Part shown: piece after piece, positions 1-64,000 of the stretch
How positions within the stretch are numbered: the first letter of the stretch is position 1
Layout: each line of letters starts with the position of its first letter
Assembly: GCA_963847495.1 (NCBI GenBank)
Contig: CAWJZX010000013.1
Coordinates: 323,716-387,715, forward strand
From: an uncultured Gammaproteobacteria bacterium
GTDB taxonomy: Bacteria; Pseudomonadota; Gammaproteobacteria; Thiotrichales; Thiotrichaceae
DNA: 64,000 nt
Direction of reading: 5' to 3'
The notes under the pieces: model-generated
What the model saw: the letters and a program-made list of their open reading frames with translations, nothing else
What the model was told of the DNA's origin: nothing
Databases searched by the model: none
Position numbers and translations under genes: made by a program

Positions 1-246
1 AAATACGTCGATTACGGATCATTAGTGAATCTCGGCAAATACAGTACCGTCGGCAATTTAATGGGTAACTTATTGGGCAGATGGTCAAAAAGTTTTTTTA
101 TAGAAGGCCTTATCGCACGGCTTATGTATAAATCTTTGTATAAAATGCACCTGCTTGCGTTGCATGGATACACACATCAAATACTACTCACCATTGCTAA
201 TTTGTTAACAAAACGTATGCTTAAGCCACGTTTGAAATTGCATTAA
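1..246 (+). CDS. ndh: Type II NADH dehydrogenase (Ndh), C-terminal fragment; the gene starts upstream of the window
   Basis: The frame is open from base 1 (KYVDYGSLVNLGKYSTVGNLMGNLLG...). The C-terminus ...MHLLALHGY...KPRLKLH resembles the conserved Ndh C-terminus (E. coli Ndh ends RPRLKLH). Track ORF 25..246 is in the same frame. Confidence 0.7.
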   Translation, partial: KYVDYGSLVNLGKYSTVGNLMGNLLGRWSKSFFIEGLIARLMYKSLYKMHLLALHGYTHQILLTIANLLTKRMLKPRLKLH

Positions 247-260
247 TTATTGATTTATAA

Positions 261-291
261 AAAACACACCCCCGCCTTTTCGGGTGTTTTT
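261..291. terminator. Bidirectional rho-independent terminator between convergent ndh and hemN; also a hairpin-forming variant of the C-box head
   Basis: AAAAC-ACACCC-ccgccttttc-GGGTGT-TTTTT: a 6-bp GC-rich stem (266-271 with 282-287), with an A-run upstream and a T-run downstream. Confidence 0.6.
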
Positions 292-1669
292 ATATCACTT
301 TAGAAAAACTCTGCTGGGTCGTTTGTTGCCGCAAATGTTCATCAAACACCATACAGATATTACGGATCAACATGCGCCCGCTAGGGCTGACCTTAATATC
401 ACTCTCAGAAACACTGAGTAGCCCATCAGCCTGCATGGCTTTTAACTCTTCGAGTTCTAAAGCGAAGTAATCACTGAAGTGCACACCATATTCTTTCTCG
501 ATTGCTTTGAAGTCCAGTTCAAACTGACAACTCAATTGCTGGATGATAGTGCGACGTATTAGATCATCTTCATCCATTTCAAGGCCGCGGATTATGGGCA
601 GTTTGCCCGCATCAATCGCGGCATAGTAGCCTTCCAGATCTTTGGCATTCTGGCTGTAGCAATTGTGCACGCTACTAATCGAGCTGACACCCATCGCTAC
701 CAGGTCACATTCTGAATGTGTGGTGTAACCCTGAAAATTGCGGTGCAAACTACCCTGCGCCTGTGCAATAGCAAGCTCATCATCGGGTTTGGCAAAGTGA
801 TCCATGCCGATGTATTCATAGCCGGCACTAGTTAATGTATCGATACTGTTATGCAGGATTTCCAGCTTATCACTGGAGCTGGGCAATTCATCGGCATTGA
901 TGCGGCGTTGGGGTTTAAAGATATGTGGCATGTGCGCATAGTTGAAAACTGACATGCGATCAGGATTCATCTCAATTGCTTTTTCCAGGGTTTTTGCAAA
1001 GCCACCAACGGTTTGCAAAGGCAGACCATAAATCAGGTCAATACTCACGGAGTGTGCATCATTTTCACGGCAGGCATCTATAATCGCCTGGGTTTCATTA
1101 ATCGGCTGAATGCGATTTACCGCTTTTTGCACCCTGTCATCCACATCCTGTACGCCAAGGCTAAAACGATTAAAGCCAACTTCGCGTAGCAGCTTGATCG
1201 TCGCTTTACTCACACTTCTGGGATCAATTTCAATTGAGTAATCGCCTGAGTCGTCATCTAACAAGTTGAATGTTTTGTGTGTGTAATCCATTAGAGCTTT
1301 TATTTCATCATGCTTCAAAAATGTCGGCGTACCACCGCCCCAATGCAACTGTTCAACCACGCGTGACTTGTCAAACAGGCGGGCTTGCATATCCATTTCA
1401 CGATACAGATAATCCAGATAGACAGGCGATTTAGAATAATCCTTGGTGGCGATCTTGTTACAGGCACAATAAAAACAAATGGTGTCGCAAAAAGGAATAT
1501 GAAAATACAGCGATAAGGGATCCGCATTATTATTACTCACCTCGGCATGCTGGCGATAATTCGCCTCCTTAAACTCGGGAGTAAAAGAAACCGCTGTCGG
1601 ATATGAAGTATAGCGCGGGCCCGATTTGTCATAGCGTTTAATCAGGTCGGCATCAAATTTGATTTTCAT
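290..1669 (-). CDS. hemN: Oxygen-independent coproporphyrinogen III oxidase (radical SAM)
   Basis: 459 aa. It has the CxxxCxxC radical-SAM motif (HIPFCDTICFYCACNK), GGGTPT, and full-length HemN-like architecture. Confidence 0.93.
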   Translation of the reverse strand: MKIKFDADLIKRYDKSGPRYTSYPTAVSFTPEFKEANYRQHAEVSNNNADPLSLYFHIPFCDTICFYCACNKIATKDYSKSPVYLDYLYREMDMQARLFDKSRVVEQLHWGGGTPTFLKHDEIKALMDYTHKTFNLLDDDSGDYSIEIDPRSVSKATIKLLREVGFNRFSLGVQDVDDRVQKAVNRIQPINETQAIIDACRENDAHSVSIDLIYGLPLQTVGGFAKTLEKAIEMNPDRMSVFNYAHMPHIFKPQRRINADELPSSSDKLEILHNSIDTLTSAGYEYIGMDHFAKPDDELAIAQAQGSLHRNFQGYTTHSECDLVAMGVSSISSVHNCYSQNAKDLEGYYAAIDAGKLPIIRGLEMDEDDLIRRTIIQQLSCQFELDFKAIEKEYGVHFSDYFALELEELKAMQADGLLSVSESDIKVSPSGRMLIRNICMVFDEHLRQQTTQQSFSKVI

Positions 1670-1709
1670 GGGCAGTGAGTTCTCAGTTTAGCATCAGTGA
1701 ATAGTATTA

Positions 1710-1751
1710 ATTGTAGTTTAACAATGCCGGAATAGACTTGATCTGTATCAT
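1710..1751 (-). promoter_or_regulatory. Class II FNR-type promoter of hemN
   Basis: Read on the minus strand: aTGAT-acag-ATCAA (1738-1751; consensus TTGAT-N4-ATCAA). A TACAAT -10 hexamer (1710-1715) starts 30 nt after the box centre, which places the box at about -41.5. The start codon is at 1669. Confidence 0.55.
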
Positions 1752-1776
1752 GATAGTTAAGGAGTCTTTGATTAAG

Positions 1777-1807
1777 CACACCCCCCACCTTATTAAGCGG
1801 TTTTTGC
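1777..1807 (+). repeat. C-box head
   Basis: CACACCCCCCACCTTATTAAGCGGTTTTTGC. Confidence 0.8.
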
Positions 1808-1859
1808 ATAGTATGTTTTGAGTGGTTTCTTTATGCTGGATTATCTCTAATCTATACCG

Positions 1860-2279
1860 CTATCGACTATCAGCCATTATCATATCCAGATCTCGTTGTG
1901 CCTGCTTTTGTTTTACCAGGTCGCGGTCTTGCAGCATCTCGCATTCATCCCTAATCATTTCCGCGATTGTCACAGGATAGAACCTGCAATCTTCAGGCCG
2001 ATCGTAATAGATATCACAGGTATAAACAGTTGAATCAGGCGCTTTCTTCAGCCACGGACACAGCTCTATTAGCTTGCCAGTCTCAGGACTCATCCAGATC
2101 TTGCCATCGCTAATATACTCAGCGATTTCAGGCCTGAAAACATCCCAATACTCTATTTCATCTGCCGATGCGGAAAGCTGGCCGTTACTATACTTTACGC
2201 AACATTTGCCGCATGAGTTGCATTCTTTGATGTTGACCTCCCTGTTATTTAGCGAGCTTTTAGGTTGCTTTGTTTGCAA
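1860..2279 (-). CDS. YkgJ-family cysteine-cluster protein (UPF0153)
   Basis: 139 aa with CNSCGKCC ... C-rich C-terminal half (CPWL, YTCDIYYDRPEDCRFYP), typical of the YkgJ family. Confidence 0.7.
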   Translation of the reverse strand: MQTKQPKSSLNNREVNIKECNSCGKCCVKYSNGQLSASADEIEYWDVFRPEIAEYISDGKIWMSPETGKLIELCPWLKKAPDSTVYTCDIYYDRPEDCRFYPVTIAEMIRDECEMLQDRDLVKQKQAQRDLDMIMADSR

Positions 2280-2343
2280 CCTTAACCTCGATTATGTCGC
2301 CGCTTTTTGGCGACGAGTTTGATCTAGGGCATTGATAAAAGAT

Positions 2344-2370
2344 TACCCCCCACCTTTTAGATGGTTTTAA
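2344..2370 (+). repeat. C-box head
   Basis: TACCCCCCACCTTTTAGATGGTTTTAA. Confidence 0.8.
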
Positions 2371-2395
2371 TCAGATAAAGGCATGTTCAGTTGTT

Positions 2396-3319
2396 TTAGC
2401 GAATATGCCATAGGCGCTCTGCATTACCATGCGCGATGAGGTGAGCAACTTTAACCGGGAGTTTCCCAAGTGCTGGCTTCCAGAACTTCATTTGTTTTAA
2501 ATAAAAATCGCTCCAGTGCTCAGAAAAAACATTATCTAGTGCAAAAACGAATCTCTCAGGATGTTTAATCAAGAGATTGCGCCACACAGGTGCGAATTGC
2601 TCCCCTTTAAATACGTTTACCCAAGGTTGATTCGAGCTTTTAATGGCTTCAGGATTTGTCCATCCCATATGAAAATACAAGTTTTTATGTCTGTTAATCA
2701 GTCGCCTGGTCTCGTCTGGTTTCAATTGCCCCATGTGAGTAAGTACAAATGGCTGTCTGGAATAGTTATCGAGTAAACTTTCCAATGCATCCATATAGCG
2801 CTTTTTCTTTTCCCCATGCAAGGCACCAAATTCGATATGTATTACAAATGGCCAGCGATTATCAATGGCATATTTAAGCGCGGCAGCGACTCGTTTATCC
2901 TGCGGATAAACCGCATACTCTGGTGCCTTATTACCCTTTTTTGCATGATATAGAAGAATTTCCGCCATGGCAGCGTATTTTCGGCTACCAACCTGAGTCT
3001 TAAGTGAATTGTAGTATTTCTTTGATCCGGCAATATAGGGTTGACCTTTAGTTCTTACTGCTGGCGTTATTTTGTCACGGTGCTTTGATGCGAACTCAAG
3101 AAGATCCTTTCCCTTCAATTGCCCACGGGCAGACAAGATCGTATGTCTTACGCCACCTTGTTTCATAAGGGATATAACTCTGTTCAAGGGAACTACCTTA
3201 TGATCAACTTGACTGTGTGCATCAATAAAATAAAGTGGTTTGCCATGCGCGCTCACCGCAAGGGCCATCGTAATAAGAAACGTGAAAATAACGTCCGACC
3301 TAATTATATATTTAATCAT
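2396..3319 (-). CDS. Secreted amidohydrolase-family (TIM-barrel metal hydrolase) protein
   Basis: The track ORF runs to 3394. The likely start is ATG 3319 (MIKYIIRS..., signal peptide, AAGGA Shine-Dalgarno), just after the stop of the upstream gene at 3327. It has FIDAHSQVDH and HIEFG motifs and is a distant paralog of 47295..48194. Confidence 0.6.
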   Translation of the reverse strand: MIKYIIRSDVIFTFLITMALAVSAHGKPLYFIDAHSQVDHKVVPLNRVISLMKQGGVRHTILSARGQLKGKDLLEFASKHRDKITPAVRTKGQPYIAGSKKYYNSLKTQVGSRKYAAMAEILLYHAKKGNKAPEYAVYPQDKRVAAALKYAIDNRWPFVIHIEFGALHGEKKKRYMDALESLLDNYSRQPFVLTHMGQLKPDETRRLINRHKNLYFHMGWTNPEAIKSSNQPWVNVFKGEQFAPVWRNLLIKHPERFVFALDNVFSEHWSDFYLKQMKFWKPALGKLPVKVAHLIAHGNAERLWHIR

Positions 3320-3326
3320 CCTTGCC

Positions 3327-3623
3327 TCACTTTGATTTTTTGGCTTTGAGCTGACGTAATTTTTTGCGTTCCTGTTTATTAGGCACATGCTCACGAGTAG
3401 CTAATACATCTTTCAACTGTTTGTAAGCCTGTTTCCATTCAGGGCTATCTTTGTATTCGATGATGCCTGTTATAGATGCCGAAGGTTTAGCCTCGTAAAC
3501 GCCATGATCGGAAGCAACGAATGACTCTTCACATTTGAGCAAAGCAACACGGCGGCTCATCAATGTGCCGGTATGCATTTTTTCAAGCACCTCAATCGTT
3601 TTGATTTCAACCTTACTCACCAT
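3327..3623 (-). CDS. Hypothetical 98-aa protein with a lysine-rich C-terminus
   Basis: Intact ORF forming an operon-like pair with the amidohydrolase. A decayed paralog lies at 5344..5618. Confidence 0.5.
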   Translation of the reverse strand: MVSKVEIKTIEVLEKMHTGTLMSRRVALLKCEESFVASDHGVYEAKPSASITGIIEYKDSPEWKQAYKQLKDVLATREHVPNKQERKKLRQLKAKKSK

Positions 3624-3725
3624 TTTTTATTACCGACCAATAAAAATACACACTGAATAGTTTAACGTTTAATTCACATATTAATTAAACATAAGTCAAA
3701 AATGAGTGAGAAAGGTCGTTGAATT

Positions 3726-3757
3726 CACACCCCCCTATTTTTTAGGCGGTTTTTTGC
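3726..3757 (+). repeat. C-box head
   Basis: CACACCCCCCTATTTTTTAGGCGGTTTTTTGC. Confidence 0.8.
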
Positions 3758-3831
3758 TGCAACACATTTTAACAATAAACTGCTTGGCATATTGCCCAAG
3801 TGCATACGGTCTACAAATTAATGTCGCCTGC

Positions 3832-4683
3832 TTAATGCTCCAACAAGCCAAGTAGCACCCGATAATATTCATCAGGGTTTTCTTCCCATGGAAAATGCAC
3901 ACAGCCTGTTAAAACATGGTGTTTAGAGTTATTGAGTAAACGTCTGTACTCACTCAGACTTTCAGGTTGCAACACATCATCACGGCAATGAATCAGACCA
4001 CTTATCTTGTTTGATAGTTGCATGATATCGGCATCAATAAGTGGCGCATTTTTATACTCTTCCCAGATTCTGACATTTAACTTATTATTAATATCCACTT
4101 GCGAAAAATTTAAAGCATAGTCCCACCCTTGTTTAGCATCCGCAAAATAACTGGCAATCTTGCTTCGAAAATTATGAAGCTGTTCTGCAGGTGTACCTAT
4201 ATCATCGAGTGTCAATCTTGAATCAATTTCAGGATGACTATAGAGCTTACTCTCAATATGCTCCATACTGAATAGGGACGGATCAACCGGATTATTTAAT
4301 ACCAGTTTACTCACCCGTTCAGGATGATTTTTAGCAAAGAGCAACACCTGCAAGGCCCCCCATGAGTGCCCCCAAAGCACCACTGGCTCTTTTGGTAACA
4401 CCTCATACATATCTGCAAACCACTGGGACAAGACAGGCTCATCTGGTTTTAAAATTAAGCCCGTATTCTCACCAACACCGCGCATATCCCAGCGGCACAC
4501 CTTGTAATTTTTACTTAATCTTTTTTGTATAGGTTCCAGATTCCAGGTCGTAAACGCAGGCCCTCCTCCAATTAGATAAACCAGAGGACCCTGACCTTCA
4601 CAACTTACCTTGATTTCAGCAGCTGCAATCGAATGGCAGTAAAACAGGATGAATATAAAGAAAAATCTCAAAAAATATTTCAT
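3832..4683 (-). CDS. Secreted alpha/beta hydrolase
   Basis: 283 aa with a signal peptide and the nucleophile elbow GHSWGA. Confidence 0.75.
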   Translation of the reverse strand: MKYFLRFFFIFILFYCHSIAAAEIKVSCEGQGPLVYLIGGGPAFTTWNLEPIQKRLSKNYKVCRWDMRGVGENTGLILKPDEPVLSQWFADMYEVLPKEPVVLWGHSWGALQVLLFAKNHPERVSKLVLNNPVDPSLFSMEHIESKLYSHPEIDSRLTLDDIGTPAEQLHNFRSKIASYFADAKQGWDYALNFSQVDINNKLNVRIWEEYKNAPLIDADIMQLSNKISGLIHCRDDVLQPESLSEYRRLLNNSKHHVLTGCVHFPWEENPDEYYRVLLGLLEH

Positions 4684-5010
4684 ACAAGTACATTATTTTT
4701 CAGTGAACTTCATAGGCGGAATCGACAACACAATAATTAATTCGTCATTAAAGGAAAAGGCTGGAAATAATAGCCAGCAGCTTATCTGGCAATTTGCCTT
4801 CAAAAAACAATTATTTGTCCGTGACGGTAGAGTTGATTCACAAAAACATTCATTAAATTGATATAAATCATAAGTGACGATCCATTACTGTATACAATAT
4901 ACATTAGAGTTTACGCATTGATTGTCATCGATTGATATTCAATGCGAATCACATGAGGGTTTCTATACATTAGAGTAGCCTCGATAGGTTAAAAAAGGAG
5001 AAATAGAATC

Positions 5011-5244
5011 ATGAATGATAAAGTTGCAGATGTTGTTGTACATATTGATGAGACACTGACAGCGGATCGGTTGAAGTCGCTTGCGGATGCCATACGTGGG
5101 GTAGACGGTGTGATAAGCGCCGGTGCTCAGGATAAGACGCCACACTTGGTAACAGTGCTTTATAATCCTGACAATGTAAACTCGAAGGAAATTCTGGACA
5201 AAGTCAAAAAAGAGGGTTGTCACGCTGAACTAGTAGGAATATAG
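5011..5244 (+). CDS. Hypothetical small protein (77 aa)
   Basis: Strong Shine-Dalgarno (AAAAGGAG) 8 nt upstream. The antisense ORF 4963..5223 is judged spurious. Confidence 0.5.
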   Translation: MNDKVADVVVHIDETLTADRLKSLADAIRGVDGVISAGAQDKTPHLVTVLYNPDNVNSKEILDKVKKEGCHAELVGI

Positions 5245-5343
5245 GGATTGTTATTGTAGTCGAGACGTGATTAAGTAAGAGTGTTTAAAAATCTGTTTCA
5301 ATCCACTAAGCTCTGTCAATAAAAGTGATAAGTGTTCGTTTCA

Positions 5344-5618
5344 CTATGATTTTTTGGCTTTGAGTTGACGTAGTTTTTACGCTCTTGCTTACTTTGCACA
5401 TGTTCGCGATTAACAAGAACATCTTTTAACTGTTTGCAGGCCAGTTTCCATTCAGGTGTGTCCTTAAATTCGATTAACCCAGAGCTGGAGCGAGCCGTTT
5501 GATCCGATAGCTCAAACGAATCATCGCATTTAAGCAGTTCTTACCTACGGCTCATTAAAGAGTCTGTGTGCATTACCTCAAGTTTGGCAAGTGTTTTGGG
5601 TTCTACTTTGTTAGCCAT
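5344..5618 (-). pseudogene. Decayed paralog of the 98-aa gene at 3327..3623
   Basis: Translation is MANKVEPKTLAKLEVMHTDSLMSRR*ELLKCDDSF..., against MVSKVEIKTIEVLEKMHTGTLMSRRVALLKCEESF in the intact copy. There is an in-frame TAA at 5541-5543 and a 1-nt deletion in the lysine-rich tail. Confidence 0.7.
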
Positions 5619-5654
5619 TTGTTTCTTTATAATCTATTGAAAGAGATTATAAAT

Positions 5655-5751
5655 ACACCCCCCACCTTTTTAGGTATTTTTACTTCGGGCCATCATTAAA
5701 AAACAAATCTGTTGTCTCGTTTCACTCGGCTCATTGAGTTTTTTGAAATGA
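5655..5751 (+). repeat. C-box head plus partial middle and tail modules
   Basis: ACACCCCCCACCTTTTTAGGTATTTTT ... CTGTTGTCTCGTTTCACTCGGCTCATTGAGTTTTTTGAAATGA. Confidence 0.8.
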
Positions 5752-5924
5752 TCCTAGCACTTATGATGAGCTCAGCACTAGATCACCTGTAAGGCGAAAC
5801 TAGCACTTAGTTCGTGTGGGTGATTTTTTGATAATTAATTTTTAACGGCTGAACCATGTGGCGGAGGTCCATTGGGCCGACAGTCGCGCTTGAGTCATTT
5901 TTTAGGCGTAACCATTCGCCTTAT

Positions 5925-6137
5925 TCATTTTTGTAAAGCTAATTCCGCTTCAGTTTTAATGCCAAATTTTTTCATCAATAATCTTGGTGGACAGAAGCCG
6001 GTAAATGAACTTTGCAGGCAGTTAAATCCGACAAATAAAGTAACCCACGTCCAATATGGGTGATGAAACAGAGCCAATAAAGACGTGATCATAACCATGA
6101 TCCCTCCAAATGCAAACAGTGTTCGCTCTATAGACAT
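5925..6137 (-). CDS. DUF2892 / YgaP-like small inner-membrane protein
   Basis: 70 aa with two TM helices and the motif GFNCLQSSFTGFCP. Confidence 0.7.
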   Translation of the reverse strand: MSIERTLFAFGGIMVMITSLLALFHHPYWTWVTLFVGFNCLQSSFTGFCPPRLLMKKFGIKTEAELALQK

Positions 6138-6418
6138 AGCATTACCTCTTGTGTTTATCTTGCGTTGAATAAATATTTCTAAATGTCGTGCGCCTAACAG
6201 TATATTAAAAAGACCGATAGCCTTCTACACAATTATCGTGTCGCTGGACTGATTATTTTACTTGCGTAGTTTCGAAAATACTTCATAAGTGTCTTATCTA
6301 CAACATAAATATTTCACTTTATCAGCTTTCTATCCGCATTAATCGTGCCATCGGCAAACATCATTTTTCGTTTTTTATATAGTTTTATGAGATTGTTCAA
6401 CGAAATAGATATAATAAA

Positions 6419-6445
6419 GACACCCCCTACTTTATAAAGGACTCT
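6419..6445 (+). repeat. C-box head
   Basis: GACACCCCCTACTTTATAAAGGACTC. Confidence 0.7.
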
Positions 6446-6750
6446 TCTAGTTCTAAATAAAGTAGTGACTAAGACAAATAATTACTTGCTTATTGATCAG
6501 CTTTCGCTTGAAACCATTTTATTAGCGAATCTTCGGTTTACGGCTACGATCATCGTCCATCAATTTAACCAGCTATTAAGACAGAATGTTTATAGTAGAC
6601 TATATTCTTAATGTGGGAACGGTAGATTACCGTTAGAAAGAGCATAATGTAAAACAGAAATATATCCGCGGCTTTTTTGTCTGGACACCTCCATCCCATC
6701 GAAAATATTTATTATCATATCAATACGATTTGTAACACAATTTACAGGAG

Positions 6751-7374
6751 ATGCAAGACATGACGATCGATCTTGATAGTGCGAAATCTTCTCTGCCACA
6801 GGGCATGACACTAGAGGAATGGTTCGACAAGCAATTCGCTGAGAAAATGGCTGAGTATCAGGCCAACAAAACACCTAAACTATCCATATTGGTATCCAAG
6901 GGAACACTGGACTGGGCCTATACAACATTTATTATTTCATCTACGGCAGCAGCATTGGACTGGGATGTTTCCGTGTTTTTTACCTTTTATGGGCTATCCC
7001 TGCTGAAAAAAGACATGAAACCCGACATTAGTGCCTTGGGTAATCCGGCCATGCCAATGAAAATGCCGTTTGGGCCCAACTGGTTTAGAGATGTTGAATG
7101 GAATATGCCAAATCTAGTCATGGCCGGAATTCCAGGTTTTGAAAAAGTAGCAACTAGTCTTATGAAGGAAACACTTAAACAAAAAGGTGTCTCACCTGTT
7201 CATGAGTTGCGGGATAATTGTGTTGAATTCGGTGTCGAGTTGATTGCCTGCCAAATGACTGTGGATTTGTTTGGTTGGGAAAAGGAAGACTTTATGCCGG
7301 GTATTTCCGACTGGGCGGGCGCGGCCACCTATTTGACTAAGGCACAGGGTGCTGATGTAAGTTTGTTTATCTAA
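6751..7374 (+). CDS. DsrE/DsrF-like family protein
   Basis: 207 aa. LSILVSKGTLDW...FFTFYGL...ACQMTVDLFG resembles the DsrE/F-like family (COG2210). Confidence 0.55.
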   Translation: MQDMTIDLDSAKSSLPQGMTLEEWFDKQFAEKMAEYQANKTPKLSILVSKGTLDWAYTTFIISSTAAALDWDVSVFFTFYGLSLLKKDMKPDISALGNPAMPMKMPFGPNWFRDVEWNMPNLVMAGIPGFEKVATSLMKETLKQKGVSPVHELRDNCVEFGVELIACQMTVDLFGWEKEDFMPGISDWAGAATYLTKAQGADVSLFI

Positions 7375-7461
7375 CAGGCGGAAATTGGATGTATTAATGC
7401 AAGTGGTTGTTATGGCTTGACATTATCGGGGCATCTATATATGTCCAAATTATTTTTTCAG

Positions 7462-7490
7462 TTTTCAATCGAGTCTGCCCCTATTGATAC
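7462..7490 (+). repeat. Module I hairpin (solo)
   Basis: TTCAATCGAGTCTGCCCCTATTGATAC; compare 8990-9018 and 10188-10218. Confidence 0.6.
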
Positions 7491-7707
7491 TGTTTTTATG
7501 CTTTCAAGGAGTCTCTGATCAAGTCGATAGTATTTAAGGGCAGAAAAAAGTGTCTGTAAGTTTCACGAAGTGAGCCGTAATAGTCATTCTGCATTCGCTT
7601 TTAAGTCATTTGCAAGCAAAGCACTAAATATTGTGGCGATCTTCGGGGAAGTTTCAGGCACTTTTAGCTAGCTTAAAATTATTGGACTTGATTAGAGCCT
7701 GCTTAAT

Positions 7708-7731
7708 GACACCCCCTACTTTTAGACGGTT
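7708..7731 (+). repeat. C-box head, left part (split by the IS3 element)
   Basis: GACACCCCCTACTTTTAGACGGTT is followed directly by the IS3 end. The T-run and module I resume at 8983-9018. Confidence 0.8.
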
Positions 7732-7762
7732 TGACGTGGTCAAGGTATTTAGTACAACCTAG

Positions 7763-8629
7763 TTAAGCCGCTTTTAGTTGTTTCTCAAAATCATTAGGGC
7801 AGACATAATCCAACGTCGAATGTAAACGAAAGCTGTTATAGAACATGGAAATGTACTGCACTATATCCTGTCTTGCTTCATTTCGGGTTCGGTAGTCATA
7901 CCATTGCACCCGTTCCTGTTTCAAGCTGCCAAAGAAGCTTTCGGCGACAGCATTATCCCAACAATTACCTTTGCGGCTCATGCTGCCTGTGATCTTGTTA
8001 TCCTTTAATAACTGTCTAAAAGCGTCACTGCCATATTGAGAGCCTCGATCCGAATGATGTATTAAGCCTGGCTTTGGTCTTCTTTGCCATAGAGCCATTT
8101 TCAACGCATCACAGACCAGTTTGGCTTTTATCTTTTTGCTTGTACTCCAACCAACGACTTTGCGTGAACAAAGATCAATCACAACAGCCAAATATAACCA
8201 GCCTTCGCCTGTATTGATATAGGTTATATCTGAGACGTAGACCTGATCTCTATCTGATACATTAAATCGGCGCTTGAGGACATTGGGATATACAGGATTC
8301 TGATGGTTACTATCCGTGGTTACCTTGTACTTCTTTTTGCGACGAACGCTGATACCTGCTTCGCACATGAGCTTTCTCACTCTGTTTCGGCTAACAACAT
8401 GGCTCAGGGCATTTAACGCCCTCTTCATCCGACGACTGCCATAGCTAAAGTCCGTTACTATCGCGAGTTCTTTAATCCATTCGAGCATCTCCTGATGCTC
8501 TGCCGTCTTTTGTTTGTTGGCGGTTACCTTGCAGTAATGATAATAGCCTTGACGACTGACACCCAAAACCCGACATTGCAGGCTGACTGGATAGGTATTT
8601 TTATGCTGGGTGATAAACGTGTATTTCAC
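7763..8629 (-). CDS. IS3-family transposase OrfB (DDE integrase core)
   Basis: 288 aa with DDE-region motifs (VSDITYI, HHSDRGSQYGS, NAVAESFF). Confidence 0.9.
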   Translation of the reverse strand: MKYTFITQHKNTYPVSLQCRVLGVSRQGYYHYCKVTANKQKTAEHQEMLEWIKELAIVTDFSYGSRRMKRALNALSHVVSRNRVRKLMCEAGISVRRKKKYKVTTDSNHQNPVYPNVLKRRFNVSDRDQVYVSDITYINTGEGWLYLAVVIDLCSRKVVGWSTSKKIKAKLVCDALKMALWQRRPKPGLIHHSDRGSQYGSDAFRQLLKDNKITGSMSRKGNCWDNAVAESFFGSLKQERVQWYDYRTRNEARQDIVQYISMFYNSFRLHSTLDYVCPNDFEKQLKAA

Positions 8630-8919
8630 TTCGTTTCGTTGGCAAAAAATACCGTCGCTTTTTTTAGGATGTCCCTCTCCATTTCAAGACGCTTGATACG
8701 CGCTTTAAGCTTGCGATTCTCTGATTGTTCTGGACTCAACTTACCTTTGCCGACAAAGGCGTGTTTGTCCTTCTCTTGATATTCTTTGACCCAGCGACTG
8801 AGTGCATTGATACCCACTTCAAGATTAAGTGCAGCCTCTGCTCTTGAGTAACCTTGTTCAAGGACGAGACTCACTGCATCCTGTTTAAATTCTTTAGAAT
8901 AGCTTTTTCTTTTTGTCAT
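8626..8919 (-). CDS. IS3-family transposase OrfA (HTH)
   Basis: 97 aa, MTKRKSYSKEFKQDAV..., with a leucine-zipper-like C-terminus. The slippery sequence A AAA AAG lies at 8658-8666 (minus strand). Confidence 0.9.
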   Translation of the reverse strand: MTKRKSYSKEFKQDAVSLVLEQGYSRAEAALNLEVGINALSRWVKEYQEKDKHAFVGKGKLSPEQSENRKLKARIKRLEMERDILKKATVFFANETK

Positions 8920-8982
8920 AATATTTACCTCAGTTAAGTTTAATATGCTTAACTGGGTTGTATCAAATATTAGACCACTTCA

Positions 8983-9018
8983 TTTTTCAAAAATTAATTG
9001 AGTCTGGCCCCATTGATT
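8983..9018 (+). repeat. C-box head T-run plus module I (right part of the element split by the IS3)
   Basis: TTTTTCAAAAATTAATTGAGTCTGGCCCCATTGATT. Confidence 0.7.
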
Positions 9019-9045
9019 GAGCAACCAGTAAAAGACCCCTAAATC

Positions 9046-9921
9046 TTATGAAAAACTAAAAGAACTCAGCCTGCTTCGAATTTTGGATGAAAGCTCTGGA
9101 TTATTAGGCGCCAGCATATTGGTCACATTAACGATCATTTCACGCGCCGCATTATCTTTATAGTTTGAATCTATTCTCATGATTTCAAACAGGTGATCTA
9201 CCGCCTGCTCATAGTCTCTGTCTGCAATCAGGCAAACGGCCAGATCGAAATGCACATCACAATTATTGGGGTTAGTTAACAATGACTGCTGTAGCTGGAA
9301 TTTACCCGGTGTTTTTGCGGCTAAATCCAGAAAGGTTAACTGTCCTATCAACGATTTACCCATGTCGGTCTTCTTTGCAGAATCGGGTAATTGATTAAAC
9401 AGACTGTTAGCCTGATCAAGCTCGTTCAAATCAATAAAGATTTGAGCCATATCCATCGCAATTTTGGTATTTGATGGATCTTGTTGGATAGCCTGAGTCA
9501 GTAATTGAATAGCGGCTACAGTATCAGCCTTCATGTGCTTTTCACGTGCTTCCAGACGCATTTCGTCTGCCTGCGAATACACACCAAATTCTTTTAACAC
9601 ATCACGTAATTCGTTTTGCTTCAGTAAGCCTTCTTCCGATTTAACCACCTCGCCATTCTTAAATACCTTTAAGCTCGGTACGTTTTCAATCGCGTATTGT
9701 TCCTTCAGCTCAGGCTGTTCATCAATATCGACTTTGGCAAAAATAAACTGCCCTGCAAATTCTTTAGCAAGAATCGATAGCTCATCCGACATTTGAAAAC
9801 ACGGCCCAGACCAGACACCCATAAACTCAACCAAAACAGGTAGTTTGTGTGAATTCTGGATAACTGCATAATCAAAATTCTGTTTGGAAACTTCGAAAAT
9901 GAAAACTTCACTATTACTCAC
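9046..9921 (-). CDS. Thioredoxin-domain plus TPR co-chaperone (YbbN/CnoX-like)
   Basis: 291 aa with an N-terminal thioredoxin fold (VLVEFMGVWSGPC) and a C-terminal TPR region. Confidence 0.75.
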   Translation of the reverse strand: MSNSEVFIFEVSKQNFDYAVIQNSHKLPVLVEFMGVWSGPCFQMSDELSILAKEFAGQFIFAKVDIDEQPELKEQYAIENVPSLKVFKNGEVVKSEEGLLKQNELRDVLKEFGVYSQADEMRLEAREKHMKADTVAAIQLLTQAIQQDPSNTKIAMDMAQIFIDLNELDQANSLFNQLPDSAKKTDMGKSLIGQLTFLDLAAKTPGKFQLQQSLLTNPNNCDVHFDLAVCLIADRDYEQAVDHLFEIMRIDSNYKDNAAREMIVNVTNMLAPNNPELSSKIRSRLSSFSFS

Positions 9922-9980
9922 AATCTCAATCCTTGTATGGACATGACGGAAACAGGAATAATCGCTTATTTATGTAAACG

Positions 9981-10062
9981 GTGCTATATCACTTTGTAGA
10001 CAAGTGAATCGAGGTTGGTATATTTATTCTTAAGTCACCCCCCTACTTTTAGGCACTTTTTA
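9981..10062 (+). repeat. Module J plus I-like segment plus C-box head
   Basis: GTGCTATATCACTTTGTAGACAAGTGAATCGAG...GTCACCCCCCTACTTTTAGGCACTTTTT. Module J is repeated at 17051-17083. Confidence 0.8.
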
Positions 10063-10085
10063 ATAGAATATAAATACCAACATCC

Positions 10086-10218
10086 CTTATTTCGACCACA
10101 TCGACGATTCCTTGCAGAATCTACGATGGACTTTCTTGGCTCTTGGTGAGCCTAAGAAAGACACCCCCTACCTTTTTAGCACTTTTCCATAAATCAATCG
10201 AGTCTGACCTCATTGATT
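10086..10218 (+). repeat. Module D plus C-box head plus module I
   Basis: TTTCGACCACATCGACG..GAATCTACGATGGACTTTCTTGGCTCTTGGTGAGCCTAAGAAAGACACCCCCTACCTTTTTAGCACTTTT..AATCAATCGAGTCTGACCTCATTGATT. The right arm overlaps the stop of ORF 10210. Confidence 0.85.
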
Positions 10219-10953
10219 CTTTCCCTGGACATTGAAACCACCAAGTATTGAATAAAAATCCGATAAATCGATTTCGCGTTTGTCTGCCAGGGGTTTAACT
10301 TCAGAATAAAGAAATGAATAAAATATGTTTTTTTCTTTAAAGTCTGATGGGAAATAAATATATAAATAGCCATGGCCAACATGTGAGTCTTTATACTGTC
10401 TGTACGTCTTGTACGTCATTGTGTAGAAGTGTTTATTATGTATATTAGTTTCTGACTTTTTTACATCTTTTAATTGATACATCCCCTTCATGACACCCTG
10501 CGCAATCATGTTGGATTCTTCGCCCTTACGGAAGTTATCAGCTACCCAGCGTTCAGAATGCATACCTCCGTAAATACGTGATGCATCCTTCTCAATAACA
10601 ACGATTGCTCTTGAAACGGTGGGTTGCCATCCCTTTTTCTCTACCTGTTTAAATTCCACCACCTGGTGCTGTGGAAATGTCTTTAAATCCCAATCACGGC
10701 CTAGATTGTTCTCTACTGTATAGCGTTTCATCTTGATTGTTGCACCAGAGCGTTTTTGTTGCACTTTTTCAGACTTTTTTTTCTCTGCGATTTGGGTTCC
10801 AAATGCCCCACTTCCATGCCGGTGCTTAATACCTTCTTTTGGTAAAGGATGGCTATGTACTCTTCCTGCATGAGAATGTGTCACACTCTTGGTTTTTGCC
10901 CACCCTGATACAGAAAGTAAAAGGGCCAGTATAATTACACTAGTTTTTATCAT
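10210..10953 (-). CDS. Secreted protein with an N-terminal His-rich module (paralog P1)
   Basis: Signal peptide followed by SVTHSHAGRVHSHPLPKEGIKHRHGSGAFG. The C-terminal domain is unrelated to P2 and P3. Confidence 0.7.
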   Translation of the reverse strand: MIKTSVIILALLLSVSGWAKTKSVTHSHAGRVHSHPLPKEGIKHRHGSGAFGTQIAEKKKSEKVQQKRSGATIKMKRYTVENNLGRDWDLKTFPQHQVVEFKQVEKKGWQPTVSRAIVVIEKDASRIYGGMHSERWVADNFRKGEESNMIAQGVMKGMYQLKDVKKSETNIHNKHFYTMTYKTYRQYKDSHVGHGYLYIYFPSDFKEKNIFYSFLYSEVKPLADKREIDLSDFYSILGGFNVQGKNQ

Positions 10954-11020
10954 TTTGAGTTTTCCACTTTTTTATGAGACGGGAATTACTATAGCTTTTA
11001 GCTGTGCATCTACTCCTCTG

Positions 11021-11848
11021 TCAGTCCATCATGGCATTGATATCACGTAGCATCTTGTTGGCACGTTCCAGAAGCACTGTGTCACCTACGTTGATATTGT
11101 TTTTGAGTATGCATTTGATTTTAAGAACACCACCTTCTTCATTTATTGTTTTGCGTATGCCGCGCCCCAAGTGTTCACCTTTATCAATCTTTCCATCCTT
11201 GTTAATGTCATACAGCCACGCAGTTACTCCTCCACCCAGGTTTTTGTCCTGATTCAGGTCAACATCAGGATAAACCCAAATATCAATCTTTCCATCGTAA
11301 TCCGAGTCAATCAGGTGATGGAATGTCCATACAAGCTTGAAGGTGGGCTTTGTGGTGAATAAACTCCCCTGGTAGTAAACAAGATAATCAGCTTTACCAT
11401 CGTTATTGCGATCGAAAATAAAACCGAAATCCATCTTTGCGGCTCCGGTTTCCGGGGAATAAGAAAATTGGTCAGGACGTTTATCACCGTTGATATCGAT
11501 GAGCTTTAGAATGGGATAGTTCTTAAATGTCCTGGTTCTTGAGGATTTCAAAACTACTCGCGTACGCTATTTCCAAAGCTGCCTGGCGCGTTTATCAAGA
11601 GCATTATAGGTATCTAGATTGCGTTTAATGCGACCAGTTTCAGATTGCCTCGATTTAGCCTGCTTTTTCTCAGATTTTACGGTTACAGGTACACCAAACG
11701 CCCCTCCTCCATACTGATGCCTAATGCCTTGTTTCGGTAAAGGATGGCTATGTACTCTTCCTGCATGAGAATGTGTCACACTCTTGGCCTGTGCCCACCC
11801 TGATACAGAAAGTAAAAGGGCCAATATAATTACACTGTATTTTATCAT
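11021..11848 (-). pseudogene. His-rich-module paralog P2, interrupted by one in-frame TAG; C-terminal Dx[DN]xDG calcium-binding-type repeats
   Basis: Track ORFs 11567..11848 and 11021..11551 are in the same frame (276 codons in total). They are separated only by a TAG at 11567-11569 (...RARQLWK*RTRVVLKSS...). Repeats present: DINGDKRPD, DRNNDGKADY, DSDYDGKIDIW, DINKDGKIDKGE. Confidence 0.7.
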
Positions 11849-12026
11849 GTTGAATTCTCCGCTTTTTTATTAAATACACCCGACATCATTCCTGGATCTA
11901 ACGCTCTGTCTAATGTGGTGCGTAACGAGTCAATTGGAGCCCGCTGAGTTCACCGCTAATGGGAGCGAAGTGTCCTTCTGACAGGCATTGTGTTATGCTT
12001 TTTTTTGATCCTGGTCTAATAAGCGT

Positions 12027-12779
12027 TCATTTCTTTTTCTTTAGCTCACGGACTCTTTGACGGTAGACATCTGGATTATCCGTAACAGATATTGATTTTA
12101 TAATTTGTAGCGCCATATCGTGACCATTGGTCAAGTGGCTTGCCGTTATTACTGCCACCCAGTCAGGTTTTACCTCCACAAAATACCTAATAACCTCAGC
12201 TATATACCTCTTTCCACCACGCGTAAAATTCCATCGACCTATCCACTTTATAGAACCCGAATAGTTAGATTTAAAAGGCACCACTTTAGAACTATCGGCT
12301 GGCTTCCCATGCCTTTTCTCGTTGAATATTACGGTCGCAGACACAGCACGAGCCAATAAGTCTTTACCTTGATACCCCTTAACATCTGTTCCTGGACCCA
12401 GCGAAACACCTGCCTGTTTTTTGCGGTCAGTTGATGTCAGCAAACCTGTTTGATTTGTACGCTGCCACATTCCAGGCAACGAGAAACTAAAACTAAGCAG
12501 ATTTTTGTTGATTTCAAAATAATAAGTCCGATTCTCGCTTGGGATAGGAATAACAGCCGTTTCACTATATCGAATTGGCCCACTCTTTATAGATGGAGCA
12601 GAAGCTACATCTCCACCCGGAACAGCCAAACCAATAGCCCCACCCCCATGCCGGTGCTTAATGCCTTCTTTTGGTAATGGATGAGAATGTTCTCTACCTC
12701 CATGAGTATGAGGTACTGGAGCAGCATAAATAATTGTGCAACATAAGCTTATCAATATTAAAGCTATTAGATTATTCAT
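12027..12779 (-). CDS. Secreted protein with an N-terminal His-rich module (paralog P3)
   Basis: Signal peptide followed by PVPHTHGGREHSHPLPKEGIKHRHGGGAIG, then a distinct C-terminal domain. Confidence 0.7.
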   Translation of the reverse strand: MNNLIALILISLCCTIIYAAPVPHTHGGREHSHPLPKEGIKHRHGGGAIGLAVPGGDVASAPSIKSGPIRYSETAVIPIPSENRTYYFEINKNLLSFSFSLPGMWQRTNQTGLLTSTDRKKQAGVSLGPGTDVKGYQGKDLLARAVSATVIFNEKRHGKPADSSKVVPFKSNYSGSIKWIGRWNFTRGGKRYIAEVIRYFVEVKPDWVAVITASHLTNGHDMALQIIKSISVTDNPDVYRQRVRELKKKK

Positions 12780-12968
12780 TTTATTCCCCTTTAGAAAAAC
12801 GATTGTTTCACAATTACATACAAATTTAAGTTGGAAAGTAACATGTGATTAACCCTATCAAACAAAAGGAGCGATAAATTAGACAAATATCAATAATAAT
12901 CAAATTAATTGAATAAAAACATGAGAAAGAGTAACTTAGGTAGAGTTATTAAAAATTTTTCAAGTAAT

Positions 12969-13190
12969 TTATTTACAGTGCTGTCCAATCCGCGTGGCCT
13001 GCACAGCCTCAGTCTTAATCCCATCCGCCAAAACCGTTTCACTCGCCACAATATCTACCTTCTGTTTGGCTCGCGTTATTCCCGTATAAATCAACTGTCT
13101 TGTGAGTAATGGCATGACTTCATGTGGCAGTATCAATGCAACTTAGTCAAATTCTGAACCCTGGCTTTTGTGGATGGTCATTGCCCATGT
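12969..13190 (-). pseudogene. 3' remnant of a second recD copy
   Basis: Translation is TWAMTIHKSQGSEFD*VALILPHEVMPLLTRQLIYTGITRAKQKVDIVASETVLADGIKTEAVQATRIGQHCK*. It closely parallels the RecD C-terminus at 18815..19040. There is an in-frame TAA at 13143-13145, and similarity is lost above about 13190. Confidence 0.8.
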
Positions 13191-13318
13191 GTATAAGCGG
13201 GGTCAGCGTAAACTTTAATACCTTGCTTTGCAGATAAATATTATTGGCAAGGAGGCTGTCGTACTGATAGATTTATAGCTGTATCTTTTAATGCTGTCGC
13301 ATTTTGTACTTAAAAAAA

Positions 13319-13530
13319 GACACCCCCCTACTTTTAAGTGATTTTTATGCGGCTGCGCCTTCCCTACGGGTCAGCATTAAACGACAATGCTTTTGTCTCG
13401 ATAAATCTCGGCTCGTTTTTGTTCTTTAAAAACGTAAATAGAATTTATGCAGAGCTGAGGCGGTTTTTATGCGGCTGCGCCTTTACTTCAGATCAACTTT
13501 AAAATAACAGTCTTGTTGTTTCACTATGTC
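13319..13530 (+). repeat. C-box head plus module B plus tail-like segment plus a second partial B
   Basis: GACACCCCCCTACTTTTAAGTGATTTTTATGCGGCTGCGCCTTCCCTACGGGTCAGCATTAAACGACAATGC...TTATGCAGAGCTGAGGCGGTTTTTATGCGGCTGCGCC... Confidence 0.85.
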
Positions 13531-13532
13531 GG

Positions 13533-13703
13533 CTAGTCTTTTTTGTCAATTGTGATCTCAATAGACTTGCTATCACCCGCAAACCACTTCTGAACATACA
13601 AAGAACCCACGATAGGTGCGGTTCCTTCATCAGGGACTTCCTTATAGCGAACACTGTTTTTTGTTTCTTTCTCGTATTGAAACTTTACTACTTTCTTTGA
13701 CAT
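13533..13703 (-). CDS. Small hypothetical protein (56 aa), below the track cutoff
   Basis: MSKKVVKFQYEKETKNSVRYKEVPDEGTAPIVGSLYVQKWFAGDSKSIEITIDKKD. Its 5' end and upstream region are duplicated at 15609-15673. Confidence 0.4.
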   Translation of the reverse strand: MSKKVVKFQYEKETKNSVRYKEVPDEGTAPIVGSLYVQKWFAGDSKSIEITIDKKD

Positions 13704-13748
13704 AGAATTTTCTCGCTAAACACTTTTATTTTGACTAATCATAATTGC

Positions 13749-13836
13749 AGGTCGGATAAGCATAGCGCCATCCGACATGACCATGATTGATACCACACAA
13801 ATGTCGGATGGCGTACCTTATCCGACCTACCGCGCT
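13749..13836. repeat. REP-like palindromic doublet
   Basis: AGGTCGGATAAG..CGCCATCCGACAT - loop - ATGTCGGATGGCG..CTTATCCGACCTAC. It resembles enterobacterial REP (…CTTATCCGGCCTAC). Confidence 0.8.
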
Positions 13837-13842
13837 AATTAT

Positions 13843-15357
13843 CTAAAAAAATGGCACCAAAGTTAACTTAGAATAATCAAGGTATTGCAGTGGGTTAGCT
13901 TGCAAACCTGTATTTTCATAAAATCGACTTAAATCATTTGAACTTGAAGCTGCCTCTATTGCTTCTCGTTTTGTTGCTGATTCAATTGCCTGCCTCATTG
14001 TAATAATTGTTTTGTCATAGTCTGGTTTATAGCTGTTTATATTATTCATATTTTGGCAATTCGACATATTCTTAAATTCAAATTCATTTGCCACATTGCC
14101 CAGTATTTGACAGTTTCTATTATCAAATACTTTTATTGAACCCGATGCTTGTCGACTGTTTTTTCCTTGATCTACCAATAACACAAAATTACCTGCAACC
14201 ACATTATCAATCCCTCTGGAGAGCGTAATGCCGTGATGTTGATTAGATGCACAGAAATTATTTATTATCTTTATGTTCGCGTATGGCAAAGATCTAAATC
14301 TAAAAAATGAATCGCCTTTTTCATCTCGAGTAAAAAAGCACTGCCAACCTGTTAAATTGGGATTAGTTAAAGGCGTATCACCCACGAGCGAAATATTATT
14401 ACGAATAGTTACATTTGTGTTGCTGCGCTTCATTTTAGTCGTATATAGCTGGATCATATCGCTATGAACATACTTTATTTTGCGAAAGCGTTGTTTATAA
14501 AAAACAGGGGTTCTGGTATGCATTAAATTTGAATCAAATAATGCGTTATTGATACCACCACCAGAAAACATATCGCTAGCCACTCTGATTGCTTTATTGG
14601 CTATCGCATAAAATGAATTCATTTCATTAAACTCAACCGCATGAAATAAATCGGTAAAAAGCGTCCTATCAATAATGATGTTATTACTTTGTTTGATAAG
14701 CAGACCTGACTGGCTGGCCAAAATCGCATCTATATTTCCGCGTTTTAACGCGGTTAAATTATTTTTTTTATCACTAAAATGCAAATTGCTTAAACGAACG
14801 TTATTTGAACTCCTAATCTGCCATGAGTAATTGTTTCGAGAGGTACCCCATAAATTGTTTATCTTAAAATGACTGATGGTTACATTGTGTAGGTTCTCCC
14901 ATGTTATGTTTTCAAAAAATGGAGCCTGATTTTCACCTAACATACCAAGAATAAGCACTGGTTCATCAAAACGATGCTTTTGTTTGTAATGATAACGCTT
15001 ATCTCTGAGGTTGCTTCTTACTACAATAATCTCGCCACCAGTGGCGTTATCTAGAACCTCAGACAGTTGCTTAAAATTAAAAACGTTGAACACTATATTG
15101 TTATCTATAATTTCAGCAGGATTAATTTTAATAAGCTTGCTTGAAGATAAACTTGGCATCTCAATTTGAAATTGAGAGTTATCCTTAGCAAAGGACACAA
15201 ATTCCTCTGCATAACAGTGGCTATTTGTGATAAATAAAAATATTAAAAGAATGTAGTTAGCAATTTTTAAGTGAGGAAATAAGTGATTCAAACTGCTTTG
15301 TTGATTGTTTTTATTATTAAAGCCTGACCTTCTTTTCATTATAATATTTTCCTTCAA
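13843..15357 (-). CDS. Parallel beta-helix repeat protein, visibly very AT-rich
   Basis: 504 aa with an N-terminal hydrophobic segment and repeated N-rich turns (IRSSNNVRLSNLHF, IKQSNNIIIDRTLF, NVTIRNNISL) typical of right-handed beta-helix proteins. Confidence 0.6.
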   Translation of the reverse strand: MKENIIMKRRSGFNNKNNQQSSLNHLFPHLKIANYILLIFLFITNSHCYAEEFVSFAKDNSQFQIEMPSLSSSKLIKINPAEIIDNNIVFNVFNFKQLSEVLDNATGGEIIVVRSNLRDKRYHYKQKHRFDEPVLILGMLGENQAPFFENITWENLHNVTISHFKINNLWGTSRNNYSWQIRSSNNVRLSNLHFSDKKNNLTALKRGNIDAILASQSGLLIKQSNNIIIDRTLFTDLFHAVEFNEMNSFYAIANKAIRVASDMFSGGGINNALFDSNLMHTRTPVFYKQRFRKIKYVHSDMIQLYTTKMKRSNTNVTIRNNISLVGDTPLTNPNLTGWQCFFTRDEKGDSFFRFRSLPYANIKIINNFCASNQHHGITLSRGIDNVVAGNFVLLVDQGKNSRQASGSIKVFDNRNCQILGNVANEFEFKNMSNCQNMNNINSYKPDYDKTIITMRQAIESATKREAIEAASSSNDLSRFYENTGLQANPLQYLDYSKLTLVPFF

Positions 15358-15534
15358 CCCTGTAGAAACTTAAAAGACCTTACTCGAAGCAAAACCAATC
15401 CAACAATCCTAGCAATTTTTAAAAAAAGTATTAGAATATTTTACAAAAAGCCGTAAAAAATGTGCTTTCCTACTAAAAATTAAGTTATAAAAGTATTTAC
15501 TGGAGACCTCAGTATAACTAACGACTAATTAAGC

Positions 15535-15608
15535 AGAGCGCCATCCGACATGACCATGATTGACCTCAAACAATTGTCGGATGACGTAACCTTATCCGAC
15601 CTACCGCG
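15535..15608. repeat. REP-like palindrome (partial doublet), a direct repeat of 13765-13838
   Basis: GCGCCATCCGACATGACCATGATTGA...TTGTCGGATGACG..CTTATCCGACCTACCGCGCT. Confidence 0.8.
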
Positions 15609-15673
15609 CTACTTTCTTTGACATAGAATTTTCCCGCTAAACACTTTTATTTTGACTAAACACAATTGTAGGT

Positions 15674-17041
15674 TGATGAAATGGTCTCCTCCCCTTAATT
15701 CGGCATCTAAGTACCATAATTGGAGATGAAATATTTCCCAATTAAACAAAGAAGGAGACCACCATGAATATTAGCGCCATCGGGCTAGATATTGCAAAAC
15801 AGATTTTTCACCTTGTAGGCTTAGATGATCAAGGCAATCAAGTACTAAAGAAAACTCTTCGACGAACAAAGTTATTAGCTTACTTTGCTAACCTTAACCC
15901 CTGTGTTATTGGCATAGAAGGTTGTGCAAGTTCACATTATTGGGCACGTGAGCTGAATAAGCTCGGACATCAAGTTAAGCTACTTCCAGCACACTATGTA
16001 AAACCTTATGTTCGAGGTAACAAAAATGATTATAACGATGCTTTAGCCATTGCTGAGGCATGTCGAATTCCTGAAATGCGAGAAGTCAGAACTAAAACTG
16101 TTGAACAGCAAAGCATACAAGCCATGCACCGTTTTCGTCGAGGAGCGGTTGCAGATAGAACAAAGCTTTGTAATCAGGTACGCGGGTTACTTGCCGAGTT
16201 TGGTATTGTTATCAAACAAGGTATCAGCTCTTTGAGAAAGAAGCTCCCAGAAATACTCGAAGATGGAGAAAACCAATTACACTGGATGTTTCGAGATGCA
16301 TTAGCTCTAAAATACAGACAACTATGCGAACTTGATGAATTGGTGAAAGAGCTAACCATCATGATTGAGAGAGAAGCCAAACAACATCTGCAAATCAAAC
16401 AATTGCAAAGTATTCCAGGGTTTGGGGCAATTGTAGCAAGTACCTTCTTTAGCGTGATTGGTGATGGAAAGACTTTTAGCAAAGGCAGAGATGTATCTGC
16501 ATCATTGGGATTGGTGCCACGGCAACACAGTAGTGGAGGTAAAAACATCCTGCTGGGTATTAGTAAACGAGGTGATAAATATCTACGAAGCCTTTTAGTT
16601 CATGGAGCTAGATCAGTTGTGAATCACGCCCATAAGAAAGATGATGCACTGAGTCTTTGGGTTACTCGTTTAGTAAAAACACGAGGAAAGAATAAAGCCA
16701 CGGTTGCTCTTGCGAATAAACTGGCAAGAATTGCATGGGCAGTAACCATTAGCGGTAAGCCATACCAAAGAAATTTTGTGATTTAAAGAAAGTAGTAGAA
16801 ATAAACACATCAACGATTTGCGAGAGACAACAAGTAACGATGACATTATAGGTAAGACCGACATACTGAAACCTGCCTCATCCGAAGGATAGTAAATCCG
16901 ATAGGTCGATTAGGACAGTATGTGCAGACTTCATCAAGGCTCGGGATCTAAAACAATCCTATTATGAAGCCGGATATACGAAAGCAAATCTATCCCTGTC
17001 AATATTACACGTTGTCTTGCAAAAATGGAGGAGACCATATA
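15674..17041 (+). mobile_element. IS110-family element of the IS1111 type, inserted in a REP-like arm
   Basis: It interrupts AATTGTAGGT|CGGATAAG (the intact version is at 13744-13760). Subterminal inverted repeats are ATGGTCTCCTCC (15681-15692) and GGAGGAGACCAT (17027-17038). The 5' lead is short (about 90 nt) and the 3' non-coding tail is long (about 255 nt). Confidence 0.85.
15764..16786 (+). CDS. IS110-family (DEDD) transposase
   Basis: 340 aa with GLDIAKQ, GIEGCASSHYW, KNDYNDALAI and C-terminal IPGFGAIVAS motifs. Confidence 0.92.
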   Translation: MNISAIGLDIAKQIFHLVGLDDQGNQVLKKTLRRTKLLAYFANLNPCVIGIEGCASSHYWARELNKLGHQVKLLPAHYVKPYVRGNKNDYNDALAIAEACRIPEMREVRTKTVEQQSIQAMHRFRRGAVADRTKLCNQVRGLLAEFGIVIKQGISSLRKKLPEILEDGENQLHWMFRDALALKYRQLCELDELVKELTIMIEREAKQHLQIKQLQSIPGFGAIVASTFFSVIGDGKTFSKGRDVSASLGLVPRQHSSGGKNILLGISKRGDKYLRSLLVHGARSVVNHAHKKDDALSLWVTRLVKTRGKNKATVALANKLARIAWAVTISGKPYQRNFVI

Positions 17042-17050
17042 CGGATAAGG

Positions 17051-17187
17051 GTGTTATATCACTTTGTAGACAAGTCAGTCGAGAATGAGTCTATTGATTT
17101 TGAAATTACACCCCCCCTACTTTTAGGCGGTTTTTTTTGTTGAACTGATGACTAAAAGAACTTATGCAAAGCTAAGCGGTTTTTAAG
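17051..17187 (+). repeat. Module J plus I plus C-box head plus tail module C
   Basis: GTGTTATATCACTTTGTAGACAAGT...ACACCCCCCCTACTTTTAGGCGGTTTTTTTT...ATGACTAAAAGAACTTATGCAAAGCTAAGCGGTTTTT. Confidence 0.85.
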
Positions 17188-17223
17188 ATATGTCGAGAAA
17201 CGACAGTAGTTTGCACTTATTGT

Positions 17224-17772
17224 TTAATCATCATCTTCGTAACCCTCGGGTAATTTGTGGGCAATGCCTTTATGACAATCTATGCAGGTCTCAGTCCCTT
17301 TCTCAATCGCATTTTGCATCTTTTCAGCCGCACGATCGCCTTCCTCGTGAAAATCAATGGAATCAAAAGAATGGCAATTACGGCACTCTCGGGAATCAGT
17401 CGATTTCATGCTATCCCACACATGTTCAGCCAGTTCCAGGCGTTTTGCTTCGAATTTTTCTGGGTATTAATGCTCCCTAACGCCTTGTAATAAAGCTCGT
17501 TGCTGACCTTTATTTTTCGTATCATCTTGGGTAACCAGGCCTTGGGGACATGGCAATCAAAACAAGTTGCACGCACTCCTGAAGCATTCTTGTAGTGAAC
17601 ACTTTGTTTATACTCTTGAAAGACCATTTGCTCCATTTCATGACAGGAGATATAAAAAATCAAGGGTGTTAGTTTCTTCAATTACGGTATGGTAACCACC
17701 CCAGAAAAGAATACCAAATAACGTTCCTGCAGCAAAAACCTTGAAGATGATTTTATTAAATTTCCCAAACAT
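17224..17772 (-). pseudogene. NapC/NirT/CymA-family tetrahaeme cytochrome c with two frameshifts
   Basis: There is an N-terminal TM segment (MFGKFNKIIFKVFAAGTLFGILFWGG) and four CxxCH motifs (CISCH, CFDCH, CRNCH, CIDCH) spread over three frames. The frame breaks are near 17660-17670 and 17440-17450. Confidence 0.8.
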
Positions 17773-17846
17773 GACTCATGTACTCAAAGCAAAGCCCCTT
17801 TTTAAGGGGAGCTTGTTGACTAGCAAAATACTGACATCAGTAGAGA

Positions 17847-18557
17847 TTATTTTTCCTTAGGTAAGGTTTGCACATGAGCAAGAATGTCCACCGCCACCTG
17901 AAGGTCAAAAGCACGCATTGCAGGCATCTCCTCATCGGGTTGGCCATTCAGTATTTTCTGGATGATTTCCCATGGGTTCTTGTTGGCAAGGCCGCCTAGT
18001 GCAGCCATATCCTCAGGCATAAGACCTGTTTTTTCATGGCAGCCAGCACAAACTGTATTAAAGTATTTTTCACCCTGCGCTTTATTGCCTTTCGCCATTT
18101 TGGTTTTACGATCGATTACTGCATCAACATCGATCTGGCCCTTGGTGACAAAGTTAGCCAAATCAGTAAAGTCCTGATCACTCATTTTACCAGAATAGCC
18201 ATGGGTAGCGTCTTTCATTGCTGCAATCACTTTTGAGTTATCTACACCCTGCATGTTTTTAAGCCCTTTGATTCCAGTCATATAAGAACCAGAGGCATAA
18301 GCACCATCCTTACCCATCAGATCCCAGCCATGACAAGACTTGCAACGGTGAGTCGCATTACCCTTCTTCTTCGTATTCGATGCAGGCCAGGCCGGATGAG
18401 TGTCTTTTGGTTTATCCACCCCAATCACCTTAAACCATTTATCATACAATTGACCGCCACGTGCAATTGAAGAGACCTCTTCCTCTGCAAATGTGATTTG
18501 TGAAAAACCTAACATTGCTACGATACTAAACAGGCTTACTAATATTTTCTTATCCAT
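17847..18557 (-). CDS. Periplasmic dihaem c-type cytochrome
   Basis: 236 aa with a signal peptide and two CxxCH motifs (CKSCH, CAGCH). Confidence 0.8.
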   Translation of the reverse strand: MDKKILVSLFSIVAMLGFSQITFAEEEVSSIARGGQLYDKWFKVIGVDKPKDTHPAWPASNTKKKGNATHRCKSCHGWDLMGKDGAYASGSYMTGIKGLKNMQGVDNSKVIAAMKDATHGYSGKMSDQDFTDLANFVTKGQIDVDAVIDRKTKMAKGNKAQGEKYFNTVCAGCHEKTGLMPEDMAALGGLANKNPWEIIQKILNGQPDEEMPAMRAFDLQVAVDILAHVQTLPKEK

Positions 18558-18800
18558 TTTACTTCTCCTTTAATTATAAGTAGTTACCAGGCCCTGAAAA
18601 CATCTTGTTAAATTAGTTAGTTCTAAACGCAGAATGCAAAACCCTAAAACGGGACTTTCAGAGGGATAATTAACGTATAGCATTTATTTGCCCATAATTG
18701 CCAAATATTCTATCAATCCATGCTTTAGATCATTGTTTATTTAATAAATATCAATTTAAGCATGTCGAACACTCCAGGAACACTGTAGATATACAGTAAA

Positions 18801-18828
18801 CACACCCCCTACTTTTAGCTACTTTTTA
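18801..18828 (+). repeat. C-box head overlapping the recD stop codon
   Basis: CACACCCCCTACTTTTAGCTACTTTTTA. The recD stop TAA is the complement of 18815-18817. Confidence 0.8.
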
Positions 18829-20698
18829 TCTGCACTTCAATCCTCGTAGCTTTAACCACATCTGCCTTAACCCCAGCCACCAAAACAGCTTCACTCGCCA
18901 CTATATCGACTTTCTGTTTGGCCCGCGTTATTCCGGTATATATTAATTGTCTTGTTAGCAGTGGCATTTCTTCGTGCGGCAAGATCAAAACCACTTGATT
19001 GAATTCTGAGCCTTGGCTTTTGTGAATAGTCATTGCCCATGTGGTTTCGTGCGCTGGCAGTCGTACTGGGGAGAATGCTTTGAACTCGCCTTCAGCTGCA
19101 GGAAAAAACACTTTTACTTCACCATTTTCAATCAGTGTGATTCCGGTATCGCCATTGAACAGGCCTTTGTTGTAGCTGTTCCGGGTGATCATGATCGGGC
19201 GGCCGTGATACCAGTTAGAGGACAAGCTCTGAGTCTGGCTAGTAGAACGCCTGATTCTGATTAAATCCTGTTTGGCTAGTGCAGTTTCGATGCGTTGGTT
19301 CATTAACACACTGCCGTTTAAGCCACGGCGTAAGGCGCACAGGATTCGGTATTGATTGAAAGTCTCGAAGATTTGTTCGTGAGTCGATGCAGGATTATTC
19401 AGCACTTCAAAATAATGTACCCAGGGTTTTATGAGTTCAGCATCGCGCATCGCTTCTGGTGCGATCAGTTTACAGCCAGTGCGGTTTTGATCTTTTAAAA
19501 CGCTGAGTAAGGTCGCGCTATCGCCTTGATTGGCGGCTATCGCTAACTGGCCGATATCGCTGTCTTCCGAGAAGCGCCAGTTCTTTTTCAAGGTAACGAG
19601 ATGCTCTGATTCTTCCAGACCGGCACAGACATCAGAAAATACCGAACCTGTTTCAACAGACGAGAGCTGGTCCTTATCACCAATCAGAATCAGTTTAGCG
19701 TTTGGCGGAACGGATTCTAGCAGTTTTGACATCAGCGCGATATCGATCATCGAGGCTTCATCCACCAGCACCACATCGGCATTCAAGGGGTTTTGAGCAT
19801 TGTGTTTGAATTGCACGCTACCGCGTTGATAACCCAGAAGTTTATGGATCGTGTTAGCCTCAGTCGGCATCTGCTGTAATAACTCATCGGATAAACCAAG
19901 TTTGCTTTGCAAGGCATTTGTTTCAAGCCGTATCGAGTCCAGCATGCGAATCGCTGCTTTACCCGTTGGCGCGGCTAACAGGATGTTTAAATGTTTGTTC
20001 TTATCAATATTTGAGTCTGAAAGGACACCCCCCCACTTTTTACTCGTTTTTTGCAAAAACTCGCCCTTCGGGCTAGCTAAAGCAGTTGTCTCGCTAACGC
20101 TCGGCTGACCACTTTTTTCAATCAGCAATGCCAGAATGCGAGTAATCGTAGTGGTCTTACCCGTACCCGGCCCGCCCGAGATAATCAGGAATCGTTTTTC
20201 CAGTGCACGGCTGGCTGCTATCTTTTGCCAGTTAACTGGCAAGCCTTCATCTTCAAAATAAATATCCAGACGCTGTTGTGCCCAGTCTTTTTGCTCTTGC
20301 TGATCAGTCCCCTCAGCCTCAGGAAACATTCTGGATTTAATCTGATCCGCCAGACGCTGTTGATATTGCCAGTAACGGCGCAGGTACAAATAGCCCTGAT
20401 CAATAATCAGCGGTTTGTAATCCCCTGCTTCGCCCACTACTTTGGTTTGCAATAATTCGACTTGCTGTTCATCCGTTATGGCAATCGCAATCTGGCCTTC
20501 GCGGGTGTGTTTGCTGATTTCCAGGGTGCAGGCTTTGAGGGTTTTATTCTGTGCCTTGTTTGACTCTTGCAATCCATTTAACTCCTGCATTAAATCAGCA
20601 AGCTGGTAATCGAGCGCTTCATAAGCTGCCGGCTCAGCTTCTATTGTGTCAGGCGCTTGTGTTGATACGGCAAAATCCATTGTGAGTTGTTCAGCCAT
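18815..20698 (-). CDS. recD: Exodeoxyribonuclease V alpha subunit RecD, carrying an in-frame repeat-derived insert
   Basis: 627 aa with Walker A GGPGTGKTTT, then LLAAPTGKAA, and helicase motifs through TIHKSQGSE. The start overlaps the recB stop (ATGGCTGA). Confidence 0.92.
   Translation of the reverse strand: MAEQLTMDFAVSTQAPDTIEAEPAAYEALDYQLADLMQELNGLQESNKAQNKTLKACTLEISKHTREGQIAIAITDEQQVELLQTKVVGEAGDYKPLIIDQGYLYLRRYWQYQQRLADQIKSRMFPEAEGTDQQEQKDWAQQRLDIYFEDEGLPVNWQKIAASRALEKRFLIISGGPGTGKTTTITRILALLIEKSGQPSVSETTALASPKGEFLQKTSKKWGGVLSDSNIDKNKHLNILLAAPTGKAAIRMLDSIRLETNALQSKLGLSDELLQQMPTEANTIHKLLGYQRGSVQFKHNAQNPLNADVVLVDEASMIDIALMSKLLESVPPNAKLILIGDKDQLSSVETGSVFSDVCAGLEESEHLVTLKKNWRFSEDSDIGQLAIAANQGDSATLLSVLKDQNRTGCKLIAPEAMRDAELIKPWVHYFEVLNNPASTHEQIFETFNQYRILCALRRGLNGSVLMNQRIETALAKQDLIRIRRSTSQTQSLSSNWYHGRPIMITRNSYNKGLFNGDTGITLIENGEVKVFFPAAEGEFKAFSPVRLPAHETTWAMTIHKSQGSEFNQVVLILPHEEMPLLTRQLIYTGITRAKQKVDIVASEAVLVAGVKADVVKATRIEVQIKSS
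20024..20119 (+). repeat. C-box head plus F-like module, in frame inside recD
   Basis: GACACCCCCCCACTTTTTACTCGTTTTTTGCAAAAACTCGCCCTTCGGGCTAGC...GTTGTCTCGCTAACGCTCGGCTGACCACTTTTTTC. It is near-collinear with the intergenic copy at 34957-35059. Confidence 0.85.
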
Positions 20699-23600
20699 TC
20701 ACAACCGCCATACTAGGTAATCGCATAAACAAAGCATCCAATGCCTGAATCAATTCAAGGCTGGGTTTATGAAAAAAGACACCCCCCCACTTATAAGCAC
20801 TTTTTGAAGATTTCTGTAGTTGTTTAGGTGCTGTATTCATTCCGCGTATAAACAGATAATAAACACCGCCGATATGCGTTTCCCAGCTGTAATCAGCAAG
20901 TCTCTGTTCTAAATACCGATGTAAAGCAACGCAGTAGAGCAGATATTGCAGGTAATAATGAGAATGTGCCATTGCCTCGAATAGGCTGTCTTGCTGATAA
21001 TCAGAGAGACTATTCGATTTGTAATCGGCAACATAGTATTTGCCATCATGCTCGAAAATCAGGTCGATAAAACCTTTCAGATAACCTTCGACTTCTTCGA
21101 AATAGAGACCATCAACCGCATCACGGATTTGTTGCCAGTTGGCATCATCCTTTGGTAGATGCTGAAACAGAATCTGCTTTAAATGATCTGTCTGCAATCG
21201 TTCCAGCGGTAGATAGAATTCCATCTCATTGAGGCGTTTCTCATTGCTTAACAGGTTTAGAGACAATCCATCTGTTAGCTCCGCCTGTAAACTCTGTTGC
21301 ATTAACTGCAACGCGCTCGCCTGGTGTTTTGGATCAAAACCGTATTTATTCAAGCTCGCTTCAATCACATCAGTTTGTTCTTCAATGGGTTTGATGAAAT
21401 CCAGATTCTCGTAGATTTCATGCAATACCGTACCTGCGGTTGCACCACGCGGGAATTCATCCACCTCAATGGTATTCTGAGCCTCTGCCTTATTCATCTG
21501 TAGTGAGCCAGACATTGAATCAGCAATGGAATCATAATCAGGCGTTTCAGCATGAGCACCTGAGGTCAAACCACTGAAACTGGTGATCTGTGCCTGCTTT
21601 TTAATTTCTGCAGTAAAGTGTCGTGCAACGAGTTTTTCTTCAGAAACTGTCTTCTGATATTTCAAATCTGTCGGATAGTCTGGAAGCGCATTCAGTGAAA
21701 TATGCGGATTACTTTGGGTCAGGCTTTGCAGGTTTTGATTGTATGCCTCAAAGTATTCGGCTTTTTCAGTAGTAGCTTGTTTCGAGTTTCCAGAAGGAAT
21801 AACTTTTCCATCAGTGAGCAACCAGCCAAATGCGGATTTATCCGGATTTCCACTAATCGCTTCGGGAAACACGACTACGTTACATTGATACTTGGCACGA
21901 GTCAGCGCGACATATAATAAGCGTGCGTCTTCGGCGCTTTCTTCCGCTGCTTTCAATGCTTTATGTTCGTCACTTTCAGGCGAACCAATTTCGAGATAAC
22001 TTAGCTTATCTTTATGAAATGTATAAATTTTATCGGATGGACGATTACTACTCATGCCCACAAATGGACAGTAAACAATCGGGTATTCCAGACCTTTGGA
22101 TTTATGGATGGTGACGATTTTTACCAGGTCATCGTCGCTTTCAAGGCGCAATACGGTCTCATTCGAGCTGGCATTTTCCTGTTGTTTTTTCAGCCAGCGC
22201 AATACTTCAGCCATACCGAGCATTTGCTGGCGTGATGTGTGATGAATCAATTCTGACAGCTGTAAAATATTACTTAAGCGACGCTCGCCATTATCATAAT
22301 CCATCAGGCGCTGATGCATGTTCTCGGCTTTCATCAAGCTTCGCATCATCGGCATAAAACCCTGTTTATTCCATTGATGATGATAATTTTGCATCTTCAT
22401 CAGGACTTCTTCCCAGGCTTCGCTATCGGTCTGGAAACGGATTAAATCTTCGGCCTGTCGACCCATCATTTCTGTCACCAATGCGCGACGGATTTCATCT
22501 TCTTTTTGCGGCGACACAATCGCCGTGAGTAAACGCAGCATTTCAGCGGCTTCATGTGTATCGTAAATACTCTCTTTGCTACTCTGAACGCTGGCAACTC
22601 CGCGTGCATTCAAAGCTGCCTTGATAACATCAGCCTGCGTATGTGAACGCACCAGAATTGCCATATCTCCGCCGCTAATTGCCTCATCGCCAATTCTGGC
22701 TTCACCGTTTGTGGCTTGATTAAGTAAGGATGCAATATCGCCTGCCACGGCGTTTGCAATCTGTTTGCGAATGAAGTCGGCGGTGGGTTTATCGTCACCA
22801 GTTTCATATCGCCAAAAATTTAAAGGCTTGCTGTTATTCTGGCTAACTAATTCAGCGGTTGTTTTATCTCCTGATTTTACCTGAACGTATTCAATCCCCT
22901 CATCCTTAAATGGATTTTCTGTCTTTGAATACAATGCGTTAAAGGCGCTAATTAAATCAGGATGTGAACGCCAATTGGTTTGAAGCGTGTAATGATTCGT
23001 TTCAGAAGTGTCCGCCTTGGCTTTTAAATAGGTATGAATATCACCGCCACGGAAACTGTAAATAGCCTGTTTTGGATCACCCACCAGAAATACCGTCTGG
23101 TCTTTTTGGGAAGTGTAAATAGAACTAAAAATATCGTACTGGATAGGATCGGTATCCTGAAACTCATCTATCAAGGCCGCCGGGTATTTACGGCTTAATT
23201 CTTTTGCTAATTGTGGATGCGCTTTTAACGTTTGCTGCATCTGCAATAACAAATCATCAAAGGATAAAACGCCTAAGCGCTGTTTTTCCTTAGGGAGTTC
23301 AGTTTGTAAATGTTGCAGTAACTCTACGCGGATATTGTTCAGGAAATCATCTGAGCTTTTATCCAGCTCAGTCCAGAGATCGAGGAAATCCTGCCATTGC
23401 TGGAAAAATGGATGTTCAATGGGTTCTACGTTTTTAGCAGTTTTTTTAACTTTGGGTGTTGTACCCAACCAAACCATTTTTTTAACATCAAGCTGATAAG
23501 GCAGATCATCTAACAGCGATAGTTTATCCATTTCTGTAATGACAAAATCACAGTTATCAATTAAGCCTTTATAGTAATGGTTCTCGTAGCCGGGAATCCT

Positions 23601-24305
23601 TAAAAGCTCGCTTATCTGCTGACCTTCATTACGCCATGTTTGCATCGCCTGAGTATAAAACTGCTCTAGCTCTTTCCATTTCTCCGCTTTTACTTTTTCG
23701 TTTTCTGGGCCGCAGATACTCAGGTAAGGTTTACCAACGTGCCTGACAATATCCTTTAATAATGAATCAGGTGTGATCTTTTCCTGATGCAATTTAAAAA
23801 CCAGTGACCTAGGTGCTTTGGCAAATCGACGGCGCCAAAAATCATCGGTGAGTTTTTGCATGATTTCAGAATCATCTTCCAGTAACTCACTATCAAACGA
23901 CAGATTCGCTTCAAAAGCATTCTCGCTCAAACTACGCTGGCAAAAACCGTGAATGGTAAAAACTGCGGCTTCGTCCATGCTTAGCTTGGCGCGATTTAAA
24001 CGTAGAACAGCTTCCTCTTGATCTTCAATTTTTTCGATTAGACGACTGTATTCGTGTTCCGCTTGATAATCGGGATCTGAAAATGCATTGAGTGCCGCTA
24101 CGATTCGTTTACGAATATTATCACGCAGTTCTTTGGTTGCAGCATCGGTGAAGGTCACGACCAGTATTTGATCGACTGTGAGGTTTTTTTCCAGTATTAA
24201 ACGCAGATACAATAGCGTTACTGTCCATGATTTACCCGTCCCGGCACTGGCTTCAATCAGATTGATTGATTCGAGTGGAATTGAATAAGGATCAAGTTCT
24301 TGCAT
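20691..24305 (-). CDS. recB: Exodeoxyribonuclease V beta subunit RecB
   Basis: 1204 aa with N-terminal IEASAGTGKSWT, UvrD-type helicase motifs, and the C-terminal nuclease motif GFIDLIFEHDGKYYVADYKSN. Confidence 0.93.
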   Translation of the reverse strand: MQELDPYSIPLESINLIEASAGTGKSWTVTLLYLRLILEKNLTVDQILVVTFTDAATKELRDNIRKRIVAALNAFSDPDYQAEHEYSRLIEKIEDQEEAVLRLNRAKLSMDEAAVFTIHGFCQRSLSENAFEANLSFDSELLEDDSEIMQKLTDDFWRRRFAKAPRSLVFKLHQEKITPDSLLKDIVRHVGKPYLSICGPENEKVKAEKWKELEQFYTQAMQTWRNEGQQISELLRIPGYENHYYKGLIDNCDFVITEMDKLSLLDDLPYQLDVKKMVWLGTTPKVKKTAKNVEPIEHPFFQQWQDFLDLWTELDKSSDDFLNNIRVELLQHLQTELPKEKQRLGVLSFDDLLLQMQQTLKAHPQLAKELSRKYPAALIDEFQDTDPIQYDIFSSIYTSQKDQTVFLVGDPKQAIYSFRGGDIHTYLKAKADTSETNHYTLQTNWRSHPDLISAFNALYSKTENPFKDEGIEYVQVKSGDKTTAELVSQNNSKPLNFWRYETGDDKPTADFIRKQIANAVAGDIASLLNQATNGEARIGDEAISGGDMAILVRSHTQADVIKAALNARGVASVQSSKESIYDTHEAAEMLRLLTAIVSPQKEDEIRRALVTEMMGRQAEDLIRFQTDSEAWEEVLMKMQNYHHQWNKQGFMPMMRSLMKAENMHQRLMDYDNGERRLSNILQLSELIHHTSRQQMLGMAEVLRWLKKQQENASSNETVLRLESDDDLVKIVTIHKSKGLEYPIVYCPFVGMSSNRPSDKIYTFHKDKLSYLEIGSPESDEHKALKAAEESAEDARLLYVALTRAKYQCNVVVFPEAISGNPDKSAFGWLLTDGKVIPSGNSKQATTEKAEYFEAYNQNLQSLTQSNPHISLNALPDYPTDLKYQKTVSEEKLVARHFTAEIKKQAQITSFSGLTSGAHAETPDYDSIADSMSGSLQMNKAEAQNTIEVDEFPRGATAGTVLHEIYENLDFIKPIEEQTDVIEASLNKYGFDPKHQASALQLMQQSLQAELTDGLSLNLLSNEKRLNEMEFYLPLERLQTDHLKQILFQHLPKDDANWQQIRDAVDGLYFEEVEGYLKGFIDLIFEHDGKYYVADYKSNSLSDYQQDSLFEAMAHSHYYLQYLLYCVALHRYLEQRLADYSWETHIGGVYYLFIRGMNTAPKQLQKSSKSAYKWGGVFFHKPSLELIQALDALFMRLPSMAVVNG
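20778..20805 (+). repeat. C-box head in frame inside recB
   Basis: GACACCCCCCCACTTATAAGCACTTTTT. Confidence 0.8.
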
Positions 24306-24477
24306 TGGGGCTATCTTAATCGCTATGCTATTTTTTGCATTAGTTATTTAATATCATCAGCTCGTTGAATTTAAATTTATGAAACTCATCCGTTTGTCGG
24401 GAACACTGACAATTCTCAGTTTAAAATCACTCACCCTATGTAAATGTTAATAAATAAAAACAAGTATAAAAATAAAG

Positions 24478-24513
24478 ACAAAAAAAAGACCCGCATAAAG
24501 CGGGCCTTTTTTG
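24478..24513 (-). terminator. Rho-independent terminator downstream of the Gly/Asn-rich gene
   Basis: GACCCGC-ataaa-GCGGGCC stem flanked by an A8 run and a T6 run; usable in both directions. Confidence 0.85.
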
Positions 24514-24534
24514 AACTACCTATAATCTAAACGA

Positions 24535-25083
24535 TTACTTTGCAGTTTTTTGAGCAGCTTCGATACGCTTTAGCATTTCGTCAGCTTGTTTAGCCTGAGC
24601 TTCCCACATTGCTTTCAACTGAGTGTAATCAGCAGCTGGAGCTCGTGCAGCCACTGGAGCAAAACCGTAACCTGCTGGAGCATAACCGTTGTTATAACCA
24701 TTAGAGTTGTTAGAACCAGAACTGTAACCGTCACCTACAAAATTACCCGCAGTGTTACCGTTACCTGCCCAGTTTCCAGCAGTGTTACCATTACCTTGTC
24801 CGTTACCAGTTAGGTTTCCAGCAGTATCCATATCTGTTCTGCCTTTGCCTTTGAATGTGATAGCAAAATCAACTTCGCCATCTGCATCGCCTTTAGCTGT
24901 TCCCCAGCCATTTCCGTTTACGTCGGTGTTACCAGTAGCATTACCCGCGCCGTTTGTGTTTCCAGCAGCAGATCCGTAACCGTTTCCGCTTCCGTTTCCG
25001 CTGTCAAATCCGTCAAACCAATCCGCTGACGCTGATGCTGATAAAGCCAATAAAGATGTTAATGCGATTGCTTGAAATTTCAT
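24535..25083 (-). CDS. Secreted Gly/Asn-rich low-complexity repeat protein
   Basis: 182 aa with a signal peptide, (G-N-x) repeats such as GNGSGNGYGSAAGNTNGAGNATGN, and a Tyr/Gly-rich segment. A terminator lies downstream. Confidence 0.75.
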   Translation of the reverse strand: MKFQAIALTSLLALSASASADWFDGFDSGNGSGNGYGSAAGNTNGAGNATGNTDVNGNGWGTAKGDADGEVDFAITFKGKGRTDMDTAGNLTGNGQGNGNTAGNWAGNGNTAGNFVGDGYSSGSNNSNGYNNGYAPAGYGFAPVAARAPAADYTQLKAMWEAQAKQADEMLKRIEAAQKTAK

Positions 25084-25298
25084 GTTGTGATTCCTTTCGA
25101 TGAGTATTTAATTTAAAAAAGTTTGTAAAAAGTCTTATTCGGATTAGTTGTTAACTTCGAATATGCTAATATAATAATATTCTAATATAGATATTGCAAG
25201 TGTTTTTTAAATATAAATTCAATATGTTCTTTTTTGATGCTCCTAATATCTTTATTATCAAGAACAATTCGAAATGAAAATAGCGTAGAATATGCCCC

Positions 25299-27581
25299 AT
25301 GAAAAAATACAAAGATCCCCATAAAGAACGCGAAGCCAAAAAATATGGCCGCCCTATTCCAAGCCGTGAGCTCATGCTCGAAGTTATGGATAAAGCAGGA
25401 CATCCTATTGGTTTTGAGGAACTTGCTGACTCCCTAGACTTGAAAGAGCCACAAGACCTCGATGCAATGAAATTTCGTTTACGTGCGATGGAACGTGATG
25501 GACAGATATTATTTAATCGTGGCAGAAAATATGTACCCGTAGAAAAAGCTGATTTAGTTGCCGGCCGGGTTCAAGGCCACCCCGATGGTTTTGGCTTTTT
25601 GATTCCTGATGACGGCAGTGATGATCTGTATTTGCATGGCAAACAGATGCGCAAGGTTTTACATGGAGATAAAGTATTAGCCAGTGTTACTGGCATTGAT
25701 CGCAAAGGTCGTCGCGAAGGTGGCATTGTTGAAGTATTGGAACACAATACCGAATCGGTTGTAGGACGCTACTTTGTCGAAAGCGGCTTAGGTTTTGTCA
25801 CTCCAGACAATTCACGTATCGCTCAGGATATATTAATTCCTCCGGAAAGTTCGGGCGAAGCCAAAAATGGGCAGATTGTGGTTGCTCGTATCGTTGAGTA
25901 CCCTACTTCACGCCATCAACCAATCGGTAAAATTATCGAAACACTTGGCGACCACATGGCGCCGGGACTGGAAATCGACATTGCTTTACGCTCATATGAT
26001 CTCCCTCATGTTTGGCCTGCTGAAGTATTAGCTGCGACAGATAAGCTTAGCGACGAAGTATTAGAAGCTGATAAAAAGGGGCGCGTTGATCTTCGCAATA
26101 TGCCGTTAGTTACGATTGACGGTGAAGATTCCCGTGATTTTGACGATGCAGTTTATTGTGAACAGGACAATAATGGCAATTGGCTATTAACTGTTGCTAT
26201 AGCAGATGTTTCTCATTATGTAGGAATTGGTACTGACTTGGATAAAGAAGCCTGGAATCGCGCCACTTCAGTGTATTTCCCTGCTGAAGTTATTCCAATG
26301 TTGCCTGAAAAAATCTCCAATGGTTTATGTTCATTAAATCCTGCAGTAGATCGTCTCTGTATGGTTTGTAAAGCAACCATAAATTCGAACGGAGAAGTTA
26401 TTGAATTTGAATTTAAAAGTGCAGTTATGCATTCCTCGGCACGTTTGACATACACCAGTATGGCAGCAATGGTTGTCGACCATGATCAAACCTTGCGTAA
26501 AGAACACGCAAATATCATCAATCACTTAGATGATCTCTACAAGCTATATAAAGTATTAAAAAAAGCGCGAATTGAACGCGGTTCAATAGACTTTGAAACC
26601 ACTGAAACACAAATTATCTTCGGTGAAAACCGCAAAATAGAGAATATCATTCCCACTGAGCGAAACGATGCACATAAAATAATCGAAGAATGCATGGTTA
26701 CGGCAAATATGTGTGCGGCACGCTTCTTAAAGCAGCATAAAATCCCAGCATTGCATCGTGTACATTCAGGGCCTGAAAAAGTAAAACTCGAGAAGGTTCA
26801 TGAATTTTTAAATGGCTTAGGCTTGAAATTAGGAGGTGGCGATAAGCCCCAACCTAAAGATTACGCAACCTTATTATCGAGCATTTCGGAACGACCTGAT
26901 GCACACTTGATACAAACTGTCATGTTACGCTCCATGAGTCGTGCACAATATGCTCCTGTTGATAAAGACAAGCCTGAAAGTACCCGTCATTTTGGCTTAG
27001 GACGAAATGATTATGCACACTTTACCTCTCCGATTCGGCGCTATCCCGATTTATTAGTACATCGTGCGATACGCCATATACTGCAAACTAAAACTGCAGA
27101 AGGTTATGACTACGATTATATGCAGATGAAAGCGCTGGGTGAGCATTGTTCTAAATGTGAGCAGCGCGCTGATGATGCCAGCCGTGATGTTATGTCATGG
27201 CTTAAAGCAGAGTATATGCAGGATAAGGTCGGTGAGACATTCTCTGGCATTATCTCAACGGTAACCAGCTTTGGCCTATTCGTTGAACTTGACAATATTT
27301 ATGTCGAAGGGCTCGTGCATGTTTCTGCATTGAGGAGTGATTATTACCATTTTGATGCGGCAAGACACAAAATGGTGGGTGAAAATTCAGGTAAGAGCTA
27401 TCGTCTGGGTGATCCGATTGAAATTGTCGTAGCACGCGTTGATCTAGATGATCGAAAAATTGATTTTGTTTTGCCTGACTCATCAAGTGATGATGGTTTT
27501 GATAAGCCTCGCAGGAAAAAAAGTAAAAATAAAGACAAATATTCCAAGCAAAAATATAAATCACAGAAAAAGAACAAATAA
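25299..27581 (+). CDS. rnr: Ribonuclease R
   Basis: 760 aa with the RNB-domain motif HFGL...YAHFTSPIRRYPDLLVHR, an S1 domain, and a lysine-rich tail. Confidence 0.93.
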   Translation: MKKYKDPHKEREAKKYGRPIPSRELMLEVMDKAGHPIGFEELADSLDLKEPQDLDAMKFRLRAMERDGQILFNRGRKYVPVEKADLVAGRVQGHPDGFGFLIPDDGSDDLYLHGKQMRKVLHGDKVLASVTGIDRKGRREGGIVEVLEHNTESVVGRYFVESGLGFVTPDNSRIAQDILIPPESSGEAKNGQIVVARIVEYPTSRHQPIGKIIETLGDHMAPGLEIDIALRSYDLPHVWPAEVLAATDKLSDEVLEADKKGRVDLRNMPLVTIDGEDSRDFDDAVYCEQDNNGNWLLTVAIADVSHYVGIGTDLDKEAWNRATSVYFPAEVIPMLPEKISNGLCSLNPAVDRLCMVCKATINSNGEVIEFEFKSAVMHSSARLTYTSMAAMVVDHDQTLRKEHANIINHLDDLYKLYKVLKKARIERGSIDFETTETQIIFGENRKIENIIPTERNDAHKIIEECMVTANMCAARFLKQHKIPALHRVHSGPEKVKLEKVHEFLNGLGLKLGGGDKPQPKDYATLLSSISERPDAHLIQTVMLRSMSRAQYAPVDKDKPESTRHFGLGRNDYAHFTSPIRRYPDLLVHRAIRHILQTKTAEGYDYDYMQMKALGEHCSKCEQRADDASRDVMSWLKAEYMQDKVGETFSGIISTVTSFGLFVELDNIYVEGLVHVSALRSDYYHFDAARHKMVGENSGKSYRLGDPIEIVVARVDLDDRKIDFVLPDSSSDDGFDKPRRKKSKNKDKYSKQKYKSQKKNK

Positions 27582-27584
27582 CAA

Positions 27585-28331
27585 ATGAAAACGTTGATTA
27601 CCGGAATTCATGCAGTTGAATCTGCACTGAAAAATGATGCAGACAATATCATCCAGGTCTGGATTGCAGAAAATAAACGTAATCAGCGCGTCAAAGAACT
27701 CATCAACCATGCGCAAAAACGTGGGCTAATTTCACATCGAGCCGATATGGCGTCATTGGATAAACTTGCAAAAACACGTCAACATCAAGGTGTGGTGGCT
27801 GAATATAATGCACCGGCAAGTTATACCGAAGATGATTTGATCAACATCCTTGATAATATTGATAGCTCTGTTACACCTCCCCTGCTTTTAGTGCTTGATG
27901 GAGTGACTGACCCACATAATCTAGGGGCTTGTTTGCGAACCGCTGAAGGTGCTGGCGTACATGCAGTTATTGCACCAAAAGACAATGCCGTAGGCTTAAC
28001 CCCTGCTGCGCGCAAAGTTGCCTCGGGTGCAGCTGAAACAGTGCCATTTATTCAGGTAACCAACCTTGTTCGAACCATTGAAAAACTGAAACAACTGGGT
28101 ATCTGGTTTATCGGCACCAGTGACCAGGCTGATGGTGACCTATACACATACGACTTCAAAACACCCAGTGCGATTGTTATGGGTGCAGAAGGCAAAGGCT
28201 TAAGAAGACTAACAGAAGAACACTGCGACACCCTGGTTTCTATCCCAATGGCGGGGCAAGTTTCTAGTTTGAATGTTTCAGTCGCAACAGGTGTTTGTTT
28301 GTATGAAGTCGTCAGACAACGCCAGGCTTAG
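27585..28331 (+). CDS. rlmB: 23S rRNA (guanosine-2'-O)-methyltransferase RlmB (SpoU family)
   Basis: 248 aa immediately downstream of rnr (conserved synteny), with SpoU motifs (DGVTDPHNLGA, MGAEGKGLR, SLNVSVA). Confidence 0.9.
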   Translation: MKTLITGIHAVESALKNDADNIIQVWIAENKRNQRVKELINHAQKRGLISHRADMASLDKLAKTRQHQGVVAEYNAPASYTEDDLINILDNIDSSVTPPLLLVLDGVTDPHNLGACLRTAEGAGVHAVIAPKDNAVGLTPAARKVASGAAETVPFIQVTNLVRTIEKLKQLGIWFIGTSDQADGDLYTYDFKTPSAIVMGAEGKGLRRLTEEHCDTLVSIPMAGQVSSLNVSVATGVCLYEVVRQRQA

Positions 28332-28375
28332 TTCGAACAAATCAACTATAACTTTTTTAAGATAACCGTTTAAAA

Positions 28376-38198: not shown

Positions 38199-39041
38199 TT
38201 ATTTGGTGATGATGATTTCTAAATATTCAGAAGGCACCATCATGGAGCCATCATTGGCGAGGTTGTGCTTTTGAATTAAGTTGTGGATATCTGCAGTTAA
38301 TTTATCGGCACTAGAATGGTCAAGGTTTTCGTACACTTTTAATACAGGTCCATAGTAATTCTTAAATAAATCTAACCAGTGCTGCGGTGATTGGTAACAG
38401 AAATTAAAGTTTTTTACTTTGGTTTCTATGGATGTTGCAGATGAAAAGTTTTGATTTAAGAACTCTTCTGTTCCCCAAAGTGCTGGGGAAACTAGACCTG
38501 CTGGAGGCGCAACATATTGTCCAATGGTTTTGAATAACTGGCCGATGAAACCTGGTGGTGTCCAGTTCGCCAAGCCAATTTTTCCACCCACTTTACATAC
38601 CCGAAATAGTTCAGATGCACTTTGTTTCTGATTTGGGGTAAACATTACTCCAAAGGTTGAAACAACATTGTCGAACTGGTTTTCATTAAAAGGCAAGTTC
38701 TCAGCATCGGTTGTTTGATATTCAATAGCTAAACCTTCAGCTTGTGCACGCCTTTCTGATTGATCCAATAATGATGTGACGTAGTCAGTCGAGATTACTT
38801 TGCAAAAACGTCTGGCTGCTGCCAAGGTTACATTTCCGTTGCCAGCCGCCACATCTAAAACAGTTTCACCTGCTTTTAGTCTCATTGATTCACACAGCAG
38901 TTCACCCGTGATTTGCAGGGTGATCCCAATACGTCCGTAATCTCCAGAACCCCAAGTCAATTGCTGCTTGGCTTTTATTGCATCATAGTCGGGGGTCGTG
39001 ATTACTTCTTTAATTGCTAGATTAGTCATTTTAAACTCCAT
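38199..39041 (-). CDS. Class I SAM-dependent methyltransferase
   Basis: 280 aa with SAM-binding motif I, VLDVAAGNGNV. Confidence 0.8.
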   Translation of the reverse strand: MEFKMTNLAIKEVITTPDYDAIKAKQQLTWGSGDYGRIGITLQITGELLCESMRLKAGETVLDVAAGNGNVTLAAARRFCKVISTDYVTSLLDQSERRAQAEGLAIEYQTTDAENLPFNENQFDNVVSTFGVMFTPNQKQSASELFRVCKVGGKIGLANWTPPGFIGQLFKTIGQYVAPPAGLVSPALWGTEEFLNQNFSSATSIETKVKNFNFCYQSPQHWLDLFKNYYGPVLKVYENLDHSSADKLTADIHNLIQKHNLANDGSMMVPSEYLEIIITK

Positions 39042-39245
39042 TGCTTAGTATCCTGATAAAAGATCCAGTAACGTAGGTTTTAATACGATTACCAGCTGTT
39101 TGTAATACTAGAGAATTACAACTTGACTAACTTGAAGATGATGTGGGGATTTTATGGAGGTTCTATGGGGAGAGAAAGCGCCTGGTTTTAGCAACAACTC
39201 CTTCTGTTGAGGAGTTTTAAAAAATGCTATTTAAGGGTACTACTA

Positions 39246-40778
39246 TTAACTTAATGCTAAAAACACATCGCGAAGCCGTTTACCTACAATTCCATCTATT
39301 TCCTCTATGGAAAGGTCGGGCTTGATTCGGTAGGCTTCTTTGTGGGTTGCACGTGCACTGTTGATGTCTGAACCTTTAGCCTGAACTACAGCAAGTACCA
39401 CCCGGGGTAAATAGGTATTATCATTTCGTTCACACGCTGCTTCCGCCTGTTTTTCAGCGTTTTCAAGATCCCCTCCAAGCATATAAGCAAGTGATAACAA
39501 TGCACCCCATACGGATAAGCGACTGTCTAGAGGACTTATTTTAATACCATGACTCAAATATTCTATGGCTTTGCTGATATCTTGCTTGAGCAGATAATAC
39601 GATCCCAGTGTAGACCATGCCTGTGCATTAGCAGGATTTACCTGCAATGCGTTCATTATGATGGGCTTTGCCCGGCTCAGCATACCAACATCCGCTAAGG
39701 CGCAACCCGAGTAGCCGAGTACGATAGAGTCCATGCTGTCAAGCTGTAGCGCACGTTCAGCCGCGGCAATCGCTTCCGCTTTGGTCTCATCTCGTTGCCC
39801 GAGTAATCCAACTCTATGCCCTAGTGCCAGAACCAATGCAAGATAAGCCGGGGTTTGGGCGAATGTTGGATCCAGCTCCTCGCTTTTTCGCAATAAATCT
39901 GCTGCCTCAAGAAAGGTACTCGCATGCCAACCTTTTAATGCTAATAATCCCGATGCCTGAAGGTAAAGTTGCTGAGCATTAGGTTGTTCCTCAATAGAAC
40001 GAACACTTTCATAGATTGCTTTATTTATCTGCGGTTCAAGCTTGGCAATAATATCAACCAGTAAATGATCTGTAGATTTTTCATTGCTACTGAGTGAATG
40101 AGTAAATCGTTCGGACCAAATACGGAATCCAGCTTTGGCGTCAATAAGCTGAATATTCAATCGAAGCTGGTCGCCCTGGTTGTGAAGACTGCTTTCGATA
40201 ATATAATGCACATTAATTTCTTCATGGATCTGACGGAGTGTAGGAAATAGATCAAGATTGCTATAACGCGCGCCCTGTGCACTTATTTGAAGTAATGGCA
40301 CTCTTGTGAGCATGACTTCAAGATCAGTGACAAAACCTTCTGAAAAGTTGATGGACTCTGGGGTATTAATCAGGTTTTTTATGGGTAAAACAAGGATAGA
40401 TAAATTTTGTTCTGAAGCTATTTTCTGATCTTCTGAGTGTCTGAGATTTGATACATTCGACTTGGATGTTTCTTGTTGAATATCACCGATAAAACGAAAT
40501 CCTCTGCCACGAACCGTCTGGATATATTCCTGTTTTTCACCGTTATCGCCTATTGCTTTTCTAGCACCTTTTATAGCGCTTGATACGGTGGAATCCGAAA
40601 CCAGTCGACCTGACCAGACTGTATCGATTAATTCATCACGACTCAGCACTACATTGGGTGTTTTAACGAAATGTATCAATAGATCAAATATAAGTGGCTC
40701 TACTTCTACTAACTGTCCGTTGCGTCGAAGCTGGAAACTATCCGCATCAATTTCAATATCAGCAAAATTAATCATCAT
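39246..40778 (-). CDS. Winged-helix (OmpR/CadC-type) DNA-binding protein with a C-terminal TPR domain
   Basis: 510 aa with an N-terminal trans_reg_C-like region (FQLRRNGQLVEVEPLIFDLLIHFV...LSRDELIDTVW) and a TPR-like C-terminus. Confidence 0.7.
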   Translation of the reverse strand: MMINFADIEIDADSFQLRRNGQLVEVEPLIFDLLIHFVKTPNVVLSRDELIDTVWSGRLVSDSTVSSAIKGARKAIGDNGEKQEYIQTVRGRGFRFIGDIQQETSKSNVSNLRHSEDQKIASEQNLSILVLPIKNLINTPESINFSEGFVTDLEVMLTRVPLLQISAQGARYSNLDLFPTLRQIHEEINVHYIIESSLHNQGDQLRLNIQLIDAKAGFRIWSERFTHSLSSNEKSTDHLLVDIIAKLEPQINKAIYESVRSIEEQPNAQQLYLQASGLLALKGWHASTFLEAADLLRKSEELDPTFAQTPAYLALVLALGHRVGLLGQRDETKAEAIAAAERALQLDSMDSIVLGYSGCALADVGMLSRAKPIIMNALQVNPANAQAWSTLGSYYLLKQDISKAIEYLSHGIKISPLDSRLSVWGALLSLAYMLGGDLENAEKQAEAACERNDNTYLPRVVLAVVQAKGSDINSARATHKEAYRIKPDLSIEEIDGIVGKRLRDVFLALS

Positions 40779-40948
40779 TCTTATACAAGAACCTTAGAAT
40801 TGATACATCATATTTAGCAACAATTAGTAAAATGCGATGCTCTAGACCAAGAGTATAGTAGCTATAGAGTTACTTATTGATTCAGGTCTGTGCATTTCAC
40901 AAAAACTATTAAAAGGAGTGTATAGGTTCTCCCTTATAATGATAAAAA

Positions 40949-41029
40949 GACACCTCCCTACTTTTAAGTGGTTTTTCATTTCGTTTTTTGAAATGACTAA
41001 AAGAACTTATGCAAAGCTAAGGCATTTTT
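40949..41029 (+). repeat. Short-form C-box element (head joined directly to tail C)
   Basis: GACACCTCCCTACTTTTAAGTGGTTTTTCATTTCGTTTTTTGAAATGACTAAAAGAACTTATGCAAAGCTAAGGCATTTTT. Confidence 0.85.
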
Positions 41030-41080
41030 CATATGCACCAAACAATTTACAGTCTGGTAAACAAAGTTATTTTCAATGAC

Positions 41081-41122
41081 TTGATCCATATCTAGTACAG
41101 ATAACGTCGCACAAGATAAAAT
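41081..41122 (+). promoter_or_regulatory. Class II FNR/Dnr-type promoter of nnrS
   Basis: TTGAT-ccat-ATCTA (41081-41094) matches 9 of 10 consensus positions. TAAAAT (41117-41122) starts 30 nt after the box centre, the same geometry as at hemN. The ATG at 41132 implies a very short or absent leader. Confidence 0.45.
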
Positions 41123-41131
41123 ACCGTCATT

Positions 41132-42322
41132 ATGAATATAGAACCGAAATTTACAGGCAAATTCGCCTTTCTGCATCTTGGGTTTCGGCCTTTTTTCTTT
41201 GTGGCGATCGCCTTTGCGCTAGTTTCGATATTGCTCTGGATGCTGATGTATTCCTATGGAATAACTCTTTTACCTGCAAGCTATCCCGGTGTTATCTGGC
41301 ACGCGCACGAAATGATTTTTGGTTTTACTACCGCTGTTGTATCAGGTTTTTTACTCACCGCCGTCAAAAACTGGACAGGCATTCAAACCATCAACCACAA
41401 ACCTTTACTCGCCGTGGTACTGCTCTGGTTGCTGGCGCGCATTCTGGCATTTATCCCAACAACATCGGCTTTGTATGCCCTCGCATTTGTTGATTGCCTG
41501 TTTCTGCTAAATATCACCATCGAAGTTACCCGCCCTATCATTAAAACAAAACAATGGAGTAACCTCGCCTTCAGCGCAAAACTGGCCTTGTTATTCGCCG
41601 CCAATGTGTTGTTCTATCTTGGCTTACTGGGATTCTATAACAACGGAATCAGCTATGGTTTATATGGCGGCTTCTATATGATTTTGGCGATTGTTTTTAA
41701 TATGGGAAGGCGCGTTATTCCCTTCTTTATCGAGAAAGGCCTCGGTTGTCCTTTTCAGGCAAAAAACTACCGCTGGGTTGATCTCAGCAGTTTAGTGTTC
41801 TTCCTGTTATTCGCACTCGCCGACATCATAAAACCCAACAGTACACTGGTTGCAATACTTGCCGCCGCGCTAGTTGTGATTCACGGCACACGCCTGTGCG
41901 GCTGGTATCACAAAGGCATCTGGAAAAAATCGCTGCTATGGGTGTTATATCTGGGATACGCCTGGGTTGTACTGGGGTTTGTACTGAAAATTGCCGCAGC
42001 GTTCTCACTGGTATCACCCTATATTGCCCTCCATGCGTTTGCCTATGGCGGCATCGGCATGATCACTTCAGGAATGATGGCGCGGGTTTCGCTAGGGCAT
42101 ACCGGTAACAATGTCTTTGAGCCACCGAAAATACTACAGCCAATATTTACCTTGTTATTCGCGGGCGCATTTGTCCGTGTTATCTTGCCGATTTTTCTAA
42201 ACCAGTATTACACTAATCTTATTCTCATATCTCAAGTCCTATGGATTCTGGCTTTTGTATTGTTCCTGATTAAATTTGCGCCGATGTTAATCAAGGCACG
42301 TGCTGATGGGCGTTATGGGTAA
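41132..42322 (+). CDS. nnrS: NnrS-family haem/copper membrane protein
   Basis: 396 aa, polytopic, with GFRPFF and the HAHEMIFGF motif. Confidence 0.85.
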   Translation: MNIEPKFTGKFAFLHLGFRPFFFVAIAFALVSILLWMLMYSYGITLLPASYPGVIWHAHEMIFGFTTAVVSGFLLTAVKNWTGIQTINHKPLLAVVLLWLLARILAFIPTTSALYALAFVDCLFLLNITIEVTRPIIKTKQWSNLAFSAKLALLFAANVLFYLGLLGFYNNGISYGLYGGFYMILAIVFNMGRRVIPFFIEKGLGCPFQAKNYRWVDLSSLVFFLLFALADIIKPNSTLVAILAAALVVIHGTRLCGWYHKGIWKKSLLWVLYLGYAWVVLGFVLKIAAAFSLVSPYIALHAFAYGGIGMITSGMMARVSLGHTGNNVFEPPKILQPIFTLLFAGAFVRVILPIFLNQYYTNLILISQVLWILAFVLFLIKFAPMLIKARADGRYG

Positions 42323-42339
42323 ATGATAATACTAGCGTC

Positions 42340-42445
42340 CCTTGTTTCGACCAGCAATCGACGCTTCCTTACGGAATCTACGGTAGACTTTCTTGGCTCT
42401 TTGGTAAGCCTAAGAAAGACCCTCCTACTTTCAAGGCATTTTTTG
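42340..42445 (+). repeat. Module D plus C-box head
   Basis: TTTCGACCAGCAATCGACGCTTCCTTACGGAATCTACGGTAGACTTTCTTGGCTCTTTGGTAAGCCTAAGAAAGACCCTCCTACTTTCAAGGCATTTTTT. Confidence 0.85.
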
Positions 42446-42453
42446 ATAAATGC

Positions 42454-44463
42454 CTAACAAACCATCTCCGCAGTCACTTTAGCACTTATCAAACCACTAT
42501 CGTCCTCGATACCGGGAATATCGATACGGTCAATGTGCAGTTTAATTTCATCGCTTTGCTGAAGCTCCCCGCCTTTGATCTGCACATCTTTCTTAACGCC
42601 CTCGGTTGCCAGTTCACTGGCGATTTGCAGTGCTTTTGTGGGAGTGCTGGTTCTAATAACTTCTTCTCGCGCATGAATCAGAAAACCACCGCCTTCATTC
42701 AAGGTTATTTCAATACAGCAACTGGATTTAATGTGCCCTACCGCCGCACCGATGGCATTCGCTACAGCGCTGTGTTCAGGCACAATTATTTTCTGACCCA
42801 AGCGTTCTGCGACGGCTGGATAGAATATTCCCGCTGGCCCACCGACCGCGACTAGTGGAATCCGCGAATGAAATTTTACTTGTAGATCATTTATCACGCC
42901 CTTGCCGGTTGCCACGATTGTTACCAGGTTATCGGCAGAATCAAACTTGCGGCCAGTTAATTGATCGATGAGTAATCGGGTACTTTTTTCGACCACTGCA
43001 TCGTGGACTTCCTGCGCCAGATTTTGTATTTGCATCTCGGTATTCGTGCCAGTAACCCGTCCTGTGGCGCGACCCAATAGTTCACAAGTGTACAACGCGG
43101 CCTGTCTATTCCACTGCGATTGCAGTCCCAGCACATGCGCGGCATCGCTAGGGGTAAAACCCGACATCCGGACAACACCGCGATTCATCAGGCGGCGCAA
43201 ACAACTCCTGTCTTTTGCGGATGCGACTGCAACTCGAAATGCTACAGGCTTCTCGGTGCTGAGATTAGACATAAAATCCAGCTCATAATCACTAAAGTCT
43301 TGTGCCTCACAGGATGATTGTAATAACAGATATTGTAGCGCTGAATTCATACCACTATTAGCAGATAAGGCATTTTTCAATTCTATTTCGATGTGTGGAA
43401 AGCGCATCGCCAGCATCGACAATGGCAAGGCACGATTGGCGCGTAAATGCAGCTTCGACAATCCGTCAATCTCGACTTCACTATCGCCGCCGAGCCCCAT
43501 GGTTTTCATATCGATGGCTTTGACCAAAGTACGATATCCGCCAACATCAGCGCCGTCATTATTTAACGCAGGCCAGCCGTCCACTACGGTTGCGGCATCG
43601 GTGGTGGTGCCACCAATATCAGAAATCAAAAAATCAGACTCACCTGTCAAATACCTGGCACCAATAACGCTGGCGGCAGGCCCGGACATGATTGTTTCTA
43701 TCGGTGAATAGATGACCGATTCGGCACTCGCGATAGAAGCATCGCCCTTGACTATCATGATCGGCGCATCCAGACCCAGTTCGTGCATCGATTTACGAAT
43801 TGCGGTCTCCAGCTGTATAATTAAAGATACAATTTGTGCATTGAAGGCAGCAGTAAGCGCACGACGCGGGCCATTCAGTGAATCAGACAAATCACAGGAT
43901 GCCGTAACAGGCGCACCGGTTAATCCACGAATCAATTCCTGAGCTGTTCTTTCGTGAGACTGATTGCGTACAGAATAGTGACCTGCAACCGCAAATGCCT
44001 CGATCTTGCCAAACCCTCCCGAAAGAGCTTCACGAATCGCACCCGTATCCAGCGCTTGCTGTTCCTGACCGGTGTAGACGTGCCCTCCATTGATACGAAT
44101 CACCTTCGCATCGGGAATCGCCTGTGCTATCTGGGTGCGCTCTTCCATTGCATCATTAAAGCCCAACAAAAAAACGGCGACTGATGAACCCTGGCCTTCT
44201 ACCCGCGCATTGGTCGCCAAAGTAGTCGAAAGCGATACATGCGCAACATCAGTCAGCTTAAACTGTCCATCGCCGTCTTTAATACTACAAGCACTTGCAG
44301 CTTGTAACGCGCTTGCGAGCGCATCGATAATGCCTGACGATAAATTACCATGCGTGGTTAATGATTTGGCGCTCGCCAGAATTTTGCGTTGAGCGGTATT
44401 GACCACAACAGCATCCGTATAAGTGCCGCCGGTATCTATGCCTATCGTATAGTGTTTCGTCAT
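42454..44463 (-). CDS. Hydantoinase/oxoprolinase-family protein (HyuA-like)
   Basis: 669 aa with N-terminal IGIDTGGTYTDAVVV and a second ATPase-fold motif, ISDIGGTTTDA. Confidence 0.8.
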   Translation of the reverse strand: MTKHYTIGIDTGGTYTDAVVVNTAQRKILASAKSLTTHGNLSSGIIDALASALQAASACSIKDGDGQFKLTDVAHVSLSTTLATNARVEGQGSSVAVFLLGFNDAMEERTQIAQAIPDAKVIRINGGHVYTGQEQQALDTGAIREALSGGFGKIEAFAVAGHYSVRNQSHERTAQELIRGLTGAPVTASCDLSDSLNGPRRALTAAFNAQIVSLIIQLETAIRKSMHELGLDAPIMIVKGDASIASAESVIYSPIETIMSGPAASVIGARYLTGESDFLISDIGGTTTDAATVVDGWPALNNDGADVGGYRTLVKAIDMKTMGLGGDSEVEIDGLSKLHLRANRALPLSMLAMRFPHIEIELKNALSANSGMNSALQYLLLQSSCEAQDFSDYELDFMSNLSTEKPVAFRVAVASAKDRSCLRRLMNRGVVRMSGFTPSDAAHVLGLQSQWNRQAALYTCELLGRATGRVTGTNTEMQIQNLAQEVHDAVVEKSTRLLIDQLTGRKFDSADNLVTIVATGKGVINDLQVKFHSRIPLVAVGGPAGIFYPAVAERLGQKIIVPEHSAVANAIGAAVGHIKSSCCIEITLNEGGGFLIHAREEVIRTSTPTKALQIASELATEGVKKDVQIKGGELQQSDEIKLHIDRIDIPGIEDDSGLISAKVTAEMVC

Positions 44464-44603
44464 TAATTTATAATTCTGTGATGAATTGAAATTTTACTTG
44501 ATAGACAACGATATCAAACAGCTTATATTAAACGACTAAACAGCTTTCGCACGCTTTATTTTCTGCGTCACGTGCTGAGGTAATTGCGCCAAAGAAGATA
44601 AAT

Positions 44604-44631
44604 GACGCCCCCTACTTTCTGGCACTTTTTC
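44604..44631 (+). repeat. C-box head
   Basis: GACGCCCCCTACTTTCTGGCACTTTTTC. Confidence 0.75.
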
Positions 44632-44768
44632 AGCTATAGTAGCCGCACCCTTCAAAATAATTAACGGCTTCACATCTTAATGATTTTTCAGCAAACAACA
44701 CCCGTAATCACCTTTAGTGTTCCTGCTTCGCCGCAAGAATATTTTCAGGCTGAGCTATTACTTTTTCA

Positions 44769-45074
44769 TTGGAAAAATTTGCGAAGTATCCGAAACATAG
44801 AATCATGCTTTTCGTCAGTCAGCAAGATGAGCAACAAGACAATTATCAAGAAAATCAGAAAATTACTGATTATTTAAACAAACACAATTATCCCTTTCAT
44901 CTGATTGGGCCTGATATGAGCGAAACTTTTGTAGAGCATCAACAAGCACTGCTGTTCAATACGGATATTTTTGTGTTGGGTGAATTCTCGAATAAGTTAC
45001 TTACAGAAGAAAACTCCAATAACTCAGAGCCGTATCTCTATAGAAGAAAGCAGTTCACTGCCCTACACCACTGA
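44769..45074 (+). CDS. Hypothetical protein
   Basis: ORF only; no family recognised and the start is uncertain. Confidence 0.25.
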   Translation: MEKFAKYPKHRIMLFVSQQDEQQDNYQENQKITDYLNKHNYPFHLIGPDMSETFVEHQQALLFNTDIFVLGEFSNKLLTEENSNNSEPYLYRRKQFTALHH

Positions 45075-45103
45075 ACTATCAAGACCACCTTACGCCTTTT
45101 GGA

Positions 45104-45392
45104 TTGATAAACGAATCTGAGATGATCGACCCAGACGTTTTAAAAGCCATAGAAACCGCTAACAAAGCGATTACCTCGCAGACTCAGTTTGAGTTCTTCA
45201 ATGACTACAATAAATCCTTAAGTAAAAATTCAGCTCAAACAGCCGCAAGTAAAGATTTCGGTAAGATGCGGACCTCAAAGAATTGAATAAGGTACTTTCT
45301 GCTTATTCGACAGAGAGTCTAATTGATGAGGAATCCAGAGAACGGGTAATCAGGATGATTGCTTTGCTTTACCCGGTAGAAACAGAATAGTG
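45104..45392 (+). pseudogene. Possible frameshifted small gene
   Basis: ORF 45104..45286 ends ...KDFGKMRTSKN*. The -1 frame continues DADLKELNKVLSAYSTESLIDEESRERVIRMIALLYPVETE* up to 45392. Confidence 0.25.
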
Positions 45393-45420
45393 AGATCGAG
45401 AAAAAGATTAGCTGGATAAC

Positions 45421-46740
45421 TTAGCTGGAAAACAATGTAGTACGCTGCTGTTTTTTTATCTCTGAGCTTATGCTTTTCTTTACACCAGCCTCCTTTGCAA
45501 ATTCCATCCACTTATCAACAGCAGTTAACACCTCATTTAGTATTTCTTCTGGCCTGGAGATACTGATAGATTTTCCCGTGTAAATTAATTCTTCTTTGGT
45601 GAAATGGTCACGTTTACCATTCACACTCATCTGATGTTGATTCGTCCACTTACCAGCAGGATTGTGTGAATAGGTCACATCATAAGCGGGAGATAATTTC
45701 CATTTTCCATCAGTGCCCATTAGAAATGAAATGTTTTTAGTGTGATCATCCTGATTGCGCGCAATAATATTAAACAACATTCGGCGATACTGTTCTGTTG
45801 CCTCGGCTTTGCTCAGGCGTAATTTACGCATAACTTCAAATGCCCGTTCATAACTATAAGCACCTGCCATATTAAAATCATAGTGCGCGATCCCGCATAG
45901 CGTTTGCATATGTTGTTTATTTCCATTCACACGGTCAAAGCGTTTTGTCATGAAATGAGCGCGACCATTCTCCTCTAACAGCTTGCATTGCGTCATTTCT
46001 ATTCCGGCATCTTTTGCCATGAGATGATAGGCATATTCAATGCGGCCATATTCTCTAGGTTCACCTAACTCAAGATCAGTAACGCCATCAAATTTCAGTA
46101 GCCAATAGTCATATCCTTTGGGTACATTAGCTTGACCAGACACTACTTTACCTTTGTCATTCATCGCAATAACGGCTTTCGGCCTGGCGCCACCTGCTGA
46201 TGTGCCAACACGTAAAATATCTAAAATTGCGTCAGCATTTTCATGATCGTTGCCACCAATTTGAACATCTAAGCCCTTGCGTTCATTCATGACTTCTTGA
46301 GCAAGTTTAACCAGTTCAGATATCTCTACTGCGACTGAATCATCATGCTTTTCAATAACCGTAGGTAAAAACTCCAAAGCACCCATACCCCGTTTACCGG
46401 TATAGCAAAGCCTTTCTACAGGGCTAAAGCTAGAACTATCCCGGCCATTTCGTGCTAACCACTCATCAATGATGCTGTTACCAAATTTATCAGGTAAAGC
46501 ATCAGCCAACATGCCTGGCAGTCCTAAAAAAGTGTCCTTATTGAGCGATGAGAATGAGAACTTGCCATCGCCTGTTCTGGCATCATTTAAGCTCATCATG
46601 ATAGGTGAAACATCAAGCTCCTTTTTGAGGAAGTCTTTATCATATTCAAAAATTGCATACTCACGATCATCCAGCCATGCTACTGCTCCAACAGTATCAC
46701 CCCATAATTTCACAATGGCAGTATCAATCTTTTTCACCAT
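45421..46740 (-). CDS. hipA: Type II toxin HipA (Ser/Thr kinase)
   Basis: 439 aa with an N-terminal HipA coupling domain and the catalytic region ARNQDDHTKNISFL. It overlaps the upstream HTH gene. Confidence 0.88.
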   Translation of the reverse strand: MVKKIDTAIVKLWGDTVGAVAWLDDREYAIFEYDKDFLKKELDVSPIMMSLNDARTGDGKFSFSSLNKDTFLGLPGMLADALPDKFGNSIIDEWLARNGRDSSSFSPVERLCYTGKRGMGALEFLPTVIEKHDDSVAVEISELVKLAQEVMNERKGLDVQIGGNDHENADAILDILRVGTSAGGARPKAVIAMNDKGKVVSGQANVPKGYDYWLLKFDGVTDLELGEPREYGRIEYAYHLMAKDAGIEMTQCKLLEENGRAHFMTKRFDRVNGNKQHMQTLCGIAHYDFNMAGAYSYERAFEVMRKLRLSKAEATEQYRRMLFNIIARNQDDHTKNISFLMGTDGKWKLSPAYDVTYSHNPAGKWTNQHQMSVNGKRDHFTKEELIYTGKSISISRPEEILNEVLTAVDKWMEFAKEAGVKKSISSEIKKQQRTTLFSS

Positions 46741-47066
46741 TCTGGATCATCCTTTGCCTGAGGTTTGAGGCGTTCACCTGATGCTCTTTTTCGTTCATGA
46801 CCTTGCATTTTGGCTAACTGCATTGGACTAATTGAAATCTCAGGTATGAAATTATCCAGCTGATCCAGAGCTTCAAGTTCTCTTAAAACAGCGATAAGCG
46901 TTGACAGCTTGCTGCGACCTGATTCAAGAGACTTAATGGAATTCAGTGATAATGTTGTCGCTTCCGCCAGTTCTTTCTGGGTAATATTTTTACGCAGGCG
47001 AAGTGCTTTAATACGATGACCAAGCTCTTTTTCTATCGCTTTATCTGAAAGAGTATAAAAATCCAT
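46734..47066 (-). CDS. hipB: HipB-like XRE-family HTH antitoxin
   Basis: 110 aa with the HTH LRKNITQKELAEATTLSLNSIKSLESG. It overlaps hipA by 7 nt. Confidence 0.8.
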   Translation of the reverse strand: MDFYTLSDKAIEKELGHRIKALRLRKNITQKELAEATTLSLNSIKSLESGRSKLSTLIAVLRELEALDQLDNFIPEISISPMQLAKMQGHERKRASGERLKPQAKDDPEW

Positions 47067-47294
47067 AATAGCCTCAAAAAAGTCTACAAAGTGCTTTTTT
47101 TATAAAAATAGCCCTTAAATAGTTCATTATAGATCAATTGCAGATAATTTCAAGAGAGGAGCTTTATAACAGCCTTAAATAAGTTTATATTATAGATTTA
47201 TTCTTATTAAAAGACCTAGATAAGACTCTTATTCTACTGCTATTCTCCTGTAAACCACCTTTTAAAGAAAGTTATTATCTCGCTAACACTCAAC

Positions 47295-48194
47295 TCAATT
47301 TTTCTTAAACAACTTCATCGCATTATCCATCTTTATCTTCTGCGCTATATCATCGGGCAATTGCGCTAACCAGCTGCGGTGAAAGCCCCAGAATCTGCCA
47401 AGCTGCTGCCAGCCGCTATCAGGTTCGTCCCAGCTATCCAGCTGTTCCACCGGCCACACAGTGTCCGAACCAACCACAAATCTATCCGGATATTTTAGAA
47501 ACAAGGCCTTCCACTCTGGCAATAAAACGCCCTTCTCGTCTGCAATCGGGTTGCTCACATACCGCCACGGATCACGCGCCGCCATGCCGCTCCAGACATT
47601 CGGACACTTCTGCATTGCTTCATCGACGTGCTCGGGCTTGAGAACAGCACCGGCGTGCGCCCAGATGATTTTGCTTTGCGGATGACGCTGGCAGATCGCC
47701 AGCATATAATTTGGCCGGGAGAATTCGGTGTGAATCATTATCGGCACATCGTGCTTAACCACCAGTTTCAGCAAACCATTTAAAACCGTGGAAGAATCCA
47801 GTTTGCGCGCAAAACCGCCACCGATTATATGTAACTCACCGATGCCCTGATATTCACCTGACTCCAAAGCTTTACGTGCATCGACCAATACACTTTCCTT
47901 ACGCTGCCACATAAACCAATCCTGCGAATCACGATACGGGCTAAAAATTGCGATAACTTTATCCGGTGCGAGTTTTTTCAAAAGCAGCGCATTTTCGGCA
48001 GGCTTGCCGATAACCACCGCATGCGCGATATTGTATTCAGCCAAAGCGGCAACCGCATCTTCGGGCGAGGTGACTTCCTTCTGGCTCCATTTGTAATGCA
48101 TATGCATATCGAAGACTTCGTCATTGGCATTGACTCCCCTCGCCAAACAACACGACAGAAATAATAGATAAGTTTTGATGAATATTTTAAGCAT
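47295..48194 (-). CDS. Secreted amidohydrolase-family protein
   Basis: 299 aa with a signal peptide, the HxH motif (DMHMHY), and HTEF and WAHAG motifs. Confidence 0.7.
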   Translation of the reverse strand: MLKIFIKTYLLFLSCCLARGVNANDEVFDMHMHYKWSQKEVTSPEDAVAALAEYNIAHAVVIGKPAENALLLKKLAPDKVIAIFSPYRDSQDWFMWQRKESVLVDARKALESGEYQGIGELHIIGGGFARKLDSSTVLNGLLKLVVKHDVPIMIHTEFSRPNYMLAICQRHPQSKIIWAHAGAVLKPEHVDEAMQKCPNVWSGMAARDPWRYVSNPIADEKGVLLPEWKALFLKYPDRFVVGSDTVWPVEQLDSWDEPDSGWQQLGRFWGFHRSWLAQLPDDIAQKIKMDNAMKLFKKN

Positions 48195-48229
48195 TCGTTT
48201 TGAAACACTCTTTTAATAAAAAATAGAAA

Positions 48230-48257
48230 GACACCCCCCTACTTTCTGCCTGTTTTT
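48230..48257 (+). repeat. C-box head
   Basis: GACACCCCCCTACTTTCTGCCTGTTTTT. Confidence 0.75.
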
Positions 48258-48267
48258 AGCCAGTTTT

Positions 48268-48903
48268 TTAACCCGTAATCAACCAGATTCCGACACCGAT
48301 CATCAAGGTTCCGGCAAAACGGTTCATGGCGCGCACATTGCTGCGCTTTTGTAACAGGTGCGCCAGCGACTGACCGCCCAGGGCATACAGCACCAGACAG
48401 ATAAATTCGAGTGCCAGAATAATCACCAACAACATCGCCAACTGCGGAGCCAAAGGCAGAGACTGATCAATAAAGGGTGGTAACAAGGCAATAAAAAATG
48501 CCCAGCCTTTCGGGTTTGCAATAGCAGTAACAAAACCCTGCATAGCCAAAGAACCCCGCGATACCTCAATCCCGTCCTCAGCAACCTCCTGAATCGCCAA
48601 ACGCCCGCGCGAGCGCCACATCTCGATTCCGATATAAGCCAGATACAAACCCCCGCCCCACTTGAAAAAGGTAAAGAATGAAGGATACTTCAGCAAAATC
48701 GTCGCCACCCCGATCATCGACAGAATCACCACCAGACCAACCCCGATCAACTCCCCCGCCATCATCCAGAACGTCTTGCGCAAACCCACCGTCATGCCCA
48801 AAGTCATGGATAAAGTCATGCACATACCCGGCGTCGCAGAAACGAAAAAGAAGGTAGGAATAAAAACCGCCAGCATCGCGGCATTAATGATAAGTAGTGT
48901 CAT
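48268..48903 (-). CDS. LysE/RhtB-family amino-acid exporter
   Basis: 211 aa with six TM helices and N-terminal TPGMCM/LysE-type motifs. Confidence 0.8.
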   Translation of the reverse strand: MTLLIINAAMLAVFIPTFFFVSATPGMCMTLSMTLGMTVGLRKTFWMMAGELIGVGLVVILSMIGVATILLKYPSFFTFFKWGGGLYLAYIGIEMWRSRGRLAIQEVAEDGIEVSRGSLAMQGFVTAIANPKGWAFFIALLPPFIDQSLPLAPQLAMLLVIILALEFICLVLYALGGQSLAHLLQKRSNVRAMNRFAGTLMIGVGIWLITG

Positions 48904-48969
48904 GGGGAGAGATTAGGTTAGAACTGAAACTGTTTCAATGGATTATAAATGAGATTTTATATTTAAAAG

Positions 48970-49116
48970 CACACCCCCCTACTTTTAAGTGATTTTTATG
49001 CGGCTGCGCCTTCCCTACCGGTCAGCATTAAACAACAATGCTGTTGTCTCGTTTCACTCGGCTCATTTCGTTTTTTGAAATGACTAAAAGAACTTATGCA
49101 AAGCTCGGCGGTTTTT
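48970..49116 (+). repeat. Full-length C-box element (head plus B plus tail C); used as the reference copy
   Basis: CACACCCCCCTACTTTTAAGTGATTTTTATGCGGCTGCGCCTTCCCTACCGGTCAGCATTAAACAACAATGCTGTTGTCTCGTTTCACTCGGCTCATTTCGTTTTTTGAAATGACTAAAAGAACTTATGCAAAGCTCGGCGGTTTTT. Confidence 0.9.
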
Positions 49117-49253
49117 GTAGAAGGAAAAAACATAATAATTAACGAAAATGGGGCACCCATTTCTTTGTTTTCCCATTCCAATAAACACCTAACGACCAAG
49201 CCCACCGGCGGCAATAGAGTGAAGTGAAATTTCCGTCTGTGTGCAGCGCCTGT

Positions 49254-49694
49254 TTAAGCATTTGTAGACACTAAATAACTGAGTACGATATAACGCATTA
49301 ATTTGCCTGCGGTAACCAAAATTACAAACCAGAATAAACGAATGCGCAAAACGCCAGCAATAACGGTTAGCGGATCACCAATGATAGGAACCCATGCAAA
49401 ACATAGAGAGAATAAACCGTATTTTACAAAACGCTGCTCTGCTCGAACAAACTCCTCTTCTGAAATCTTTAACCACTTTTTTATGACCTCCAGACTAGCC
49501 CAATAGCCCAAGGCATAATTTGTAAGAGATCCCAGCACATTTCCAGTTGTTGCGATAGCAATTAATGCTATAGGCGATAAACCGTTTAACAACAAAGCGC
49601 TTAAAACAACTTCAGAGCTTAAGGGTAAAATTGTCGCCGCTAAAAATGCTGAAACAAAAAGGCCGAAATAGCCCAGTTCTGTAAAATAATCCAT
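49254..49694 (-). CDS. YqaA/DedA-like (VTT-domain) membrane protein
   Basis: 146 aa, with GYFGLFVSAFLAATILPLSSEVVL typical of YqaA. Confidence 0.7.
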   Translation of the reverse strand: MDYFTELGYFGLFVSAFLAATILPLSSEVVLSALLLNGLSPIALIAIATTGNVLGSLTNYALGYWASLEVIKKWLKISEEEFVRAEQRFVKYGLFSLCFAWVPIIGDPLTVIAGVLRIRLFWFVILVTAGKLMRYIVLSYLVSTNA

Positions 49695-49852
49695 GGTTTT
49701 TGATGCTTAACGCTTAGTTAATCGGCCAAGCACGCGGTTTTGCTTGGTTCGAGCTATGCGCATTTTGCACAGCGATTTAAACGATTTGTTATGCACTTTA
49801 AATTGAGTATTCAAATTGGACCATGCCTGACTCATGTGTTTTTTCACTTTCT

Positions 49853-50320
49853 TTATTTATTTATTTTAATAGGAGATGGTAGATCGCCAAATAACTTAAT
49901 GCCACTACCAAGTAAAATTGGCATAAGTGAAAGGCTTCTATTTGTTAATAAATTGCTTTCAACAAAAGACGAAGCCAAGCTGCCACCACCTACAAGCCAT
50001 AAATGTTTTATGTTCATTTCATTAGCAGCCTTGCATACTTCTTTTGGTGTGTTCCCATCTTGCAAACTACAGCATTCAATTGGTGTTATTTTATTACCTG
50101 AGCATACCCAAACAGATTTTTCACCATAAGGCCACTGGCCGGAGCTAACAATTATTTCGTATGTTTTACGCCCCATTACCAGCGCATTTACAGTTGAATA
50201 GAATTCATCATACCCAGCATCTTCCATAGATATATTTAGTTCTTCTAGCCAGGATACATCCCCGTCTTCTTTGGCAATATATCCATCTAAACTTGAAGCG
50301 ACATAATAGGTAACTTTCAT
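49853..50320 (-). CDS. Dihydrofolate-reductase-like (RibD C-terminal domain) protein
   Basis: 155 aa starting MKVTYYVASSLDGYIAKEDG, then ...LVMGRKTYE...WLVGGGSLASSF. Confidence 0.75.
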   Translation of the reverse strand: MKVTYYVASSLDGYIAKEDGDVSWLEELNISMEDAGYDEFYSTVNALVMGRKTYEIIVSSGQWPYGEKSVWVCSGNKITPIECCSLQDGNTPKEVCKAANEMNIKHLWLVGGGSLASSFVESNLLTNRSLSLMPILLGSGIKLFGDLPSPIKINK

Positions 50321-50659
50321 TTTTTTCTTTTACGCATAACGTTAAAGCATCTTATCCTTCTATCCTTCTGCCTGCGGCAGATGGATAAGTGCCTTGTTGG
50401 ACTTAGCCCGGCACGTTGATTGAGATGCTCCTTTTATAAGGGGATTGTTTTTCATCAGCCAGTTGTTCTGCACTACTTTTCTGTATTTAGGCTGTGTTGT
50501 CCCTTGCTATTGCTTTCAATAAGGGTATTTACAGCCTTGCTGTTCTTCTGAGTCATGCAATATTAGCATAGATAATCGTTATTATTGACATAACATCCAG
50601 CCGATAACCTGATGCCTTAGCTATCCATATTGGGAGTACTACAACCTCAGGCATTATCG

Positions 50660-51805
50660 TCAGCCACTGTCCAGATATGGGGAGTTTATCAAGGCGGTAA
50701 TGTGCATAATGGCCTTTTTACAGCATGGACAGGGCAGTCCGTTAAAGGGTTCTACCGGTTGCTCTACTTTGTCTGCGCAGGACACCTGTTGATGACTTTT
50801 TTCCTGCACCATTGCTTCTTTGATCCTGGGTAGTTTCTTTGCCCGACTGGCATTCGCCAGCCAGCCAAAGTGCCGTACCCGCATAAACCCTTTGGGAAGG
50901 ACATGCTGTAAGAAGCGCCTGAGGAATTCGGTACCTGCCAGTGTCATGATCTTTTTCCGGTTGTCACGGTAATCTCGGTAGTGAAAACTGACAGTATCCC
51001 CATCCATATGACTCAAGCGGCTGTCAGACAGCGCAATGCGGTGGGTATAGCGTCCCAGATAGTCGATGATACTACGGGCTTGCTGCAAACACGGTTTGGC
51101 AAAAACCACCCACGTTTTCTGCATTAAAGTGTCTAGAACAGTCTCGATCTCTCCCTGGTGTGTTACTCGTGATAAGTGCCCTGTCTTGGCAGCATTACAC
51201 AAGGCGCTGACCATTTTTCCACGAAAGCGTTTGGACAAGGCCTTGACGGGAAACAGATAGGTACTCTTAGCAGCATGCCATTGACCATCATGACTGAGGG
51301 CTCCGCCGGGAACCAGACAATGCAAATGAATATGCTGGTCAAGTGTCTGGCCCCAGGTGTGCAATACGGCGGTCATACCCAGTTCGCCATTGAGGTGTTT
51401 AGGATTCTGGCCAAAATCGGATAGGGTCTGCCAGACACTGGCGAAGAATAAGTTATAAATCACTCGGGGGTGCAGCCTTACCCAGCCATTGAGGGTATGC
51501 GGCAGGGTAAACACCAGATGGTAGTAGGTGACCGGTAACAGATAACTGGCCTGTCTGTCACACCACTGCTGTGTAGCCTGGTGCTGGCAGCGGGTACAAT
51601 GCCGGTTGCGGCAGGCATGGTACAAGATCGCCTGATGACCACATTGATCACAACGTAATGCAAAACCACCCATAACCTCTGTGCGGCATTGCTGTAGGTG
51701 GCGGCACACAGTGAGTTTCTGATGACTCAGGGCTTGTTGCTGTTGCAGGGCGGGTAAAAACTGTTCCAGTACTGCCTGCATACGCAATCTAGACATGCTC
51801 GGCAA
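50660..51805 (-). CDS. IS91-family transposase
   Basis: 381 aa with an N-terminal Cys-rich zinc-binding region (CDQCGH...CRNRHCTRC) and HxH motifs (HIHLHCLV) typical of the IS91 Y2 transposase. Confidence 0.85.
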   Translation of the reverse strand: MPSMSRLRMQAVLEQFLPALQQQQALSHQKLTVCRHLQQCRTEVMGGFALRCDQCGHQAILYHACRNRHCTRCQHQATQQWCDRQASYLLPVTYYHLVFTLPHTLNGWVRLHPRVIYNLFFASVWQTLSDFGQNPKHLNGELGMTAVLHTWGQTLDQHIHLHCLVPGGALSHDGQWHAAKSTYLFPVKALSKRFRGKMVSALCNAAKTGHLSRVTHQGEIETVLDTLMQKTWVVFAKPCLQQARSIIDYLGRYTHRIALSDSRLSHMDGDTVSFHYRDYRDNRKKIMTLAGTEFLRRFLQHVLPKGFMRVRHFGWLANASRAKKLPRIKEAMVQEKSHQQVSCADKVEQPVEPFNGLPCPCCKKAIMHITALINSPYLDSG

Positions 51806-52646
51806 GCCTCAGGTGTGCGAGCAAGTCAATGCTTCGGCCACCTTCACCCGTTTCTGGTAGCCAGTGTGTGTAGCGTAAGGTCGAGTTTAGGTGTCGATGC
51901 CCCAGCTGTTGTTGCAACTGATGGATCGGCATTCCCTGTTGCAGGCAGTGGGTGGCATAGGCGTGGCGCAGACTGTGAATACCACCCGGTTTATCGATAC
52001 CAGAGTGCTGTTTTGCCCGTTGGAACACCTTCTGTGGTGTCGTCATACCAATATGAGAACCGGATTTCTTTCCGGGAAACAGGCAATCTGGTGGACGGTA
52101 GCGGAACCAGTAACGCCGTAAGTGGCATAACAAGGTCATGCCGATTGGAATTAGCCTATCCCGATGCCCTTTTCCCTGGGTCACACGTAACAGCTGCTGT
52201 TGACCATCAATATCAGCAACCTTTACTCGAGTCAGCTCATTGACACGCAGCCCACAGCCGTAACACAGTTTCAACATCATGCGATCACGCACCCGCAAGG
52301 GTGCACAGATAATCGCTGCAACTTCCAAGGGATTTAGCAGAGTCGGAATCCGCTGCTGTTGTTTAGGCAGAATAAAACCATGACTGACGAAATCATCCCG
52401 TTTGAGTACACGGGTAAATAAAAAACTGACACTATTGAAATACAGGTGACAACTGGACGGAGCCAGTTGCCGTTCCTTGGTCAGATATAACAACCATTGT
52501 TCAATCTGATGCAGGGACAGGCGATCAGGGGATTGCCCGGCGTAATGTGCCAGGCTCTGAACCCCAGCCAAATAGGTATCTTGTGTTCGCTGGCTAAAAC
52601 CATGCAGCAGCATGGTATCGATCATTTGTTGACGTAAGGGCGTCAT
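51789..52646 (-). CDS. Tyrosine recombinase (phage-integrase family) associated with the IS91-like transposase
   Basis: 285 aa with the catalytic region ...GLRVNEL...HSLRHAYATH...LGHRHLNSTLRYTH. It overlaps the transposase gene. Confidence 0.85.
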   Translation of the reverse strand: MTPLRQQMIDTMLLHGFSQRTQDTYLAGVQSLAHYAGQSPDRLSLHQIEQWLLYLTKERQLAPSSCHLYFNSVSFLFTRVLKRDDFVSHGFILPKQQQRIPTLLNPLEVAAIICAPLRVRDRMMLKLCYGCGLRVNELTRVKVADIDGQQQLLRVTQGKGHRDRLIPIGMTLLCHLRRYWFRYRPPDCLFPGKKSGSHIGMTTPQKVFQRAKQHSGIDKPGGIHSLRHAYATHCLQQGMPIHQLQQQLGHRHLNSTLRYTHWLPETGEGGRSIDLLAHLRLAEHV

Positions 52647-52845
52647 AGTAAACCTCCTTTGAGTTAGTAAAACCCGAATGGGTTACTCAAAGTGTGGTAC
52701 AAAATGTGCCCAGATAAGAATCGGGAAGAGGGAAAAAGACTCCGCGTAGCGGCTTAGTTCAACAGTGTATTAATAAGGCCGTTGGCCTTTTAATATATTA
52801 TCGCGCCGTCAGCTTGCTTTTTTTACAAAAAACGACAATTCAATT

Positions 52846-52959
52846 ATTTGACTTGTCATTCTTGGCTTTTGGTAAGCCTAAGAAAGCCACCCCCCCCTAC
52901 TTTTACGTGGTTTTTTTCATTTAACTTAATGAAAACCACGCCCTTCAAGTAGTCGTCGC
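52846..52959 (+). repeat. Partial module D plus C-box head plus module F (left part, split by IS110 copy 2)
   Basis: CATTCTTGGCTTTTGGTAAGCCTAAGAAAGCCACCCCCCCCTACTTTTACGTGGTTTTTTTCATTTAACTTAATGAAAACCACGCCCTTCAAGTAGTCGTCG. Confidence 0.85.
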
Positions 52960-54148
52960 TACGCTTGTATGGTAATTCCTGCCCTTATCTACGATCATAG
53001 TTAAGGCATCGGGGAGGGGGAGGTTTTTCGCTACGTATCTGCCACTAGAATGTGTACAGACTGTTGGAGATATCACCCCTCCGCCCCACTCATCAATAAG
53101 CGCCTATAAAGAATCTTGCCCGCACGGCCGATTTCAACAAGCTTGCGCTATCGATGTTCCCCGACTTCTCTACAATACTCTGGAGTAAATCTTATGGCAA
53201 TGATGACAGTTAACACTGAACTCGGAATAGACGTAGCCAAAGACTGGCTTGATATTTCTAATGGTAAGGACGTTGTACGTATCAAGAATAATCAACAAGC
53301 AATAAAGAGCTATCTTAAACAACTAGGTACAACGGCGTGTATTTCAATTAAATCAACAAATACGTACCATGAATTATTTGTTGAACTAGCCTTTCTTGCC
53401 AAGCATACAATCTATATCGTCGATGCCTATAGGCTCTCACGCTACCGTGATGCCGTTGGCATCAGGGCTAAAACAGACACCAATGATGCCCATTTATTAT
53501 TGCGATATATGAGATCAGAAAAGCAACACCTGACTGTTTTTGAACCTATTCCAAAAGCCGTTAAACGCCTTAATCGCTTACTTAAAGCACGCGCTAAACT
53601 GGCTAAATCAAAAGCATCCATTGGCCTTTCTCTAAAAGGTGTCGCAGAGTTAGCACAAACATGTAAAGCCCTAATGAAACGGATTGAACAAGCGATAACG
53701 TTGATTGATAAACGTATTCAAGCCTGCATCAAAGACGCTGGATATAAAGAAGATTACATGCGTTGTTTGAGCATTCCAGGGATCGGTCCTGCTAATGCGG
53801 CGGCCTTAGTTGCGATGTTTCATCGCGGACACTTTCGAAAATCAGACTCGTTCATCGCCTTCATTGGACTCGATGTGAGAGTACGTGAATCAGGATACTA
53901 CAAAGGTAGGAGAAAACTAACCAAACAAGGAAACCCAGAAATACGAAGATTGCTGTTTAATGCAGCAAGAGCTGCCGCAAGAACAGAAACATGGAATAAC
54001 TACTATATGTCTATGAGAGCACGTGGACATTCAACAACCGCTACTGCGGTTTCGCTCTCTCGAAAAATAGCTAGATTAGCTTTTGCTTTGCTAAGAGATC
54101 AATCTGAATTTAGAACTGCGTAAGTGTTTGACAATTACCATAGAATCT
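52960..54148 (+). mobile_element. IS110-family element, copy 2 (diverged from copy 1; boundaries +/- about 8 bp), inserted in a C-box module
   Basis: It splits ...GTAGTCGTCG | IS | CCAACATTGTCT.... The intact equivalent at 54737-54770 reads GTAGTCGTCGTTTCACACCAACGTTGTCT. The end sequences match copy 1 (GCTTGTATGG... and ...CATAGAATCT). Confidence 0.8.
53194..54123 (+). CDS. IS110-family transposase with a Glu-to-Lys change at the conserved DEDD glutamate
   Basis: Likely start at ATG 53194 (MAMMTVNTELGIDVAKDWL). It is about 70% identical to copy 1 by eye. SIKSTNTYH replaces AIESTNTYH (AAA for GAG at about 53350). Confidence 0.85.
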   Translation: MAMMTVNTELGIDVAKDWLDISNGKDVVRIKNNQQAIKSYLKQLGTTACISIKSTNTYHELFVELAFLAKHTIYIVDAYRLSRYRDAVGIRAKTDTNDAHLLLRYMRSEKQHLTVFEPIPKAVKRLNRLLKARAKLAKSKASIGLSLKGVAELAQTCKALMKRIEQAITLIDKRIQACIKDAGYKEDYMRCLSIPGIGPANAAALVAMFHRGHFRKSDSFIAFIGLDVRVRESGYYKGRRKLTKQGNPEIRRLLFNAARAAARTETWNNYYMSMRARGHSTTATAVSLSRKIARLAFALLRDQSEFRTA

Positions 54149-54990
54149 CCAACATTGTCTATGAAGTACTTCCCTGTACTTCACCTCTTCGAGGCAGCTT
54201 CGTTTCACTCAACTGTTCAAATTCATTCCAGATGAATTTGTCGGTTTCACTCGGCTTGGCACTTTTTTAGCAAAGAACTATTTTCTAACCCCCCCCCCCA
54301 TTCAAACAAGCCGAGCCACGCAGGAAATTGACGATAAAAGCTGTAGCTGTTTGAGCGTCAGCGAGTTCTACAGCCGCGTCTATTTTCGAGTAGTGAGGCG
54401 ACTACATGGACGTAGGAGGTAGAGCAACGCAGGAGCAGTTGCCGAGAACCGTTTACGGCTTGTTTGTTGAACAGCCTTTTGTTTGGTTCTGTTTATTTTG
54501 GCTGCGCAAAATAAATGAACTCGTAGCTTCGCTACGAAACCATTGAAATGACACCCTCCTACTTTTAGCCTGTTTTTTAAACAGACTGCCCAAATACCAG
54601 TATCCCTTGCTGCAACCACCTCTCGGATCAATTCTTGACCGTTCGAGACAATTTGTCCGCCCTAGCGGCTTAACAAATCGACTTTTACGTGGTTTTTTCA
54701 TTTAACTTAATGAAAACCACACCCTTCGGGTAGTCGTCGTTTCACACCAACGTTGTCTCGGCTGCGCCCCGGCTAGGCTCTTTTTCAAAACTGTTTGAGA
54801 TCAACCACCTCTCAGATCAGTTCCTGATCTAATCGAGATAATTTATTGGCCCTAGCGGCCTAATAAACCAACTTCACCTCTTCGAGGCAGCTTCGTTTCA
54901 CTCAACTGTTCAAATTCATTTCAGATGAATTTGTCGGCTGTGCCTCGGCTAAGCCGTTTTTCATTAATTTCTGCACAATGCATTCATCAG
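54149..54990 (+). repeat. Composite non-coding array of C-box-system modules (F-end, G, H, head, E, F, E, G)
   Basis: The whole interval is contiguous and each segment has at least one homolog elsewhere in the window: G at 54163-54268, H at 54300-54526, head at 54550-54578, E at 54613-54686, F at 54686-54775, E at 54802-54875, and G at 54875-54962. Track ORFs 54380..54631 and 54453..54701 lie in it and are judged spurious. Confidence 0.85.
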
Positions 54991-55015
54991 AAGTTAATTA
55001 GCTGACTGCTATAAT
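54965..55015 (+). promoter_or_regulatory. Repeated promoter/operator module upstream of ORF 55045
   Basis: Near-palindrome AGTTAATTAGCT (54992-55003) is followed by an extended -10, TGCTATAAT (55007-55015). It is homologous to 55452-55507. Confidence 0.45.
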
Positions 55016-55044
55016 CATACAAAATAAAAATAAAGGAAAGCCGA

Positions 55045-55413
55045 ATGACTGCGCTAACACTATCGCCTTCAGAGAAAAAAGCCTACGGTAAAGCGGTAGG
55101 AGAAATTCTTGTTCGGGACCACGGCAAAAGACAGTACTATTCCAGCTCAGAAGTACACATGGCTTCTCGTGAAGTGTTGAAGCCAGGCTTTGACTGGCAT
55201 TGCTGGGCGATGTCTTTGTATACCTCGCCCACTGAATTCAAGTCATACCAGGATTCTATTTGTGAAACATGCGACTATGCCGCGATGAAAGCTGATATGA
55301 CATCTGCCTTAACCGATGGTGCTTCTGGTTCCTGGTTTGATGTTGATGTCTCATGGCTTGAGTGGCCTGATATTGAGTTACCGTTGATTTTTGATTTTTT
55401 TGATGGTGTTTGA
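55045..55413 (+). CDS. Hypothetical small protein (122 aa)
   Basis: Intact ORF with a GGAAAG Shine-Dalgarno-like element; cassette-like context. Confidence 0.5.
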   Translation: MTALTLSPSEKKAYGKAVGEILVRDHGKRQYYSSSEVHMASREVLKPGFDWHCWAMSLYTSPTEFKSYQDSICETCDYAAMKADMTSALTDGASGSWFDVDVSWLEWPDIELPLIFDFFDGV

Positions 55414-55425
55414 TTCATTTAAAGA

Positions 55426-55452
55426 GACACCCCCCACTTTTAGGTACTTTTT
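55426..55452 (+). repeat. C-box head
   Basis: GACACCCCCCACTTTTAGGTACTTTTT. Confidence 0.8.
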
Positions 55453-55507
55453 CATAAACTTGCTACGCAATACATTCATGAGCAGTTAATTAACTAACTG
55501 CTAAAGT
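55452..55507 (+). promoter_or_regulatory. Repeated promoter/operator module upstream of the NERD gene
   Basis: Perfect 12-bp palindrome AGTTAATTAACT (55484-55495) is followed by TGCTAAAGT (55499-55507). Confidence 0.4.
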
Positions 55508-55548
55508 ACCAACAAAAACCTAAAATAATCATTCAATAGGATTACGTT

Positions 55549-56118
55549 GTGATACTTAAAGAAATAGACAAAAAAGAAGCTTTAATAAAACACGAAGAAT
55601 ATGGTTATAAGGCAGAAAAACAAATGGCGTTCTATTTAAAAAGAGCTTTCCAGGATAATAAAGATATCCATGTGATCAATGATTTACGTCTTGAAATGAA
55701 TGATGATGTCGCTCAAATAGATCACTTAATCATTCATAGGTTCGGTTTCTTAATTGTAGAATCTAAAAGTGTCACTTCTAAGATATCAATCAATGAATAC
55801 GGGGAATGGACTAGGCATTATCCTAAATTTACTAGAGGTATACCATCCCCTGTAAATCAAGCTAGAAGGCAAGCTGACTTTCTAAAAAACTTCCTTATGG
55901 CAAGGACGGAATACCTTCTCAAGAAATCATTAATTTTTCAGGCATCAGTAACTGATTTTAAATTCGACGTTTCGGTGGCAATATCTGATAGCGGTATTAT
56001 CAACAGGGCTAAAAATACAAATCTATCTGAAGTACACAAGGCAGACCAAATCACTGATGCGATAAATGAAATAATTTCAAGCTATGCTGGTACAAACAAA
56101 AACCTCCTTACCCTATAA
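55549..56118 (+). CDS. NERD-domain (nuclease-related) protein, N-terminal part
   Basis: 189 aa. GYKAEKQMAFYLKRAF...HVINDLRLE...AQIDHLIIHRFGFLIVESKS matches the NERD domain. GTG start. Confidence 0.7.
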   Translation: MILKEIDKKEALIKHEEYGYKAEKQMAFYLKRAFQDNKDIHVINDLRLEMNDDVAQIDHLIIHRFGFLIVESKSVTSKISINEYGEWTRHYPKFTRGIPSPVNQARRQADFLKNFLMARTEYLLKKSLIFQASVTDFKFDVSVAISDSGIINRAKNTNLSEVHKADQITDAINEIISSYAGTNKNLLTL

Positions 56119-56145
56119 GTTAATTATCAATTTGCTAATTCAAGT

Positions 56146-56523
56146 ATGAACAAAATCACAAGGTATCTTATTCAATCTCACAGACCAAAAATATCAAGTA
56201 GACTAGACTCAGAAATAAAAACCGTTGTAACAGAAACAACCTTAAAACCAGCAACTAAGATAACTTCCGCAGAAAAACTAGAAAATAAAAACGACAAAGT
56301 TTGCAGTAAGTGTAAATCTGAAAATATCGAAATTGCACATGGTAGGTTTGGCTATTACTTTAAATGTACCGACTGTAATGGAAACACCTCTATTAAATTG
56401 AAATGTAAAGATGATGCTTGTGACGTACGCTTAAGAAAGCAGAAACTAAATTTCTATAAAGAATGTGGAACATGCAATATGTTTGAGTTGTACTTTGTTA
56501 ATAAGGTAATCGAGGAAGTATGA
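56146..56523 (+). CDS. Topoisomerase-type C4 zinc-ribbon protein, in frame with the NERD ORF
   Basis: 125 aa with CSKCKS...CTDCNG and a second Cys cluster. It is in the same frame as 55549..56118, separated by one TAA (56116-56118) and nine sense codons. Confidence 0.55.
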   Translation: MNKITRYLIQSHRPKISSRLDSEIKTVVTETTLKPATKITSAEKLENKNDKVCSKCKSENIEIAHGRFGYYFKCTDCNGNTSIKLKCKDDACDVRLRKQKLNFYKECGTCNMFELYFVNKVIEEV

Positions 56524-56538
56524 AAACACATTAAAAGT

Positions 56539-56640
56539 GACAACCCCCTTCTTTTAGCCACTTTTTCTATAACACCGCTGTTTTTAACTCCCATTCCAAA
56601 CAAGCCTAGCCACGCAGGAAATTGACGATAAAGGCAATTT
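56539..56640 (+). repeat. C-box head plus truncated module H
   Basis: GACAACCCCCTTCTTTTAGCCACTTTTT ... CCATTCCAAACAAGCCTAGCCACGCAGGAAATTGACGATAAAGGC. Confidence 0.8.
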
Positions 56641-56772
56641 TCAGGACATCCAACAGGAAGTCATTCTATAGAGCCACTTAAATCATGATGTAGACAGATT
56701 GTGTGTATCTCCAAAATTCTCCTGATATATCAATAGGCAGGCTTGTTACTTTAATTACTGTTTTTTGGTTTT

Positions 56773-57051
56773 CTATCGCTGCTTTACCCTGATAAATTGC
56801 GGCTGGATAGGATAAGGCATTTGAGGTACATAAGAATAATATGGTGGTGGCATCGGATAATAGTTACCGTAAGGCCCGTAGTACATCGGACCACGTTGCC
56901 ACATTGTATACGGACTACCGTAACCACGCATATTGTGCTTCCCATGTTTTTTCTTACCACAAAATCCTGCTGCTTCGGCAACCATGGGTGCCGCTATTAT
57001 GGCAGCTGCTATCAAACTGGTTTGTAAAATTGATTTCATTACGTTCTCCAA
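56773..57051 (-). CDS. Secreted Tyr/Pro/Gly-rich small protein
   Basis: 92 aa with a signal peptide, then GYGSPYTMWQRGPMYYGPYGNYYPMPPPYYSYVPQMPYP. Confidence 0.6.
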   Translation of the reverse strand: MENVMKSILQTSLIAAAIIAAPMVAEAAGFCGKKKHGKHNMRGYGSPYTMWQRGPMYYGPYGNYYPMPPPYYSYVPQMPYPIQPQFIRVKQR

Positions 57052-57235
57052 TTATCTACTTACGGATAGTGTTCAATGGTAGACCACGCTTTTTTATCAA
57101 TTTACTGTTAGTTTGATATTAAAACGCTCGATAACCGGGTATTCGCCTACCCAGCTACGCCCGTATTTTAATTCTAGTTCATTTTCACCAGTTTTTATTA
57201 CTCGATAATAATTAGGGTCAGAGTAAAATAAAAAT

Positions 57236-57590
57236 GACACCCCCCACCTTTTAGGCACTTTTTCCAAATATCACTGTTTTTAATCCCTATCCAAAAAAGC
57301 TGAGCCACGCAGGAAATTGACGATAAAGGCTGTAGCTGTTTAAGCGTAAGCGAGTTCTACAGCCGCGTCGATTTTCGAGTAGTGAGGCGACTACATGGAC
57401 GTAGGAGATAGTGCAACGCAGGAGCAGTTGCCGAGAACCGTTTACGGCTTGTTTGCTGGGCAGCCTTTTGTTGATTCGACTGCGTCTCACCCTAAAGGGC
57501 TATCTTTCTGTGAAAGATATTGTCTCACTAACGTTCGGCTGGTTGTTTATTTTGGCTGCGCAAAATAAATGAACTCGTAGATGGCATTAG
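57236..57590 (+). repeat. C-box head plus a full module H (second copy, with an internal insertion of about 75 nt)
   Basis: GACACCCCCCACCTTTTAGGCACTTTTT ... AAGCTGAGCCACGCAGGAAATTGACGATAAAGGCTGTAGCTGTTTAAGCG...CCGTTTACGGCTTGTTTG...GTTTATTTTGGCTGCGCAAAATAAATGAACTCGTAG. Track ORF 57287..57490 is judged spurious. Confidence 0.85.
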
Positions 57591-57925
57591 AAAGACCGGC
57601 AGGCATGCGCAGCTCATTTCATGGTTGTAAAAGTAATATTCCGCTAATATGGTTTTGACCTTGTCTAAATATTTTTGCCAAAGCGAATAATATTTGGCGT
57701 TTTTAGCAAAATTATTTTCTAGCTAAATAAGGCTAAAATTATATTTATTATTATATAATTTTCACATGAGCTACAAATAATGCGAGAAGTAGTATGTTTA
57801 ATATAACTGCAATTTTATCCCGTAAATTGCGAGTGGTGTTACTACTGCCAAAGAGTTTTACTGATTGCCAACCGCCACTATTCGCAATCAGAACAGGGAA
57901 GTCCAAATAGAAGGAATATTTATCC

Positions 57926-58630
57926 ATGAAATGCAGTGTTGAACGCCTGATTAAGGCCATGATAGGTGTCGAACAGGCACAGGAACACAAGTCCTTTGAT
58001 AAAAAGTCAGAACTAGCTACAAACGGGAGATCAAATGTCGTAACGATTTCACGCAGCTACGGTTCACTTGGAAAGCAGGTAGCCAAGGCACTTGCTGATC
58101 GCCTGCTTTTGAACACTTGCGACCGCAATATTCTGGAGCAGGTTGCGAGGCAGGCCGATGTTGACATTGAGCTCGTGAAAAGACTCGACGAGAATGTCAT
58201 ACGTACCGGCTTTGAGCCGTGGAAAGCTTTTATAAGTGGCCAGTCATTGAGTGCAGAACGTTACCAGAACCATCTGGTGAGCGTCATCATGAACATTTCA
58301 AGGACTGGGGGTGTCATCGTCGGACGCGGTGCTAACCTGATACTCGGTCCTGAAAAGGCATTTCGTGTGCGGATTATAGGCAGTCTGGCTACCTGTGCTT
58401 CACGCGTTGCCGAACGCAAACAGATCAGCATGGAAGAAGCAAGGAAACGCGTCTTGACTATCAACAGCCAGCGGGACGAGTACCTGAAAAAACTCTACGC
58501 TGTTGATATCGCGGATTGCAGCGTCTATGACCTTATCATCAATTCTGATCGCTTTAGCGTCGATCAAATGGTTAACCTGATACTAGATGGGATGCAACAG
58601 GTGGGATATGAAATCCCCTCCAATACTTAA
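57926..58630 (+). CDS. Cytidylate-kinase-like family protein
   Basis: VVTISRSYGSLGKQVAKALADRL and VIVGRGAN motifs. The true start is uncertain. Confidence 0.6.
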   Translation: MKCSVERLIKAMIGVEQAQEHKSFDKKSELATNGRSNVVTISRSYGSLGKQVAKALADRLLLNTCDRNILEQVARQADVDIELVKRLDENVIRTGFEPWKAFISGQSLSAERYQNHLVSVIMNISRTGGVIVGRGANLILGPEKAFRVRIIGSLATCASRVAERKQISMEEARKRVLTINSQRDEYLKKLYAVDIADCSVYDLIINSDRFSVDQMVNLILDGMQQVGYEIPSNT

Positions 58631-58677
58631 AAGTTCTACTCATCTGTTGTGGTTCAGACTAGTACATTTCATCCTAA

Positions 58678-58982
58678 GCTTCCCCCGATCTTTTAAGGAA
58701 ATATCAATGCGGTAACCCGTATATATATTATTTATAGCCTGGATAAGGCACGCCATCCGACTTTTGGATGTGATCAACGATGATCGTGTTGTACGGCGCT
58801 ATCGCGTATAAGACCTACGCACTGAAGCTTTTTTCTGAACTCGTAGCTTCGCTACGAAATCCTTTTAAAAGACACCCCCTGCTTTTAGACATTTTTTCCC
58901 TTGCTTCTACCACCCCTCGGATCAATGCTTGATCTGTCGAGACAATTTGTTCGCCCTAGCGGCATAACAAATCGACTTTTCT
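58678..58982 (+). repeat. Degenerate head, REP-like doublet, CGTAGC hairpin, C-box head and module E
   Basis: CTTCCCCCGATCTTTTAAGG (58679); GGATAAGGCACGCCATCCGAC...GCGTATAAGACCTACGCAC (58741-58828); CTCGTAGCTTCGCTACGAAA; GACACCCCCTGCTTTTAGACATTTTTT (58871); CCACCCCTCGGATCAATGCTTGATCTGTCGAGACAATTTGTTCGCCCTAGCGGCATAACAAATCGACTTTT. Confidence 0.8.
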
Positions 58983-59216
58983 TATGGTTATATAGAAAGA
59001 AACAATTATTCTTCGACTCTATTAACAATTGTTAATTACAATTTACAAGTAATCTCGTAGATTCGGTTACGTATCAGGCAATCATCCCCCCAATGATGCC
59101 TGATTAGTTCTTCAGGCCGTGCCAGTGTTCTATAGTATTTAATTCTTCCTTCCTTTGGTAATACTATAGATACGCTGGCTTTTTTATTAAATCTGCATAA
59201 GATAACCTGTAAATTC

Positions 59217-59350
59217 ATACCCCCTACTTTTAGGCACTTTTTCTAATGACACTGCGTGCAAAAATCCTGATTGCTGAATATCCGTAAAATAAGATTATGC
59301 ATAATACGGGCAAGATGAAAGGTATCTCGTAGCTCCGCTACGGAGCTAAG
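59217..59350 (+). repeat. C-box head plus CGTAGC-type hairpin
   Basis: ATACCCCCTACTTTTAGGCACTTTTT ... CTCGTAGCTCCGCTACGGAGC. Confidence 0.7.
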
Positions 59351-60181
59351 CTAAGCTGATTTTAAATCAAGAATTTCACGTGCTTGCCGCCAACTGGCTA
59401 CGGGGCGATCATATTTCTCACAGAGATTTACCGCACGCTTTACCAGTGCAGCATTTGATGGTGCCAGGGTGTCTTTATCCAGGCGAACATTATCTTCGAG
59501 TCCAGTGCGTGTATGGCCTCCTGCTGCAATTGACCATTCATTAACAGCCAGTTGGTTCGGGCCTACCCCTGCGCCACACCATTCTGCATCTGCCGACAGG
59601 CGTTTTAGCGTTTCGATATAAAAATTAAAAATCGGTTTATCCGCCGGCATGGCATTTTTAACACCCATCACAAATTGCACATACAGTGGTTTCTTGAGGC
59701 GACCATCATCAGCCATTTTTGCTGCTTGAACAATATGGCTTAAATCGAAGGCTTCTATTTCTGGTTTGACGTCATATTTCAACATTTCTTCCGCCAGCCA
59801 ATCGACAAGCTGAGGTGGGTTTTCGTAAACGCGCGTTGGAAAATTATTGGAACCAACAGACAAGGATGCCATATCCGGCCGTAGTGATAGCATTCCACCG
59901 CGTTCCTTTCCTGCACCGGAACGACCGCCGGTAGAAAGTTGAATAATCATCCCGGGGCAATGCTTTTTTATCCCTTGTTGAAGCAACGAAAACCTTTCGG
60001 GGTCAGATGTTGGTGTTTGATCCTCATTGCGGACATGGCAGTGTGCGATTGTCGCGCCTGCTTCGAAAGATTCGTGAACCGATTCTATTTGTTCTTCAAT
60101 AGTTGTCGGTACGGCTGGATTATTTTCCTTTCGGGCGACAGAACCAGTAATCGCAACACAGATTATGCAAGGTTTACTCAT
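59351..60181 (-). CDS. 3-keto-5-aminohexanoate cleavage enzyme family (BKACE/DUF849)
   Basis: 276 aa starting MSKPCIICVAITGSV, then ...AVPTTIEEQIES...AGATIAHCHVR. Confidence 0.8.
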   Translation of the reverse strand: MSKPCIICVAITGSVARKENNPAVPTTIEEQIESVHESFEAGATIAHCHVRNEDQTPTSDPERFSLLQQGIKKHCPGMIIQLSTGGRSGAGKERGGMLSLRPDMASLSVGSNNFPTRVYENPPQLVDWLAEEMLKYDVKPEIEAFDLSHIVQAAKMADDGRLKKPLYVQFVMGVKNAMPADKPIFNFYIETLKRLSADAEWCGAGVGPNQLAVNEWSIAAGGHTRTGLEDNVRLDKDTLAPSNAALVKRAVNLCEKYDRPVASWRQAREILDLKSA

Positions 60182-60268
60182 AGTAATTGAGTATAGTTCA
60201 AATATTTTAGCATATAGTCATCTATAGAAAGTTACTCGCAGCTATTAGCTATGAAATCTAATTAAATG

Positions 60269-60475
60269 CACACCCCCTACTTTTAAGTGAATTTTATGCG
60301 GCTGCGCCTTCCCTACGGGTCTGCTAAAGCTGCTGTCTCACTGCGTTCGGCTGACACTTTTTTAAACAGTCTGCCCGATTACCAGTGTCCATATCTGCAA
60401 CCACCTCTCGGATCAACTCTTGATCTGTCGAGACGATTTGTTATACCTAGCGGCATAACAAATCGACTTTTCTGA
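60269..60475 (+). repeat. C-box head plus module B variant plus module E
   Basis: CACACCCCCTACTTTTAAGTGAATTTTATGCGGCTGCGCCTTCCCTACGGGTCTGC...CAACCACCTCTCGGATCAACTCTTGATCTGTCGAGACGATTTGTTATACCTAGCGGCATAACAAATCGACTTTT. Track ORF 60287..60475 is judged spurious. Confidence 0.85.
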
Positions 60476-60571
60476 GGCTTTATTACTACCTTAGAAATTA
60501 CGTTCGCTTTTTGTATTCTTTTGTTTTACTATAGAACACACGACGAACAATAAATCAGACAAGGAGTTACG

Positions 60572-60832
60572 ATGAATTACCTCATTAAAAAAGTTAAATC
60601 TGGCTTAGAGACAAGACCTTCAAATACGTTTTTATTGTTTTTAACAGGCTTCCTTTTTGCGCAAGTATTGTTAGTTAATATACTCTACACTCGACACCCG
60701 CAAGGTGGCTGGGTTACAGCATTCGGAAATTTACCAACAGCTACTGTTCTTATCGCTTCATTGTTTGTGTTAGCTTTATGCCTGATGGCTTTATGGCGTT
60801 CTGTTACAACCATTAACGCAGTACCCGCATAA
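60572..60832 (+). CDS. Hypothetical small membrane protein
   Basis: 86 aa with two hydrophobic helices and a GGAG Shine-Dalgarno. Confidence 0.4.
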   Translation: MNYLIKKVKSGLETRPSNTFLLFLTGFLFAQVLLVNILYTRHPQGGWVTAFGNLPTATVLIASLFVLALCLMALWRSVTTINAVPA

Positions 60833-60837
60833 AATAT

Positions 60838-60928
60838 AGGGTGCCTGGCTAAGGCACTCCATCCAGCTTTTAGTGTGATCAACGATGGTCATGTCGTATG
60901 GCGCTATCGCTTATAAGACCTACGCACT
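60838..60928. repeat. REP-like doublet
   Basis: CTGGCTAAGGCACTCCATCCAGC...GTCGTATGGCGCTATCGCTTATAAGACCTACGCAC; a homolog of 58741-58828. Confidence 0.7.
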
Positions 60929-60960
60929 ATAATCGGCCTTCGTTCTTACATTGAAAAATT

Positions 60961-61638
60961 ATGATCCCCTCGACATTATTAGGCACAGCCAGCATTCCCA
61001 ATAACGGTGGTGAATTGAGGCTAACTCAACACGGGAATGATTTTTCTATTCATCTAAAAGGTGTACGTGGAGAGTTAATGAATAGTCGGGTGCATTCTTC
61101 CGAGCTAGCCCTGGCTGAGTTAGGTTGTGCGCATATTCAAGGGATTAAGGATACCAAGGTGTTAGTCGGAGGCTTGGGGATGGGCTTCACTCTGGCCGCA
61201 GCCCTCAAAGCAACATCTAAAAGTTCTCAGGTGCTTGTTGCGGAACTGGTACCAGAAATTATCGAATGGAATAAAGGCCCATTAGGCGAATCTGCAGGAA
61301 GGCCGCTTGATGATAATCGGGCTCTGGTACATTTGGGCGATGTGGCTGAACTTTTCAAAACTAAGCAAGCCACTTATGACGCTATTATATTAGATGTTGA
61401 TAACGGCCCCGAGGGCTTTACACACGCCGACAATAACAATCTGTATTCAATCGAAAGTTTACACGCTATACGGCAAACACTTCATCCTGGTGGCGTGTTA
61501 GCTATATGGTCAGCCTGGCATGATCCAAAATTCACCCAGCAATTGAAAAAAGCACGTTTTGAAGTTGAAGTTAAAACCGTCAGGGCACATAAAGGCAAAG
61601 GCAGTCGTCATACAATTTATCTGGCCAGGAAAAGATAG
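60961..61638 (+). CDS. Spermidine-synthase-like SAM-dependent methyltransferase-fold protein
   Basis: 225 aa with VLVGGLGMGFTLAAAL and IILDVDNGP motifs. Confidence 0.65.
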   Translation: MIPSTLLGTASIPNNGGELRLTQHGNDFSIHLKGVRGELMNSRVHSSELALAELGCAHIQGIKDTKVLVGGLGMGFTLAAALKATSKSSQVLVAELVPEIIEWNKGPLGESAGRPLDDNRALVHLGDVAELFKTKQATYDAIILDVDNGPEGFTHADNNNLYSIESLHAIRQTLHPGGVLAIWSAWHDPKFTQQLKKARFEVEVKTVRAHKGKGSRHTIYLARKR

Positions 61639-61699
61639 GAAGTTAGTAAGGAGGAATAGTAGGTGACTGAAGTAGCTATGTTGCTGAAGACAAGAAGGT

Positions 61700-61910
61700 A
61701 TATTGTAGCTCCACTACGAAACCTTTATAAAATATTCCCTTGTTAATGAAGTACATCCCTGTAATACACCTCTTCGAGGTAGTTTCGTTGCACTCAAATT
61801 TCAAATACATTCCAGATGAATTCGTCGGCGATGCCCGGCTCAGCAAAACACTATTTTTAAATCCCATTTAGACAAGCCGAACCGCGCGGGAAATCGATAA
61901 TTGAGGTTTA
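61700..61910 (+). repeat. CGTAGC-type hairpin plus module G plus truncated module H
   Basis: TTGTAGCTCCACTACGAAA; GAAGTACATCCCTGTAATACACCTCTTCGAGGTAGTTTCGTTGCACTCAAATTTCAAATACATTCCAGATGAATTCGTCGG; CCCATTTAGACAAGCCGAACCGCGCGGGAAATCGATAA. Track ORF 61676..61867 is judged spurious. Confidence 0.75.
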
Positions 61911-62084
61911 ACTACTTGAAAGTTAGCGTGTTTAATTAAATTGCCTTGAACAATTATACGTATGGCCCGAAGGATCAAGCACTAAAGATATACATGTCCC
62001 TGCGATGCTAAACATCTGACGTAATAGATTAAAACCAGAGCAAATCATGAGTGCAAGCGGATAAAAGATATCCAGCAAAATTAT

Positions 62085-62834
62085 TTATTCAGAATGGATT
62101 TCTGCAGTTCTTCGCAGACCTGCTTCATCAAATAGCATTTTATTAGGCCCATCTTTAGTCAGCAACTGTTTACGTTTGAATTCTGAAAGTACCCGGCTTA
62201 CTGATTCCCTCGTTACCCCGGTCAAAGCGGCAAAATCATCAATGCCCATGATCTCGATTCCACTTTTAGCCTCATGATTTGCCTCGTCAATCAACATCAA
62301 CAACACACGTGCGCAGCGCTGCTTAAGTGTTCCCGTAGAGAACTCTACAAGAACCCTGCCCGATGCTTCCATCTGTAGATGCCACTCTTTTAATACTGAT
62401 TTATAGAAGTCAGGATCAGAAGTTAAAATACCGTTAATAACTTCGTAGGGAACTCTGCAAACTTCTGTATCCTTTAAGGCAATCGCAGTCTGGTCAAAGC
62501 GTTGACCATTATTCAGAAATGATTCCACGCCGGCAACCCCCCCTTTTCTCACCAGTCTAACTATTCGAATAGTGCCGTCACTGAGTGTTTCTTCAAGTTT
62601 TAACAGTCCCTTACGAACTACGTACATCTCTATGGCTGGTGAGTTTTCAACGTATAACATAGACTTTTTCGCATAGCTATACAGAACGATACGTTTAAGC
62701 AAAGCATCATATTTTTGCAAGTTGACCTCAGCAAATATATCGAATTTTCGAATTGGGCAATGCTGACAGTCTGCGCGCCCTTCCCATTTTGGATCGATAC
62801 ATTTTGTGTGATTCGGTGCTTTAGTCATTTTCAC
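62085..62834 (-). CDS. Crp/Fnr-family transcriptional regulator with an N-terminal Cys cluster
   Basis: 249 aa with an N-terminal C-X10-C-X2-C plus a central Cys, a cNMP-like beta-barrel, and the C-terminal HTH FAALTGVTRESVSRVLSEF. Confidence 0.8.
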   Translation of the reverse strand: MKMTKAPNHTKCIDPKWEGRADCQHCPIRKFDIFAEVNLQKYDALLKRIVLYSYAKKSMLYVENSPAIEMYVVRKGLLKLEETLSDGTIRIVRLVRKGGVAGVESFLNNGQRFDQTAIALKDTEVCRVPYEVINGILTSDPDFYKSVLKEWHLQMEASGRVLVEFSTGTLKQRCARVLLMLIDEANHEAKSGIEIMGIDDFAALTGVTRESVSRVLSEFKRKQLLTKDGPNKMLFDEAGLRRTAEIHSE

Positions 62835-63046
62835 CTCAATTAAATGAAATCTGTGTTAAGTAGATTGGTATTTTTAAGATTGCTTTCTTTTTATATTTAT
62901 ATATATGTAGAGAGAGAAAGGTCAGTATATGCTCATTGTCACCTATAAGTATATGTCATTGATTTATATGCTTTTTATATATTTTTATATTAAATAATAT
63001 ATACTTAGGATCAAGTAATAAAAGAGGCTAGACTAAAATAAACAAA

Positions 63047-63075
63047 GACACCCCACTACTTTTAGGCACTTTTTA
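63047..63075 (+). repeat. C-box head
   Basis: GACACCCCACTACTTTTAGGCACTTTTTA. Confidence 0.8.
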
Positions 63076-63124
63076 AAGTAAAATAATCATCTCCTTAATA
63101 TTCACTTCTCTGAATGGGCAACAC

Positions 63125-64000
63125 ATGACCAAAAACAAAACTTCAATTCATAAATGGGGTGATACTGAAAAAGCCCACTGGCTTTCACAACAACAAATAA
63201 AACGTTCTTATTTTGATGAAGTGGTAAAAACAATCATCCGCTTGGTGAAGGGCTATGAAGTTCATCAATACGGTAGCTTGCCTTACTCAGACTTAGGCTA
63301 TAGCAAAGAAAACTATCCCTTGTACATTCTCAAATCAAACCAATGGGATGACAGTAAACCGAATATCTTGATCACTGGCGGTGTGCATGGCTATGAAACC
63401 AGCGGCGTTCAGGGTGCTTTACGTTTTTTAGAGTTTGGTGCCGTGGATTATCTTGACCAGTTTAATTTTGCTGTGGCGCCATGTATCAGCCCCTGGGGTT
63501 ATGAAACCATCAACCGCTGGAATCCGGAGACGGCAGACCCGAATCGCTCATTTCGGCATCCAAGCCCAGCACGGGAAGCGGCAACGCTCATGGCTTACAT
63601 AGATTCGCTGGATATTACTTTCTTAGCACATCTGGATTTGCACGAAACCACCGATACCGATAACACCGTTTTTAGACCGGCACTGGCCGCAAGAGATGGA
63701 ATCCACCAGGATGTGTGGAATATCCCCGATGGGTTTTACCTGGTTGGCGATCGCGAAAACCCGACACCGGAATTTCATCAAGCGATTATAAGAAGCGTTG
63801 AGAAGGTCACCCATATCGCACCTGCAGATGACAAAGGTGAGATTGTCGGGGATAAACTCGAACAGCAAGGCGTGATTAATTACGCAAAAAGAGACTTGGG
63901 TTTATGTGCCGGCTTTAGTGGCGTTAAATATTCATCGACCACTGAAGTCTACCCCGATAGCCCTAATGTCACTGATGAAGAATGTATCTTAGCCCAGGTC
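63125..64000 (+). CDS. M14-family zinc carboxypeptidase-like protein, 3'-truncated by the window end
   Basis: Open from ATG 63125 to the window end (292 codons). It has the zinc ligand motifs GGVHGYETSG and LDLHETT. It is not in the track because no stop is reached. Confidence 0.7.
   Translation, partial: MTKNKTSIHKWGDTEKAHWLSQQQIKRSYFDEVVKTIIRLVKGYEVHQYGSLPYSDLGYSKENYPLYILKSNQWDDSKPNILITGGVHGYETSGVQGALRFLEFGAVDYLDQFNFAVAPCISPWGYETINRWNPETADPNRSFRHPSPAREAATLMAYIDSLDITFLAHLDLHETTDTDNTVFRPALAARDGIHQDVWNIPDGFYLVGDRENPTPEFHQAIIRSVEKVTHIAPADDKGEIVGDKLEQQGVINYAKRDLGLCAGFSGVKYSSTTEVYPDSPNVTDEECILAQV

Follow-up and report, generated by a model that had tools for sequence, protein, structure and literature searches.

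A dispersed, non-palindromic DNA repeat with near-total strand polarity in a Cocleimonas-like gammaproteobacterium

Results

The window, the whole 64-kb stretch of DNA analysed here, consists of ordinary chromosomal DNA from a Cocleimonas-like gammaproteobacterium (Thiotrichaceae), and it carries many copies of a short motif, here called the head, in a single orientation. The head is restricted to the Cocleimonas clade (Thiotrichaceae) and is one of the short interspersed repeats, a broad class that includes REP elements and DNA-uptake sequences; its combination of density, cross-species conservation and one-way orientation is matched by no known repeat family. We tentatively propose, at a probability of roughly 40%, that it is a dispersed motif maintained by the host, whose copying or repair takes place in a strand-specific single-strand step at the replication fork.

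The consensus, AAA-GACAC-C5-8-YAC(C)-TTTTA-N5-TTTTT, is non-palindromic and about 30 bp long. An A-run lies upstream of the core and a T-run downstream, where two T-tracts are phased 10 nt apart and are both retained although the N5 spacer between them varies; the tetranucleotide GT[AG]G occurs on the G strand. A sequence-only reading of this DNA had listed 33 heads, and an nhmmer profile built from those coordinates (information content 38.6 bits, ~39 bits) was run on both strands of the window. It recovered all listed heads, giving 33 matches at E<=0.0015, every one on the + strand (33:0, binomial p = 2.3e-10), and none on the - strand of the 64-kb window, where the best matches had E>6. The claims of at least 33 copies, all on +, and of no convincing copy in the G-rich orientation were therefore upheld, as was that of about one copy per 2 kb (mean spacing 1.96 kb). 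Word counts agreed (+:-), with 22:1 for ACACCCCC, 24:0 for CCCCCYAC and 33:0 for C6, and an exact gapped pattern was matched 10 times against 0.00 expected from shuffles. The C-tract, previously given as 5-8 C, is indeed mostly 5-7 C, but spans 3-8 when interrupted tracts are included. Two degenerate copies proposed at 58679 and 37219 are plausible as decayed heads, both on +, but lie below the profile threshold. Flanks are unrelated among copies, and the heads therefore did not arise by segmental duplication. They occupy about half of the intergenic gaps in the chromosome; 94% are intergenic and 6% lie in genes.

All copies located by nhmmer are on the + strand. Those at 1773-1805 (21.1 bits), 3722-3754 (22.2), 5649-5682 (23.5), 10032-10063 (28.4), 37067-37101 (26.1), 44599-44632 (23.4), 48225-48259 (27.0), 54545-54579 (27.7), 57231-57264 (33.1), 58867-58898 (24.0), 59212-59245 (22.9) and 63044-63076 (30.1 bits) are plain heads, while the head at 42412-42445 (18.8 bits) has an interrupted C-tract and that at 17102-17136 (27.1 bits) lies between two + ORFs. 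Divergent spacers hold the weakest copy (6414-6447, 15.2 bits) and another at 40944-40978 (31.6 bits). Several heads adjoin further small modules: a hairpin module, CTTGGCTCTTGGTGAGCCTAAG, precedes the head at 10155-10186 (24.2 bits), modules 2 and 3 follow those at 13314-13348 (35.5 bits; an orthologous head is present in the related locus L112) and 48965-48999 (33.0 bits), and module 2 follows the head at 60264-60297 (22.9 bits).

The proximity to gene ends described earlier was confirmed, with heads 5-41 nt past the stops of + genes and 9-26 nt before those of - genes. Examples after + genes lie at 28372-28402 (41 nt past the stop of a SpoU methylase gene, with an orthologous head in L112), 34953-34985 (5 nt past the stop, then module 2), 55421-55454 (8 nt) and 56534-56569 (11 nt), as well as at 31029-31062, where module 2 and an IS110 insertion follow. 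The head at 2338-2370 (21.6 bits) and a - gene stop are 25 nt apart, and the head at 33406-33440 occupies a 70-nt convergent spacer. Orientation is indifferent to the genes, as had been claimed, since 0 of ~12 heads after + genes are flipped. Density is 1.5-2.4 heads per kb over all four spacer types of the window, with 1.45 in divergent spacers against 2.0-2.4 in the others. The earlier suggestion of a transcribed RNA module finds no support: orientation ignores the direction of transcription, convergent, tandem and divergent spacers have about equal density, and an Rfam search of the head gave no family match. The repeat is unnamed, as the earlier reading had it.

Folding likewise bore out the absence of a strong hairpin, and with it the view that the head is neither a classical REP palindrome nor a terminator. 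On the + strand the mean MFE was -2.9 kcal/mol (z -0.29 against shuffles); on the - strand it was -5.9 kcal/mol (z -0.62, p 0.013), so that the G-rich strand alone folds better than shuffles. An exception missed in the earlier reading is copy 264 (260-294, 25.5 bits), adjoining the hemN stop, which alone among the copies forms a good hairpin (ACACCC/GGGTGT). Gene ends in 25-45 kb yielded no canonical terminators.

The suggested link to replication direction is supported by strand composition. GC skew is negative over the whole window. The - strand is taken as leading because the Chi-like word GNTGGTGG counts 3:9 (+:-), GGTGGTT counts 0:13 and 21 genes lie on + against 40 on -. The G-rich strand of the head is thus on the leading strand and the C-rich strand is always lagging. 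The same sense relative to recBD was seen in L112 (7:0) and in C. flava (L113; at least 8:0), polarity was 17:0 in recD-anchored metagenome loci, and orientation relative to recBD was identical in at least 10 species (at least 65 copies versus 0). Head orientation was uniform along related contigs of 105-174 kb. When orientation was set against GC skew in related genomes it tracked the skew, with 29:9 agreement at |skew|>0.05, and two C. flava blocks 440 kb apart (one pair) have opposite head orientation, the sole hint of a flip at ori and ter. Adjacent single heads in other genomes were co-oriented 32:11; polarity is incomplete in some related genomes, 11/43 adjacent pairs being discordant.

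Two in-frame coding heads, in recD and recB, had been missed in the earlier reading. The first (20019-20053) is translated as ...KKWGGV..., its A-run being the conserved I-E-K codons, and the RecD loop retains K(W/V/K)GG in ~50 orthologues of 57-82% identity. The second (20773-20806) lies in a C-terminal loop of recB, reads ...SAYKWGGVFF... and is kept in L112 and C. flava; its GGTGTCTTT represents conserved G-V-F codons. Both loop heads read in frame across the genus. A further head (18796-18829, 24.1 bits) gives recD its last codons and stop codon and marks a synteny breakpoint relative to L112. Heads have no fixed ends, and the coding copies overlap pre-existing conserved codons. At three orthologous sites (recB, recD and downstream of the SpoU gene) the heads retain the core as flanks diverge. 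Since the motif is kept while flanks and the 5-nt spacer drift, the head is not a decaying transposon relic. Heads of C. flava carry the C. flava dialect, and old orthologous copies match the current dialect of their species.

Other mobile DNA lands in heads. A 66-nt module on the + strand (20040-20105) sits inside the recD head and is absent from L112 in a three-way alignment; its junction, after YAC-TTTT, recurs in at least 5 composites, and from these sequence comparisons we take the module to be a tiny mobile element in its own right, with heads as its target. The head at 7704-7732 (25.2 bits) has its final T-run shortened where an IS3-family element (Pfam rve/HTH_21) starts, the IS3 end falling within the T-run. 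IS110 copies are located in modules adjoining heads, and a head with C8 (52883-52917) stands beside IS91/integrase and IS110. Sister genomes hold 12 inverted head pairs that form strong hairpins bounded by A- and T-runs, in one arrangement only (12:0); no doublets were found in the window, L112 or L113. The window also contains a genuine GTAG-REP family (13745-13830), and a classical REPIN in the window behaves as a true insertion.

Discussion

The head data have features of both an oriented signal and strand-specific single-strand spread, and the copies look insertion-like. The motif, its polarity, clade range, conservation and service as an insertion target are observed; what we infer is a single-strand, fork-coupled copying step and a source for its template strand. 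A C-rich single strand with the head motif would anneal to, or insert opposite, the lagging-strand template at sites with a pre-existing partial match to the motif, and would then be incorporated into the nascent lagging strand; its source might be some element, the product of an HUH-type enzyme or incoming transforming DNA. Such a step would both make head copies and keep them uniform. The model would account for the C-rich strand being lagging every time, for coding heads that overlap conserved codons and lack fixed ends, and for old orthologous heads that match the current dialect. The 38.6 bits of the motif speak for copying rather than point mutation, and the better folding of the G-rich strand alone hints at a single-stranded step. 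Fork-coupled targeting of the lagging-strand template is established for IS200/IS605 (PMC6006769). The head resembles these elements and their miniatures in having its orientation tied to that template, and in both inverted terminal repeats and target duplication are not visible; it differs in its ~30-nt unit, in lacking subterminal hairpins and fixed boundaries, in its conservation between species and in that no Y1 transposase was found. Of the 61 called window ORFs, ~38 were scanned with Pfam and none of these showed a Y1 (IS200/RAYT) domain, no IS200-type match appeared in ~0.95 Mb of related loci, and neither an enzyme nor a template source was identified among the sampled ORFs and related loci. 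Single heads lack the hairpin that Y1 enzymes require, which counts against the model, as does the incomplete polarity of some related genomes.

Dialect tracking and conservation could just as well stem from selection on a site bound by a protein, or from molecular drive through uptake. It is possible, though in our view unlikely, that the head is a polar signal for a replication, segregation or repair machine, selected site by site, whether as a longer counterpart of KOPS or Chi or as a preferred site of lagging-strand priming. As in KOPS and Chi, the G-rich strand leads, polarity is tied to replication and the sequence is over-represented; polarity is kept across species and long contigs, heads at orthologous sites are kept and follow dialects, and the window shows no enrichment of the canonical KOPS GGGNAGGG (1:2). 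Okazaki fragments have a size range that includes ~2 kb, the spacing of the heads. Sequences that interact with replication are expected to show orientation bias (PMC1939737). Yet no such signal is known that is 30 bp long, instead of 8, or restricted to intergenic DNA, and heads are nearly absent from genes. Weak selection at each site would hardly yield thousands of 39-bit sites without copying, a separately skewed Chi-like word is already present (9:3), some relatives tolerate relaxed polarity and there is no known candidate for a reader protein. The head is not itself Chi or KOPS, and its sequence is unrelated to GGGNAGGG and GCTGGTGG.

We also regard as unlikely that the head is a self-DNA tag for competence machinery, accumulating through uptake bias and recombination; its polarity would then stem from efficient transformation by only one strand, with a preference for integration on the lagging strand. 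The likeness to DUS (Neisseriaceae) and USS (Pasteurellaceae) is considerable: one copy per 1-2 kb (here 1 per 2 kb), restriction to a single clade, species dialects, frequent proximity to gene ends, and orthologous sites that are kept as flanks drift. Extended USS have a core with phased T-tracts, and the head similarly has a non-palindromic core followed by two T-tracts phased 10 nt. Coding heads lie in variable, tolerant loops of the genome-maintenance proteins RecB and RecD, re-using compatible codons, and DUS/USS are enriched in genome-maintenance genes, with about half in terminators (bioRxiv 10.1101/2025.10.24.684340). The inverted pairs of sister genomes, a minority of copies, form terminator-like hairpins bounded by A- and T-runs, as USS pairs do; the latter come in both arrangements (PMC7811141), whereas head pairs occur in one. 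Moreover, the orientation bias of the head relative to replication is near total and DUS/USS have none (PMC1939737), only 6% of heads are genic, and at ~39 bits and with a C-tract of variable length the head is longer and richer than known uptake sequences. The head comes with no evidence of competence or an uptake effect, and searches of repeat and genome papers turned up none that reports Cocleimonas as competent.

It seems improbable that the head is a weak two-way transcription terminator, or the remnant of a palindromic terminator minus one arm. Many heads do lie 5-40 nt from stops, some filling whole convergent spacers, and canonical terminators are missing from the gene ends in 25-45 kb; the A-run upstream and T-run downstream are the flanks of the strong paired-head hairpins of sister genomes, and the - strand RNA, slightly better folded than shuffles, runs into a U-run. 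Orientation never tracks the gene, however, divergent (promoter) spacers hold heads, single heads fold at just -3 to -6 kcal/mol and termination leaves the conserved internal heads of recB and recD unexplained.

Equally hard to credit is an ordinary RAYT-driven REP/REPIN whose single heads are dead halves, polarity following from the half that survives replication. REPs are known targets of IS3- and IS110-family elements, which likewise insert within heads or next to them. Heads further share with REP/BIME/REPIN (TnpA-REP) their small size, extragenic location and high copy number (33 copies per 64 kb extrapolates to hundreds or thousands per genome), the GT[AG]G of the G strand, and in some genomes inverted doublets with long, perfect arms; REPs in frame within protein loops, like the coding heads, have been reported (PMC6006769). 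The single head, however, is not a palindrome, keeps a strict single orientation, forms no alternating clusters and is conserved across species rather than decaying. Its GT[AG]G lies inside the doublet hairpin and not at the 5' foot, the REP-like arrangement with the G arm first occurs in 0/12, and the window, L112 and L113 lack doublets. A real REPIN coexists in the window, and no RAYT gene was found in the sampled DNA, with a query that is itself unreliable.

Among other very small repeats, the SDRs of heterocystous cyanobacteria, 20-30 nt long, reportedly occur inside other repeats, as Elhai et al. are said to have described in 2008, and the Rickettsia palindromic elements (RPEs) lie in frame inside genes. 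Nested insertions of tiny modules and, for RPEs, in-frame genic copies are thus shared with the head, which differs in clade and sequence; RPEs are palindromic and longer. We know of no reported replication polarity for either.

The host lineage has retained the head for a long time. Once in place, heads become insertion targets for other mobile DNA and may in addition contribute weak termination where genes end.

The head motif and its setting

The head, a non-palindromic repeat of about 30 bp, is present in 33 copies in the window (named here by their start coordinates) and is C-rich on the + strand and G-rich on the - strand. A DNA profile was built from an alignment of the 33 extracted sites, and both strands of the window were scanned with it by nhmmer. 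The scan returned 33 matches (E 5e-10 to 1.5e-3), all at those sites and all on the + strand, and the best matches on the - strand had E>6. The sequence-only reading had proposed at least 33 copies, all on the + strand, no copy in the G-rich orientation and a density of about one copy per 2 kb; on each of these points it was borne out, the mean spacing being 1.96 kb for 33 copies in 64 kb. The 33:0 split has a two-sided binomial p of 2.3e-10, and word counts on the + and - strands of the window were 22:1 for ACACCCCC, 24:0 for CCCCCYAC and 33:0 for CCCCCC, while a gapped exact pattern had 10 matches in the window against 0.00 expected. Since the flanks of the head copies are unlike one another, the repeat did not arise by segmental duplication.

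The consensus can be written as AAA-GACAC-C(5-8)-YAC(C)-TTTTA-N5-TTTTT and has an information content of about 38.6 bits. The second T-tract starts 10 nt after the first. There is little constraint on the N5 spacer, whose commonest form is GGCAC. Runs of C6 or longer outside the heads are likewise found only on the + strand of the window, and an 11-C run on that strand (54289-54299) forms the start of another repeat module, whose family lies at 54288, 56582, 57277 and 61854. Rfam at its gathering score had no match in the whole window and none of the papers searched describes such a repeat in Cocleimonas, in keeping with the earlier remark that the head was not recognised as a named family; ARAGORN found no tRNA or tmRNA in the window.

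The genes recognized by Pfam (among them hemN, thioredoxin, recB, recD, RNase R, rRNA methylase, isocitrate lyase, NnrS and a Crp-type regulator, together with several insertion sequences) show that the window is ordinary chromosome. A phage or plasmid origin was rejected, as there was no phage megablast match, plasmid matches were trivial and the Pfam matches were to housekeeping genes. In a motif scan of one genome per species at least 111 blocks were found, and those listed belonged overwhelmingly to Cocleimonas species and unnamed Thiotrichaceae, other taxa giving single chance matches. The named RecD homologues come from C. flava, Cocleimonas sp. KMM 6892 and Cocleimonas MAGs, which confirms this placement. 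Species-specific variants of the head, or dialects, are present in C. flava and also in remoter relatives.

Orientation and replication

GC skew is negative in 13 of the 16 4-kb bins of the window and the cumulative curve falls steadily. With the heads masked, GNTGGTGG is found 3 times on the + strand and 9 times on the - strand, GGTGGTT 0 and 13 times, and two thirds of the coding length are on the - strand. Negative GC skew, G-rich word skew and coding bias together identify the - strand as the leading strand, and the G-rich strand of the heads is on the leading strand; put the other way, the nascent lagging strand carries the C-rich sequence of the head, and the lagging-strand template carries the G-rich one.

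The same polarity was found in relatives. In the nearest of the relative loci compared (L112), an ENA metagenome contig with 82% DNA identity to the window over the recB-RNase R-SpoU-isocitrate lyase block, all 7 heads are on one strand, as are at least 8 of 8 in the C. flava locus, and in both the sense relative to recBD is that of the window. Across species the orientation relative to recBD is at least 65 versus 0. Thirty recD-anchored metagenome loci gave 17 heads by profile, all antisense to recD; no locus with a RecD below 57% identity had one. In other Cocleimonas genomes adjacent single heads in 8-kb blocks are co-oriented 32:11 (p 0.002). Where absolute GC skew exceeds 0.05, head orientation in related genomes fits its local sign in 29 cases and is opposed to it in 9. 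Head orientation is constant between blocks of the same contig up to 150 kb apart, is opposite in blocks 440 kb apart on one C. flava contig, and is mixed in some MAGs, even inside co-directional gene runs. In two more distant loci (L118 and L122), where RecD identity is about 60%, heads of a related dialect, CAC8-9 T5-6 N5 T-run without YAC, occur in both orientations, so that either the head family is older than strict polarity or polarity was lost in these lineages.

Distribution among genes

A greedy ORF set comprised 61 ORFs, 40 on the - strand and 21 on the + strand. Intergenic DNA, about 15.2 kb in all, holds 31 of the 33 heads; coding DNA, about 48.7 kb, has the other two. Head density is 2.4 per kb in convergent spacers, 2.0 and 2.2 per kb in the two kinds of tandem spacer and 1.45 per kb in divergent spacers, 6 of 11 of which are occupied. 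As had been claimed, many heads lie close to a stop codon (5-40 nt, on either side). The earlier claim that polarity is independent of gene orientation also held: no head after a + strand gene is flipped and density is similar in each spacer type, so that the adjacent gene does not determine orientation. The similar density also means that the motif is not restricted to terminator positions. In the 25-45 kb part of the window, a consensus scan found no canonical terminators at gene ends.

Maintenance and coding copies

Three orthologous heads, in recB, in recD and after SpoU, are common to the window, L112 and C. flava, the SpoU-associated head of C. flava being a weak match (E 0.003) inside the SpoU gene. 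Their core is identical and their surroundings have diverged; downstream of SpoU, AAAAGACACCCCCC is the sole part that aligns. The C. flava heads are in a dialect of their own, with TTTGAGGCAC or TTTGGGGCAC replacing TTTTAGGCAC. The head motif is maintained and is not decaying.

The only two coding heads in the window, a small sample, are those of recB and recD. The RecD head is positioned between the Walker A motif and AAPTGKAA, in a loop that is hypervariable and where about 50 orthologues (57-82% identity) keep K(W/V/K)GG(V/G), some of them twice, and where orthologues with no head have a loop about 10 residues shorter. In RecB it adds 6-10 residues ahead of a conserved G-V-F, whose codons are GGTGTCTTT of the head itself, just as the A-run of the recD head forms the codons of a conserved I-E-K. 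As these different overlaps illustrate, the coding heads have no fixed ends; they look like copies seeded by partial match, not like an inserted unit whose ends are defined. At 12979-13191, about 120 nt from head 13319, the 3' end of recD is duplicated over 213 nt (78%), apparently as a gene fragment.

Heads as insertion targets

The recD head of the window contains, in frame, a 66-nt module (20040-20105) that is absent from L112, the nearest relative. Comparison of the two places the insertion point between CACTTT and TGRSCACTTTTTT; the module reads TTACTCG…CGCCCTTCGGGC…GTTGTCTCG…CTCGGC and gives RecD 22 extra residues. Members of its family follow the YAC-TTTT of heads 13319, 31034, 34957, 48970 and 60269 and of one head in a further relative locus (L001). 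As the copies scarcely differ in the module part but vary in the head part, the module is a tiny mobile element in its own right, with heads as its target. An IS3-family element (7740-8919, orfA/orfB on the - strand) has an end that abuts the shortened T-run of head 7708. Three IS110-family transposase genes lie on the + strand (15764-16786, 31339-32283 and 53116-54123), and two of them are from related elements (GCTTGTATGG…CATAGAATCT) located in the modules that follow heads 31034 and 52888. Synteny with L112 is broken at heads 18796 and 13319. The head motif creates hotspots for the insertion of IS and mini-elements.

Classical GTAG-type REP doublets (GTAGGTCGGATAAGG…CATCCGACAT), a family distinct from the heads, are found at 13745-13830, 15540-15605, 58741-58802 and 60868-60907. 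The first has no counterpart at the orthologous L112 site and is a clean insertion, which serves as the example of a genuine insertion in these genomes. With DNA identity no higher than 82% even to L112, intergenic DNA other than the heads does not align, and empty sites relative to L112 are demonstrable for the 66-nt module and the classical REPIN only. Beside this doublet, a small ORF of about 56 aa with its leader (13530-13752) has 95% DNA identity to L112, compared with about 82% in the genes around it, and the leader is repeated at 15611-15677 beside another REP. Three tandem paralogues at 10210-12779 belong to no Pfam family, apart from one weak EF-hand match, and share blocks of 80-177 nt with 84-88% identity. 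An IS91-family Y2 (HUH) transposase gene (50660-52646), which overlaps a tyrosine recombinase gene, encodes an HUH enzyme, and no other was seen in the window.

Nature of the head

We favour, with a probability of about 40%, the reading that the head is a dispersed motif maintained by the host, whose copies would be written or repaired through a strand-specific single-strand step at the replication fork. Such a step would account jointly for polarity, seeding by partial match, the way in which old copies track the dialect, and the high information content.

More tentatively, the head may be an undescribed kind of signal, either a polar uptake family or a long polar chromosomal signal. A putative polar uptake sequence is in itself a doubtful identity, even though the head has much in common with the DNA uptake sequences DUS and USS, which run to hundreds or thousands of copies, being a short, clade-limited motif with high copy number and density, dialects and a core plus AT-tracts. 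DUS and USS also include inverted pairs in terminators, and their coding copies favour genome-maintenance genes; the twelve inverted pairs of sister genomes and the two coding heads may be parallels to this. DUS and USS have no orientation bias (PMC1939737), whereas the head is almost totally oriented, both within the window and relative to recBD. If the uptake reading were true, the head would be a third DNA-uptake family and the first with a replication-locked orientation, and transformation or strand integration would be fork-coupled.

It also seems unlikely that the head is a polar signal read by a protein, for instance a site, roughly every 2 kb, at which lagging-strand priming or loading is preferred, with a replication-associated protein as its reader. 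The head shares with the polar octamers KOPS and Chi a strong leading-strand skew of its G-rich strand, but these are words of 5-8 nt in coding and non-coding DNA, and the head is a 30-bp sequence found mainly between genes. In the window the known octamer consensus GGGNAGGG was counted 1:2 and GCTGGTGG 0:1 on the + and - strands. The sequence-only reading had suggested, as one of three possibilities, a replication-oriented signal like Chi or KOPS; the link to the leading strand stood, by skew and gene bias, and identity with Chi or KOPS was ruled out by the length and sequence of the head and by its exclusion from genes.

That the head acts as a weak terminator is improbable. An intrinsic terminator is a GC-rich hairpin with a U-run directly behind it, oriented with the gene upstream. 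Single heads fold poorly (on the + strand no better than shuffles, z -0.29; on the G-rich - strand slightly better, z -0.62, p 0.013), and these weak folds, the gene-independent orientation and the occupied divergent spacers all speak against an intrinsic terminator family, as the earlier reading had held.

An ordinary RAYT-driven REP family is equally improbable. The REP definition asks for GT[AG]G and an imperfect palindrome of 20-40 nt (PMC6006769) whose basal stem measures 7 bp or more, and the stems in single heads are 3-5 bp, in accord with the earlier claims that the head has no strong hairpin and is not a classical REP palindrome. Twelve inverted head pairs were found in other Cocleimonas genomes, and none in the window, L112 or the C. 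flava locus; they form hairpins between A-run and T-run, some with arms perfect over 29 nt. The C-rich arm is first in all twelve (G arm first, 0 of 12). In these doublets GTAG/GTGG sits toward the loop and not 0-2 nt 5' of the hairpin foot, and a canonical REP or REPIN was rejected on this ground and on the lack of a palindrome in the single head. The notion that single heads are palindromes minus the G arm is unsupported, as the N5 consensus GGCAC does not fit the expected G-arm remnant GGTGTC.

A REP family has a cognate single-copy RAYT gene with the repeats on its flanks; no Y1_Tnp domain was found in the approximately 38 of 61 window ORFs scanned with Pfam and no IS200-like match in 0.95 Mb of related loci. 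Elements of the IS200/IS605 type have subterminal hairpins, defined ends beside a 4-5 nt target and a Y1 transposase in the genome, and a mini-element of this type was rejected, there being no hairpins, no fixed ends and no Y1 transposase in the DNA sampled. An integron-like cassette array with attC was dismissed since there is no R''/R' (AAC…GTT) structure and the "cassettes" carry essential genes, and a phage-type RNA polymerase or sigma-54 promoter on either strand since, on inspection, the spacing TGGCAC-N5-xxGC fits only head 44604. The G strand of the head core, GTGGGGGGTGT, resembles the nick region of the F-plasmid relaxase, GTGGGGTGT|GG, and this may be coincidence.

Significance

Short dispersed repeats are usually grouped into REP/REPIN palindromes and DUS/USS tags without polarity on the one hand, and the polar 8-mers KOPS and Chi on the other. 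The head has properties of both groups, as it combines high copy number, a long specific sequence, dialects and orthologous conservation, also in frame within RecB and RecD, with near-total orientation to replication. In practical terms it marks the direction of replication, and Cocleimonas origin, in metagenome contigs. If its polarity stems from function, the head would be a polar signal of a new type, or a new, polar type of uptake sequence beyond the two known families; if the polarity stems from copying, it would be an example from nature, in a free-living bacterium, of sequence being written strand-specifically and coupled to the fork.

Follow-up and report, generated by a model that had tools for sequence, protein, structure and literature searches.

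A predicted histidine-rich mini-domain at the ends of exported proteins, and its apparent shuffling between unrelated genes at a Thiotrichaceae locus

Three neighboring genes, designated P1, P2, and P3, were analyzed on the minus strand of a 64,000-nt stretch of DNA (hereafter the window) from an uncultured Gammaproteobacteria bacterium. P3 (12027..12779) is a 250-aa open reading frame (ORF) composed of its own signal peptide (MNNLIALILISLCCTIIYA, 12723..12779, judged by inspection of the translation), a His-rich module (VPHTHGGREHSHPLPKEGIKHRHGGGAIG, 12630..12716), and a 200-aa C-terminal part. P1 (10210..10953) encodes 247 aa, and its translation was divided into a leader (10897-10953), a module copy (10798-10884), a Lys-rich linker (10744-10797), and a C-terminal domain (10210-10743) with a predicted PsbP/Mog1/Apa/Tsi3-like alpha-beta fold. 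P2 begins with a 93-aa ORF (P2a, 11567..11848) that carries a leader, a module copy (11693-11779), and a Lys-rich linker and ends at an in-frame TAG (11567-11569); past this codon, the same reading frame continues as P2b (11021..11566), which holds a Dx[DN]xDG part. The window also contains genes for a DsrE-like protein and a cytochrome c.

The module shared by P1, P2, and P3 reads V-[TP]-H-[ST]-H-x-G-R-x-H-S-H-P-L-P-K-x-G-I-x-H-x-[HY]-G-x-G-A-x-G. It follows hydrophobic leaders that end in ...LLLSVSGWA in P1 and P2 and in ...CCTIIYA in P3 (9-residue Kyte-Doolittle maximum of 3.3), and no hydrophobic segment was found beyond the leader. By inspection and a hydrophobicity scan, the three proteins thus have the hydrophobic leader and AxA-like site of Sec-exported proteins. 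When a profile built from 123 module instances of other organisms was run on the six-frame translation of the window, exactly three sites were recovered, namely those in P1 (61.1 bits), P3 (55.2 bits), and P2 (54.9 bits); the next best match scored 8.7 bits, a gap of more than 46 bits. An earlier sequence-only reading had described three secreted ORFs with a common His-rich module; its coordinates, leaders, and motif were reproduced, whereas P2 proved to be interrupted and to retain five His residues.

That reading had also treated P2 as a single ORF with Dx[DN]xDG repeats. The repeats are real (DRNNDG, DSDYDG, DINKDG, and DINGD, that is, three Dx[DN]xDG loops and one DxNGD loop with 30-35 residues between them), but they lie past the TAG, so P2 is not one ORF. 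P2b has neither a signal peptide nor a Shine-Dalgarno sequence of its own. Additionally, the third HxH of the P2 module is changed to H-Q-Y, which is unique among 205 instances. Given the nonsense codon and the loss of the sixth His, P2 is probably a decaying pseudogene; P1 and P3 look intact. The P2b loops resemble DxDxDG calcium loops of the EF-hand/FG-GAP type in their motifs and are calcium-loop-like by sequence; however, they are separated from the leader by a stop codon and their Pfam scores fall under gathering thresholds, with EF-hand_1 (PF00036) reaching 20.0 bits against a cut-off of 25.4 over one loop only and FG-GAP_3 reaching E = 0.0097, also below its gathering score. Only weak matches were obtained for P2b among PDB sequences (best E of 0.019).

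The proposal that the three proteins diverge after the module, and that P1 and P3 carry different C-terminal domains, was borne out. Outside of the shared 5′ region, P1 and P2 are 27% identical at the nucleotide level, which is the random level, and no relation could be detected between the C-terminal parts of P1 and P3 (hhalign probability of 0.3%), so that homology of the two was rejected. For the 200-aa C-terminal part of P3, a search of 5.8 billion proteins returned the self-match alone, and P3 matched nothing in Pfam, NCBIfam, or PDB sequences. P1 residues 71-247 were modeled by AlphaFold at a pLDDT of about 90, and a Foldseek search of the PDB with this domain returned PsbP, Apa, Tsi3, SciW, and Mog1 (E of 2e-5 to 4e-3; target-normalized TM of 0.43-0.70), with twelve matches at E ≤ 1e-3 and top matches at a probability of 1.00. 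The predicted model therefore resembles the PsbP/Mog1 alpha-beta sandwich at the level of fold only: sequence identity is just 7-14%, there was no Pfam match, and the PsbP/Mog1 sequence profile was not matched. Three sequence homologues of the P1 domain were found among 5.8 billion proteins, all of which lack the module; one of these is P0003.

P1 and P2 share more than the module. Over their first 113 nt, 106 positions (93.8%) are identical, and a repeat search delimited a 177-nt 5′ cassette (P1 copy, 10799..10975; P2 copy, 11694..11870; 88% identical) that spans the RBS region, signal peptide, and module. The near-identity of about 115 nt reported previously was reproduced, while its limits were revised: it begins about 25-40 nt before the ATG and fades near +150, with a sliding identity of 80-100% from -25 to +110. 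About 70 nt upstream of P1 are also common to a related metagenomic gene, L001 (protein P0005). One 5′ cassette is consequently found on three unrelated 3′ parts (PsbP-like in P1, Dx[DN]xDG in P2, and Sel1 repeats in P0005/L001), and its identity boundaries are sharp. These observations, along with the module-free occurrence of the P1 domain in P0003, support the suggestion of gene conversion or module shuffling.

The sharing between P3 and P1 is of a different kind. The P3 leader is unrelated to that of P1 and P2 (27% nucleotide identity to the P1 leader), and similarity is limited to the 29-codon module, which is 80% identical at the nucleotide level. Eight codons in this segment differ by synonymous changes only, and a conserved Ser is encoded by TCT in P3 and by AGC in P1, a switch of codon family. 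The synonymous changes and the codon switch were counted in favor of selection on the peptide. In the process that we envisage, copies of the 5′ cassette (RBS, leader, and module) would have arisen by duplication and become joined through recombination to 3′ coding parts that are unrelated to one another. IS elements, repeats, and gene remnants are frequent in this region. One such remnant is a recD-like orphan 3′ fragment (12979..13191, minus strand; Pfam UvrD_C_2) directly upstream of P3, which matches the last part of the intact recD (18831-19043) at 78% nucleotide and 80% amino acid identity; it marks the block as a rearranged region. A promoter/terminator scan gave no excess over shuffled controls. 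The window could serve as a clear, datable case of a leader-plus-module cassette moving between unrelated genes.

In order to determine how widely the module occurs, a four-sequence profile was searched exhaustively with HMMER against 1.84 billion representative proteins. This returned 139 clusters at E ≤ 1e-3 (16 at E ≤ 1e-10), so the module is found well beyond this genome and forms a family across many organisms. The consensus is [V][T]-H-[ST]-H-x-G-[RK]-x-H-[ST]-H-P-L-P-x-x-G-[ILV]-x-H-x-H-G-x-G-x-x-G, and VTHSHAGRVHSHPLPKEGIKHRHGSGAFG is an example of its 30-mer form. HxHxxxxHxH was present in 140 of 140 proteins (205 instances), the distance to the third HxH was constant in 190 of the 205, and the six His are invariant, with the H-Q-Y of P2 as the sole exception noted. 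Conservation extends to non-His residues (G 79%, R 82%, L 91%, P 96%, and G 96%). Contigs bearing the module span 31-55% GC, and the carriers identified by name belong to the Thiotrichales (Cocleimonas, Leucothrix, and Thiolinea). The family is sizeable, with N-terminal, C-terminal, and tandem forms, which had gone unnoticed when only the window was read. Two further searches were less suited to the module: a word-indexed protein search with a padded 12-row alignment gave 0 matches despite true members, its index being unsuited to short profiles, and a metagenome DNA-pattern scan for HSH[AG]GRVHS, which was too narrow, gave four loci, two of them duplicating genome matches.

The module was correctly suspected not to be a named domain. 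No Pfam-A profile lay over the module residues in 136 members and none matched at E ≤ 10, NCBIfam gave no match, the module profile found nothing among PDB sequences at E ≤ 10, a Foldseek search of the PDB with a 38-residue module model gave no match, and a full-text literature search for the literal motif strings returned no relevant paper. A name for the module would give a partial annotation to some 140 clusters currently labeled “hypothetical.”

The first module copy begins within 45 residues of the protein start in 84 of 140 proteins, after hydrophobic leaders or lipoboxes and typically 2-7 residues past an AxA-like site; about 16 members have lipoboxes by inspection and hydrophobicity scan. 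In 31 proteins, the end of the module is the end of the protein, with the stop codon verified inside contigs. A single copy is carried by 105 of the 140 proteins, and tandem arrays of 2-6 copies also occur, the proteins with three to four copies being lipoproteins with C-terminal LysM encoded at the surE-pcm (nlpD) locus. Partner domains include LysM (14), Sel1 (13), and MORN (5) as well as PG_binding_1/2, SPOR, TonB_C, M48, and trypsin-like and caspase peptidases. These data show, as far as leaders and domain matches can be read from sequence, that Sec-exported proteins carry the module at their ends and that its partners are periplasmic and cell-envelope domains.

AlphaFold, supplied with a 125-row alignment, predicted a confident beta-hairpin mini-domain (mean pLDDT of 87) with strands at VTHSH and RVHSH and a third strand. 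Cys residues in the module always come in pairs, placed at (-1,+8) in three of three cases and at (3,+24/25) in five of five, and the (-1,+8) pair is cross-strand in the predicted hairpin; all of these instances are in related LysM lipoproteins and may therefore represent only one or two evolutionary events. The module is cationic: it averages 3.0 K+R and 0.85 D+E, with a net charge averaging +2.1 when His is not counted.

We give roughly even chances to the reading that the shared segment is a mini-domain of roughly 30 residues, so far unnamed, that folds on its own and binds a divalent transition metal. The first two H-x-H pairs would form the two strands of the hairpin, placing four His and the conserved Arg on one face, and the third H-x-H and the Gly-rich tail would pack against it, such that the six invariant His could coordinate Zn, Ni, Cu, or Co. 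This putative geometry was read from strand register only. The module would then be a periplasmic metal-capture or metal-dependent folding unit, and the metal-binding or anchoring role originally suggested for it is plausible in view of the invariant His, the predicted hairpin, and one local match to a NicO transporter loop. If this reading is right, an unannotated 30-residue domain with a signature of six invariant His in three HxH pairs marks exported proteins of Thiotrichales and related uncultured bacteria, and if binding is tight, it would be a new periplasmic metal-handling element. The module is small enough for a direct test as a synthetic peptide.

The closest known systems were compared with this metal-binding reading. 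Streptococcal Pht (histidine-triad) repeats (Pfam PF04270) each bind one Zn ion, which likens them to the mechanism proposed here. In each case, a short His motif recurs several times within an exported lipoprotein or surface protein, and the Pht string H-Y-H-Y-I-P-K resembles H-S-H-P-L-P-K of the module. They differ in pattern (HxxHxH in Pht against HxH-x4-HxH-x8-HxH) and in host, with Pht in streptococci and the module in Gram-negative Thiotrichales, mostly as one terminal copy. No match to PF04270 was obtained for P1-P3 (E ≤ 1) or for six multi-copy proteins (E ≤ 10), and membership in the family was rejected. A weak metal link is offered by the NicO/RcnA nickel-cobalt transporters (PF03824), since THSHGGRVHSHAMP, which is nearly the hairpin half of the module, ends the His-rich loop of two Poribacteria NicO-family transporters. 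The match is a 14-residue stretch in a low-complexity His loop from two related MAGs and may be convergence; these proteins are polytopic membrane proteins that lack the third HxH and the Gly-rich tail, whereas P1-P3 have no membrane domain. The link was downgraded because the motif was absent from two further NicO/RcnA-like proteins (tblastn against plasmids, two related transporters). No NicO protein was present among the 139 profile matches, and P1-P3 did not match the NicO profile, although L008 does. An ATCUN site, which requires His as the third residue of a free mature N-terminus and a residue other than Pro at position 2, was rejected as well, since the first His falls at about mature position 5-7 in P1-P3 and the x-P-H of many relatives would block the site. 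Metal-transport or -regulation genes did not recur beside the six module genes examined, Fur/Zur boxes were absent from the window at up to three mismatches, and Rfam riboswitches or other RNAs were absent from the window at gathering thresholds and from 9800-13400 at E ≤ 1.

Among the rival explanations, the most viable holds that the module is a docking or localization tag that keeps exported proteins of many kinds at one particular site of the envelope, either on an envelope component or through metal-bridged pairing with the modules of multi-copy LysM lipoproteins anchored to the outer membrane and peptidoglycan; the His would serve for binding or bridging and not for metal handling. Strictly terminal placement (just past the signal peptide or at the exact C-terminus) and single copies on unrelated catalytic or binding domains fit such a tag at least as well as they fit metal handling, and the multi-copy LysM lipoproteins at the nlpD locus, the positive charge, and the lack of a recurrent metal-gene context point the same way. 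Dockerins, LysM, SPOR, and SLH provide an analogy only: they too are small modules that occur at either terminus of many exported proteins unrelated to each other and that are present in several copies on scaffold-like, anchored proteins, but they have no sequence or fold relation to the module and its His-based chemistry is unlike theirs. Against docking, no receptor or partner gene is conserved beside the six module genes, and a second anchor looks redundant because many partner domains (LysM, SPOR, and PG_binding) are already anchors. We regard this reading as rather unlikely; if it held, the module would offer both a new principle of Gram-negative envelope organization and a natural affinity tag of compact size.

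An extended form, which we rate as distinctly improbable, is a metal-bridged periplasmic docking system in which LysM lipoproteins with 3-6 modules act as scaffolds for single-module proteins. The lipoproteins, encoded at the nlpD locus, would be tethered between the outer membrane and peptidoglycan with LysM, modules would pair by His-metal-His bridges with occupancy set by metal availability, and the cargo would comprise proteases, Sel1 and MORN proteins, lectins, and the P1 and P3 products. Such a system would be a Gram-negative analogue of cohesin-dockerin assembly.

It is also improbable, and slightly more so, that the module has an anionic, non-metal ligand, bound through its protonatable His and its Lys/Arg, or acts as a pH sensor. 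Lipopolysaccharide phosphates, polyphosphate, and periplasmic sulfur or polysulfide are candidate ligands, the hosts being relatives of sulfur oxidizers, and the cationic composition, the Thiotrichales carriers, and the DsrE-like and cytochrome c genes of the window are in keeping with this. However, strict invariance and fixed spacing of all six His would be expected of a coordination site more than of general electrostatic binding, and no link to sulfur-globule or LPS genes was seen in the loci read.

Finally, the notion that there is no functional module, only a recent duplication or gene conversion of a 5′ end or His-rich low complexity, draws on the 94% identity of P1 and P2 over 113 nt, the abundance of IS elements and repeats and the recD remnant at the locus, and the probable pseudogene P2, but it is highly implausible and already contradicted by the same motif, spacing, and non-His residues in 139 clusters of wide GC range, by a peptide that P3 shares despite different synonymous sites and a different leader, and by the clear separation of the three window sites under the foreign profile. 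The database matches are too divergent to have arisen from one sequence through assembly errors or contamination.

Three consecutive ORFs on the minus strand, P3 (12027-12779, 250 aa), P2 (11567-11848, 93 aa) and P1 (10210-10953, 247 aa), encode putatively exported proteins that share a histidine-rich module of about 30 residues. Each protein begins with a hydrophobic leader with an AxA-like end (signal peptides of module proteins were assessed by eye); the leader of P1 is MIKTSVIILALLLSVSGWA, that of P2 is the same with two changes, and that of P3, MNNLIALILISLCCTIIYA, is unrelated to the P1/P2 leader. A few residues past the leader, V-[TP]-H-[ST]-H-x-G-R-x-H-S-H-P-L-P-K-x-G-I-x-H-x-[HY]-G-x-G-A-x-G was found in all three proteins, and the ORFs and translations confirmed the coordinates and motif given by the sequence-only reading. 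That reading also had the proteins diverging completely after the module, which was upheld: past this point P1 and P2 were 27% identical at the nucleotide level (ungapped), a profile of the P1 C-terminal domain gave no match to P3 (hhalign probability 0.3%), and the three are unrelated.

Relatives of the module were collected using a HMMER profile of the four closest sequences only, searched exhaustively against 1.84 billion cluster representatives, which returned 139 proteins at E ≤ 1e-3, of which 16 reached E ≤ 1e-10. HxHxxxxHxH was present in 140 of 140 proteins examined (205 instances). Across these instances, the conserved non-His residues were Gly 4 (79%), Arg 5 (82%), Leu 11 (91%), Pro 12 (96%) and the Gly three residues ahead of the third HxH (96%), and the spacing of the third HxH was fixed in 190; this conservation outside the histidines rules out simple His-rich low complexity. 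When a profile of 123 instances from other organisms was run back against the six-frame translation of the window, exactly three sites were recovered (61.1, 55.2 and 54.9 bits), the next match scoring 8.7 bits. The finding is genuine and larger than first assumed.

No Pfam model covered the module residues in 136 members, multi-copy proteins included, and nothing matching was found in NCBIfam, PDB sequences or the literature, nor any PDB analogue of the 38-residue module model using Foldseek. The view that the motif is not a named domain therefore stood, profile searches and Pfam, NCBIfam and PDB comparisons having turned up no characterised domain. The module is an unnamed family of mini-domains whose signature is sharp: a short His-based motif on exported proteins, which is a known kind, that belongs to none of the described families tested.

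The motif scan covered one genome per species. Named carriers were seven Thiotrichales-type records, and other module contigs had 31-36% GC. The module is internal in a 486-aa lipoprotein-like protein of Cocleimonas flava, lies between a leader and PG_binding_1 plus a trypsin-like peptidase in two Leucothrix MAGs, accompanies nine Sel1 repeats in a Thiotrichaceae MAG, and occurs once or three times in lipoproteins with a Pro-rich spacer and C-terminal LysM in a Thiolinea MAG and a dolphin-oral proteobacterium. One copy per protein was found in 105 proteins, two in 17, three in 10, four in 5, five in 2 and six in 1. The first copy began within 45 residues of the start in 84 of the 140 proteins, behind a typical leader or lipobox and usually 2-7 residues past the likely cleavage site, and in 31 proteins the module formed the C-terminal end (...H-R-H-G-N-G-A-I-G-K, then stop; on L023 and L025 the stop codon of three genes was checked within the contig). 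Pfam partners among the 136 members were led by LysM (14), Sel1 (13) and MORN (5), with PG_binding_1, PG_binding_2, SPOR, TonB C-terminal, Lcl_C, Excalibur, M48, trypsin-like and caspase peptidases, FGE-sulfatase and SUEL lectin also present. In six relatives (P0020, P0023, P0030, P0043, P0050 and P0052) "double modules" were observed, mostly ahead of Sel1 repeats, in which the third HxH is separated by one residue from the first HxH of the next copy (…H-F-H-K-H-T-H-N-G-R…), giving 12 His in 44 residues. Across the loci compared, no neighbour gene recurred between different classes of module genes. On two contigs (L006 3735-6882 and L007 3410-6624), the genes preceding the lipoproteins that combine 1-3 modules with a Pro-rich spacer and C-terminal LysM are surE, pcm and one for a VTT-domain protein; nlpD lies at this place in other Gammaproteobacteria. 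These lipoproteins lack an M23/LytM domain.

Structure was predicted for P1 with its three homologues and for the module alone with 125 aligned instances. Residues 1-68 of P1 had no defined structure, and residues 71-247 formed a confident domain (pLDDT ~90) whose predicted structure resembles PsbP, Apa, Tsi3, SciW and Mog1. The module model (mean pLDDT 87; 20 of 38 residues ≥ 90) consisted of a VTHSH/RVHSH hairpin around an A-G turn plus a short third strand in the Gly-rich tail, and the hairpin register would place the first four His, together with the conserved Arg, on one face. Cys was almost absent from the module except as pairs, at (-1,+8) in 3 of 3 cases and (3,+24/25) in 5 of 5 (P0015, P0021, P0028, P0042, P0066, P0069, P0109 and P0123). 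In the model the former would pair across the strands on the non-His face and the latter would tie the turn to the tail, which fits disulfides and an oxidising compartment; these positions lend the predicted hairpin independent support, although all come from related lipoproteins and represent few independent events. The results show a conserved, probably folded unit carried by exported proteins.

Metal binding was ranked first among possible functions and given an even chance, because the predicted fold brings together six invariant His at regular spacing and because of two resemblances. The histidine-triad repeats of streptococcal surface lipoproteins bind zinc; the likeness is one of analogy only, with no homology detected by Pfam and PDB sequence searches. 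Additionally, THSHGGRVHSHAMP, almost the module hairpin sequence, closes a long His/Asp loop of two NicO-family transporters from Poribacteria MAGs (L008 6007-6050 and L009). This stretch is almost identical to the module over its first two-thirds; the NicO proteins lack the third HxH, the motif was missing from two other NicO/RcnA-like proteins examined, and the link is weak. Three negative results count against a dedicated role in metal handling: metal genes were not found near module genes at the loci examined, nor was a Fur/Zur box or a riboswitch found in the window. A docking or localisation tag, ranked second and rather unlikely overall, is favored by single-copy terminal placement on highly diverse domains and by multi-copy forms on anchored LysM lipoproteins, which fit it nearly as well as they fit a metal role; docking could itself proceed by metal-bridged module-module pairing. 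A role in binding a non-metal anionic ligand or in responding to pH was ranked third and considered improbable.

The P1 and P2 gene starts were identical at 106 of 113 nt. The similarity was earlier put at about 115 nt, and although near identity over that stretch held, the block is longer, starting ~25-40 nt before the ATG and reaching ~+150; independent repeat finding returned it as two direct copies of 177 nt, 88% identical. The metagenomic gene P0005 (L001) carries this cassette too, with leader, module and 70 nt of upstream sequence (82% nucleotide identity over the first 162 nt), and runs on into Sel1 repeats. P3 has only the 29 module codons in common with the cassette (80% nucleotide identity), with eight synonymous-only differences and a conserved Ser that switches codon family (AGC/TCT). 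Of three homologues of the P1 C-terminal domain, at least P0003 starts with a leader of its own and lacks the module. Together these observations show a 5' cassette joined to different 3' parts, as the proposal of module shuffling or gene conversion had anticipated, and a conserved peptide, not DNA alone; a functionless module reflecting local duplication only is essentially excluded. The module occurs in three tandem genes here because a leader-plus-module cassette was recombined onto unrelated genes.

The Dx[DN]xDG repeats earlier assigned to P2 are present in its frame (11021-11566), but behind an in-frame TAG (11567-11569) that ends P2 between module and repeats, and they have neither leader nor ribosome-binding site. 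The third HxH of P2 is HQY (11708-11716), the sole case of a sixth His changed to Tyr in 205 instances. P2 is probably a decaying copy, a pseudogene in the making.

The surroundings of P1-P3 fit a rearranging region, with an IS3-family element (7763-8919; overlapping orfA 8626-8919 and orfB 7763-8629), an IS110-family transposase (15764-16786), several short-repeat families and, directly upstream of P3, an orphan recD 3' fragment of 55 codons (12979-13191). Against the 3' end of the intact recD (18831-19043) the fragment is 80% identical in amino acids and 78% in nucleotides, too diverged to be a fresh duplicate of that resident gene. A 20-nt core, GACACCCCCCTACTTTTAGG, occurred 11 times in the window at ≤ 3 mismatches (0 expected), at 10034, 13319, 20778, 40949, 48230, 48970, 52888, 54550, 56539, 57236 and 63047, always on the plus strand regardless of gene orientation. 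A longer, 34-nt version (65-76% identity) added copies at 10154, 17102, 18794 and 20018, and two copies of the repeat flank the P1-P3 block. Copies of a 38-nt repeat (TTTTTCA...CAATCGAGTCTG.CC..ATTGAT) at 7454-7491, 8983-9020 and 10183-10220 bracket the IS3 element and a thioredoxin-TPR gene, the third overlapping the P1 stop codon. Repeats of ~150 nt (13688-13840 and 15530-15673), 88-96% identical with differing segment order, flank a 504-aa ORF (13843-15357) that starts like a leader and matches no Pfam family, and a 56-aa ORF (13533-13703) overlaps the first of them. On contig L023, two tandem paralogues (1461-2801 and 3112-4437; 446 and 441 aa) without a Pfam domain both end in a C-terminal module with the stop codon directly after, so tandem duplication of module genes is not confined to the window.

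Follow-up and report, generated by a model that had tools for sequence, protein, structure and literature searches.

The 64-kb window, by which we mean the whole stretch of DNA analysed here, belongs to a Cocleimonas-like bacterium and contains a recD gene that carries within its coding region a complete copy of an interspersed repeat (Table 1). The gene is identified by its SF1B helicase motifs, its RecD fold and its neighbour recB, which overlaps the recD start; E. coli RecD chains match its product at E=4.8e-103, its AF2 model (pLDDT 84) gives TM-scores of 0.79-0.82 against the RecD chain of RecBCD (8b1t_D), and all of the helicase motifs are invariant. Comparison with four orthologues yields dN/dS values of 0.11-0.15, and recD is still under purifying selection.

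Table 1. Genes, repeat copies and insertion sequences in the window.
Feature	Position	Strand	Details
recD, RecBCD alpha subunit, SF1B helicase	18815-20698	-	Intact ORF, 627 aa; host of the repeat
recB, adjoining recD	20691-24305		ORF hosting a head in its C-terminal loop
Complete intragenic long-form repeat copy	20019-20123	+ (antisense to recD)	105 nt = 35 codons
Head module of the recD copy, TGAAAGGACACCCCCCCACTTTTTACTCGTTTTTTG	20018-20053	+	Coding strand ...KKWGGVLS; head-profile E=2.6e-6
Body of the recD copy, apparently lineage-specific	20041-20109	+	69 nt for 3 nt of the short allele; encodes about GQPSVSETTALASPKGEFLQKTS
G7 tract in recD	20028-20034
Tail motif GTTGTCTCG-CTAACG-CT-CGGCT in recD	20085-20106	+	Same motif as that split elsewhere by an IS110-family element
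Head, in frame, recB C-terminal loop	20772-20806	+	Minus strand KSAYKWGGVFF; head-profile E=1e-5
Head over recD 3' end	18798-18829	+	Last three recD codons and TAA stop come from the head (..IKSS, stop)
IS110-family IS in the tail of long-form repeat 31026-31122	31123-32311	+	Transposase 31339-32283; PF01548 and PF02371
Further IS110-family transposase genes	15764-16786, 53116-54123	+
Intergenic long-form copy, the comparison copy of the sequence-only reading	34950-35070	+	E=9.9e-24, itself in the profile
Best-scoring uninterrupted long-form copy, family reference	48963-49085	+	Profile search
Further long copies	5648-5756, 13313-13430, 60261-60373		Profile search

A sequence-only reading of this DNA had described a 96-bp element in recD (20024-20119), near-collinear with an intergenic element at 34957-35059, and this relationship is upheld. 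When an nhmmer profile was made from six of the intergenic long copies, leaving out the one in recD, it matched the recD segment with E=7.5e-14 and 47 bits, over positions 4-121 of a profile of about 127, so that the similarity cannot be dismissed as insignificant. Alignment of 20010-20130 with 34945-35070 gives a mean column identity of 81% with gaps included, the exact 15-mer ACTCGCCCTTCGGGC is common to the recD copy and the intergenic copy near 34950-35070, and a 26-nt head pattern allowed up to 3 mismatches finds these two copies only, where shuffled sequences are expected to give 0. Because the profile match extends over 20019-20123, the element is slightly larger than first described; it is a family member lying in frame, as proposed, but it did not arrive in a single event (see below).

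Profile searches, using for the heads a profile built from 25 intergenic examples, recover 33 heads and 7 long forms in the window, or roughly one head per 2 kb. The head of about 30 nt (AAAAAGACACCCCCCTACTTTTAGGCRSTTTTT) is followed in some copies by a body, about 65-75 nt in length, that ends with GTTGTCTCG..CTCGGCT..CACTTTTT, and the modules are combined variably at conserved junctions, as in mosaic repeats. The family reference and the other long copies score E=2.6e-37 to 2.2e-25, and the copy at 34950-35070 begins 1 nt past the stop codon of the plus-strand gene 33878-34948. We find no sign of a palindrome: folds of four DNA copies, on both strands, give z-scores of -1.4 to +0.25, none above shuffled controls, an RNAalifold consensus contains 0 pairs, and the reading of the repeat as a palindromic element has been dropped. 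No inverted-repeat pair flanks any copy in the window, the element ends (AAAAAGACAC.. and ..CACTTTTT) being complementary only over a 6-nt A/T run, and no clear target-site duplication was found for the window copies. On either side of the bodies lie similar units of the form NNNNTTTTT, which could be duplications or could belong to the element itself. Scanning the window against Rfam and for tRNAs returned zero matches, so the repeat belongs to none of the known RNA families, and searches of the literature for Cocleimonas repeats, for the motif strings and for MITEs of Thiotrichaceae gave no account of it. The repeat is clade-specific, non-palindromic, modular, interspersed and very abundant.

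Some of the long copies have been targets for insertion sequences. The IS110-family element at 31123-32311 splits a repeat tail as GCT/IS/CTCGGCT, with CT at both junctions; by comparison with uninterrupted copies the sequence reads ...GTTGTCTCGCTGAAGCT/IS/CTCGGCTCATTT. A second IS, following the repeat at 52881, has the same left junction (GCT/TGTATGG), and position and orientation within the repeat are therefore fixed, with CGCTNNNG-CT-CGGCTCA in the tail as the putative target sequence. There are three IS110-family genes in the 64 kb, all oriented like the repeats. Because these elements interrupt the repeat and none of those in the window shares its ends, we reject them as its parents. A Y1/IS200-type transposase adjoins a head in one relative (L027), but a tblastn search with that protein detects no Y1/RAYT transposase in the window, and we set it aside as a candidate mobiliser. 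Since the tail motif in recD is the one split elsewhere, the recD copy would, to judge from its sequence, offer the IS110-family elements of the window an uninterrupted site for insertion.

Within recD the repeat encodes KSGQPSVSETTALASPKGEFLQKTSKKWGGV plus flanking residues, and the minus strand reads through it as ...GGPGTGKTTTITRILALLIEKSGQPSVSETTALASPKGEFLQKTSKKWGGVLSDSNIDKNKHLNILLAAPTGKAA... without a stop, in the reading frame previously described; SVSETTALASPK and GEFLQK are candidate peptides from the insert. The recD frame of this copy has 0 stops compared with 1-5 in each minus-strand frame of the intergenic copies, which suggests that the open frame reflects selection. In the head, the recD copy has CCCCCCCAC in place of the family consensus CCCCCCTAC and consequently a TGG codon instead of TAG. 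While the sequence-only reading was right about this codon, which it ascribed to CCAC in the recD head, CAC and ACC variants are also present in intergenic copies (for example at 55418 and 34959), so the change did not necessarily follow insertion and may be older than it.

The insert separates the Walker A helix from the strand that bears APTGKAA, confirming its reported position beside the Walker A motif. The spacer is 59 residues long in the window RecD, as against 23-28 in orthologues without the repeat family, and a direct comparison with E. coli RecD leaves 40 residues unaligned (196-235) versus 4 (192-195), in line with the extra length noted earlier. In the AF2 monomer a helix at 181-197 and a strand at 239-243 are joined by coil at 198-238 with pLDDT of 45-53, the remainder being confident, and the insert is predicted to be a disordered loop of 35 residues, probably at the surface, that RecD tolerates.

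The wider distribution of the insert was examined among RecD relatives. All 30 RecDs below 50% identity have a spacer of 23-28 residues and none has the head peptide. Among 86 closer RecDs the spacer ranges from 24 to 80 residues and the head peptide occurs in at least 46; the median loop is 39 residues with a head and 26 without. In relatives L001-L012 heads in the recD loop accompany heads in the flanking DNA, and L014, L015 and L017-L024 have heads in neither place. The insert is thus absent from RecDs of genomes without the repeat, and its restriction to the lineage, which the sequence-only reading had proposed to check by aligning orthologues, is borne out. There is accordingly next to no chance that RecD had the extra residues ancestrally, or that their similarity to the repeat is fortuitous or an assembly artefact. 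We found nothing in support of such a reading, which is refuted by the outgroups without the insert and the match to an independent profile; moreover, both NCBI and ENA list the same RecD protein, from a contig of 459 kb, and related alleles are present in independent assemblies.

Heads in the recD loop are read in three frames, giving KWGGV, KVGGG or KSGGGV. Two heads occupy one loop in P0006 and P0008, and sense-oriented heads occur in L101 (KKNTPPLLGHF) and L102 (KHTPPLLHD), with head-profile E values of 5e-7 and 9e-4 respectively. Many members of the clade have no insert or only remnants, with spacers of 24-28 residues. The recD loop is a recurrent hotspot, hit in three frames and both orientations by single or double heads, with or without bodies.

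It is also not the only coding site affected. The C-terminal loop of recB has heads across the clade, with head and body together in L007 and none in L014 or L022-L024, and the arrangement in which a head forms the recD end recurs in L003, L006 and L007. In-frame heads are present in the DctM, APH-kinase and DUF1365 genes of relatives, the gene families being counted from heads inside long ORFs of the fetched DNA. A search of a protein database with 95 aa of concatenated element peptides returned 8 small hypothetical ORFs only and missed even RecD itself, so it is uninformative as to the number of gene families with an insert. The recD loop and this second loop, in RecB, have been colonised independently many times in the Cocleimonas clade.

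Closely related recD alleles suggest how the window copy was assembled. L027, L001/L002 and L028 (77-86% identity) contain a short head without a body, the ~30-nt head core being common to the recD genes of L001, L002, L027 and L028, and alignment of the loop DNA with these four shows a single 66-nt gap, between AAAAAGTG and AAAAGTGGGGGGG, with identical flanks. The body therefore represents a net gain of 66 nt, or 22 codons, in the window recD, and it appears from these alignments that only this segment is lineage-specific, the ~30-nt head being older and common to the closest relatives. The same short/long polymorphism, with the same junction, is seen in the orthologous spoU-icl spacer. The direction from short to long is a matter of parsimony over five relatives, and loss of the body in their common lineage is also possible.

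We propose that the loop joining the Walker A helix to strand beta-2 of helicase domain 1A first received a head, before the window lineage and its nearest relatives separated, and that the 66-nt body was added later, in the window lineage, just after the head core (CTACTTTT). For the origin of the body we favour either copying from another family member through homology in head and tail, by template switching or gene conversion, or a site-specific insertion at the head junction. Only events leaving an open frame in a structurally permissive loop would be expected to survive, and we infer that the loop is neutral rather than useful. In sum, it is very probable that the recD segment is an in-frame, antisense repeat that entered in two steps and is tolerated in a permissive, recurrently hit loop. 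Even so, the recD-loop head is identical to the consensus at 21-24 of 26 positions in species with saturated synonymous sites (dS about 1.6), so simple neutral tolerance of one old insertion is insufficient, and re-insertion, homogenisation or selection on the DNA motif is needed to account for its persistence.

The orientation of the heads bears on this question. All 33 in the window are on the plus strand irrespective of gene direction (two-sided binomial test on 33:0, about 2e-10), and the plus strand has more C than G throughout, with the G-rich form of the head on the presumptive leading strand. At 72 independent metagenome loci heads are co-oriented within contigs by 54:12, and the C-rich strand has a mean GC skew of -0.014 (Wilcoxon p=0.02). 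Some heads in L003/L004 are flipped. Polarity of this kind, with near-consensus heads in the recD and recB loops despite the saturation of synonymous sites, would be expected if the head were a functional strand-polar DNA signal, comparable to uptake signals, Chi or FtsK-orienting motifs, that selection or molecular drive maintains even in recB and recD; copies inside genes would then be present because the motif itself is favoured at those sites, and would not be merely selfish or neutral DNA. Uptake sequences likewise sit in poorly conserved parts of proteins and are read in several frames (PMC2817400). We nonetheless consider this explanation unlikely. Head-bearing loops are longer than the others, indicating that the motif comes by insertion and not by point mutation in place, and for this reason we reject an in-place origin like that of uptake sequences as the main explanation. 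The heads also carry bodies and other modules, which is the behaviour of a mosaic family, polarity in other genomes is imperfect (12/66 discordant, with some inverted pairs), and the loops of L101 and L102 hold heads in the sense orientation. We know of no Chi or KOPS motif that is near the 28-nt length of the conserved head unit.

It is similarly doubtful, though conceivable, that the head is a strand-polar element continually re-installed or selected at particular sites, the recB and recD loops included. Heads might spread by a replication-coupled single-strand process, or might alternatively serve as a chromosome-orientation or recombination signal. Either mechanism, if true, would account for the one-way copies in the window with their G-rich strand on the presumptive leading strand, for the near-consensus heads in recB and recD despite saturated synonymous sites, and for hits in both subunit genes of an enzyme that reads polar Chi. 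The strand polarity of the family is possibly worth more attention than the recD copy.

Two further readings were considered. The RecD and RecB loops might have been co-opted, for example as variable surfaces evading phage-encoded inhibitors of RecBCD, in which case their hypervariability would reflect diversifying selection. Loop length and sequence are indeed extremely variable inside an otherwise conserved enzyme, two subunits of one anti-phage nuclease are affected, and the body frame [SA]ETT[LM]ERSDDDP[KQ]GE recurs in the RecDs P0002 and P0021 and in the RecB of L007. Yet the recurrent peptide is already accounted for by a common DNA family, the loop is predicted by AF2 to be disordered, many members of the clade do without an insert, and heads are found in unrelated genes as well, all of which makes co-option quite improbable. 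We would give just as little credence to the idea that homopolymers borne by the repeat (G7 and A5-A6 on the coding strand) render recD and recB phase-variable contingency genes. Within its 105 nt the recD copy contains GGGGGGG and three A5-A6 runs, a G7 run is present in recB as well, the recD of L027 is split by a frameshift directly after the G run, and the recB of L001 is fragmented, with a C-terminus ending near the head. The lesion in L027, however, is a 10-nt gap rather than an altered tract, L001 and L027 come from a single metagenome assembly that may contain errors, and L002 has an intact recB though its recD is nearly identical to that of L001. Among tracts known to switch, G7 would be one of the shortest, and the dN/dS of 0.11-0.15 implies that recD is normally on.

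When these genomes are annotated, intragenic copies rich in homopolymers will probably give rise to frameshift calls, and annotation pipelines should expect peptides of the KWGGV, KVGGG and DTPLLL types and head-derived stop codons throughout these genomes.

The tolerated repeat has partial counterparts in several known systems. The intergenic mosaic elements of Neisseria and the BIMEs of E. coli consist of few modules in variable combinations with conserved junctions, and are essentially extragenic and built around inverted repeats. The family described here is likewise modular at conserved junctions, but its heads are also intragenic and it has no inverted repeats. With uptake sequences (Findlay & Redfield 2009, PMC2817400) it shares a density of roughly one per 2 kb, the use of several frames and a location at poorly conserved protein positions. 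Those sequences, of about 9-12 nt, arise in place without a change of length, whereas the head is about 30 nt long, lengthens the protein, brings further modules with it and shows strand polarity across the window; accumulation in place, in both orientations and with no length change, is not what the median loops of 39 versus 26 residues and the 33:0 polarity show. REP/BIME-type repeats are specific targets of IS110-family elements (Tobes & Pareja 2006, PMC1525189; bridge- and seek-RNA papers PMC11208160, PMC11187229), much as the tail of our repeat is entered at a fixed point and in a fixed orientation, although the target here lacks the REP palindrome and the search of the window gave no RAYT. 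Enterobacterial repeat units, ERIC and other MITEs are also intergenic repeats that sometimes lie within ORFs and add peptide (Delihas 2007, PMC2759123; PMC10969869), and in-frame MITE fusions are described in a review as 'not unusual' (PMC10969869); they have terminal inverted repeats and long hairpins, of which the recD repeat has neither.

The closest parallel, already drawn in the sequence-only reading, is with the Rickettsia palindromic elements (RPEs), which insert into protein-coding genes without breaking the frame (Ogata et al. 2000, as summarised in PMC10969869). RPEs resemble the recD repeat in being short, non-autonomous and multi-copy, in occurring both between and inside unrelated genes, in providing a stop-free, in-frame copy while the host protein is kept, in inserting where the fold is compatible (as the structure model would suggest for the recD loop), and in the recurrence of conserved peptides from the same element frame. 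As in the RPE case there is an interspersed multi-copy family, a frame kept within a constrained host gene, and an absence of the insert from repeat-free orthologues. The palindrome or hairpin is missing: fold z-scores are about 0 with no consensus structure, and, again unlike RPEs, the recD repeat is modular, its head occurring alone or together with a body or other modules, has window copies that all point one way, belongs to Thiotrichaceae and not Rickettsia, and has hit one loop repeatedly in both orientations. Because the element is non-palindromic, the parallel holds for the outcome and not for the type of element. The recD case is a tolerated in-frame repeat insertion, RPE-like in outcome, made by an undescribed element different from RPEs. 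Rickettsia offers the best-documented examples of small repeats colonising genes in frame, and free-living marine Thiotrichaceae (Cocleimonas and relatives) provide a second clear system, with a structurally different element, in which one helicase loop records dozens of independent or successive events in the form of frames, orientations, nested modules and remnants; so rich a natural record in a single loop makes it a good case for studying loop gain from selfish DNA, permissive sites and the speed of decay.

The in-frame insertion of a repeat into recD is real and well supported. RecD reads GGPGTGKTTTITRILALLIEKSGQPSVSETTALASPKGEFLQKTSKKWGGVLSDSNIDKNKHLNILLAAPTGKAA past its Walker A motif, and the DNA at 20010-20130 aligns with an intergenic copy of the repeat at 34945-35070 with 81% column identity; matches to a 26-nt head pattern (≤3 mismatches) are confined to these two sites, none being expected from shuffles. 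An nhmmer profile built from the six other long copies, with the recD copy left out, matches 20019-20123 nearly over its entire length (E=7.5e-14), which confirms the resemblance to the intergenic element noted in the sequence-only reading, but the element is 105 nt (35 codons) rather than the 96 bp at 20024-20119 proposed there. Its tail motif is intact (20085-20106) and is the same motif that is split by an insertion sequence elsewhere.

The window contains 33 copies of the ∼30-nt head (e.g. 10032-10063, 13312-13348, 48962-48999), with the consensus tAAAAaGACACCCCCC|TACTTTTAGGCrsTTTTT, usually 0-40 nt past the stop codons of genes on either strand. Seven copies are long forms with a body ending in GTTGTCTCG..CTCGGCT..C(A)CTTTTT, and other modules such as GAAATGACTAAAAGAACTTATGCAAAGCT..GGTTTTT also follow heads. 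A short hairpin, GGCTCTTGGTGAGCC-TAAGAAAG or CGTAGCTTCGCTACG-AAA, recurs ahead of several heads (10154, 42411, 52881; 54542, 58864), and these hairpins may be more modules of the mosaic or terminators adjoining the heads. A palindromic element is ruled out, since folds computed for four copies on each strand are indistinguishable from those of shuffled sequences (z -1.4 to +0.25) and the repeat alignment yields zero consensus pairs. A search for terminal inverted repeats around the copies was negative, and the repeat has no Rfam match.

The closest named RecDs are those of Cocleimonas (Thiotrichaceae; ∼65% identity), and metagenome RecDs without a species name reach 77-86%. With the spacer counted between the last residue of GxGKT[T/S/F] and the first of APTGKA, the 30 RecDs below 50% identity have spacers of 23-28 residues and no head-like loop peptides; the 86 at ≥50% identity have spacers of 24-80 residues (median 39), at least 46 of these proteins having a head-like loop peptide, and the window RecD has a 59-residue spacer containing such a peptide. 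The expected excess over E. coli RecD is also seen, with 40 unaligned residues versus 4 at the same place. At the DNA level, all of the related loci L001-L012, which have heads in their flanks, have a head in the recD loop too, and there is none in L014, L015 and L017-L024, which lack the repeat family. Because the insert is absent from distant RecDs and family-free loci, it behaves as lineage-specific, and the alternative that it is ancestral protein sequence is not supported.

A single 96-bp insertion had been envisaged; the repeat origin stands but the single event does not, the structure being that of a head and then a 66-nt body. The four nearest relatives (L027, L001/L002 and L028) have only a short head, GAAAAAAGTG-CYY-AWAAGTGGGGGGGTGTC, reading EKSA[QYH]KWGGV, to which the window adds a single 66-nt block between AAAAAGTG and TAAAAAGTGGGGGGG. 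By parsimony the head would be older and the 22-codon body specific to the window lineage. In L003 (79% identity) recD carries a second insert as well as a body that is longer and of another kind. The orthologous spoU-icl spacer shows this short/long difference too, between L001 on one side and L027 and the window on the other, with an identical junction after CTACTTTTA.

All three reading frames are represented among the loop heads (KSAYKWGGV, APKVGGG, PKSGGGV), two heads occupy the loop of the orthologues P0006 and P0008, and bodies are present in some proteins. In loci L101 and L102 the loop heads are sense-oriented (TAAAAAGAACACCCCCCCCCTTTTAGGCCATTTT, giving KKNTPPLLGHF, and a second case giving KHTPPLLHD; head-profile E=5e-7 and 9e-4), and these events are independent, since an antisense head cannot give rise to a sense-oriented one. 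Judged from these sequences, the recD loop shows itself to be a recurrent insertion hotspot. The RecB C-terminal loop (YLFIRGM...GVFFHKPS) has the same colonisation pattern, extending across the Cocleimonas clade (KSASKWGGVFY in C. flava, head plus body in L007), with no head in this loop of outgroups L014 and L022-L024. The head-derived last codons and stop of recD recur in L003, L006 and L007; several other minus-strand genes end inside or a few nucleotides from a head (e.g. ORF 290-1669). Among 72 unrelated metagenome loci, four of 114 heads lie in frame within real genes, with the peptides NSAQKWGGVF and KSAKKWGGVF (antisense) and DTPLLLG (sense). The L027 recD (9375-11233) is split by a 10-nt gap directly past the head G-run and the L001 recB (5498-10023) is fragmented; both contigs belong to one metagenome assembly, and the lesions may reflect genuine decay at homopolymers carried by the repeat, or errors of assembly.

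Coordinates of genes, in-frame heads and IS110-family elements (window positions unless a locus is named)
Feature	Position	Strand	Remark
recD	18815-20698	minus	627-aa ORF
recB	20691-24305		end overlapped by recD
In-frame head in recB	20772-20806		inside 20691-24305, in the RecB C-terminal loop; KSAYKWGGVFF
Head at recD 3′ end	18798-18829		supplies last three codons and TAA stop (..IKSS*)
In-frame heads in DctM, APH-family kinase, DUF1365 (twice)	L068 4563-4594; L075 679-713; L099 704-739; L080 1122-1155
IS110-family transposase genes (three)	15764-16786; 31339-32283; 53116-54123	plus
IS110-family element	31123-32311		inside long-form repeat tail, ..GTTGTCTCGCTGAAGCT|IS|CTCGGCTCATTT

The reading frame does run through the recD copy, which has no in-frame stops versus 1-5 per minus-strand frame in intergenic copies, and survivors were therefore filtered or edited to keep the frame open. 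Having CAC in place of TAC eliminates a TAG in recD as proposed, but the same variant is present in intergenic copies and is not peculiar to recD. An AF2 model of RecD (mean pLDDT 84; TM 0.79-0.82 to RecD in RecBCD structures) places the insert in a coil (198-238, pLDDT 45-53) between a helix (181-197) and a strand (239-243), and in this model the insertion site is shown as permissive and disordered. Purifying selection acts on recD (dN/dS 0.11-0.15 against four orthologues).

All 33 window heads are on the plus strand, with genes on both strands, and this polarity coincides with an excess of C over G on that strand throughout the window. Across 72 independent metagenome loci head polarity is only a tendency, with within-contig co-orientation of 54:12 and a weak association with skew (-0.014, p=0.02). 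Synonymous sites have reached saturation between the recD genes of the window and C. flava (dS 1.58), yet the loop head matches the window consensus at 21/26 positions in C. flava (24/26 in L007), a match that must be due to re-insertion, homogenisation or DNA-level selection.

The IS110-family element within a repeat tail has CT at both junctions, and this family is known to insert into repeats (PMC1525189, PMC11208160). Inverted-repeat arms (ATAGCGCCATCCGACATGACCATGATTGA...) at 13762-13823, 15537-15568, 58741-58802 and 60868-60907 resemble the termini of a further mobile element, and the 13762/15568 pair encloses a 504-aa ORF (13843-15357) with no Pfam match. Three tandem paralogous segments at 10799-12710 (84-88% identical over 80-177 nt) fall in neighbouring ORFs 10210-10953, 11021-11551 and 12027-12779, possibly a small set of genes that arose by duplication; the first and third, the two scanned, have no Pfam matches.

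Family DNA is shown to have been inserted in recD with a gain of length, in two steps and recurrently, and we infer the route by which heads and bodies move. No transposase with ends matching the repeat was found; in L027 a head has a Y1 transposase nearby, which the window lacks. The body could have been copied from another family member, anchored by head (∼18 nt) and tail (∼9 nt) homology, or gained by site-specific insertion at the head junction, two favoured routes that we do not rank. A search of the accessible literature gave no mention of the head motif or of repeats in Cocleimonas.

The recD insertion is a new version of an already known phenomenon, in-frame MITE fusions being 'not unusual' with Rickettsia palindromic elements (RPEs) as the extreme case (PMC10969869, a 2024 review), and it gains interest from the hotspot behaviour and odd strand polarity of the repeat family. 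The suggested parallel with RPEs holds for the outcome, an in-frame addition to the host protein as with other intragenic MITEs, but not for the type of element, which has neither palindrome nor inverted repeats. REP elements are likewise targeted by the IS110 family, and the mosaic build of the repeat is similar to that of the BIMEs of E. coli and the NIMEs of Neisseria.

What the first reader, a model, noticed from the sequence alone, without database searches (positions are those of the whole stretch)
20778..20805. A second in-frame head copy lies inside the C-terminal region of recB and is translated in the same frame (KWGGV)
GACACCCCCCCACTTATAAGCACTTTTT lies within recB and encodes ...SSKSAYKWGGVFF... 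on the minus strand. It falls in a stretch (GMNTAPKQLQKSSKSAYKWGGVFFHKPS) that is about 11 residues longer than the equivalent E. coli RecB segment as I recall it.

The frame is the one used by the recD copy. The two codons that are stops in canonical heads (TAA and TAG in AAA AGT xxx TAA AAG TAG GGG) are changed here to TAT and TGG.

Two independent coding insertions in adjacent genes of the same complex argue that insertion is tolerated or selected, rather than a coincidence.
Basis: partly seen in the sequence, partly recalled or inferred. Interest (0 to 1): 0.75.

Follow-up and report, generated by a model that had tools for sequence, protein, structure and literature searches.

The report
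Genome's polar repeat word inside recB
A 33-base DNA word that litters this marine bacterium's genome, always on the same strand, also sits in frame inside the DNA-repair gene recB, where related bacteria have kept the DNA word itself rather than the peptide it encodes.

Summary
Window 20774-20806 (-) is a full-length, high-scoring copy of the window's dominant repeat, AAAAA-N5-TAAAAG-NN-GGGGGG-TGTC-N-TTT. It has 33 copies on the minus strand and none on the plus strand. It is read in frame as KSAYKWGGVFF, in an 18-residue loop of the RecB nuclease domain. E. coli-type RecB and a repeat-free Thiotrichaceae relative have 7 residues there.

It is not a recent insertion. Six related lineages carry the word at the same recB site. 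At least two reading frames are used, and in the best cases the 5' part matches that genome's own variant. Codon choice is far more word-like than the peptide requires (P about 6e-5). The final G-V-F is ancestral RecB.

In one relative a near-perfect antisense copy lies inside a conserved rlmB motif and is made purely by synonymous codons, so copies can form without any insertion. Intergenic copies hold the same slots in a relative whose flanking DNA no longer aligns.

The word has no hairpin. Its G-rich form lies on the leading strand.

Best reading: a DNA-level, strand-polar genomic signal, with the peptide as a passenger. Its function is unproven: Chi/KOPS-like, uptake-sequence-like, or spread through single-stranded DNA.

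The parts
20774..20806 (-). Full-length 'head' copy inside recB: CAAAAAGTGCTTATAAGTGGGGGGGTGTCTTTT, translated as (Q)KSAYKWGGVF(F).
   Evidence: PWM score 36.7 bits. Synonymous-recoding test P=6e-5.
20784..20837 (-). Expanded RecB loop, residues N1157-G1174 (18 residues where repeat-free RecBs have 7). It lies between two beta-strands of the nuclease domain.
   Evidence: Alignment of 113 RecB C-termini. AF2 model: pLDDT 60-67 in the loop, below 50 at the K-S-A of the head peptide, about 95 in the flanks. The E. coli RecB match ends at residue 1149.
20691..24305 (-). recB (1204 aa). Its last 8 nt overlap the start of recD.
   Evidence: Match to PDB 1w36_B, E=6e-44.
20020..20074 (-). Head copy inside recD (KKWGGV), together with a 5' module GCCCGAAGGGCGAGTTTTTGCAAAAAACGAGT that it shares with the intergenic copy at 34953-35000.
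   Evidence: PWM score 44.6 bits. Recoding test P<5e-6. It lies in a roughly 40-residue insertion replacing the E. coli RecD 191-196 loop.
18815..20698 (-). recD (627 aa).
18796..18828 (-). Head copy that supplies recD's last codons and its stop codon (ATA AAA AGT AGC TAA).
   Evidence: A recD 3' fragment at 12979-13191 loses homology exactly where this head starts.
261..63075 (-). The repeat family in the window: 33 copies, all on the minus strand. Examples start at 13315, 48966, 34953, 57232, 48226, 40945, 28372, 33407, 10030 and 63043. Consensus: AAAAA-nnGCc-tAAAAGTaGGGGGG-TGTc-nTTT.
   Evidence: Copies occur in all four kinds of intergenic context.

Best explanation
The sequence is a genuine, full-length copy of this genome's most abundant repeat. 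The repeat is a 33-nt, non-palindromic word that always lies on one strand. Its G-rich form is on the leading-strand sequence, which is also the lagging-strand template. The recB copy sits in frame in an enlarged, flexible beta-hairpin loop of the RecB nuclease domain.

What is maintained is the DNA word, not the peptide. The word has been at this recB site since before the divergence of lineages whose RecB C-termini are only about 60-70% identical. In different lineages it is read in different frames, and in the clearest cases it carries that genome's own 5' variant. Its codons are far closer to the word than the peptide requires.

Copies in genes arise and persist where coding constraints allow. 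This includes tolerant loops such as those in RecB and RecD. It also includes conserved peptides whose synonymous codons can spell the word, such as rlmB in relative L003. Selection on the protein removes variants carrying stop codons.

I infer that the word is a protein-recognised, replication-oriented chromosomal signal. It resembles Chi/KOPS in its polarity. It resembles DNA uptake sequences in its architecture and in how it evolves. It is kept up to date by a strand-specific directional process, either selection or single-strand-based conversion. The KSAYKWG peptide is a neutral passenger on RecB.

Shown here: family membership, polarity, age, DNA-level constraint, loop location, and formation without insertion. 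Inferred: recognition by a protein, the link to replication, and the nature of the directional process.
For: Membership and statistics.

Polarity:
- 33:0 in the window. PWM hits of at least 8 bits: 44:0.
- Relatives keep the polarity: L250 6:0, L003 7:1, L246 5:1.
- Copies occur in -|-, -|+, +|- and +|+ intergenic contexts, so orientation does not follow transcription.

Minus strand is the leading strand:
- GC3 skew is +0.082 in minus-strand genes and -0.113 in plus-strand genes.
- Intergenic skew is -0.041 on the plus strand.
- 68% of coding bases are on the minus strand.

Age:
- The same recB site carries the word in L002, L003, L004, L005, L246 and L247.
- It is absent from L001 and from RecBs at or below about 57% identity.

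DNA-level rather than protein-level constraint:
- Codon identity is 8/8 inside the motif, against 40-47% elsewhere in the gene.
- Recoding tests give P=6e-5 for recB, P<5e-6 for recD and P=3e-3 for L247 recB.
- L247 reads the word in another frame (AAA AGT GGG GGG GTG TAC), and the L004 recD copy also uses another frame.

Genome-specific 5' variants tracked by the recB copy: L246 (AAAAATCCCTAA) and L247 (ACATCATGT).

Formation without insertion: in L003, the rlmB codons GAC ACC CCC CCA CTT TTA CTC GTT TTA GAC encode the conserved motif DTPPLLLVLD and spell an antisense head (P=2e-4).

Slot conservation: four intergenic heads occupy the same slots in L250, while the flanking DNA is unalignable.

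No secondary structure. Loop location.
Against: - The link to replication rests on one replichore-sized window plus syntenic relatives. No origin or terminus flip could be examined.
- Short non-syntenic contigs give mixed skew concordance (21:15; L248, L064 and L106 are discordant).
- In other lineages the same core occurs on both strands and as inverted pairs (L033, L034, L037, L070, L078, L106, L119). That does not fit a universal polar function.
- Some features look like duplicative spread rather than formation in place. The recD copy shares a 34-nt 5' module with the copy at 34953. Four copies share about 97 nt of flank. A 97%-identical relative differs by a composite-plus-IS110 block.
- The recB copies in L003 and L004 are partly decayed even though their genomes carry the repeat, so this particular copy is not indispensable.
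- No recognising protein has been identified.
Confidence: 0.6

Rival explanations
1. A selfish, non-autonomous mobile element (MITE-like) inserted into recB and separately into recD. It was tolerated because it landed in surface loops, and its orientation bias comes from transposition through single-stranded DNA on the lagging-strand template. This is.
For: - Discrete extra length: +11 residues in RecB and about +40 in RecD.
- The recD copy shares a 5' module with an intergenic copy.
- Subfamilies share flanks of up to 97 nt.
- Presence/absence differs between close relatives.
- IS200-type single-strand transposition is known to give a replication-linked orientation bias (PMC3971601).
Against: - No hairpins, terminal inverted repeats or target duplications.
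- No Y1/RAYT transposase in the window. Only IS110, IS3 and IS91 types are present.
- Orthologous copies are kept, not decayed, across about 35% protein divergence, with saturated synonymous sites around them.
- The L003 rlmB copy formed with no insertion.
- The core is conserved in otherwise unalignable intergenic DNA.
- A canonical copy inserted in this frame would carry two stop codons.
Confidence: 0.2
2. The word is a DNA uptake signal sequence. Competent cells preferentially take up DNA carrying it, and this drive accumulates copies, including in tolerant parts of genes.
For: - Density is about 1 per 1.9 kb.
- The architecture is a conserved core plus phased A/T tracts.
- Lineage-specific variants exist, and other lineages have terminator-like inverted pairs.
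- Copies can be created by codon choice and lie at poorly conserved residues, as reported for USS/DUS (PMC2817400).
Against: - Polarity is 33:0. From my own recollection, known USS/DUS are about equal on both strands.
- Only 6% of copies are in genes, against 34-65% for USS/DUS.
- No competence data were found for this group.
Confidence: 0.15
3. The peptide K-x-W-G-G-V is selected at the protein level as a new functional element shared by RecB and RecD.
For: The same pentapeptide occurs in two subunits of one enzyme, and in L002 as well.
Against: - The peptide changes when the frame changes: CKSGGVY in L247, and ISGGVT in the L004 recD copy. The DNA word persists in both.
- There is no synonymous variation inside the motif.
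- The loop has low predicted confidence and looks flexible.
- The copies in L003 and L004 have drifted.
Confidence: 0.03
4. The G7 tracts created in recB and recD act as slippage-prone contingency switches that turn RecB or RecD off and on.
For: Both coding copies have G7, one G longer than the canonical G6. L002 and L247 also have G7, and L246 has G8.
Against: - There is no population evidence of length variation.
- The broken genes in L003, L004 and L246 look like assembly errors (the L003 and L246 contigs are labelled 4x and 3x coverage).
- G7 is short for efficient phase variation.
- L005 has G6.
Confidence: 0.05

Closest known systems
DNA uptake signal sequences (USS of Pasteurellaceae, DUS of Neisseriaceae)
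   Same: - Thousands-per-genome density.
- A conserved core with lineage-specific variants and A/T-rich flanks.
- In-frame copies at poorly conserved residues, made by codon choice.
- Inverted pairs that look like terminators in some lineages (PMC2817400).
   Different: - Absolute strand polarity in this clade.
- Almost all copies are intergenic.
- Copies travel with other repeat modules.
- Uptake has not been tested.
Chi and KOPS/AIMS polar oligomers
   Same: - G-rich word on the leading strand with extreme skew.
- Orientation independent of transcription.
- Copies can be written into genes through codon choice.
   Different: - 33 nt with about 17 highly conserved positions, rather than 5-8 nt.
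- Mostly intergenic.
- Related lineages use it in both orientations.
- The classical KOPS motif GGGNAGGG is not enriched here (1 vs 2), and GNTGGTGG is only 3 vs 9.
Rickettsia palindromic elements (in-frame selfish repeats in genes; from my own knowledge, Ogata et al. 2000)
   Same: A genome-wide repeat is translated in frame within surface loops of housekeeping proteins without destroying them.
   Different: - RPEs are 100-150 bp, palindromic, and are clear insertions.
- This word is 33 nt and unstructured.
- It is conserved at the DNA level across lineages and can arise without insertion.
REP/BIME-RAYT elements and IS200/IS605-derived MITEs
   Same: High-copy intergenic repeats near gene ends, mosaic with other modules. 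Single-strand mechanisms can give an orientation bias (PMC3971601).
   Different: No palindrome or hairpin, and no Y1 transposase in the window. The GTAG tetranucleotide is present, but it is not followed by a stem.

Membership tests
The window's 'head' repeat family | Matches the consensus AAAAA-N5-TAAAAG-NN-G6-TGTC-N-TTT over its full length, on the minus strand. | tested here: met
   36.7 bits against a PWM built from intergenic copies. All conserved blocks are present.
RecB (exodeoxyribonuclease V beta), nuclease domain | PD-(D/E)XK nuclease domain homologous to the E. coli RecB C-terminus. | tested here: met
   Match to 1w36_B, E=6e-44. Relatives carry PF12705. AF2 model pLDDT 86.
DNA uptake signal sequences | High-copy conserved core, with copies in genes at tolerant positions made by codon choice. 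| tested here: met
DNA uptake signal sequences | Roughly equal numbers on both strands (from my own knowledge of USS/DUS). | tested here: not met
   33:0 in the window. 18:2 summed over L250, L003 and L246.
DNA uptake signal sequences | Preferential uptake by competent cells. | not testable with these tools
   Requires an experiment.
Chi/KOPS-type polar motifs | Strong skew toward the leading strand, independent of gene orientation. | tested here: met
Chi/KOPS-type polar motifs | Orientation switches at the origin and terminus. | not testable with these tools
   Only one 64-kb window and syntenic contigs were accessible.
Chi/KOPS-type polar motifs | Short (5-8 nt) word spread through coding DNA. 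| tested here: not met
   33-nt word, 94% intergenic.
REP/RAYT or IS200/IS605-derived MITE | Imperfect palindrome or subterminal hairpins. | tested here: not met
   Folding z-scores range from -1.25 to +1.22, and no stem is shared between copies.
REP/RAYT or IS200/IS605-derived MITE | Cognate Y1 transposase in the genome. | tested here: inconclusive
   None among 53 window ORFs.
Intrinsic terminator | GC-rich hairpin followed by a U tract. | tested here: not met
   Single copies have no hairpin. Only the inverted pairs in other lineages could form one.
Rickettsia palindromic element-like in-frame insertion | A discrete palindromic insert of 100-150 bp. | tested here: not met
   33 nt, non-palindromic.

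The most novel reading that the evidence does not exclude
The head is a previously undescribed kind of genomic word. It is a roughly 33-nt replication-oriented signal that is continuously rewritten onto the lagging-strand template by a single-strand DNA conversion process, for example annealing of an endogenous or imported single strand at the fork. This would explain together its total polarity, its conservation in diverged intergenic DNA, its genome-specific variants, and its appearance inside conserved codons and protein loops such as those of RecB, RecD and RlmB.
Probability: 0.2. Interest if true: 0.85.

Novelty: new variant of a known kind. Interest (0 to 1): 0.6.

Why it matters
If the reading is right, a Leucothrix/Cocleimonas-group bacterium and its relatives carry a long, strictly strand-polar DNA word. 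The word is strong enough to shape codon choice and loop length in housekeeping proteins. That makes it a tractable natural case of conflict and accommodation between a DNA-level signal and protein coding.

It also gives a concrete candidate sequence to test for three functions in a poorly studied lineage: Chi activity, FtsK-orienting activity and DNA-uptake activity. The RecB and RecD loops show where those proteins tolerate insertions.

Tried and rejected
- **Rfam and tRNA scans of the window:** nothing found.
- **Folding of eight copies as single strands:** no significant structure. This rejects REP-like, terminator and hairpin-MITE readings.
- **Genome-contig scan with RecB:** only one distant locus (50% identity). 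It serves as a repeat-free outgroup.
- **Metagenome pattern scan:** many family members, but the contigs are short. The GC-skew versus orientation test was not significant (21:15). A GC3-based version gave mixed results outside the syntenic relatives.
- **Viral contig scan:** only single, chance-level hits.
- **Literature search by sequence string, and for uptake sequences in Thiotrichales:** nothing.
- **Reaching other parts of the source genome through identical IS110 proteins or cluster members:** only short foreign contigs and no names.
- **The window's own rlmB site (27873-27890):** it first looked like a third coding copy, but it is not significantly word-like (P=0.1). Only the L003 orthologue is.
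- **Classical Chi and KOPS words:** not enriched enough to say anything.
- **Whether the IS110 elements target the head itself:** flank comparison gave no consistent junction.

Full report
**Observation.** recB is window 20691-24305 on the minus strand (1204 aa). recD is 18815-20698 (627 aa) and overlaps recB by 8 nt. The reported 28-mer is at 20778-20805. In the recB frame it reads AAA AGT GCT TAT AAG TGG GGG GGT GTC, which is KSAYKWGGV. The canonical 21-mer AAAAGTNNNTAAAAGTAGGGG, with up to 3 mismatches, has 20 hits against 0.08 expected by chance, all on the minus strand. The recD copy (core 20025-20040) uses the same frame. A third copy (18796-18828) supplies recD's last codons and its stop codon.

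**The family.**
- Allowing up to 3 edits to the 16-nt core gives 33 copies on the minus strand and none on the plus strand.
- A 33-nt weight matrix gives 44 positions of at least 8 bits on the minus strand and none on the plus strand.
- The aligned consensus is AAAAA-nnGCc-tAAAAGTaGGGGGG-TGTc-nTTT, with A/T tracts about 10-11 nt apart.
- Single copies have no significant secondary structure. Rfam and tRNA scans find nothing.
- Copies lie in all four kinds of intergenic context: 10 in -|-, 7 in -|+, 7 in +|-, and 5 in +|+. Orientation therefore does not follow transcription.
- Only 2 of 33 copies are inside genes, although 73% of the window is coding.

**The minus strand behaves as the leading strand.**
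- Third-position GC skew is +0.082 in minus-strand genes and -0.113 in plus-strand genes.
- Intergenic DNA without heads has a skew of -0.041 on the plus strand.
- 68% of coding bases are on the minus strand.

**Source organism.** It belongs to the Leucothrix/Cocleimonas group of Thiotrichaceae. Its RNase R is 80-84% identical to MAGs carrying those names.

**The recB site in relatives.** An alignment of 113 RecB C-termini shows that G-[VI]-[FY] after the loop is universal. The loop has 7 residues in E. coli-type proteins and in a repeat-free Thiotrichaceae MAG (L001), and 18 residues here. At the codon level, six related lineages carry the word at this same site:

| Locus | Sequence at the recB site |
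|---|---|
| L002 | AAA AGT GTT AAA AAG TGG GGG GGT GTC |
| L005 | ..CAA AAG GTG GGG GGT GTC |
| L004 | AAA AGT GCT TAT AAG TCC GAG GGT GTG |
| L003 | a decayed copy |
| L246 | GAAAAATCCCTAAATAAAGGGGGGGGTGTC, in a much longer loop |
| L247 | AAAACATCATGTAAAAGTGGGGGGGTGTAC, read in another frame (CKSGGVYF) |

L002 also carries the recD copy. L004 has a recD copy in another frame. The 5' parts in L246 and L247 match those genomes' own variants of the repeat. So the copy is old, it is not tied to one peptide, and it follows the family's local form.

**DNA-level constraint.**
- Between the window and L002 or L005, identical amino acids share the same codon in 40-47% of cases outside the motif, and in 8 of 8 cases inside it.
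- The observed peptides were recoded with the window's codon usage, and the resulting word scores were compared with the observed scores:

| Site | P (recoded score reaches observed) |
|---|---|
| recB (window) | 12/200,000 |
| recD (window) | 0/200,000 |
| recB (L247) | 3e-3 |
| rlmB (L003) | 2e-4 |
| rlmB (window) | 0.1, not significant |

**Formation without insertion.** In rlmB, the conserved SpoU motif D-TPPLLLVLDG has the same length in all relatives. In L003 its codons (GAC ACC CCC CCA CTT TTA CTC GTT TTA GAC) spell an antisense, near-perfect head with the family's polarity. Heads can therefore be written by substitutions alone.

**Intergenic conservation.** L250 (RNase R 88% identical, syntenic) has 6 heads on the same relative strand and none on the other. 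Four occupy the same slots as in the window: after rlmB, RraA, BrkB and the thioredoxin-like gene. The surrounding intergenic DNA is essentially unalignable, and the 5' variable parts differ. L003 has 7:1 and L246 has 5:1.

**Structure.**
- The E. coli RecB match stops at residue 1149, just before the loop.
- An AlphaFold2 model of RecB 906-1204 has mean pLDDT 86. The loop (RecB 1157-1174) scores 60-67, and falls below 50 at the K-S-A of the head peptide. It lies between two confident strands.
- The recD copy lies in a roughly 40-residue insertion that replaces the E. coli RecD 191-196 loop after the Walker A helix.

**Interpretation.** The data fit a DNA-level, strand-polar signal whose copies settle wherever coding allows, with the peptide as a passenger.

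Evidence against a simple mobile element:
- There are no hairpins or terminal repeats.
- No Y1 transposase is present among the 53 window ORFs.
- Copies are retained at orthologous sites.
- The L003 rlmB copy formed in place.

Evidence in favour of a mobile element:
- The recD copy shares a 34-nt 5' module with the copy at 34953.
- Four copies share about 97 nt of flank.
- A 97%-identical relative lacks the composite-plus-IS110 block after RraA.

Uptake sequences share the architecture, the lineage variants, the codon-level copies and (in other lineages) the inverted pairs (PMC2817400). They are not known to be polar, and they are much more often found in genes.

Chi/KOPS-type words share the polarity, but they are short and mostly lie inside genes.

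The replication link could not be tested across an origin or terminus. Short unrelated contigs give mixed results.

**Verdict.** The finding is best filed as a new variant of the 'genomic signal word inside genes' phenomenon, with an unusually long and strictly polar word.

Noticed in passing
window 18796-18828 (-): A head copy forms recD's last four codons and its stop codon (ATA AAA AGT AGC TAA, giving IKSS*).
   Followed up: partly
window 12979-13191: A roughly 215-nt fragment is 78-84% identical to the recD 3' end (18831-19043). Homology ends exactly where the head begins at the real recD end, so this looks like a relic partial duplication.
   Followed up: partly
window 15667-17050, 31339-32283, 53116-54123 (+): Three IS110-family elements are all on the plus strand, each with a minus-strand head nearby (within about 50-250 nt of the element or its gene). 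The same IS in L248 and L249 has the same relative orientation. The block after RraA is absent from a 97%-identical relative (L251). No consistent target junction was found.
   Followed up: partly
window 13340-13470, 31056-31134, 48993-49116, 60291-60369, 40976-41029, 17131-17184: Other repeat modules travel with heads. Examples are GCTGACCCGTAGGGAAGGCGCAGCCGCAT and AAAAATGCCTTAGCTTTGCATAAGTTCTTTTAGTCATTTC. Several begin with the same AAAAA-N5 prefix, giving a mosaic organisation reminiscent of BIMEs.
   Followed up: no
window 10120-10160, 42380-42415, 52850-52885: A hairpin module CTTTCTTAGGCTCACCAAGAGCCAAGAAAG directly follows three heads. It also appears next to heads in metagenome contigs L008, L066 and L122.
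   Followed up: no
window 20781-20788 and 20027-20034 (-): Both coding copies carry G7 homopolymers, one G longer than the canonical G6. These are potentially slippage-prone tracts inside recB and recD.
   Followed up: no
L247 384-399 (-): That relative has a second head copy, antisense, inside recB in the acidic linker before the nuclease domain.
   Followed up: no
L033, L034, L037, L070, L078, L106, L119: In other marine lineages the same core (AAAAGTRGGGGGGTGT) occurs as near-perfect inverted pairs forming roughly 40-nt palindromes, like bidirectional terminators, and shows no strand polarity.
   Followed up: partly
window 50660-52646 (-), 7763-8919 (-), 45421-47066 (-): An IS91-type Y2 transposase with an adjacent tyrosine recombinase, an IS3-type element, and a hipBA toxin-antitoxin pair.
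   Followed up: no
window 10210-12779 (-): Three tandem paralogous ORFs with no Pfam match (repeats D13 and D14).
   Followed up: no

Follow-up and report, generated by a model that had tools for sequence, protein, structure and literature searches.

The repeats known as REP, BIME and REPIN are short, abundant sequences located in gene gaps and inherited vertically over long periods, which occur in mosaic combinations and serve as preferred targets of IS110 elements; REP and BIME are found in enterobacteria and REPINs in Pseudomonas, with RAYT (Y1 HUH) transposases as their mobilising enzymes. The REP unit is an imperfect palindrome that forms a hairpin and has a conserved 5' GTAG, and REPs typically flank the cognate RAYT gene. 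The BOX elements of Streptococcus pneumoniae are likewise short, intergenic and non-autonomous, and consist of modular units with hairpin potential arranged in a linear array (boxA-boxB(n)-boxC). Rickettsia palindromic elements (RPE) are short repeats tolerated in frame within essential protein genes. Members of the IS200/IS605 family and their miniature derivatives (PATEs) insert in one orientation, 3' of a fixed tetra- or pentanucleotide and with no target duplication, and carry subterminal hairpins; a strand or replication bias has been described for the IS200/IS605 family (PMC5027513). In the IS110 family, a long LE encodes an RNA with a target-binding loop, and insertion follows guide rules: the LTG has the sequence of the left target's top strand, the RTG is reverse-complementary to the right target, and both include the core (PMC11208160, Durrant et al., 2024). 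For ISPpu9/ssr9, a small non-coding module is described as being moved on its own by an IS110 transposase (PMC12288879).

In this work, we analysed a stretch of 64 kb (hereafter the window) from a Cocleimonas-related chromosome (Thiotrichales), in which an initial annotation had recognized modular repeats combining a common head with hairpin-rich modules, and had suggested either recombination among structured units or a set of non-autonomous mobile elements. The latter is the better of the two suggestions, and we consider it probable, at roughly 0.6, that these repeats constitute a nest of selfish DNA in three layers, namely the head, the hairpin modules and IS110 elements. The system is akin to REP/BIME/BOX-like mosaic repeats, with an anchor, a nesting and a polarity of its own. 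A literature search retrieved nothing on repeats in Cocleimonas.

Sequence, abundance and polarity of the head

The head has a consensus of about 38 nt (TTAAAA-GACA-C6-TAC-TTTT-A-N5-T5), and solo heads, those with no insert, read CTTTT-A-GGCAC-TTTTT; the logo was built from 255-328 copies. The head is non-palindromic, with no dyad symmetry in the logo. Mutual information over 255 copies revealed neither pairing nor covariation between its 5' part (H5) and its 3' part (H3), and the only stem detected has 4 bp, displays no covariation and forms nothing stable. GTAG is present on the minus strand of the head, but lacks a hairpin. The variable hexamer has a downstream complement in only 12.5% of heads, a weak enrichment (37 vs 15 of 295), and complements upstream of heads were not enriched.

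The window contains 33-36 head copies on the plus strand and 0 on the minus strand, bearing out the earlier observation of a single orientation; looser searches returned 28-34 copies on the plus strand and 0 true heads on the minus strand. The head 19-mer, allowing up to 3 mismatches, matched 7 times against 0.04 expected, and C-runs exceed G-runs both at C5 or longer (39 vs 7) and at C6 or longer (22 vs 0). The density is about 1 copy per 1.8 kb, and heads fill more than half of the gene junctions. Heads were found in all junction types (-- 12, +- 8, -+ 6, ++ 4), and their orientation is therefore independent of the strand of neighbouring genes, which led us to reject a tie between head and gene orientation. 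At the 3' ends of genes on either strand, copies lie directly against the stop codon, with the T-run at the end; however, the head as an intrinsic terminator was also discarded, given that it has no stable stem, no covariation and an orientation free of gene strand.

Exact matches to a head 17-mer occur almost only in Cocleimonas and related MAGs, where head density differs greatly among species and, in related Cocleimonas species, the head also forms perfect inverted doublets. A database search found no head in viral contigs, and the 48-52 kb region of the window had no match in a plasmid database. Counted genus-wide, the majority strand of the locus carries 88 of 103 heads, a figure reached in 0 of 20,000 simulations, and heads favor the locally C-rich strand (102 vs 43, p = 1e-6). 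In the window, the C-rich strand of the head is always the plus strand, the lagging strand as judged by GC skew. The polarity of the head would reflect replication direction, for which GC skew, taken over loci of 8 kb, serves as a noisy proxy; the relatives' loci sampled for an orientation flip at the origin included no dnaA locus. If this link holds, it offers a tractable test between a bias imposed by mechanism (single-strand or fork-coupled insertion) and one that is selected (a polar host signal). We read the head as an old, vertically inherited, strand-polar anchor.

Nested architecture of the modules

The reference copy (48970-49116) comprises the head CACACCCCCCTACTTTTAAGTGATTTTT, the hairpin CAGCATT (49023-29)/AATGCTG (49037-43), the hairpin CATTTC (49064-69)/GAAATG (49077-82) and the end GCGGTTTTT. 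Its segments, and the short form with which it was aligned, are as follows:

48965..48986, plus strand: 5' part of the head (H5), AAAAG-CACA-CCCCCC-TAC-TTTT, the conserved anchor according to the head logo
48987..48997, plus strand: left arm of the C-type palindrome, 11 nt, AAGTGATTTTT, joined to the right part without interruption in the short form (40966-41018)
48998..49063, plus strand: B-type element of 66 nt nested in the C-type element, a clean indel relative to the short form
49044-63, plus strand: 3' block of the B-type element, TTGTCTCG-TTTCA-CT-CGGCT, of the IS110 target type
49064..49105, plus strand: rest of the C-type element, CATTTCG-TTTTTT-GAAATG ... AGAACTTATGCAAAGCT
49106..49116, plus strand: 3' part of the head (H3), a variable 5-6 nt (CGGCGG) plus T5, pushed to the far end by the inserts, as in recD
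40945..41029, plus strand: short form, consisting of head, uninterrupted C-type element and H3, by alignment with the reference

The short form, previously placed at 40949-41029 and described as joining head to tail, equals the reference copy in the alignment minus one clean block of 66 nt, exactly the B-type element. Positions 40976-41018 and 49063-49105 are 100% identical and thereby count as recent copies, and identical copies adjoin unrelated genes. The reference copy of 147 nt is best described as a head split by a C-type palindrome that is itself split by a B-type element. The linear string of head, B and C originally proposed thus gives way to nesting (B in C in head, and IS110 in B/P). 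Tail C does exist, although not as a separate tail, since together with the 11 nt after the head (AAGTGATTTTT) it makes up one palindromic element interrupted by B. This C-type element is an internal palindrome whose 3' tail, ATGCAAAGCT, has no partner. The proposal that whole elements fold into long hairpins was not sustained, as RNA folds of both strands were not more stable than shuffled sequences (z -1.4 to +0.7).

Within the window, the C-type tail AGAACTTATGCAAAGCT is present in 5 copies against 0.5 expected, and the TTGTCTCG-N6-CTCGGCT block in 7 against 0.9. The C-type family has 33 matches across Cocleimonas loci, and the B type has 13 matches. The B and P types have a common 3' block and the C variants common ends, indicating that some families are related. 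The remaining modules are located as follows:

10075..10160, plus strand: D element; its 3' hairpin arm, AGCCTAAGAAAG, directly adjoins the following head; also at 42345-42418 and 52857-52886
54613..54686, plus strand: E element with two hairpins; other copies at 37150, 54802, 58907 and 60398
54687..54774, plus strand: complete P-type element, comprising the F hairpin, CCCTTCGGG, a GTCGTCG..CTCCAAC-like block and TTGTCTCG-N-C(C)CGGCT
52905 and 54687 (module F), 10192-10218 (module I), 9981 and 17051 (module J): positions as in the initial annotation

These positions agree with those given earlier for D, E, F, I and J; F, however, does not stand as an independent module and corresponds to the 5' hairpin of the P-type element. 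Compensatory changes, suggested beforehand as a check on the stems, were found in the C, B and E families. The B hairpin is 92.9% paired and 4 of its 7 pairs show compensatory change, and the E stems are 91.7% paired with 4 such pairs; these values come from 6-27 related copies, whose relatedness inflates the shuffle control. The C-type stems also show compensatory changes, in an alignment that is not fully in structural register.

Module inserts follow ..ACTTT(T) both in the head and in the E element, with no target duplication and in one orientation. The P-type element at 54687..54774 lies inserted behind an E element, whose 3' end reads ..CGACTTTT, and modules are found outside heads after the ..GACTTTT of E and after T-runs inside C. 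In one relative's locus (L100), a B-bearing C-type copy lies behind an intact C-type copy; in the window it lies directly behind the head. The junction dinucleotides are unequal (left, T-A/T-T; right, T-T/T-G/T-A), a loose fit to an IS110-type core. Module junctions display no terminal inverted repeats and no target-site duplication, so that classical MITE logic is inapplicable. Rfam 15 gave no match at the gathering score in the whole window, nor anything relevant at relaxed thresholds (E <= 10 or E <= 1) in 30900-32500 and 54100-57700, and no tRNA or tmRNA was found in the window.

Heads inside recD and recB

Two heads of the window lie within coding sequences:

20020-39 + 20040-20105 + 20106-18, plus strand (recD on minus): head, P-type element of 66 nt and H3 in recD, by in-frame translation and by protein and DNA alignments
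20772..20805, plus strand: head in the 3' end of recB, in frame as ..YKWGGVFF..

The recD head is read in frame as ..KKWGGV.., and a head supplies the recD stop codon. Relatives down to about 65% protein identity encode KWGG or KVGG at the same recD position, and the recB head is also present in one relative's locus (L108). Three alleles of the recD head were distinguished in the DNA alignment: no insert, the insert of 66 nt, and a larger related insert. In L108 the recD head is uninterrupted, CACTTT being followed directly by TGGGCACTTTTTT; the window carries its 66-nt insert at this very point after CACTTT, and the longer, related insert of another locus (L109) occupies the same place. Given that the recD head is found across Cocleimonas species and the module only in some of them, the head is an older anchor and not, as previously suggested, a shared module end. 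The recD alleles could also mark precise loss instead of gain. The long-term tolerance of an anchor repeat within RecB and RecD constitutes an unusual feature of this locus.

IS110-family elements within the modules

Two IS110-family elements and their guide-like sequences were located in the window:

31121..32311, plus strand: IS-1, IS110 family, ORF 31339-32283, Pfam domains DEDD_Tnp_IS110 and Transposase_20
31218-25 and 31184-95, plus strand: IS-1 guides, RTG-like TAGCCGAG and LTG-like, respectively, by flank comparison
52964..54146, plus strand: IS-2, IS110 family, ORF 53116-54123, DEDD and Tnp domains
53062-69 and 53028-35, plus strand: IS-2 guides, RTG-like TGTTGGAG and LTG-like TCGCTACG, respectively, by flank comparison

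IS-1, which also matches the IS621 transposase (E 2.8e-16), interrupts a head+C+B element (31030-31120 and 32312-32373) in its B block, with the core CT at both junctions (31121-22, 32312-13); when its flanks are joined through one CT, the reference element is rebuilt. IS-2 lies within a P-type element at GTCGTCGCTACG-CT-CCAACATTGTCT, of which 54722-54760 is the uninterrupted counterpart, likewise with CT at both junctions (52964-65, 54147-48). The junctions read G-CT-TGTATGG and CATAGAAT-CT. Both elements lack terminal inverted repeats and show a scarless relation to the uninterrupted target. The ends of the insertion sequences (CTTGTATGG.. and ..CATAGAAT) are unrelated to module sequence, and the IS110 at 31 kb sits inside an otherwise complete element; the reference copy as an internal-deletion MITE of this IS110 was rejected on both counts.

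The targets can be written as GTCTCGCTGAAG-CT-CGGCTCA for IS-1 and GTCGCTACG-CT-CCAACAT for IS-2. The RTG-like TAGCCGAG of IS-1 is the reverse complement of CTCGGCTA and matches the right flank at 7/8 positions; that of IS-2, TGTTGGAG, is the reverse complement of CTCCAACA and matches at 8/8. The two RTG-like guides differ exactly as their targets differ. On the left side, the LTG-like match of IS-2 is 8/8, not contiguous with the core, that of IS-1 agrees only in part with the left flank it has now (TCGCT-TTG-CT vs TCGCT-GAAG-CT), and in a relative's locus (L058) it reaches about 9/10, with TCGCT vs TCACT tracking the left flank. The LE of these elements is predicted to fold into a stem with an internal loop, capped by a hairpin. 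Taken together, IS-1 and IS-2 belong to the IS110 subgroup of the IS110 family, that of the bridge-RNA recombinases, and carry bridge-RNA-like guides. Such natural guide/target pairs, differing between sister elements, would be useful for the study of natural bridge-RNA reprogramming.

A third IS110-family element sits in a classical REP, and a separate REP-like palindrome (GTAGGTCGGATAAG...) is the sole repeat found inverted in a self-BLAST of the window. The combinatorial structure first reported for these repeats is real, yet part of it is due to IS110/IS1111 insertions and classical REP palindromes.

Discussion

According to the three-layer explanation, the head would be the first layer, a vertically inherited, strand-polar anchor. 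The second would consist of the C, B/P, E and D families, hairpin-bearing, non-autonomous elements of 50-90 nt ending in ..GGCT or ..AGCT, which would insert site-specifically just 3' of ..ACTTT(T), a motif present in the head and mimicked by the 3' end of E, and also into one another. The third would be IS110 elements homing into the conserved 3' blocks of B/P through guides of a bridge RNA encoded in the LE, together with the CT core. The second-layer elements are presumably moved in trans by a site-specific recombinase or transposase, candidates being an IS110-type enzyme that makes module-only minicircles, in the manner of ISPpu9/ssr9, or a HUH single-strand enzyme. Neither an IS200 TnpA nor a RAYT turned up in first 0.83 and then 1.4 Mb of DNA carrying heads, searched by tblastn with TnpA and the E. 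coli RayT as approximate queries that detect only close homologues. Out of 38 ORFs between inverted heads in other species, the ten inspected look housekeeping by reading their sequence. Insertion 3' of ACTTTT holds on the plus strand, the leading-strand template by GC skew, which is the opposite of the IS608 preference. The arrangement amounts to parasites on parasites, the anchor hosting mini-elements, these hosting further mini-elements, and IS110 elements sitting in those.

Other explanations account for parts of these data. The strict orientation in the window (33-36 to 0), the genus-wide local polarity with its link to the C-rich strand, which leaves the presumed leading strand with the G-rich form GTAGGGGGGTG, and the retention of heads at the same site across species would all suit a polar chromosome signal selected by the host (Chi/KOPS-like) or a protein-binding site, with the modules as parasites using a safe site; the lack of a palindrome and of H5/H3 covariation is likewise what a duplex or protein site would show. 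However, known polar motifs have 5-8 nt and are mostly intragenic, while the head has about 38 nt and occupies almost only gene gaps and ends. The head sits in frame in recB and recD, an insertion of the kind that a mobile element makes, the perfect inverted doublets of related species cancel polarity, and density varies greatly between species, all of which makes this reading unlikely. We hold it somewhat less probable still that the elements function as structured RNAs or as signals in transcription (terminators, sRNAs or 3'-UTR elements) instead of being mobile DNA. Their orientation is independent of gene strand, divergent junctions included, copies lie in frame within ORFs, identical copies stand next to unrelated genes, Rfam gave no match at the gathering threshold or at relaxed ones, whole elements of either strand do not outdo shuffled sequences in folding, and the head offers a stem of only 4 bp with no covariation; against this stand the heads that abut stop codons on both strands and end in T-runs, the hairpins with compensatory substitutions, and a simple scan in which few convincing canonical intrinsic terminators were found at gene ends.

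A cassette system, in which heads are integron- or dif-like recombination sites and modules are exchanged by a tyrosine or serine recombinase, would explain why all sites are in direct orientation, why there is one fixed insertion point, so that the insert is flanked by the two parts of the site, and why inserts occur in series. The XerC/D-like recombinase gene at 51789-52646, which could provide the enzyme, adjoins and probably belongs to an IS91 element. In addition, the head has no dyad or attC-like R/L boxes, inserts lack the copy of the conserved H5 half that is expected from head-head exchange, and modules also insert outside heads, so that we rate this possibility as improbable as the RNA one. 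Random truncation of one longer element, to which the 3' block common to B and P and the common ends of the C variants might point, is by far the least credible reading: the only long elements are the IS110 copies, which are inserted into modules and not ancestral, and any one unit can be found singly, nested or at varied places in the order. A scenario of truncation with no covariation fails on the sharp, reproducible module boundaries, the varied orders across genomes, the orthologous presence and absence in recD and the compensatory stem changes, the same results that uphold the modular nature of the repeats. A further and doubtful idea is that the head, as a class of chromosomal sites present genus-wide, serves as a dedicated replication-polar landing pad at which some site-specific machinery, maybe RNA-guided and IS110-related, captures, stacks and exchanges small non-coding hairpin cassettes, with a polarity that the host may use as a Chi/KOPS-like or fork-related signal; if true, the system would resemble an integron, with structured modules of DNA or RNA as its cargo.

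Comparison with known systems

Set against integron attC sites, the head logo shows no R''-L''...L'-R' symmetry and no GTTRRRY core; the only tyrosine recombinase in the window adjoins the IS91 transposase, and genes flank heads on both strands. The likeness to IS200/IS605 and PATE elements lies in the single orientation, the position 3' of a short specific sequence, the absence of target duplication, the subterminal hairpins and a strand or replication bias, whereas no TnpA was found with approximate queries in the 1.4 Mb sampled, the presumed active strand falls on the side of the leading-strand template, and left-end hairpins vary by subfamily. The recD and recB genes carry the head in frame as in RPE, from which it differs in lineage and sequence. 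With BOX, the repeats share short, modular, intergenic and non-autonomous units with hairpin potential; BOX is a linear A-B-C array, while here units are nested in the anchor and in each other, and BOX is not known to show strand polarity or translation within genes. IS-1 and IS-2 resemble IS621, ISPpu9 and ISPpu10 in their DEDD and Tnp domains, homology to IS621, long LE, CT core, guides that match the flanks and a high-copy intergenic repeat as target, and differ in that the targets are the B/P 3' blocks instead of REP hairpins, with an imperfect LTG match in IS-1.

There is also a likeness to REP/BIME and REPIN, which are equally short, abundant, long vertically inherited repeats of gene gaps with mosaic combinations and a role as IS110 targets, and the inverted doublets of some Cocleimonas species recall REPINs. 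Conversely, the head is not a palindrome, shows no stem covariation and takes inserts within the repeat, and no RAYT-type gene was found with approximate queries in the 1.4 Mb of head-bearing DNA sampled. The locus would provide a well-resolved addition to the few mosaic repeat systems of bacteria. An anchor that is perfectly strand-polar and non-palindromic is unusual among the REP/BIME, BOX and REPIN mosaic systems.

Genomic setting, anatomy and polarity of the head

The window is ordinary chromosome, neither plasmid nor phage, with genes such as hemN, recB, recD, rnr, isocitrate lyase, nnrS and hipA; a plasmid database returned no match to it (48-52 kb searched). Its RecD shares 65% identity with the Cocleimonas flava protein and 80-88% with proteins on metagenomic contigs. 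The exact 17-mer of the head, the anchor repeat of about 38 nt, was nearly confined to Cocleimonas genomes and MAGs and a few related uncultured gammaproteobacteria; it was common on metagenome contigs and absent from viral contigs, and no literature on repeats in the genus Cocleimonas was found.

A logo built on 255-328 copies from the window and Cocleimonas loci reads TTAAAA-GACA-C(5-7)-TAC-TTTT-A, followed by 5-6 poorly conserved bases (loosely GGCAC) and T5. A hairpin was considered for the head and rejected, as mutual information joins neighbouring positions only; sequences complementary to the variable hexamer show no enrichment upstream of heads and are found downstream of only 12.5% of copies.

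The strict 19-mer search of the window gave 7 matches against 0.04 expected, and the tally by strand was 28-34 heads on + and 0 true copies on -, with 22 runs of at least six C on the + strand versus none of G. In 30 other loci, each with at least three non-doublet heads, 88 of 103 heads lay on the locus-majority strand, a value reached in 0 of 20,000 random simulations; furthermore, heads favoured the locally C-rich strand (102 vs 43, p = 1e-6). The GC skew of the + strand is negative throughout the window and - carries most genes, which places the C-rich head on the presumed lagging strand. Of the roughly 60 gene junctions in the window, 33 hold a head; all four junction types are represented, roughly in proportion, so head orientation is independent of the adjacent genes. 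A polar signal selected by the host is an unlikely explanation of the polarity.

Other Cocleimonas MAGs carry a head variant with a fixed extension (..TTTTACATGATG), often as perfect inverted doublets, one of them without any spacer (CACACCCCCCTAGTTTTACATCATGTAAAACTAGGGGGGTGTG). These doublets, found in some Cocleimonas species, are REPIN-like, a state not seen in the window.

Inverted-doublet or extended heads in related Cocleimonas loci
L018, 908-970 and 4568-4640
L026, 3419-3465
L092
L020
L095

Heads and coding sequences

Heads tend to sit close to gene 3' ends on either strand. The head at 18805-18830 contains the recD stop and the last three or four codons (..IKSS*), and in the related locus L109 (8040-8075) the RecD C-terminus ..KSA* is likewise supplied by a head; thus, heads can remodel protein C-termini. 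Two heads are in frame inside coding sequence, in recD (..KKWGGV..) and at the recB end (..YKWGGVFF..), the recB C-terminal region also reading through a head. The head inside recD is old: relatives with as little as about 65% identity encode KWGG/KVGG at this very position of the alignment.

Nested modules within the head

The reference element (48970-49116, 147 nt) and the short form (40949-41029) read as the initial annotation described them, and modules D, E, F, I and J were found where it had placed them. The blocks of the reference element, annotated as head, B and tail C, also stood, whereas their linear order did not: in alignment A7 the short form is head + AAGTGGTTTTT-CATTTCG..GAAATG..AGAACTTATGCAAAGCT + H3 (the 3' part of the head), and the reference is this same form with a clean 66-nt block (48998-49063) after AAGTGATTTTT. 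Tail C and the 11 nt after the head therefore constitute a single C-type element, with B nested inside. C-type elements are palindromes of about 55 nt, with 33 matches genus-wide, located directly after head ..CTTT(T), after B or P ..CTCGGCT, or after another C copy. B holds an identical position inside the C-type element in 6/6 full examples; B-like copies also follow other T-runs (13469, 28447), and in L100 the B-bearing C-type copy comes after an intact C-type copy instead of directly after the head.

B was grouped within a broader P-type family, laid out as a variable 5' hairpin, CCCTTCGGG, often GTCGTCGC-N5-CTCCAAC, and then TTGTCTCG-N5-6-CTCGGCT. The hairpin annotated as module F is present, not as a module of its own but as the variable 5' hairpin of a P-type element. 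At 54687 a P element is inserted after ..CGACTTTT, the 3' end of an E element, which mimics head ..CTACTTTT.

A larger repeat, of 188 nt, starts just after a head or C-run (..CCAAACAAGCCGAGCCACGCAGGAAATTGACGATAAAGGCTGTAGCTG..); Rfam returned nothing for it at E <= 1, and it may represent an additional module type of larger size.

Copies of the 188-nt repeat
54296-54483 and 57285-57472, full copies, 93% identical
56582-56635 and 61854-61907, partial copies

Insertion within the recD head was visible by comparison among relatives. In L108 this head reads CACTTT directly followed by TGGGCACTTTTTT, without insert; at that point a P insert of 66 nt is present in the window and a longer, related one in L109. 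RecD proteins P0003-5 are without the insert, although P0002, more distant from the window than they are, carries one, a pattern that implies either that inserts were gained independently or that they were lost precisely. There is no visible duplication of the target: TACTCG-T6, the left copy, belongs to the conserved sequence of that P subfamily, recurring at 34974 and in L108, and is not a target copy. A 43-nt stretch is 100% identical in the copies of C at 40976 and 49063, which suggests recent activity or conversion.

RecD of relatives also carries more in-frame insertions elsewhere, e.g., ..NPLSLEGEGGGEGES.. in P0003-5 (alignment A1, columns 445-470) and, in L109, an extra block of about 80 nt upstream of the recD head (6700-6790), which suggests that RecD tolerates other short repeats too.

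The C-type stem was paired in 76.3% of cells versus 68.5% in shuffles, with 26 versus 10.5 double-change cells, in an alignment whose structural register is imperfect. The B hairpin was 92.9% paired (slid controls, 24-69%), with changes on both sides in 4/7 pairs, and the E stems 91.7% paired, with 4 pairs changed on both sides. Coming from small samples of related copies, these compensatory changes are supportive rather than conclusive. The proposal that whole elements fold into long hairpins was not borne out at the RNA level, their stability being unexceptional on both strands (z = -1.4 to +0.7), and Rfam gave no family match for the whole window at gathering score or for two repeat-rich stretches at relaxed thresholds.

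Guide-matched IS110 insertions

Three ORFs in the window have DEDD_Tnp_IS110 and Transposase_20 domains; IS-1 is homologous to the IS621 recombinase.

IS110-family elements in the window
31121-32311, IS-1; left end (LE) starts CT-TGTATGG, right end (RE) ends CATAGAAT-CT
52964-54146, IS-2; LE starts CT-TGTATGG, RE ends CATAGAAT-CT, in common with IS-1
~15676-17049, + strand, third element (ORF 15764-16786); long RE, 12-bp subterminal inverted repeats (ATGGTCTCCTCC / GGAGGAGACCAT)

IS-1 lies in the B block of a head+C+B element, and its flanks joined via one CT give the reference element; IS-2 lies in a P element at GTCGTCGCTACG-CT-CCAACATTGTCT, with an uninterrupted counterpart at 54722-54760. 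In bridge RNAs the left target guide (LTG) has the top-strand sequence of the left target, and the right target guide (RTG) is reverse-complementary to the right target; both guides include the core (PMC11208160). By these rules, the LEs contain segments matching their targets. The IS-1 RTG-like segment TAGCCGAG is the reverse complement of CTCGGCTA (flank CTCGGCTC), and that of IS-2, TGTTGGAG, is exactly the reverse complement of CTCCAACA. The IS-2 LTG-like segment TCGCTACG matches the left flank, a copy in the related locus L058 has TCACTTCGTT for flank TCACTGCGTT, and the IS-1 LTG-like segment TCGCTTTGCT fits the present flank TCGCTGAAGCT only partially. The guide-like segments occupy opposite sides of an internal loop, with a G-rich/C-rich stem closing it and a hairpin as its cap; this arrangement, seen in the predicted fold, is that of a target-binding loop. 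IS110 homing into abundant intergenic repeats is already known; the guide-target pairs reported here are new.

The third copy is IS1111-like, given its long RE and subterminal inverted repeats, and appears to split a classical REP unit between AATTGTAGGT and CGGATAAGG (uninterrupted unit for comparison, 13744-13762). Upstream of the element lies a 65-nt segment (15609-15673) that has a second copy at 13688-13752, across a REPIN, and module J (17051, 9981) starts immediately after the element's end. At 4964-5065 of L058, just the initial ~15 nt of an IS-1-type LE (GCTTGTATGGTTGTT) stand between a B-type element and the right arm of a C-type element, which follows without a gap; this may be the scar left by deletion of an IS110 copy.

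Other repeats and genes in the window

REP/REPIN-like palindromes, arranged as GTAGGTCGGATAAG..CGCCATCCGACA [loop] TGTCGGATGGCG..CTTATCCGACCTAC, closely resemble enterobacterial REP units; they are the only repeats in the window found in both orientations and constitute a family separate from the head system.

Additional features of the window
13749-13830 (+), 15530-15611 (+), 58737-58823 (-) and 60843-60928 (-), long REP/REPIN-like palindromes
7763-8919, IS3-family element (rve)
50660-52646, - strand, IS91-family Y2 rolling-circle transposase (Y2_Tnp + Zn_Tnp_IS91) and XerC/D-like tyrosine recombinase gene
10210-12779, - strand, three tandem paralogous ORFs (247, 176+93 and 250 aa)

The IS91-family gene lies directly downstream of the XerC/D-like gene and overlaps it. 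The tandem ORFs have in common 80-177-nt segments 84-88% identical (10799, 11694, 12631), with no Pfam domain except a weak EF-hand match. A fragment of about 180-210 nt (12979-13191 vs 18831-19043), matching the 3' part of recD at 78-81% identity, is located near the head at 13323, some 5.6 kb from recD; it also matches recD of L108 and L109, and is presumably a pseudogene fragment or duplication.

Proposed mechanism and comparison with known systems

The system comprises an anchor, site- and orientation-specific inserts within it, inserts in inserts, and guide-matched IS110 insertions. We propose that the second-layer elements are non-autonomous and would be moved in trans by a site-specific enzyme recognizing ..ACTTT(T)^ and the element ends ..GGCT / ..AGCT. 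One candidate would be an IS110-type recombinase acting on small circles: three such genes lie within the 64-kb window, and the ISPpu9 enzyme circularises a small non-coding module alone (PMC12288879), although the dinucleotides at the module junctions show no clean shared core. The other would be an IS200/IS605- or RAYT-like HUH transposase acting on single strands, which would fit insertion 3' of a short motif, absence of duplication, hairpin ends and strand bias (PMC5027513); however, IS608 prefers the opposite strand, and a search suited to close homologues found no IS200/RAYT-type gene in 1.4 Mb of head-bearing DNA.

As a whole, the system works like REP/BIME and BOX mosaics and like REP-IS110 associations. 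It lacks the palindrome that defines REP, differs from MITEs, for which terminal inverted repeats and a duplication are required, and does not behave as attC or a terminator in the respective tests. IS-1 and IS-2, in turn, are IS110 elements by the tests for that family, with guides predicted from their sequence. The interest of the system comes mainly from its strictly polar, non-palindromic anchor and the clean three-level nesting.
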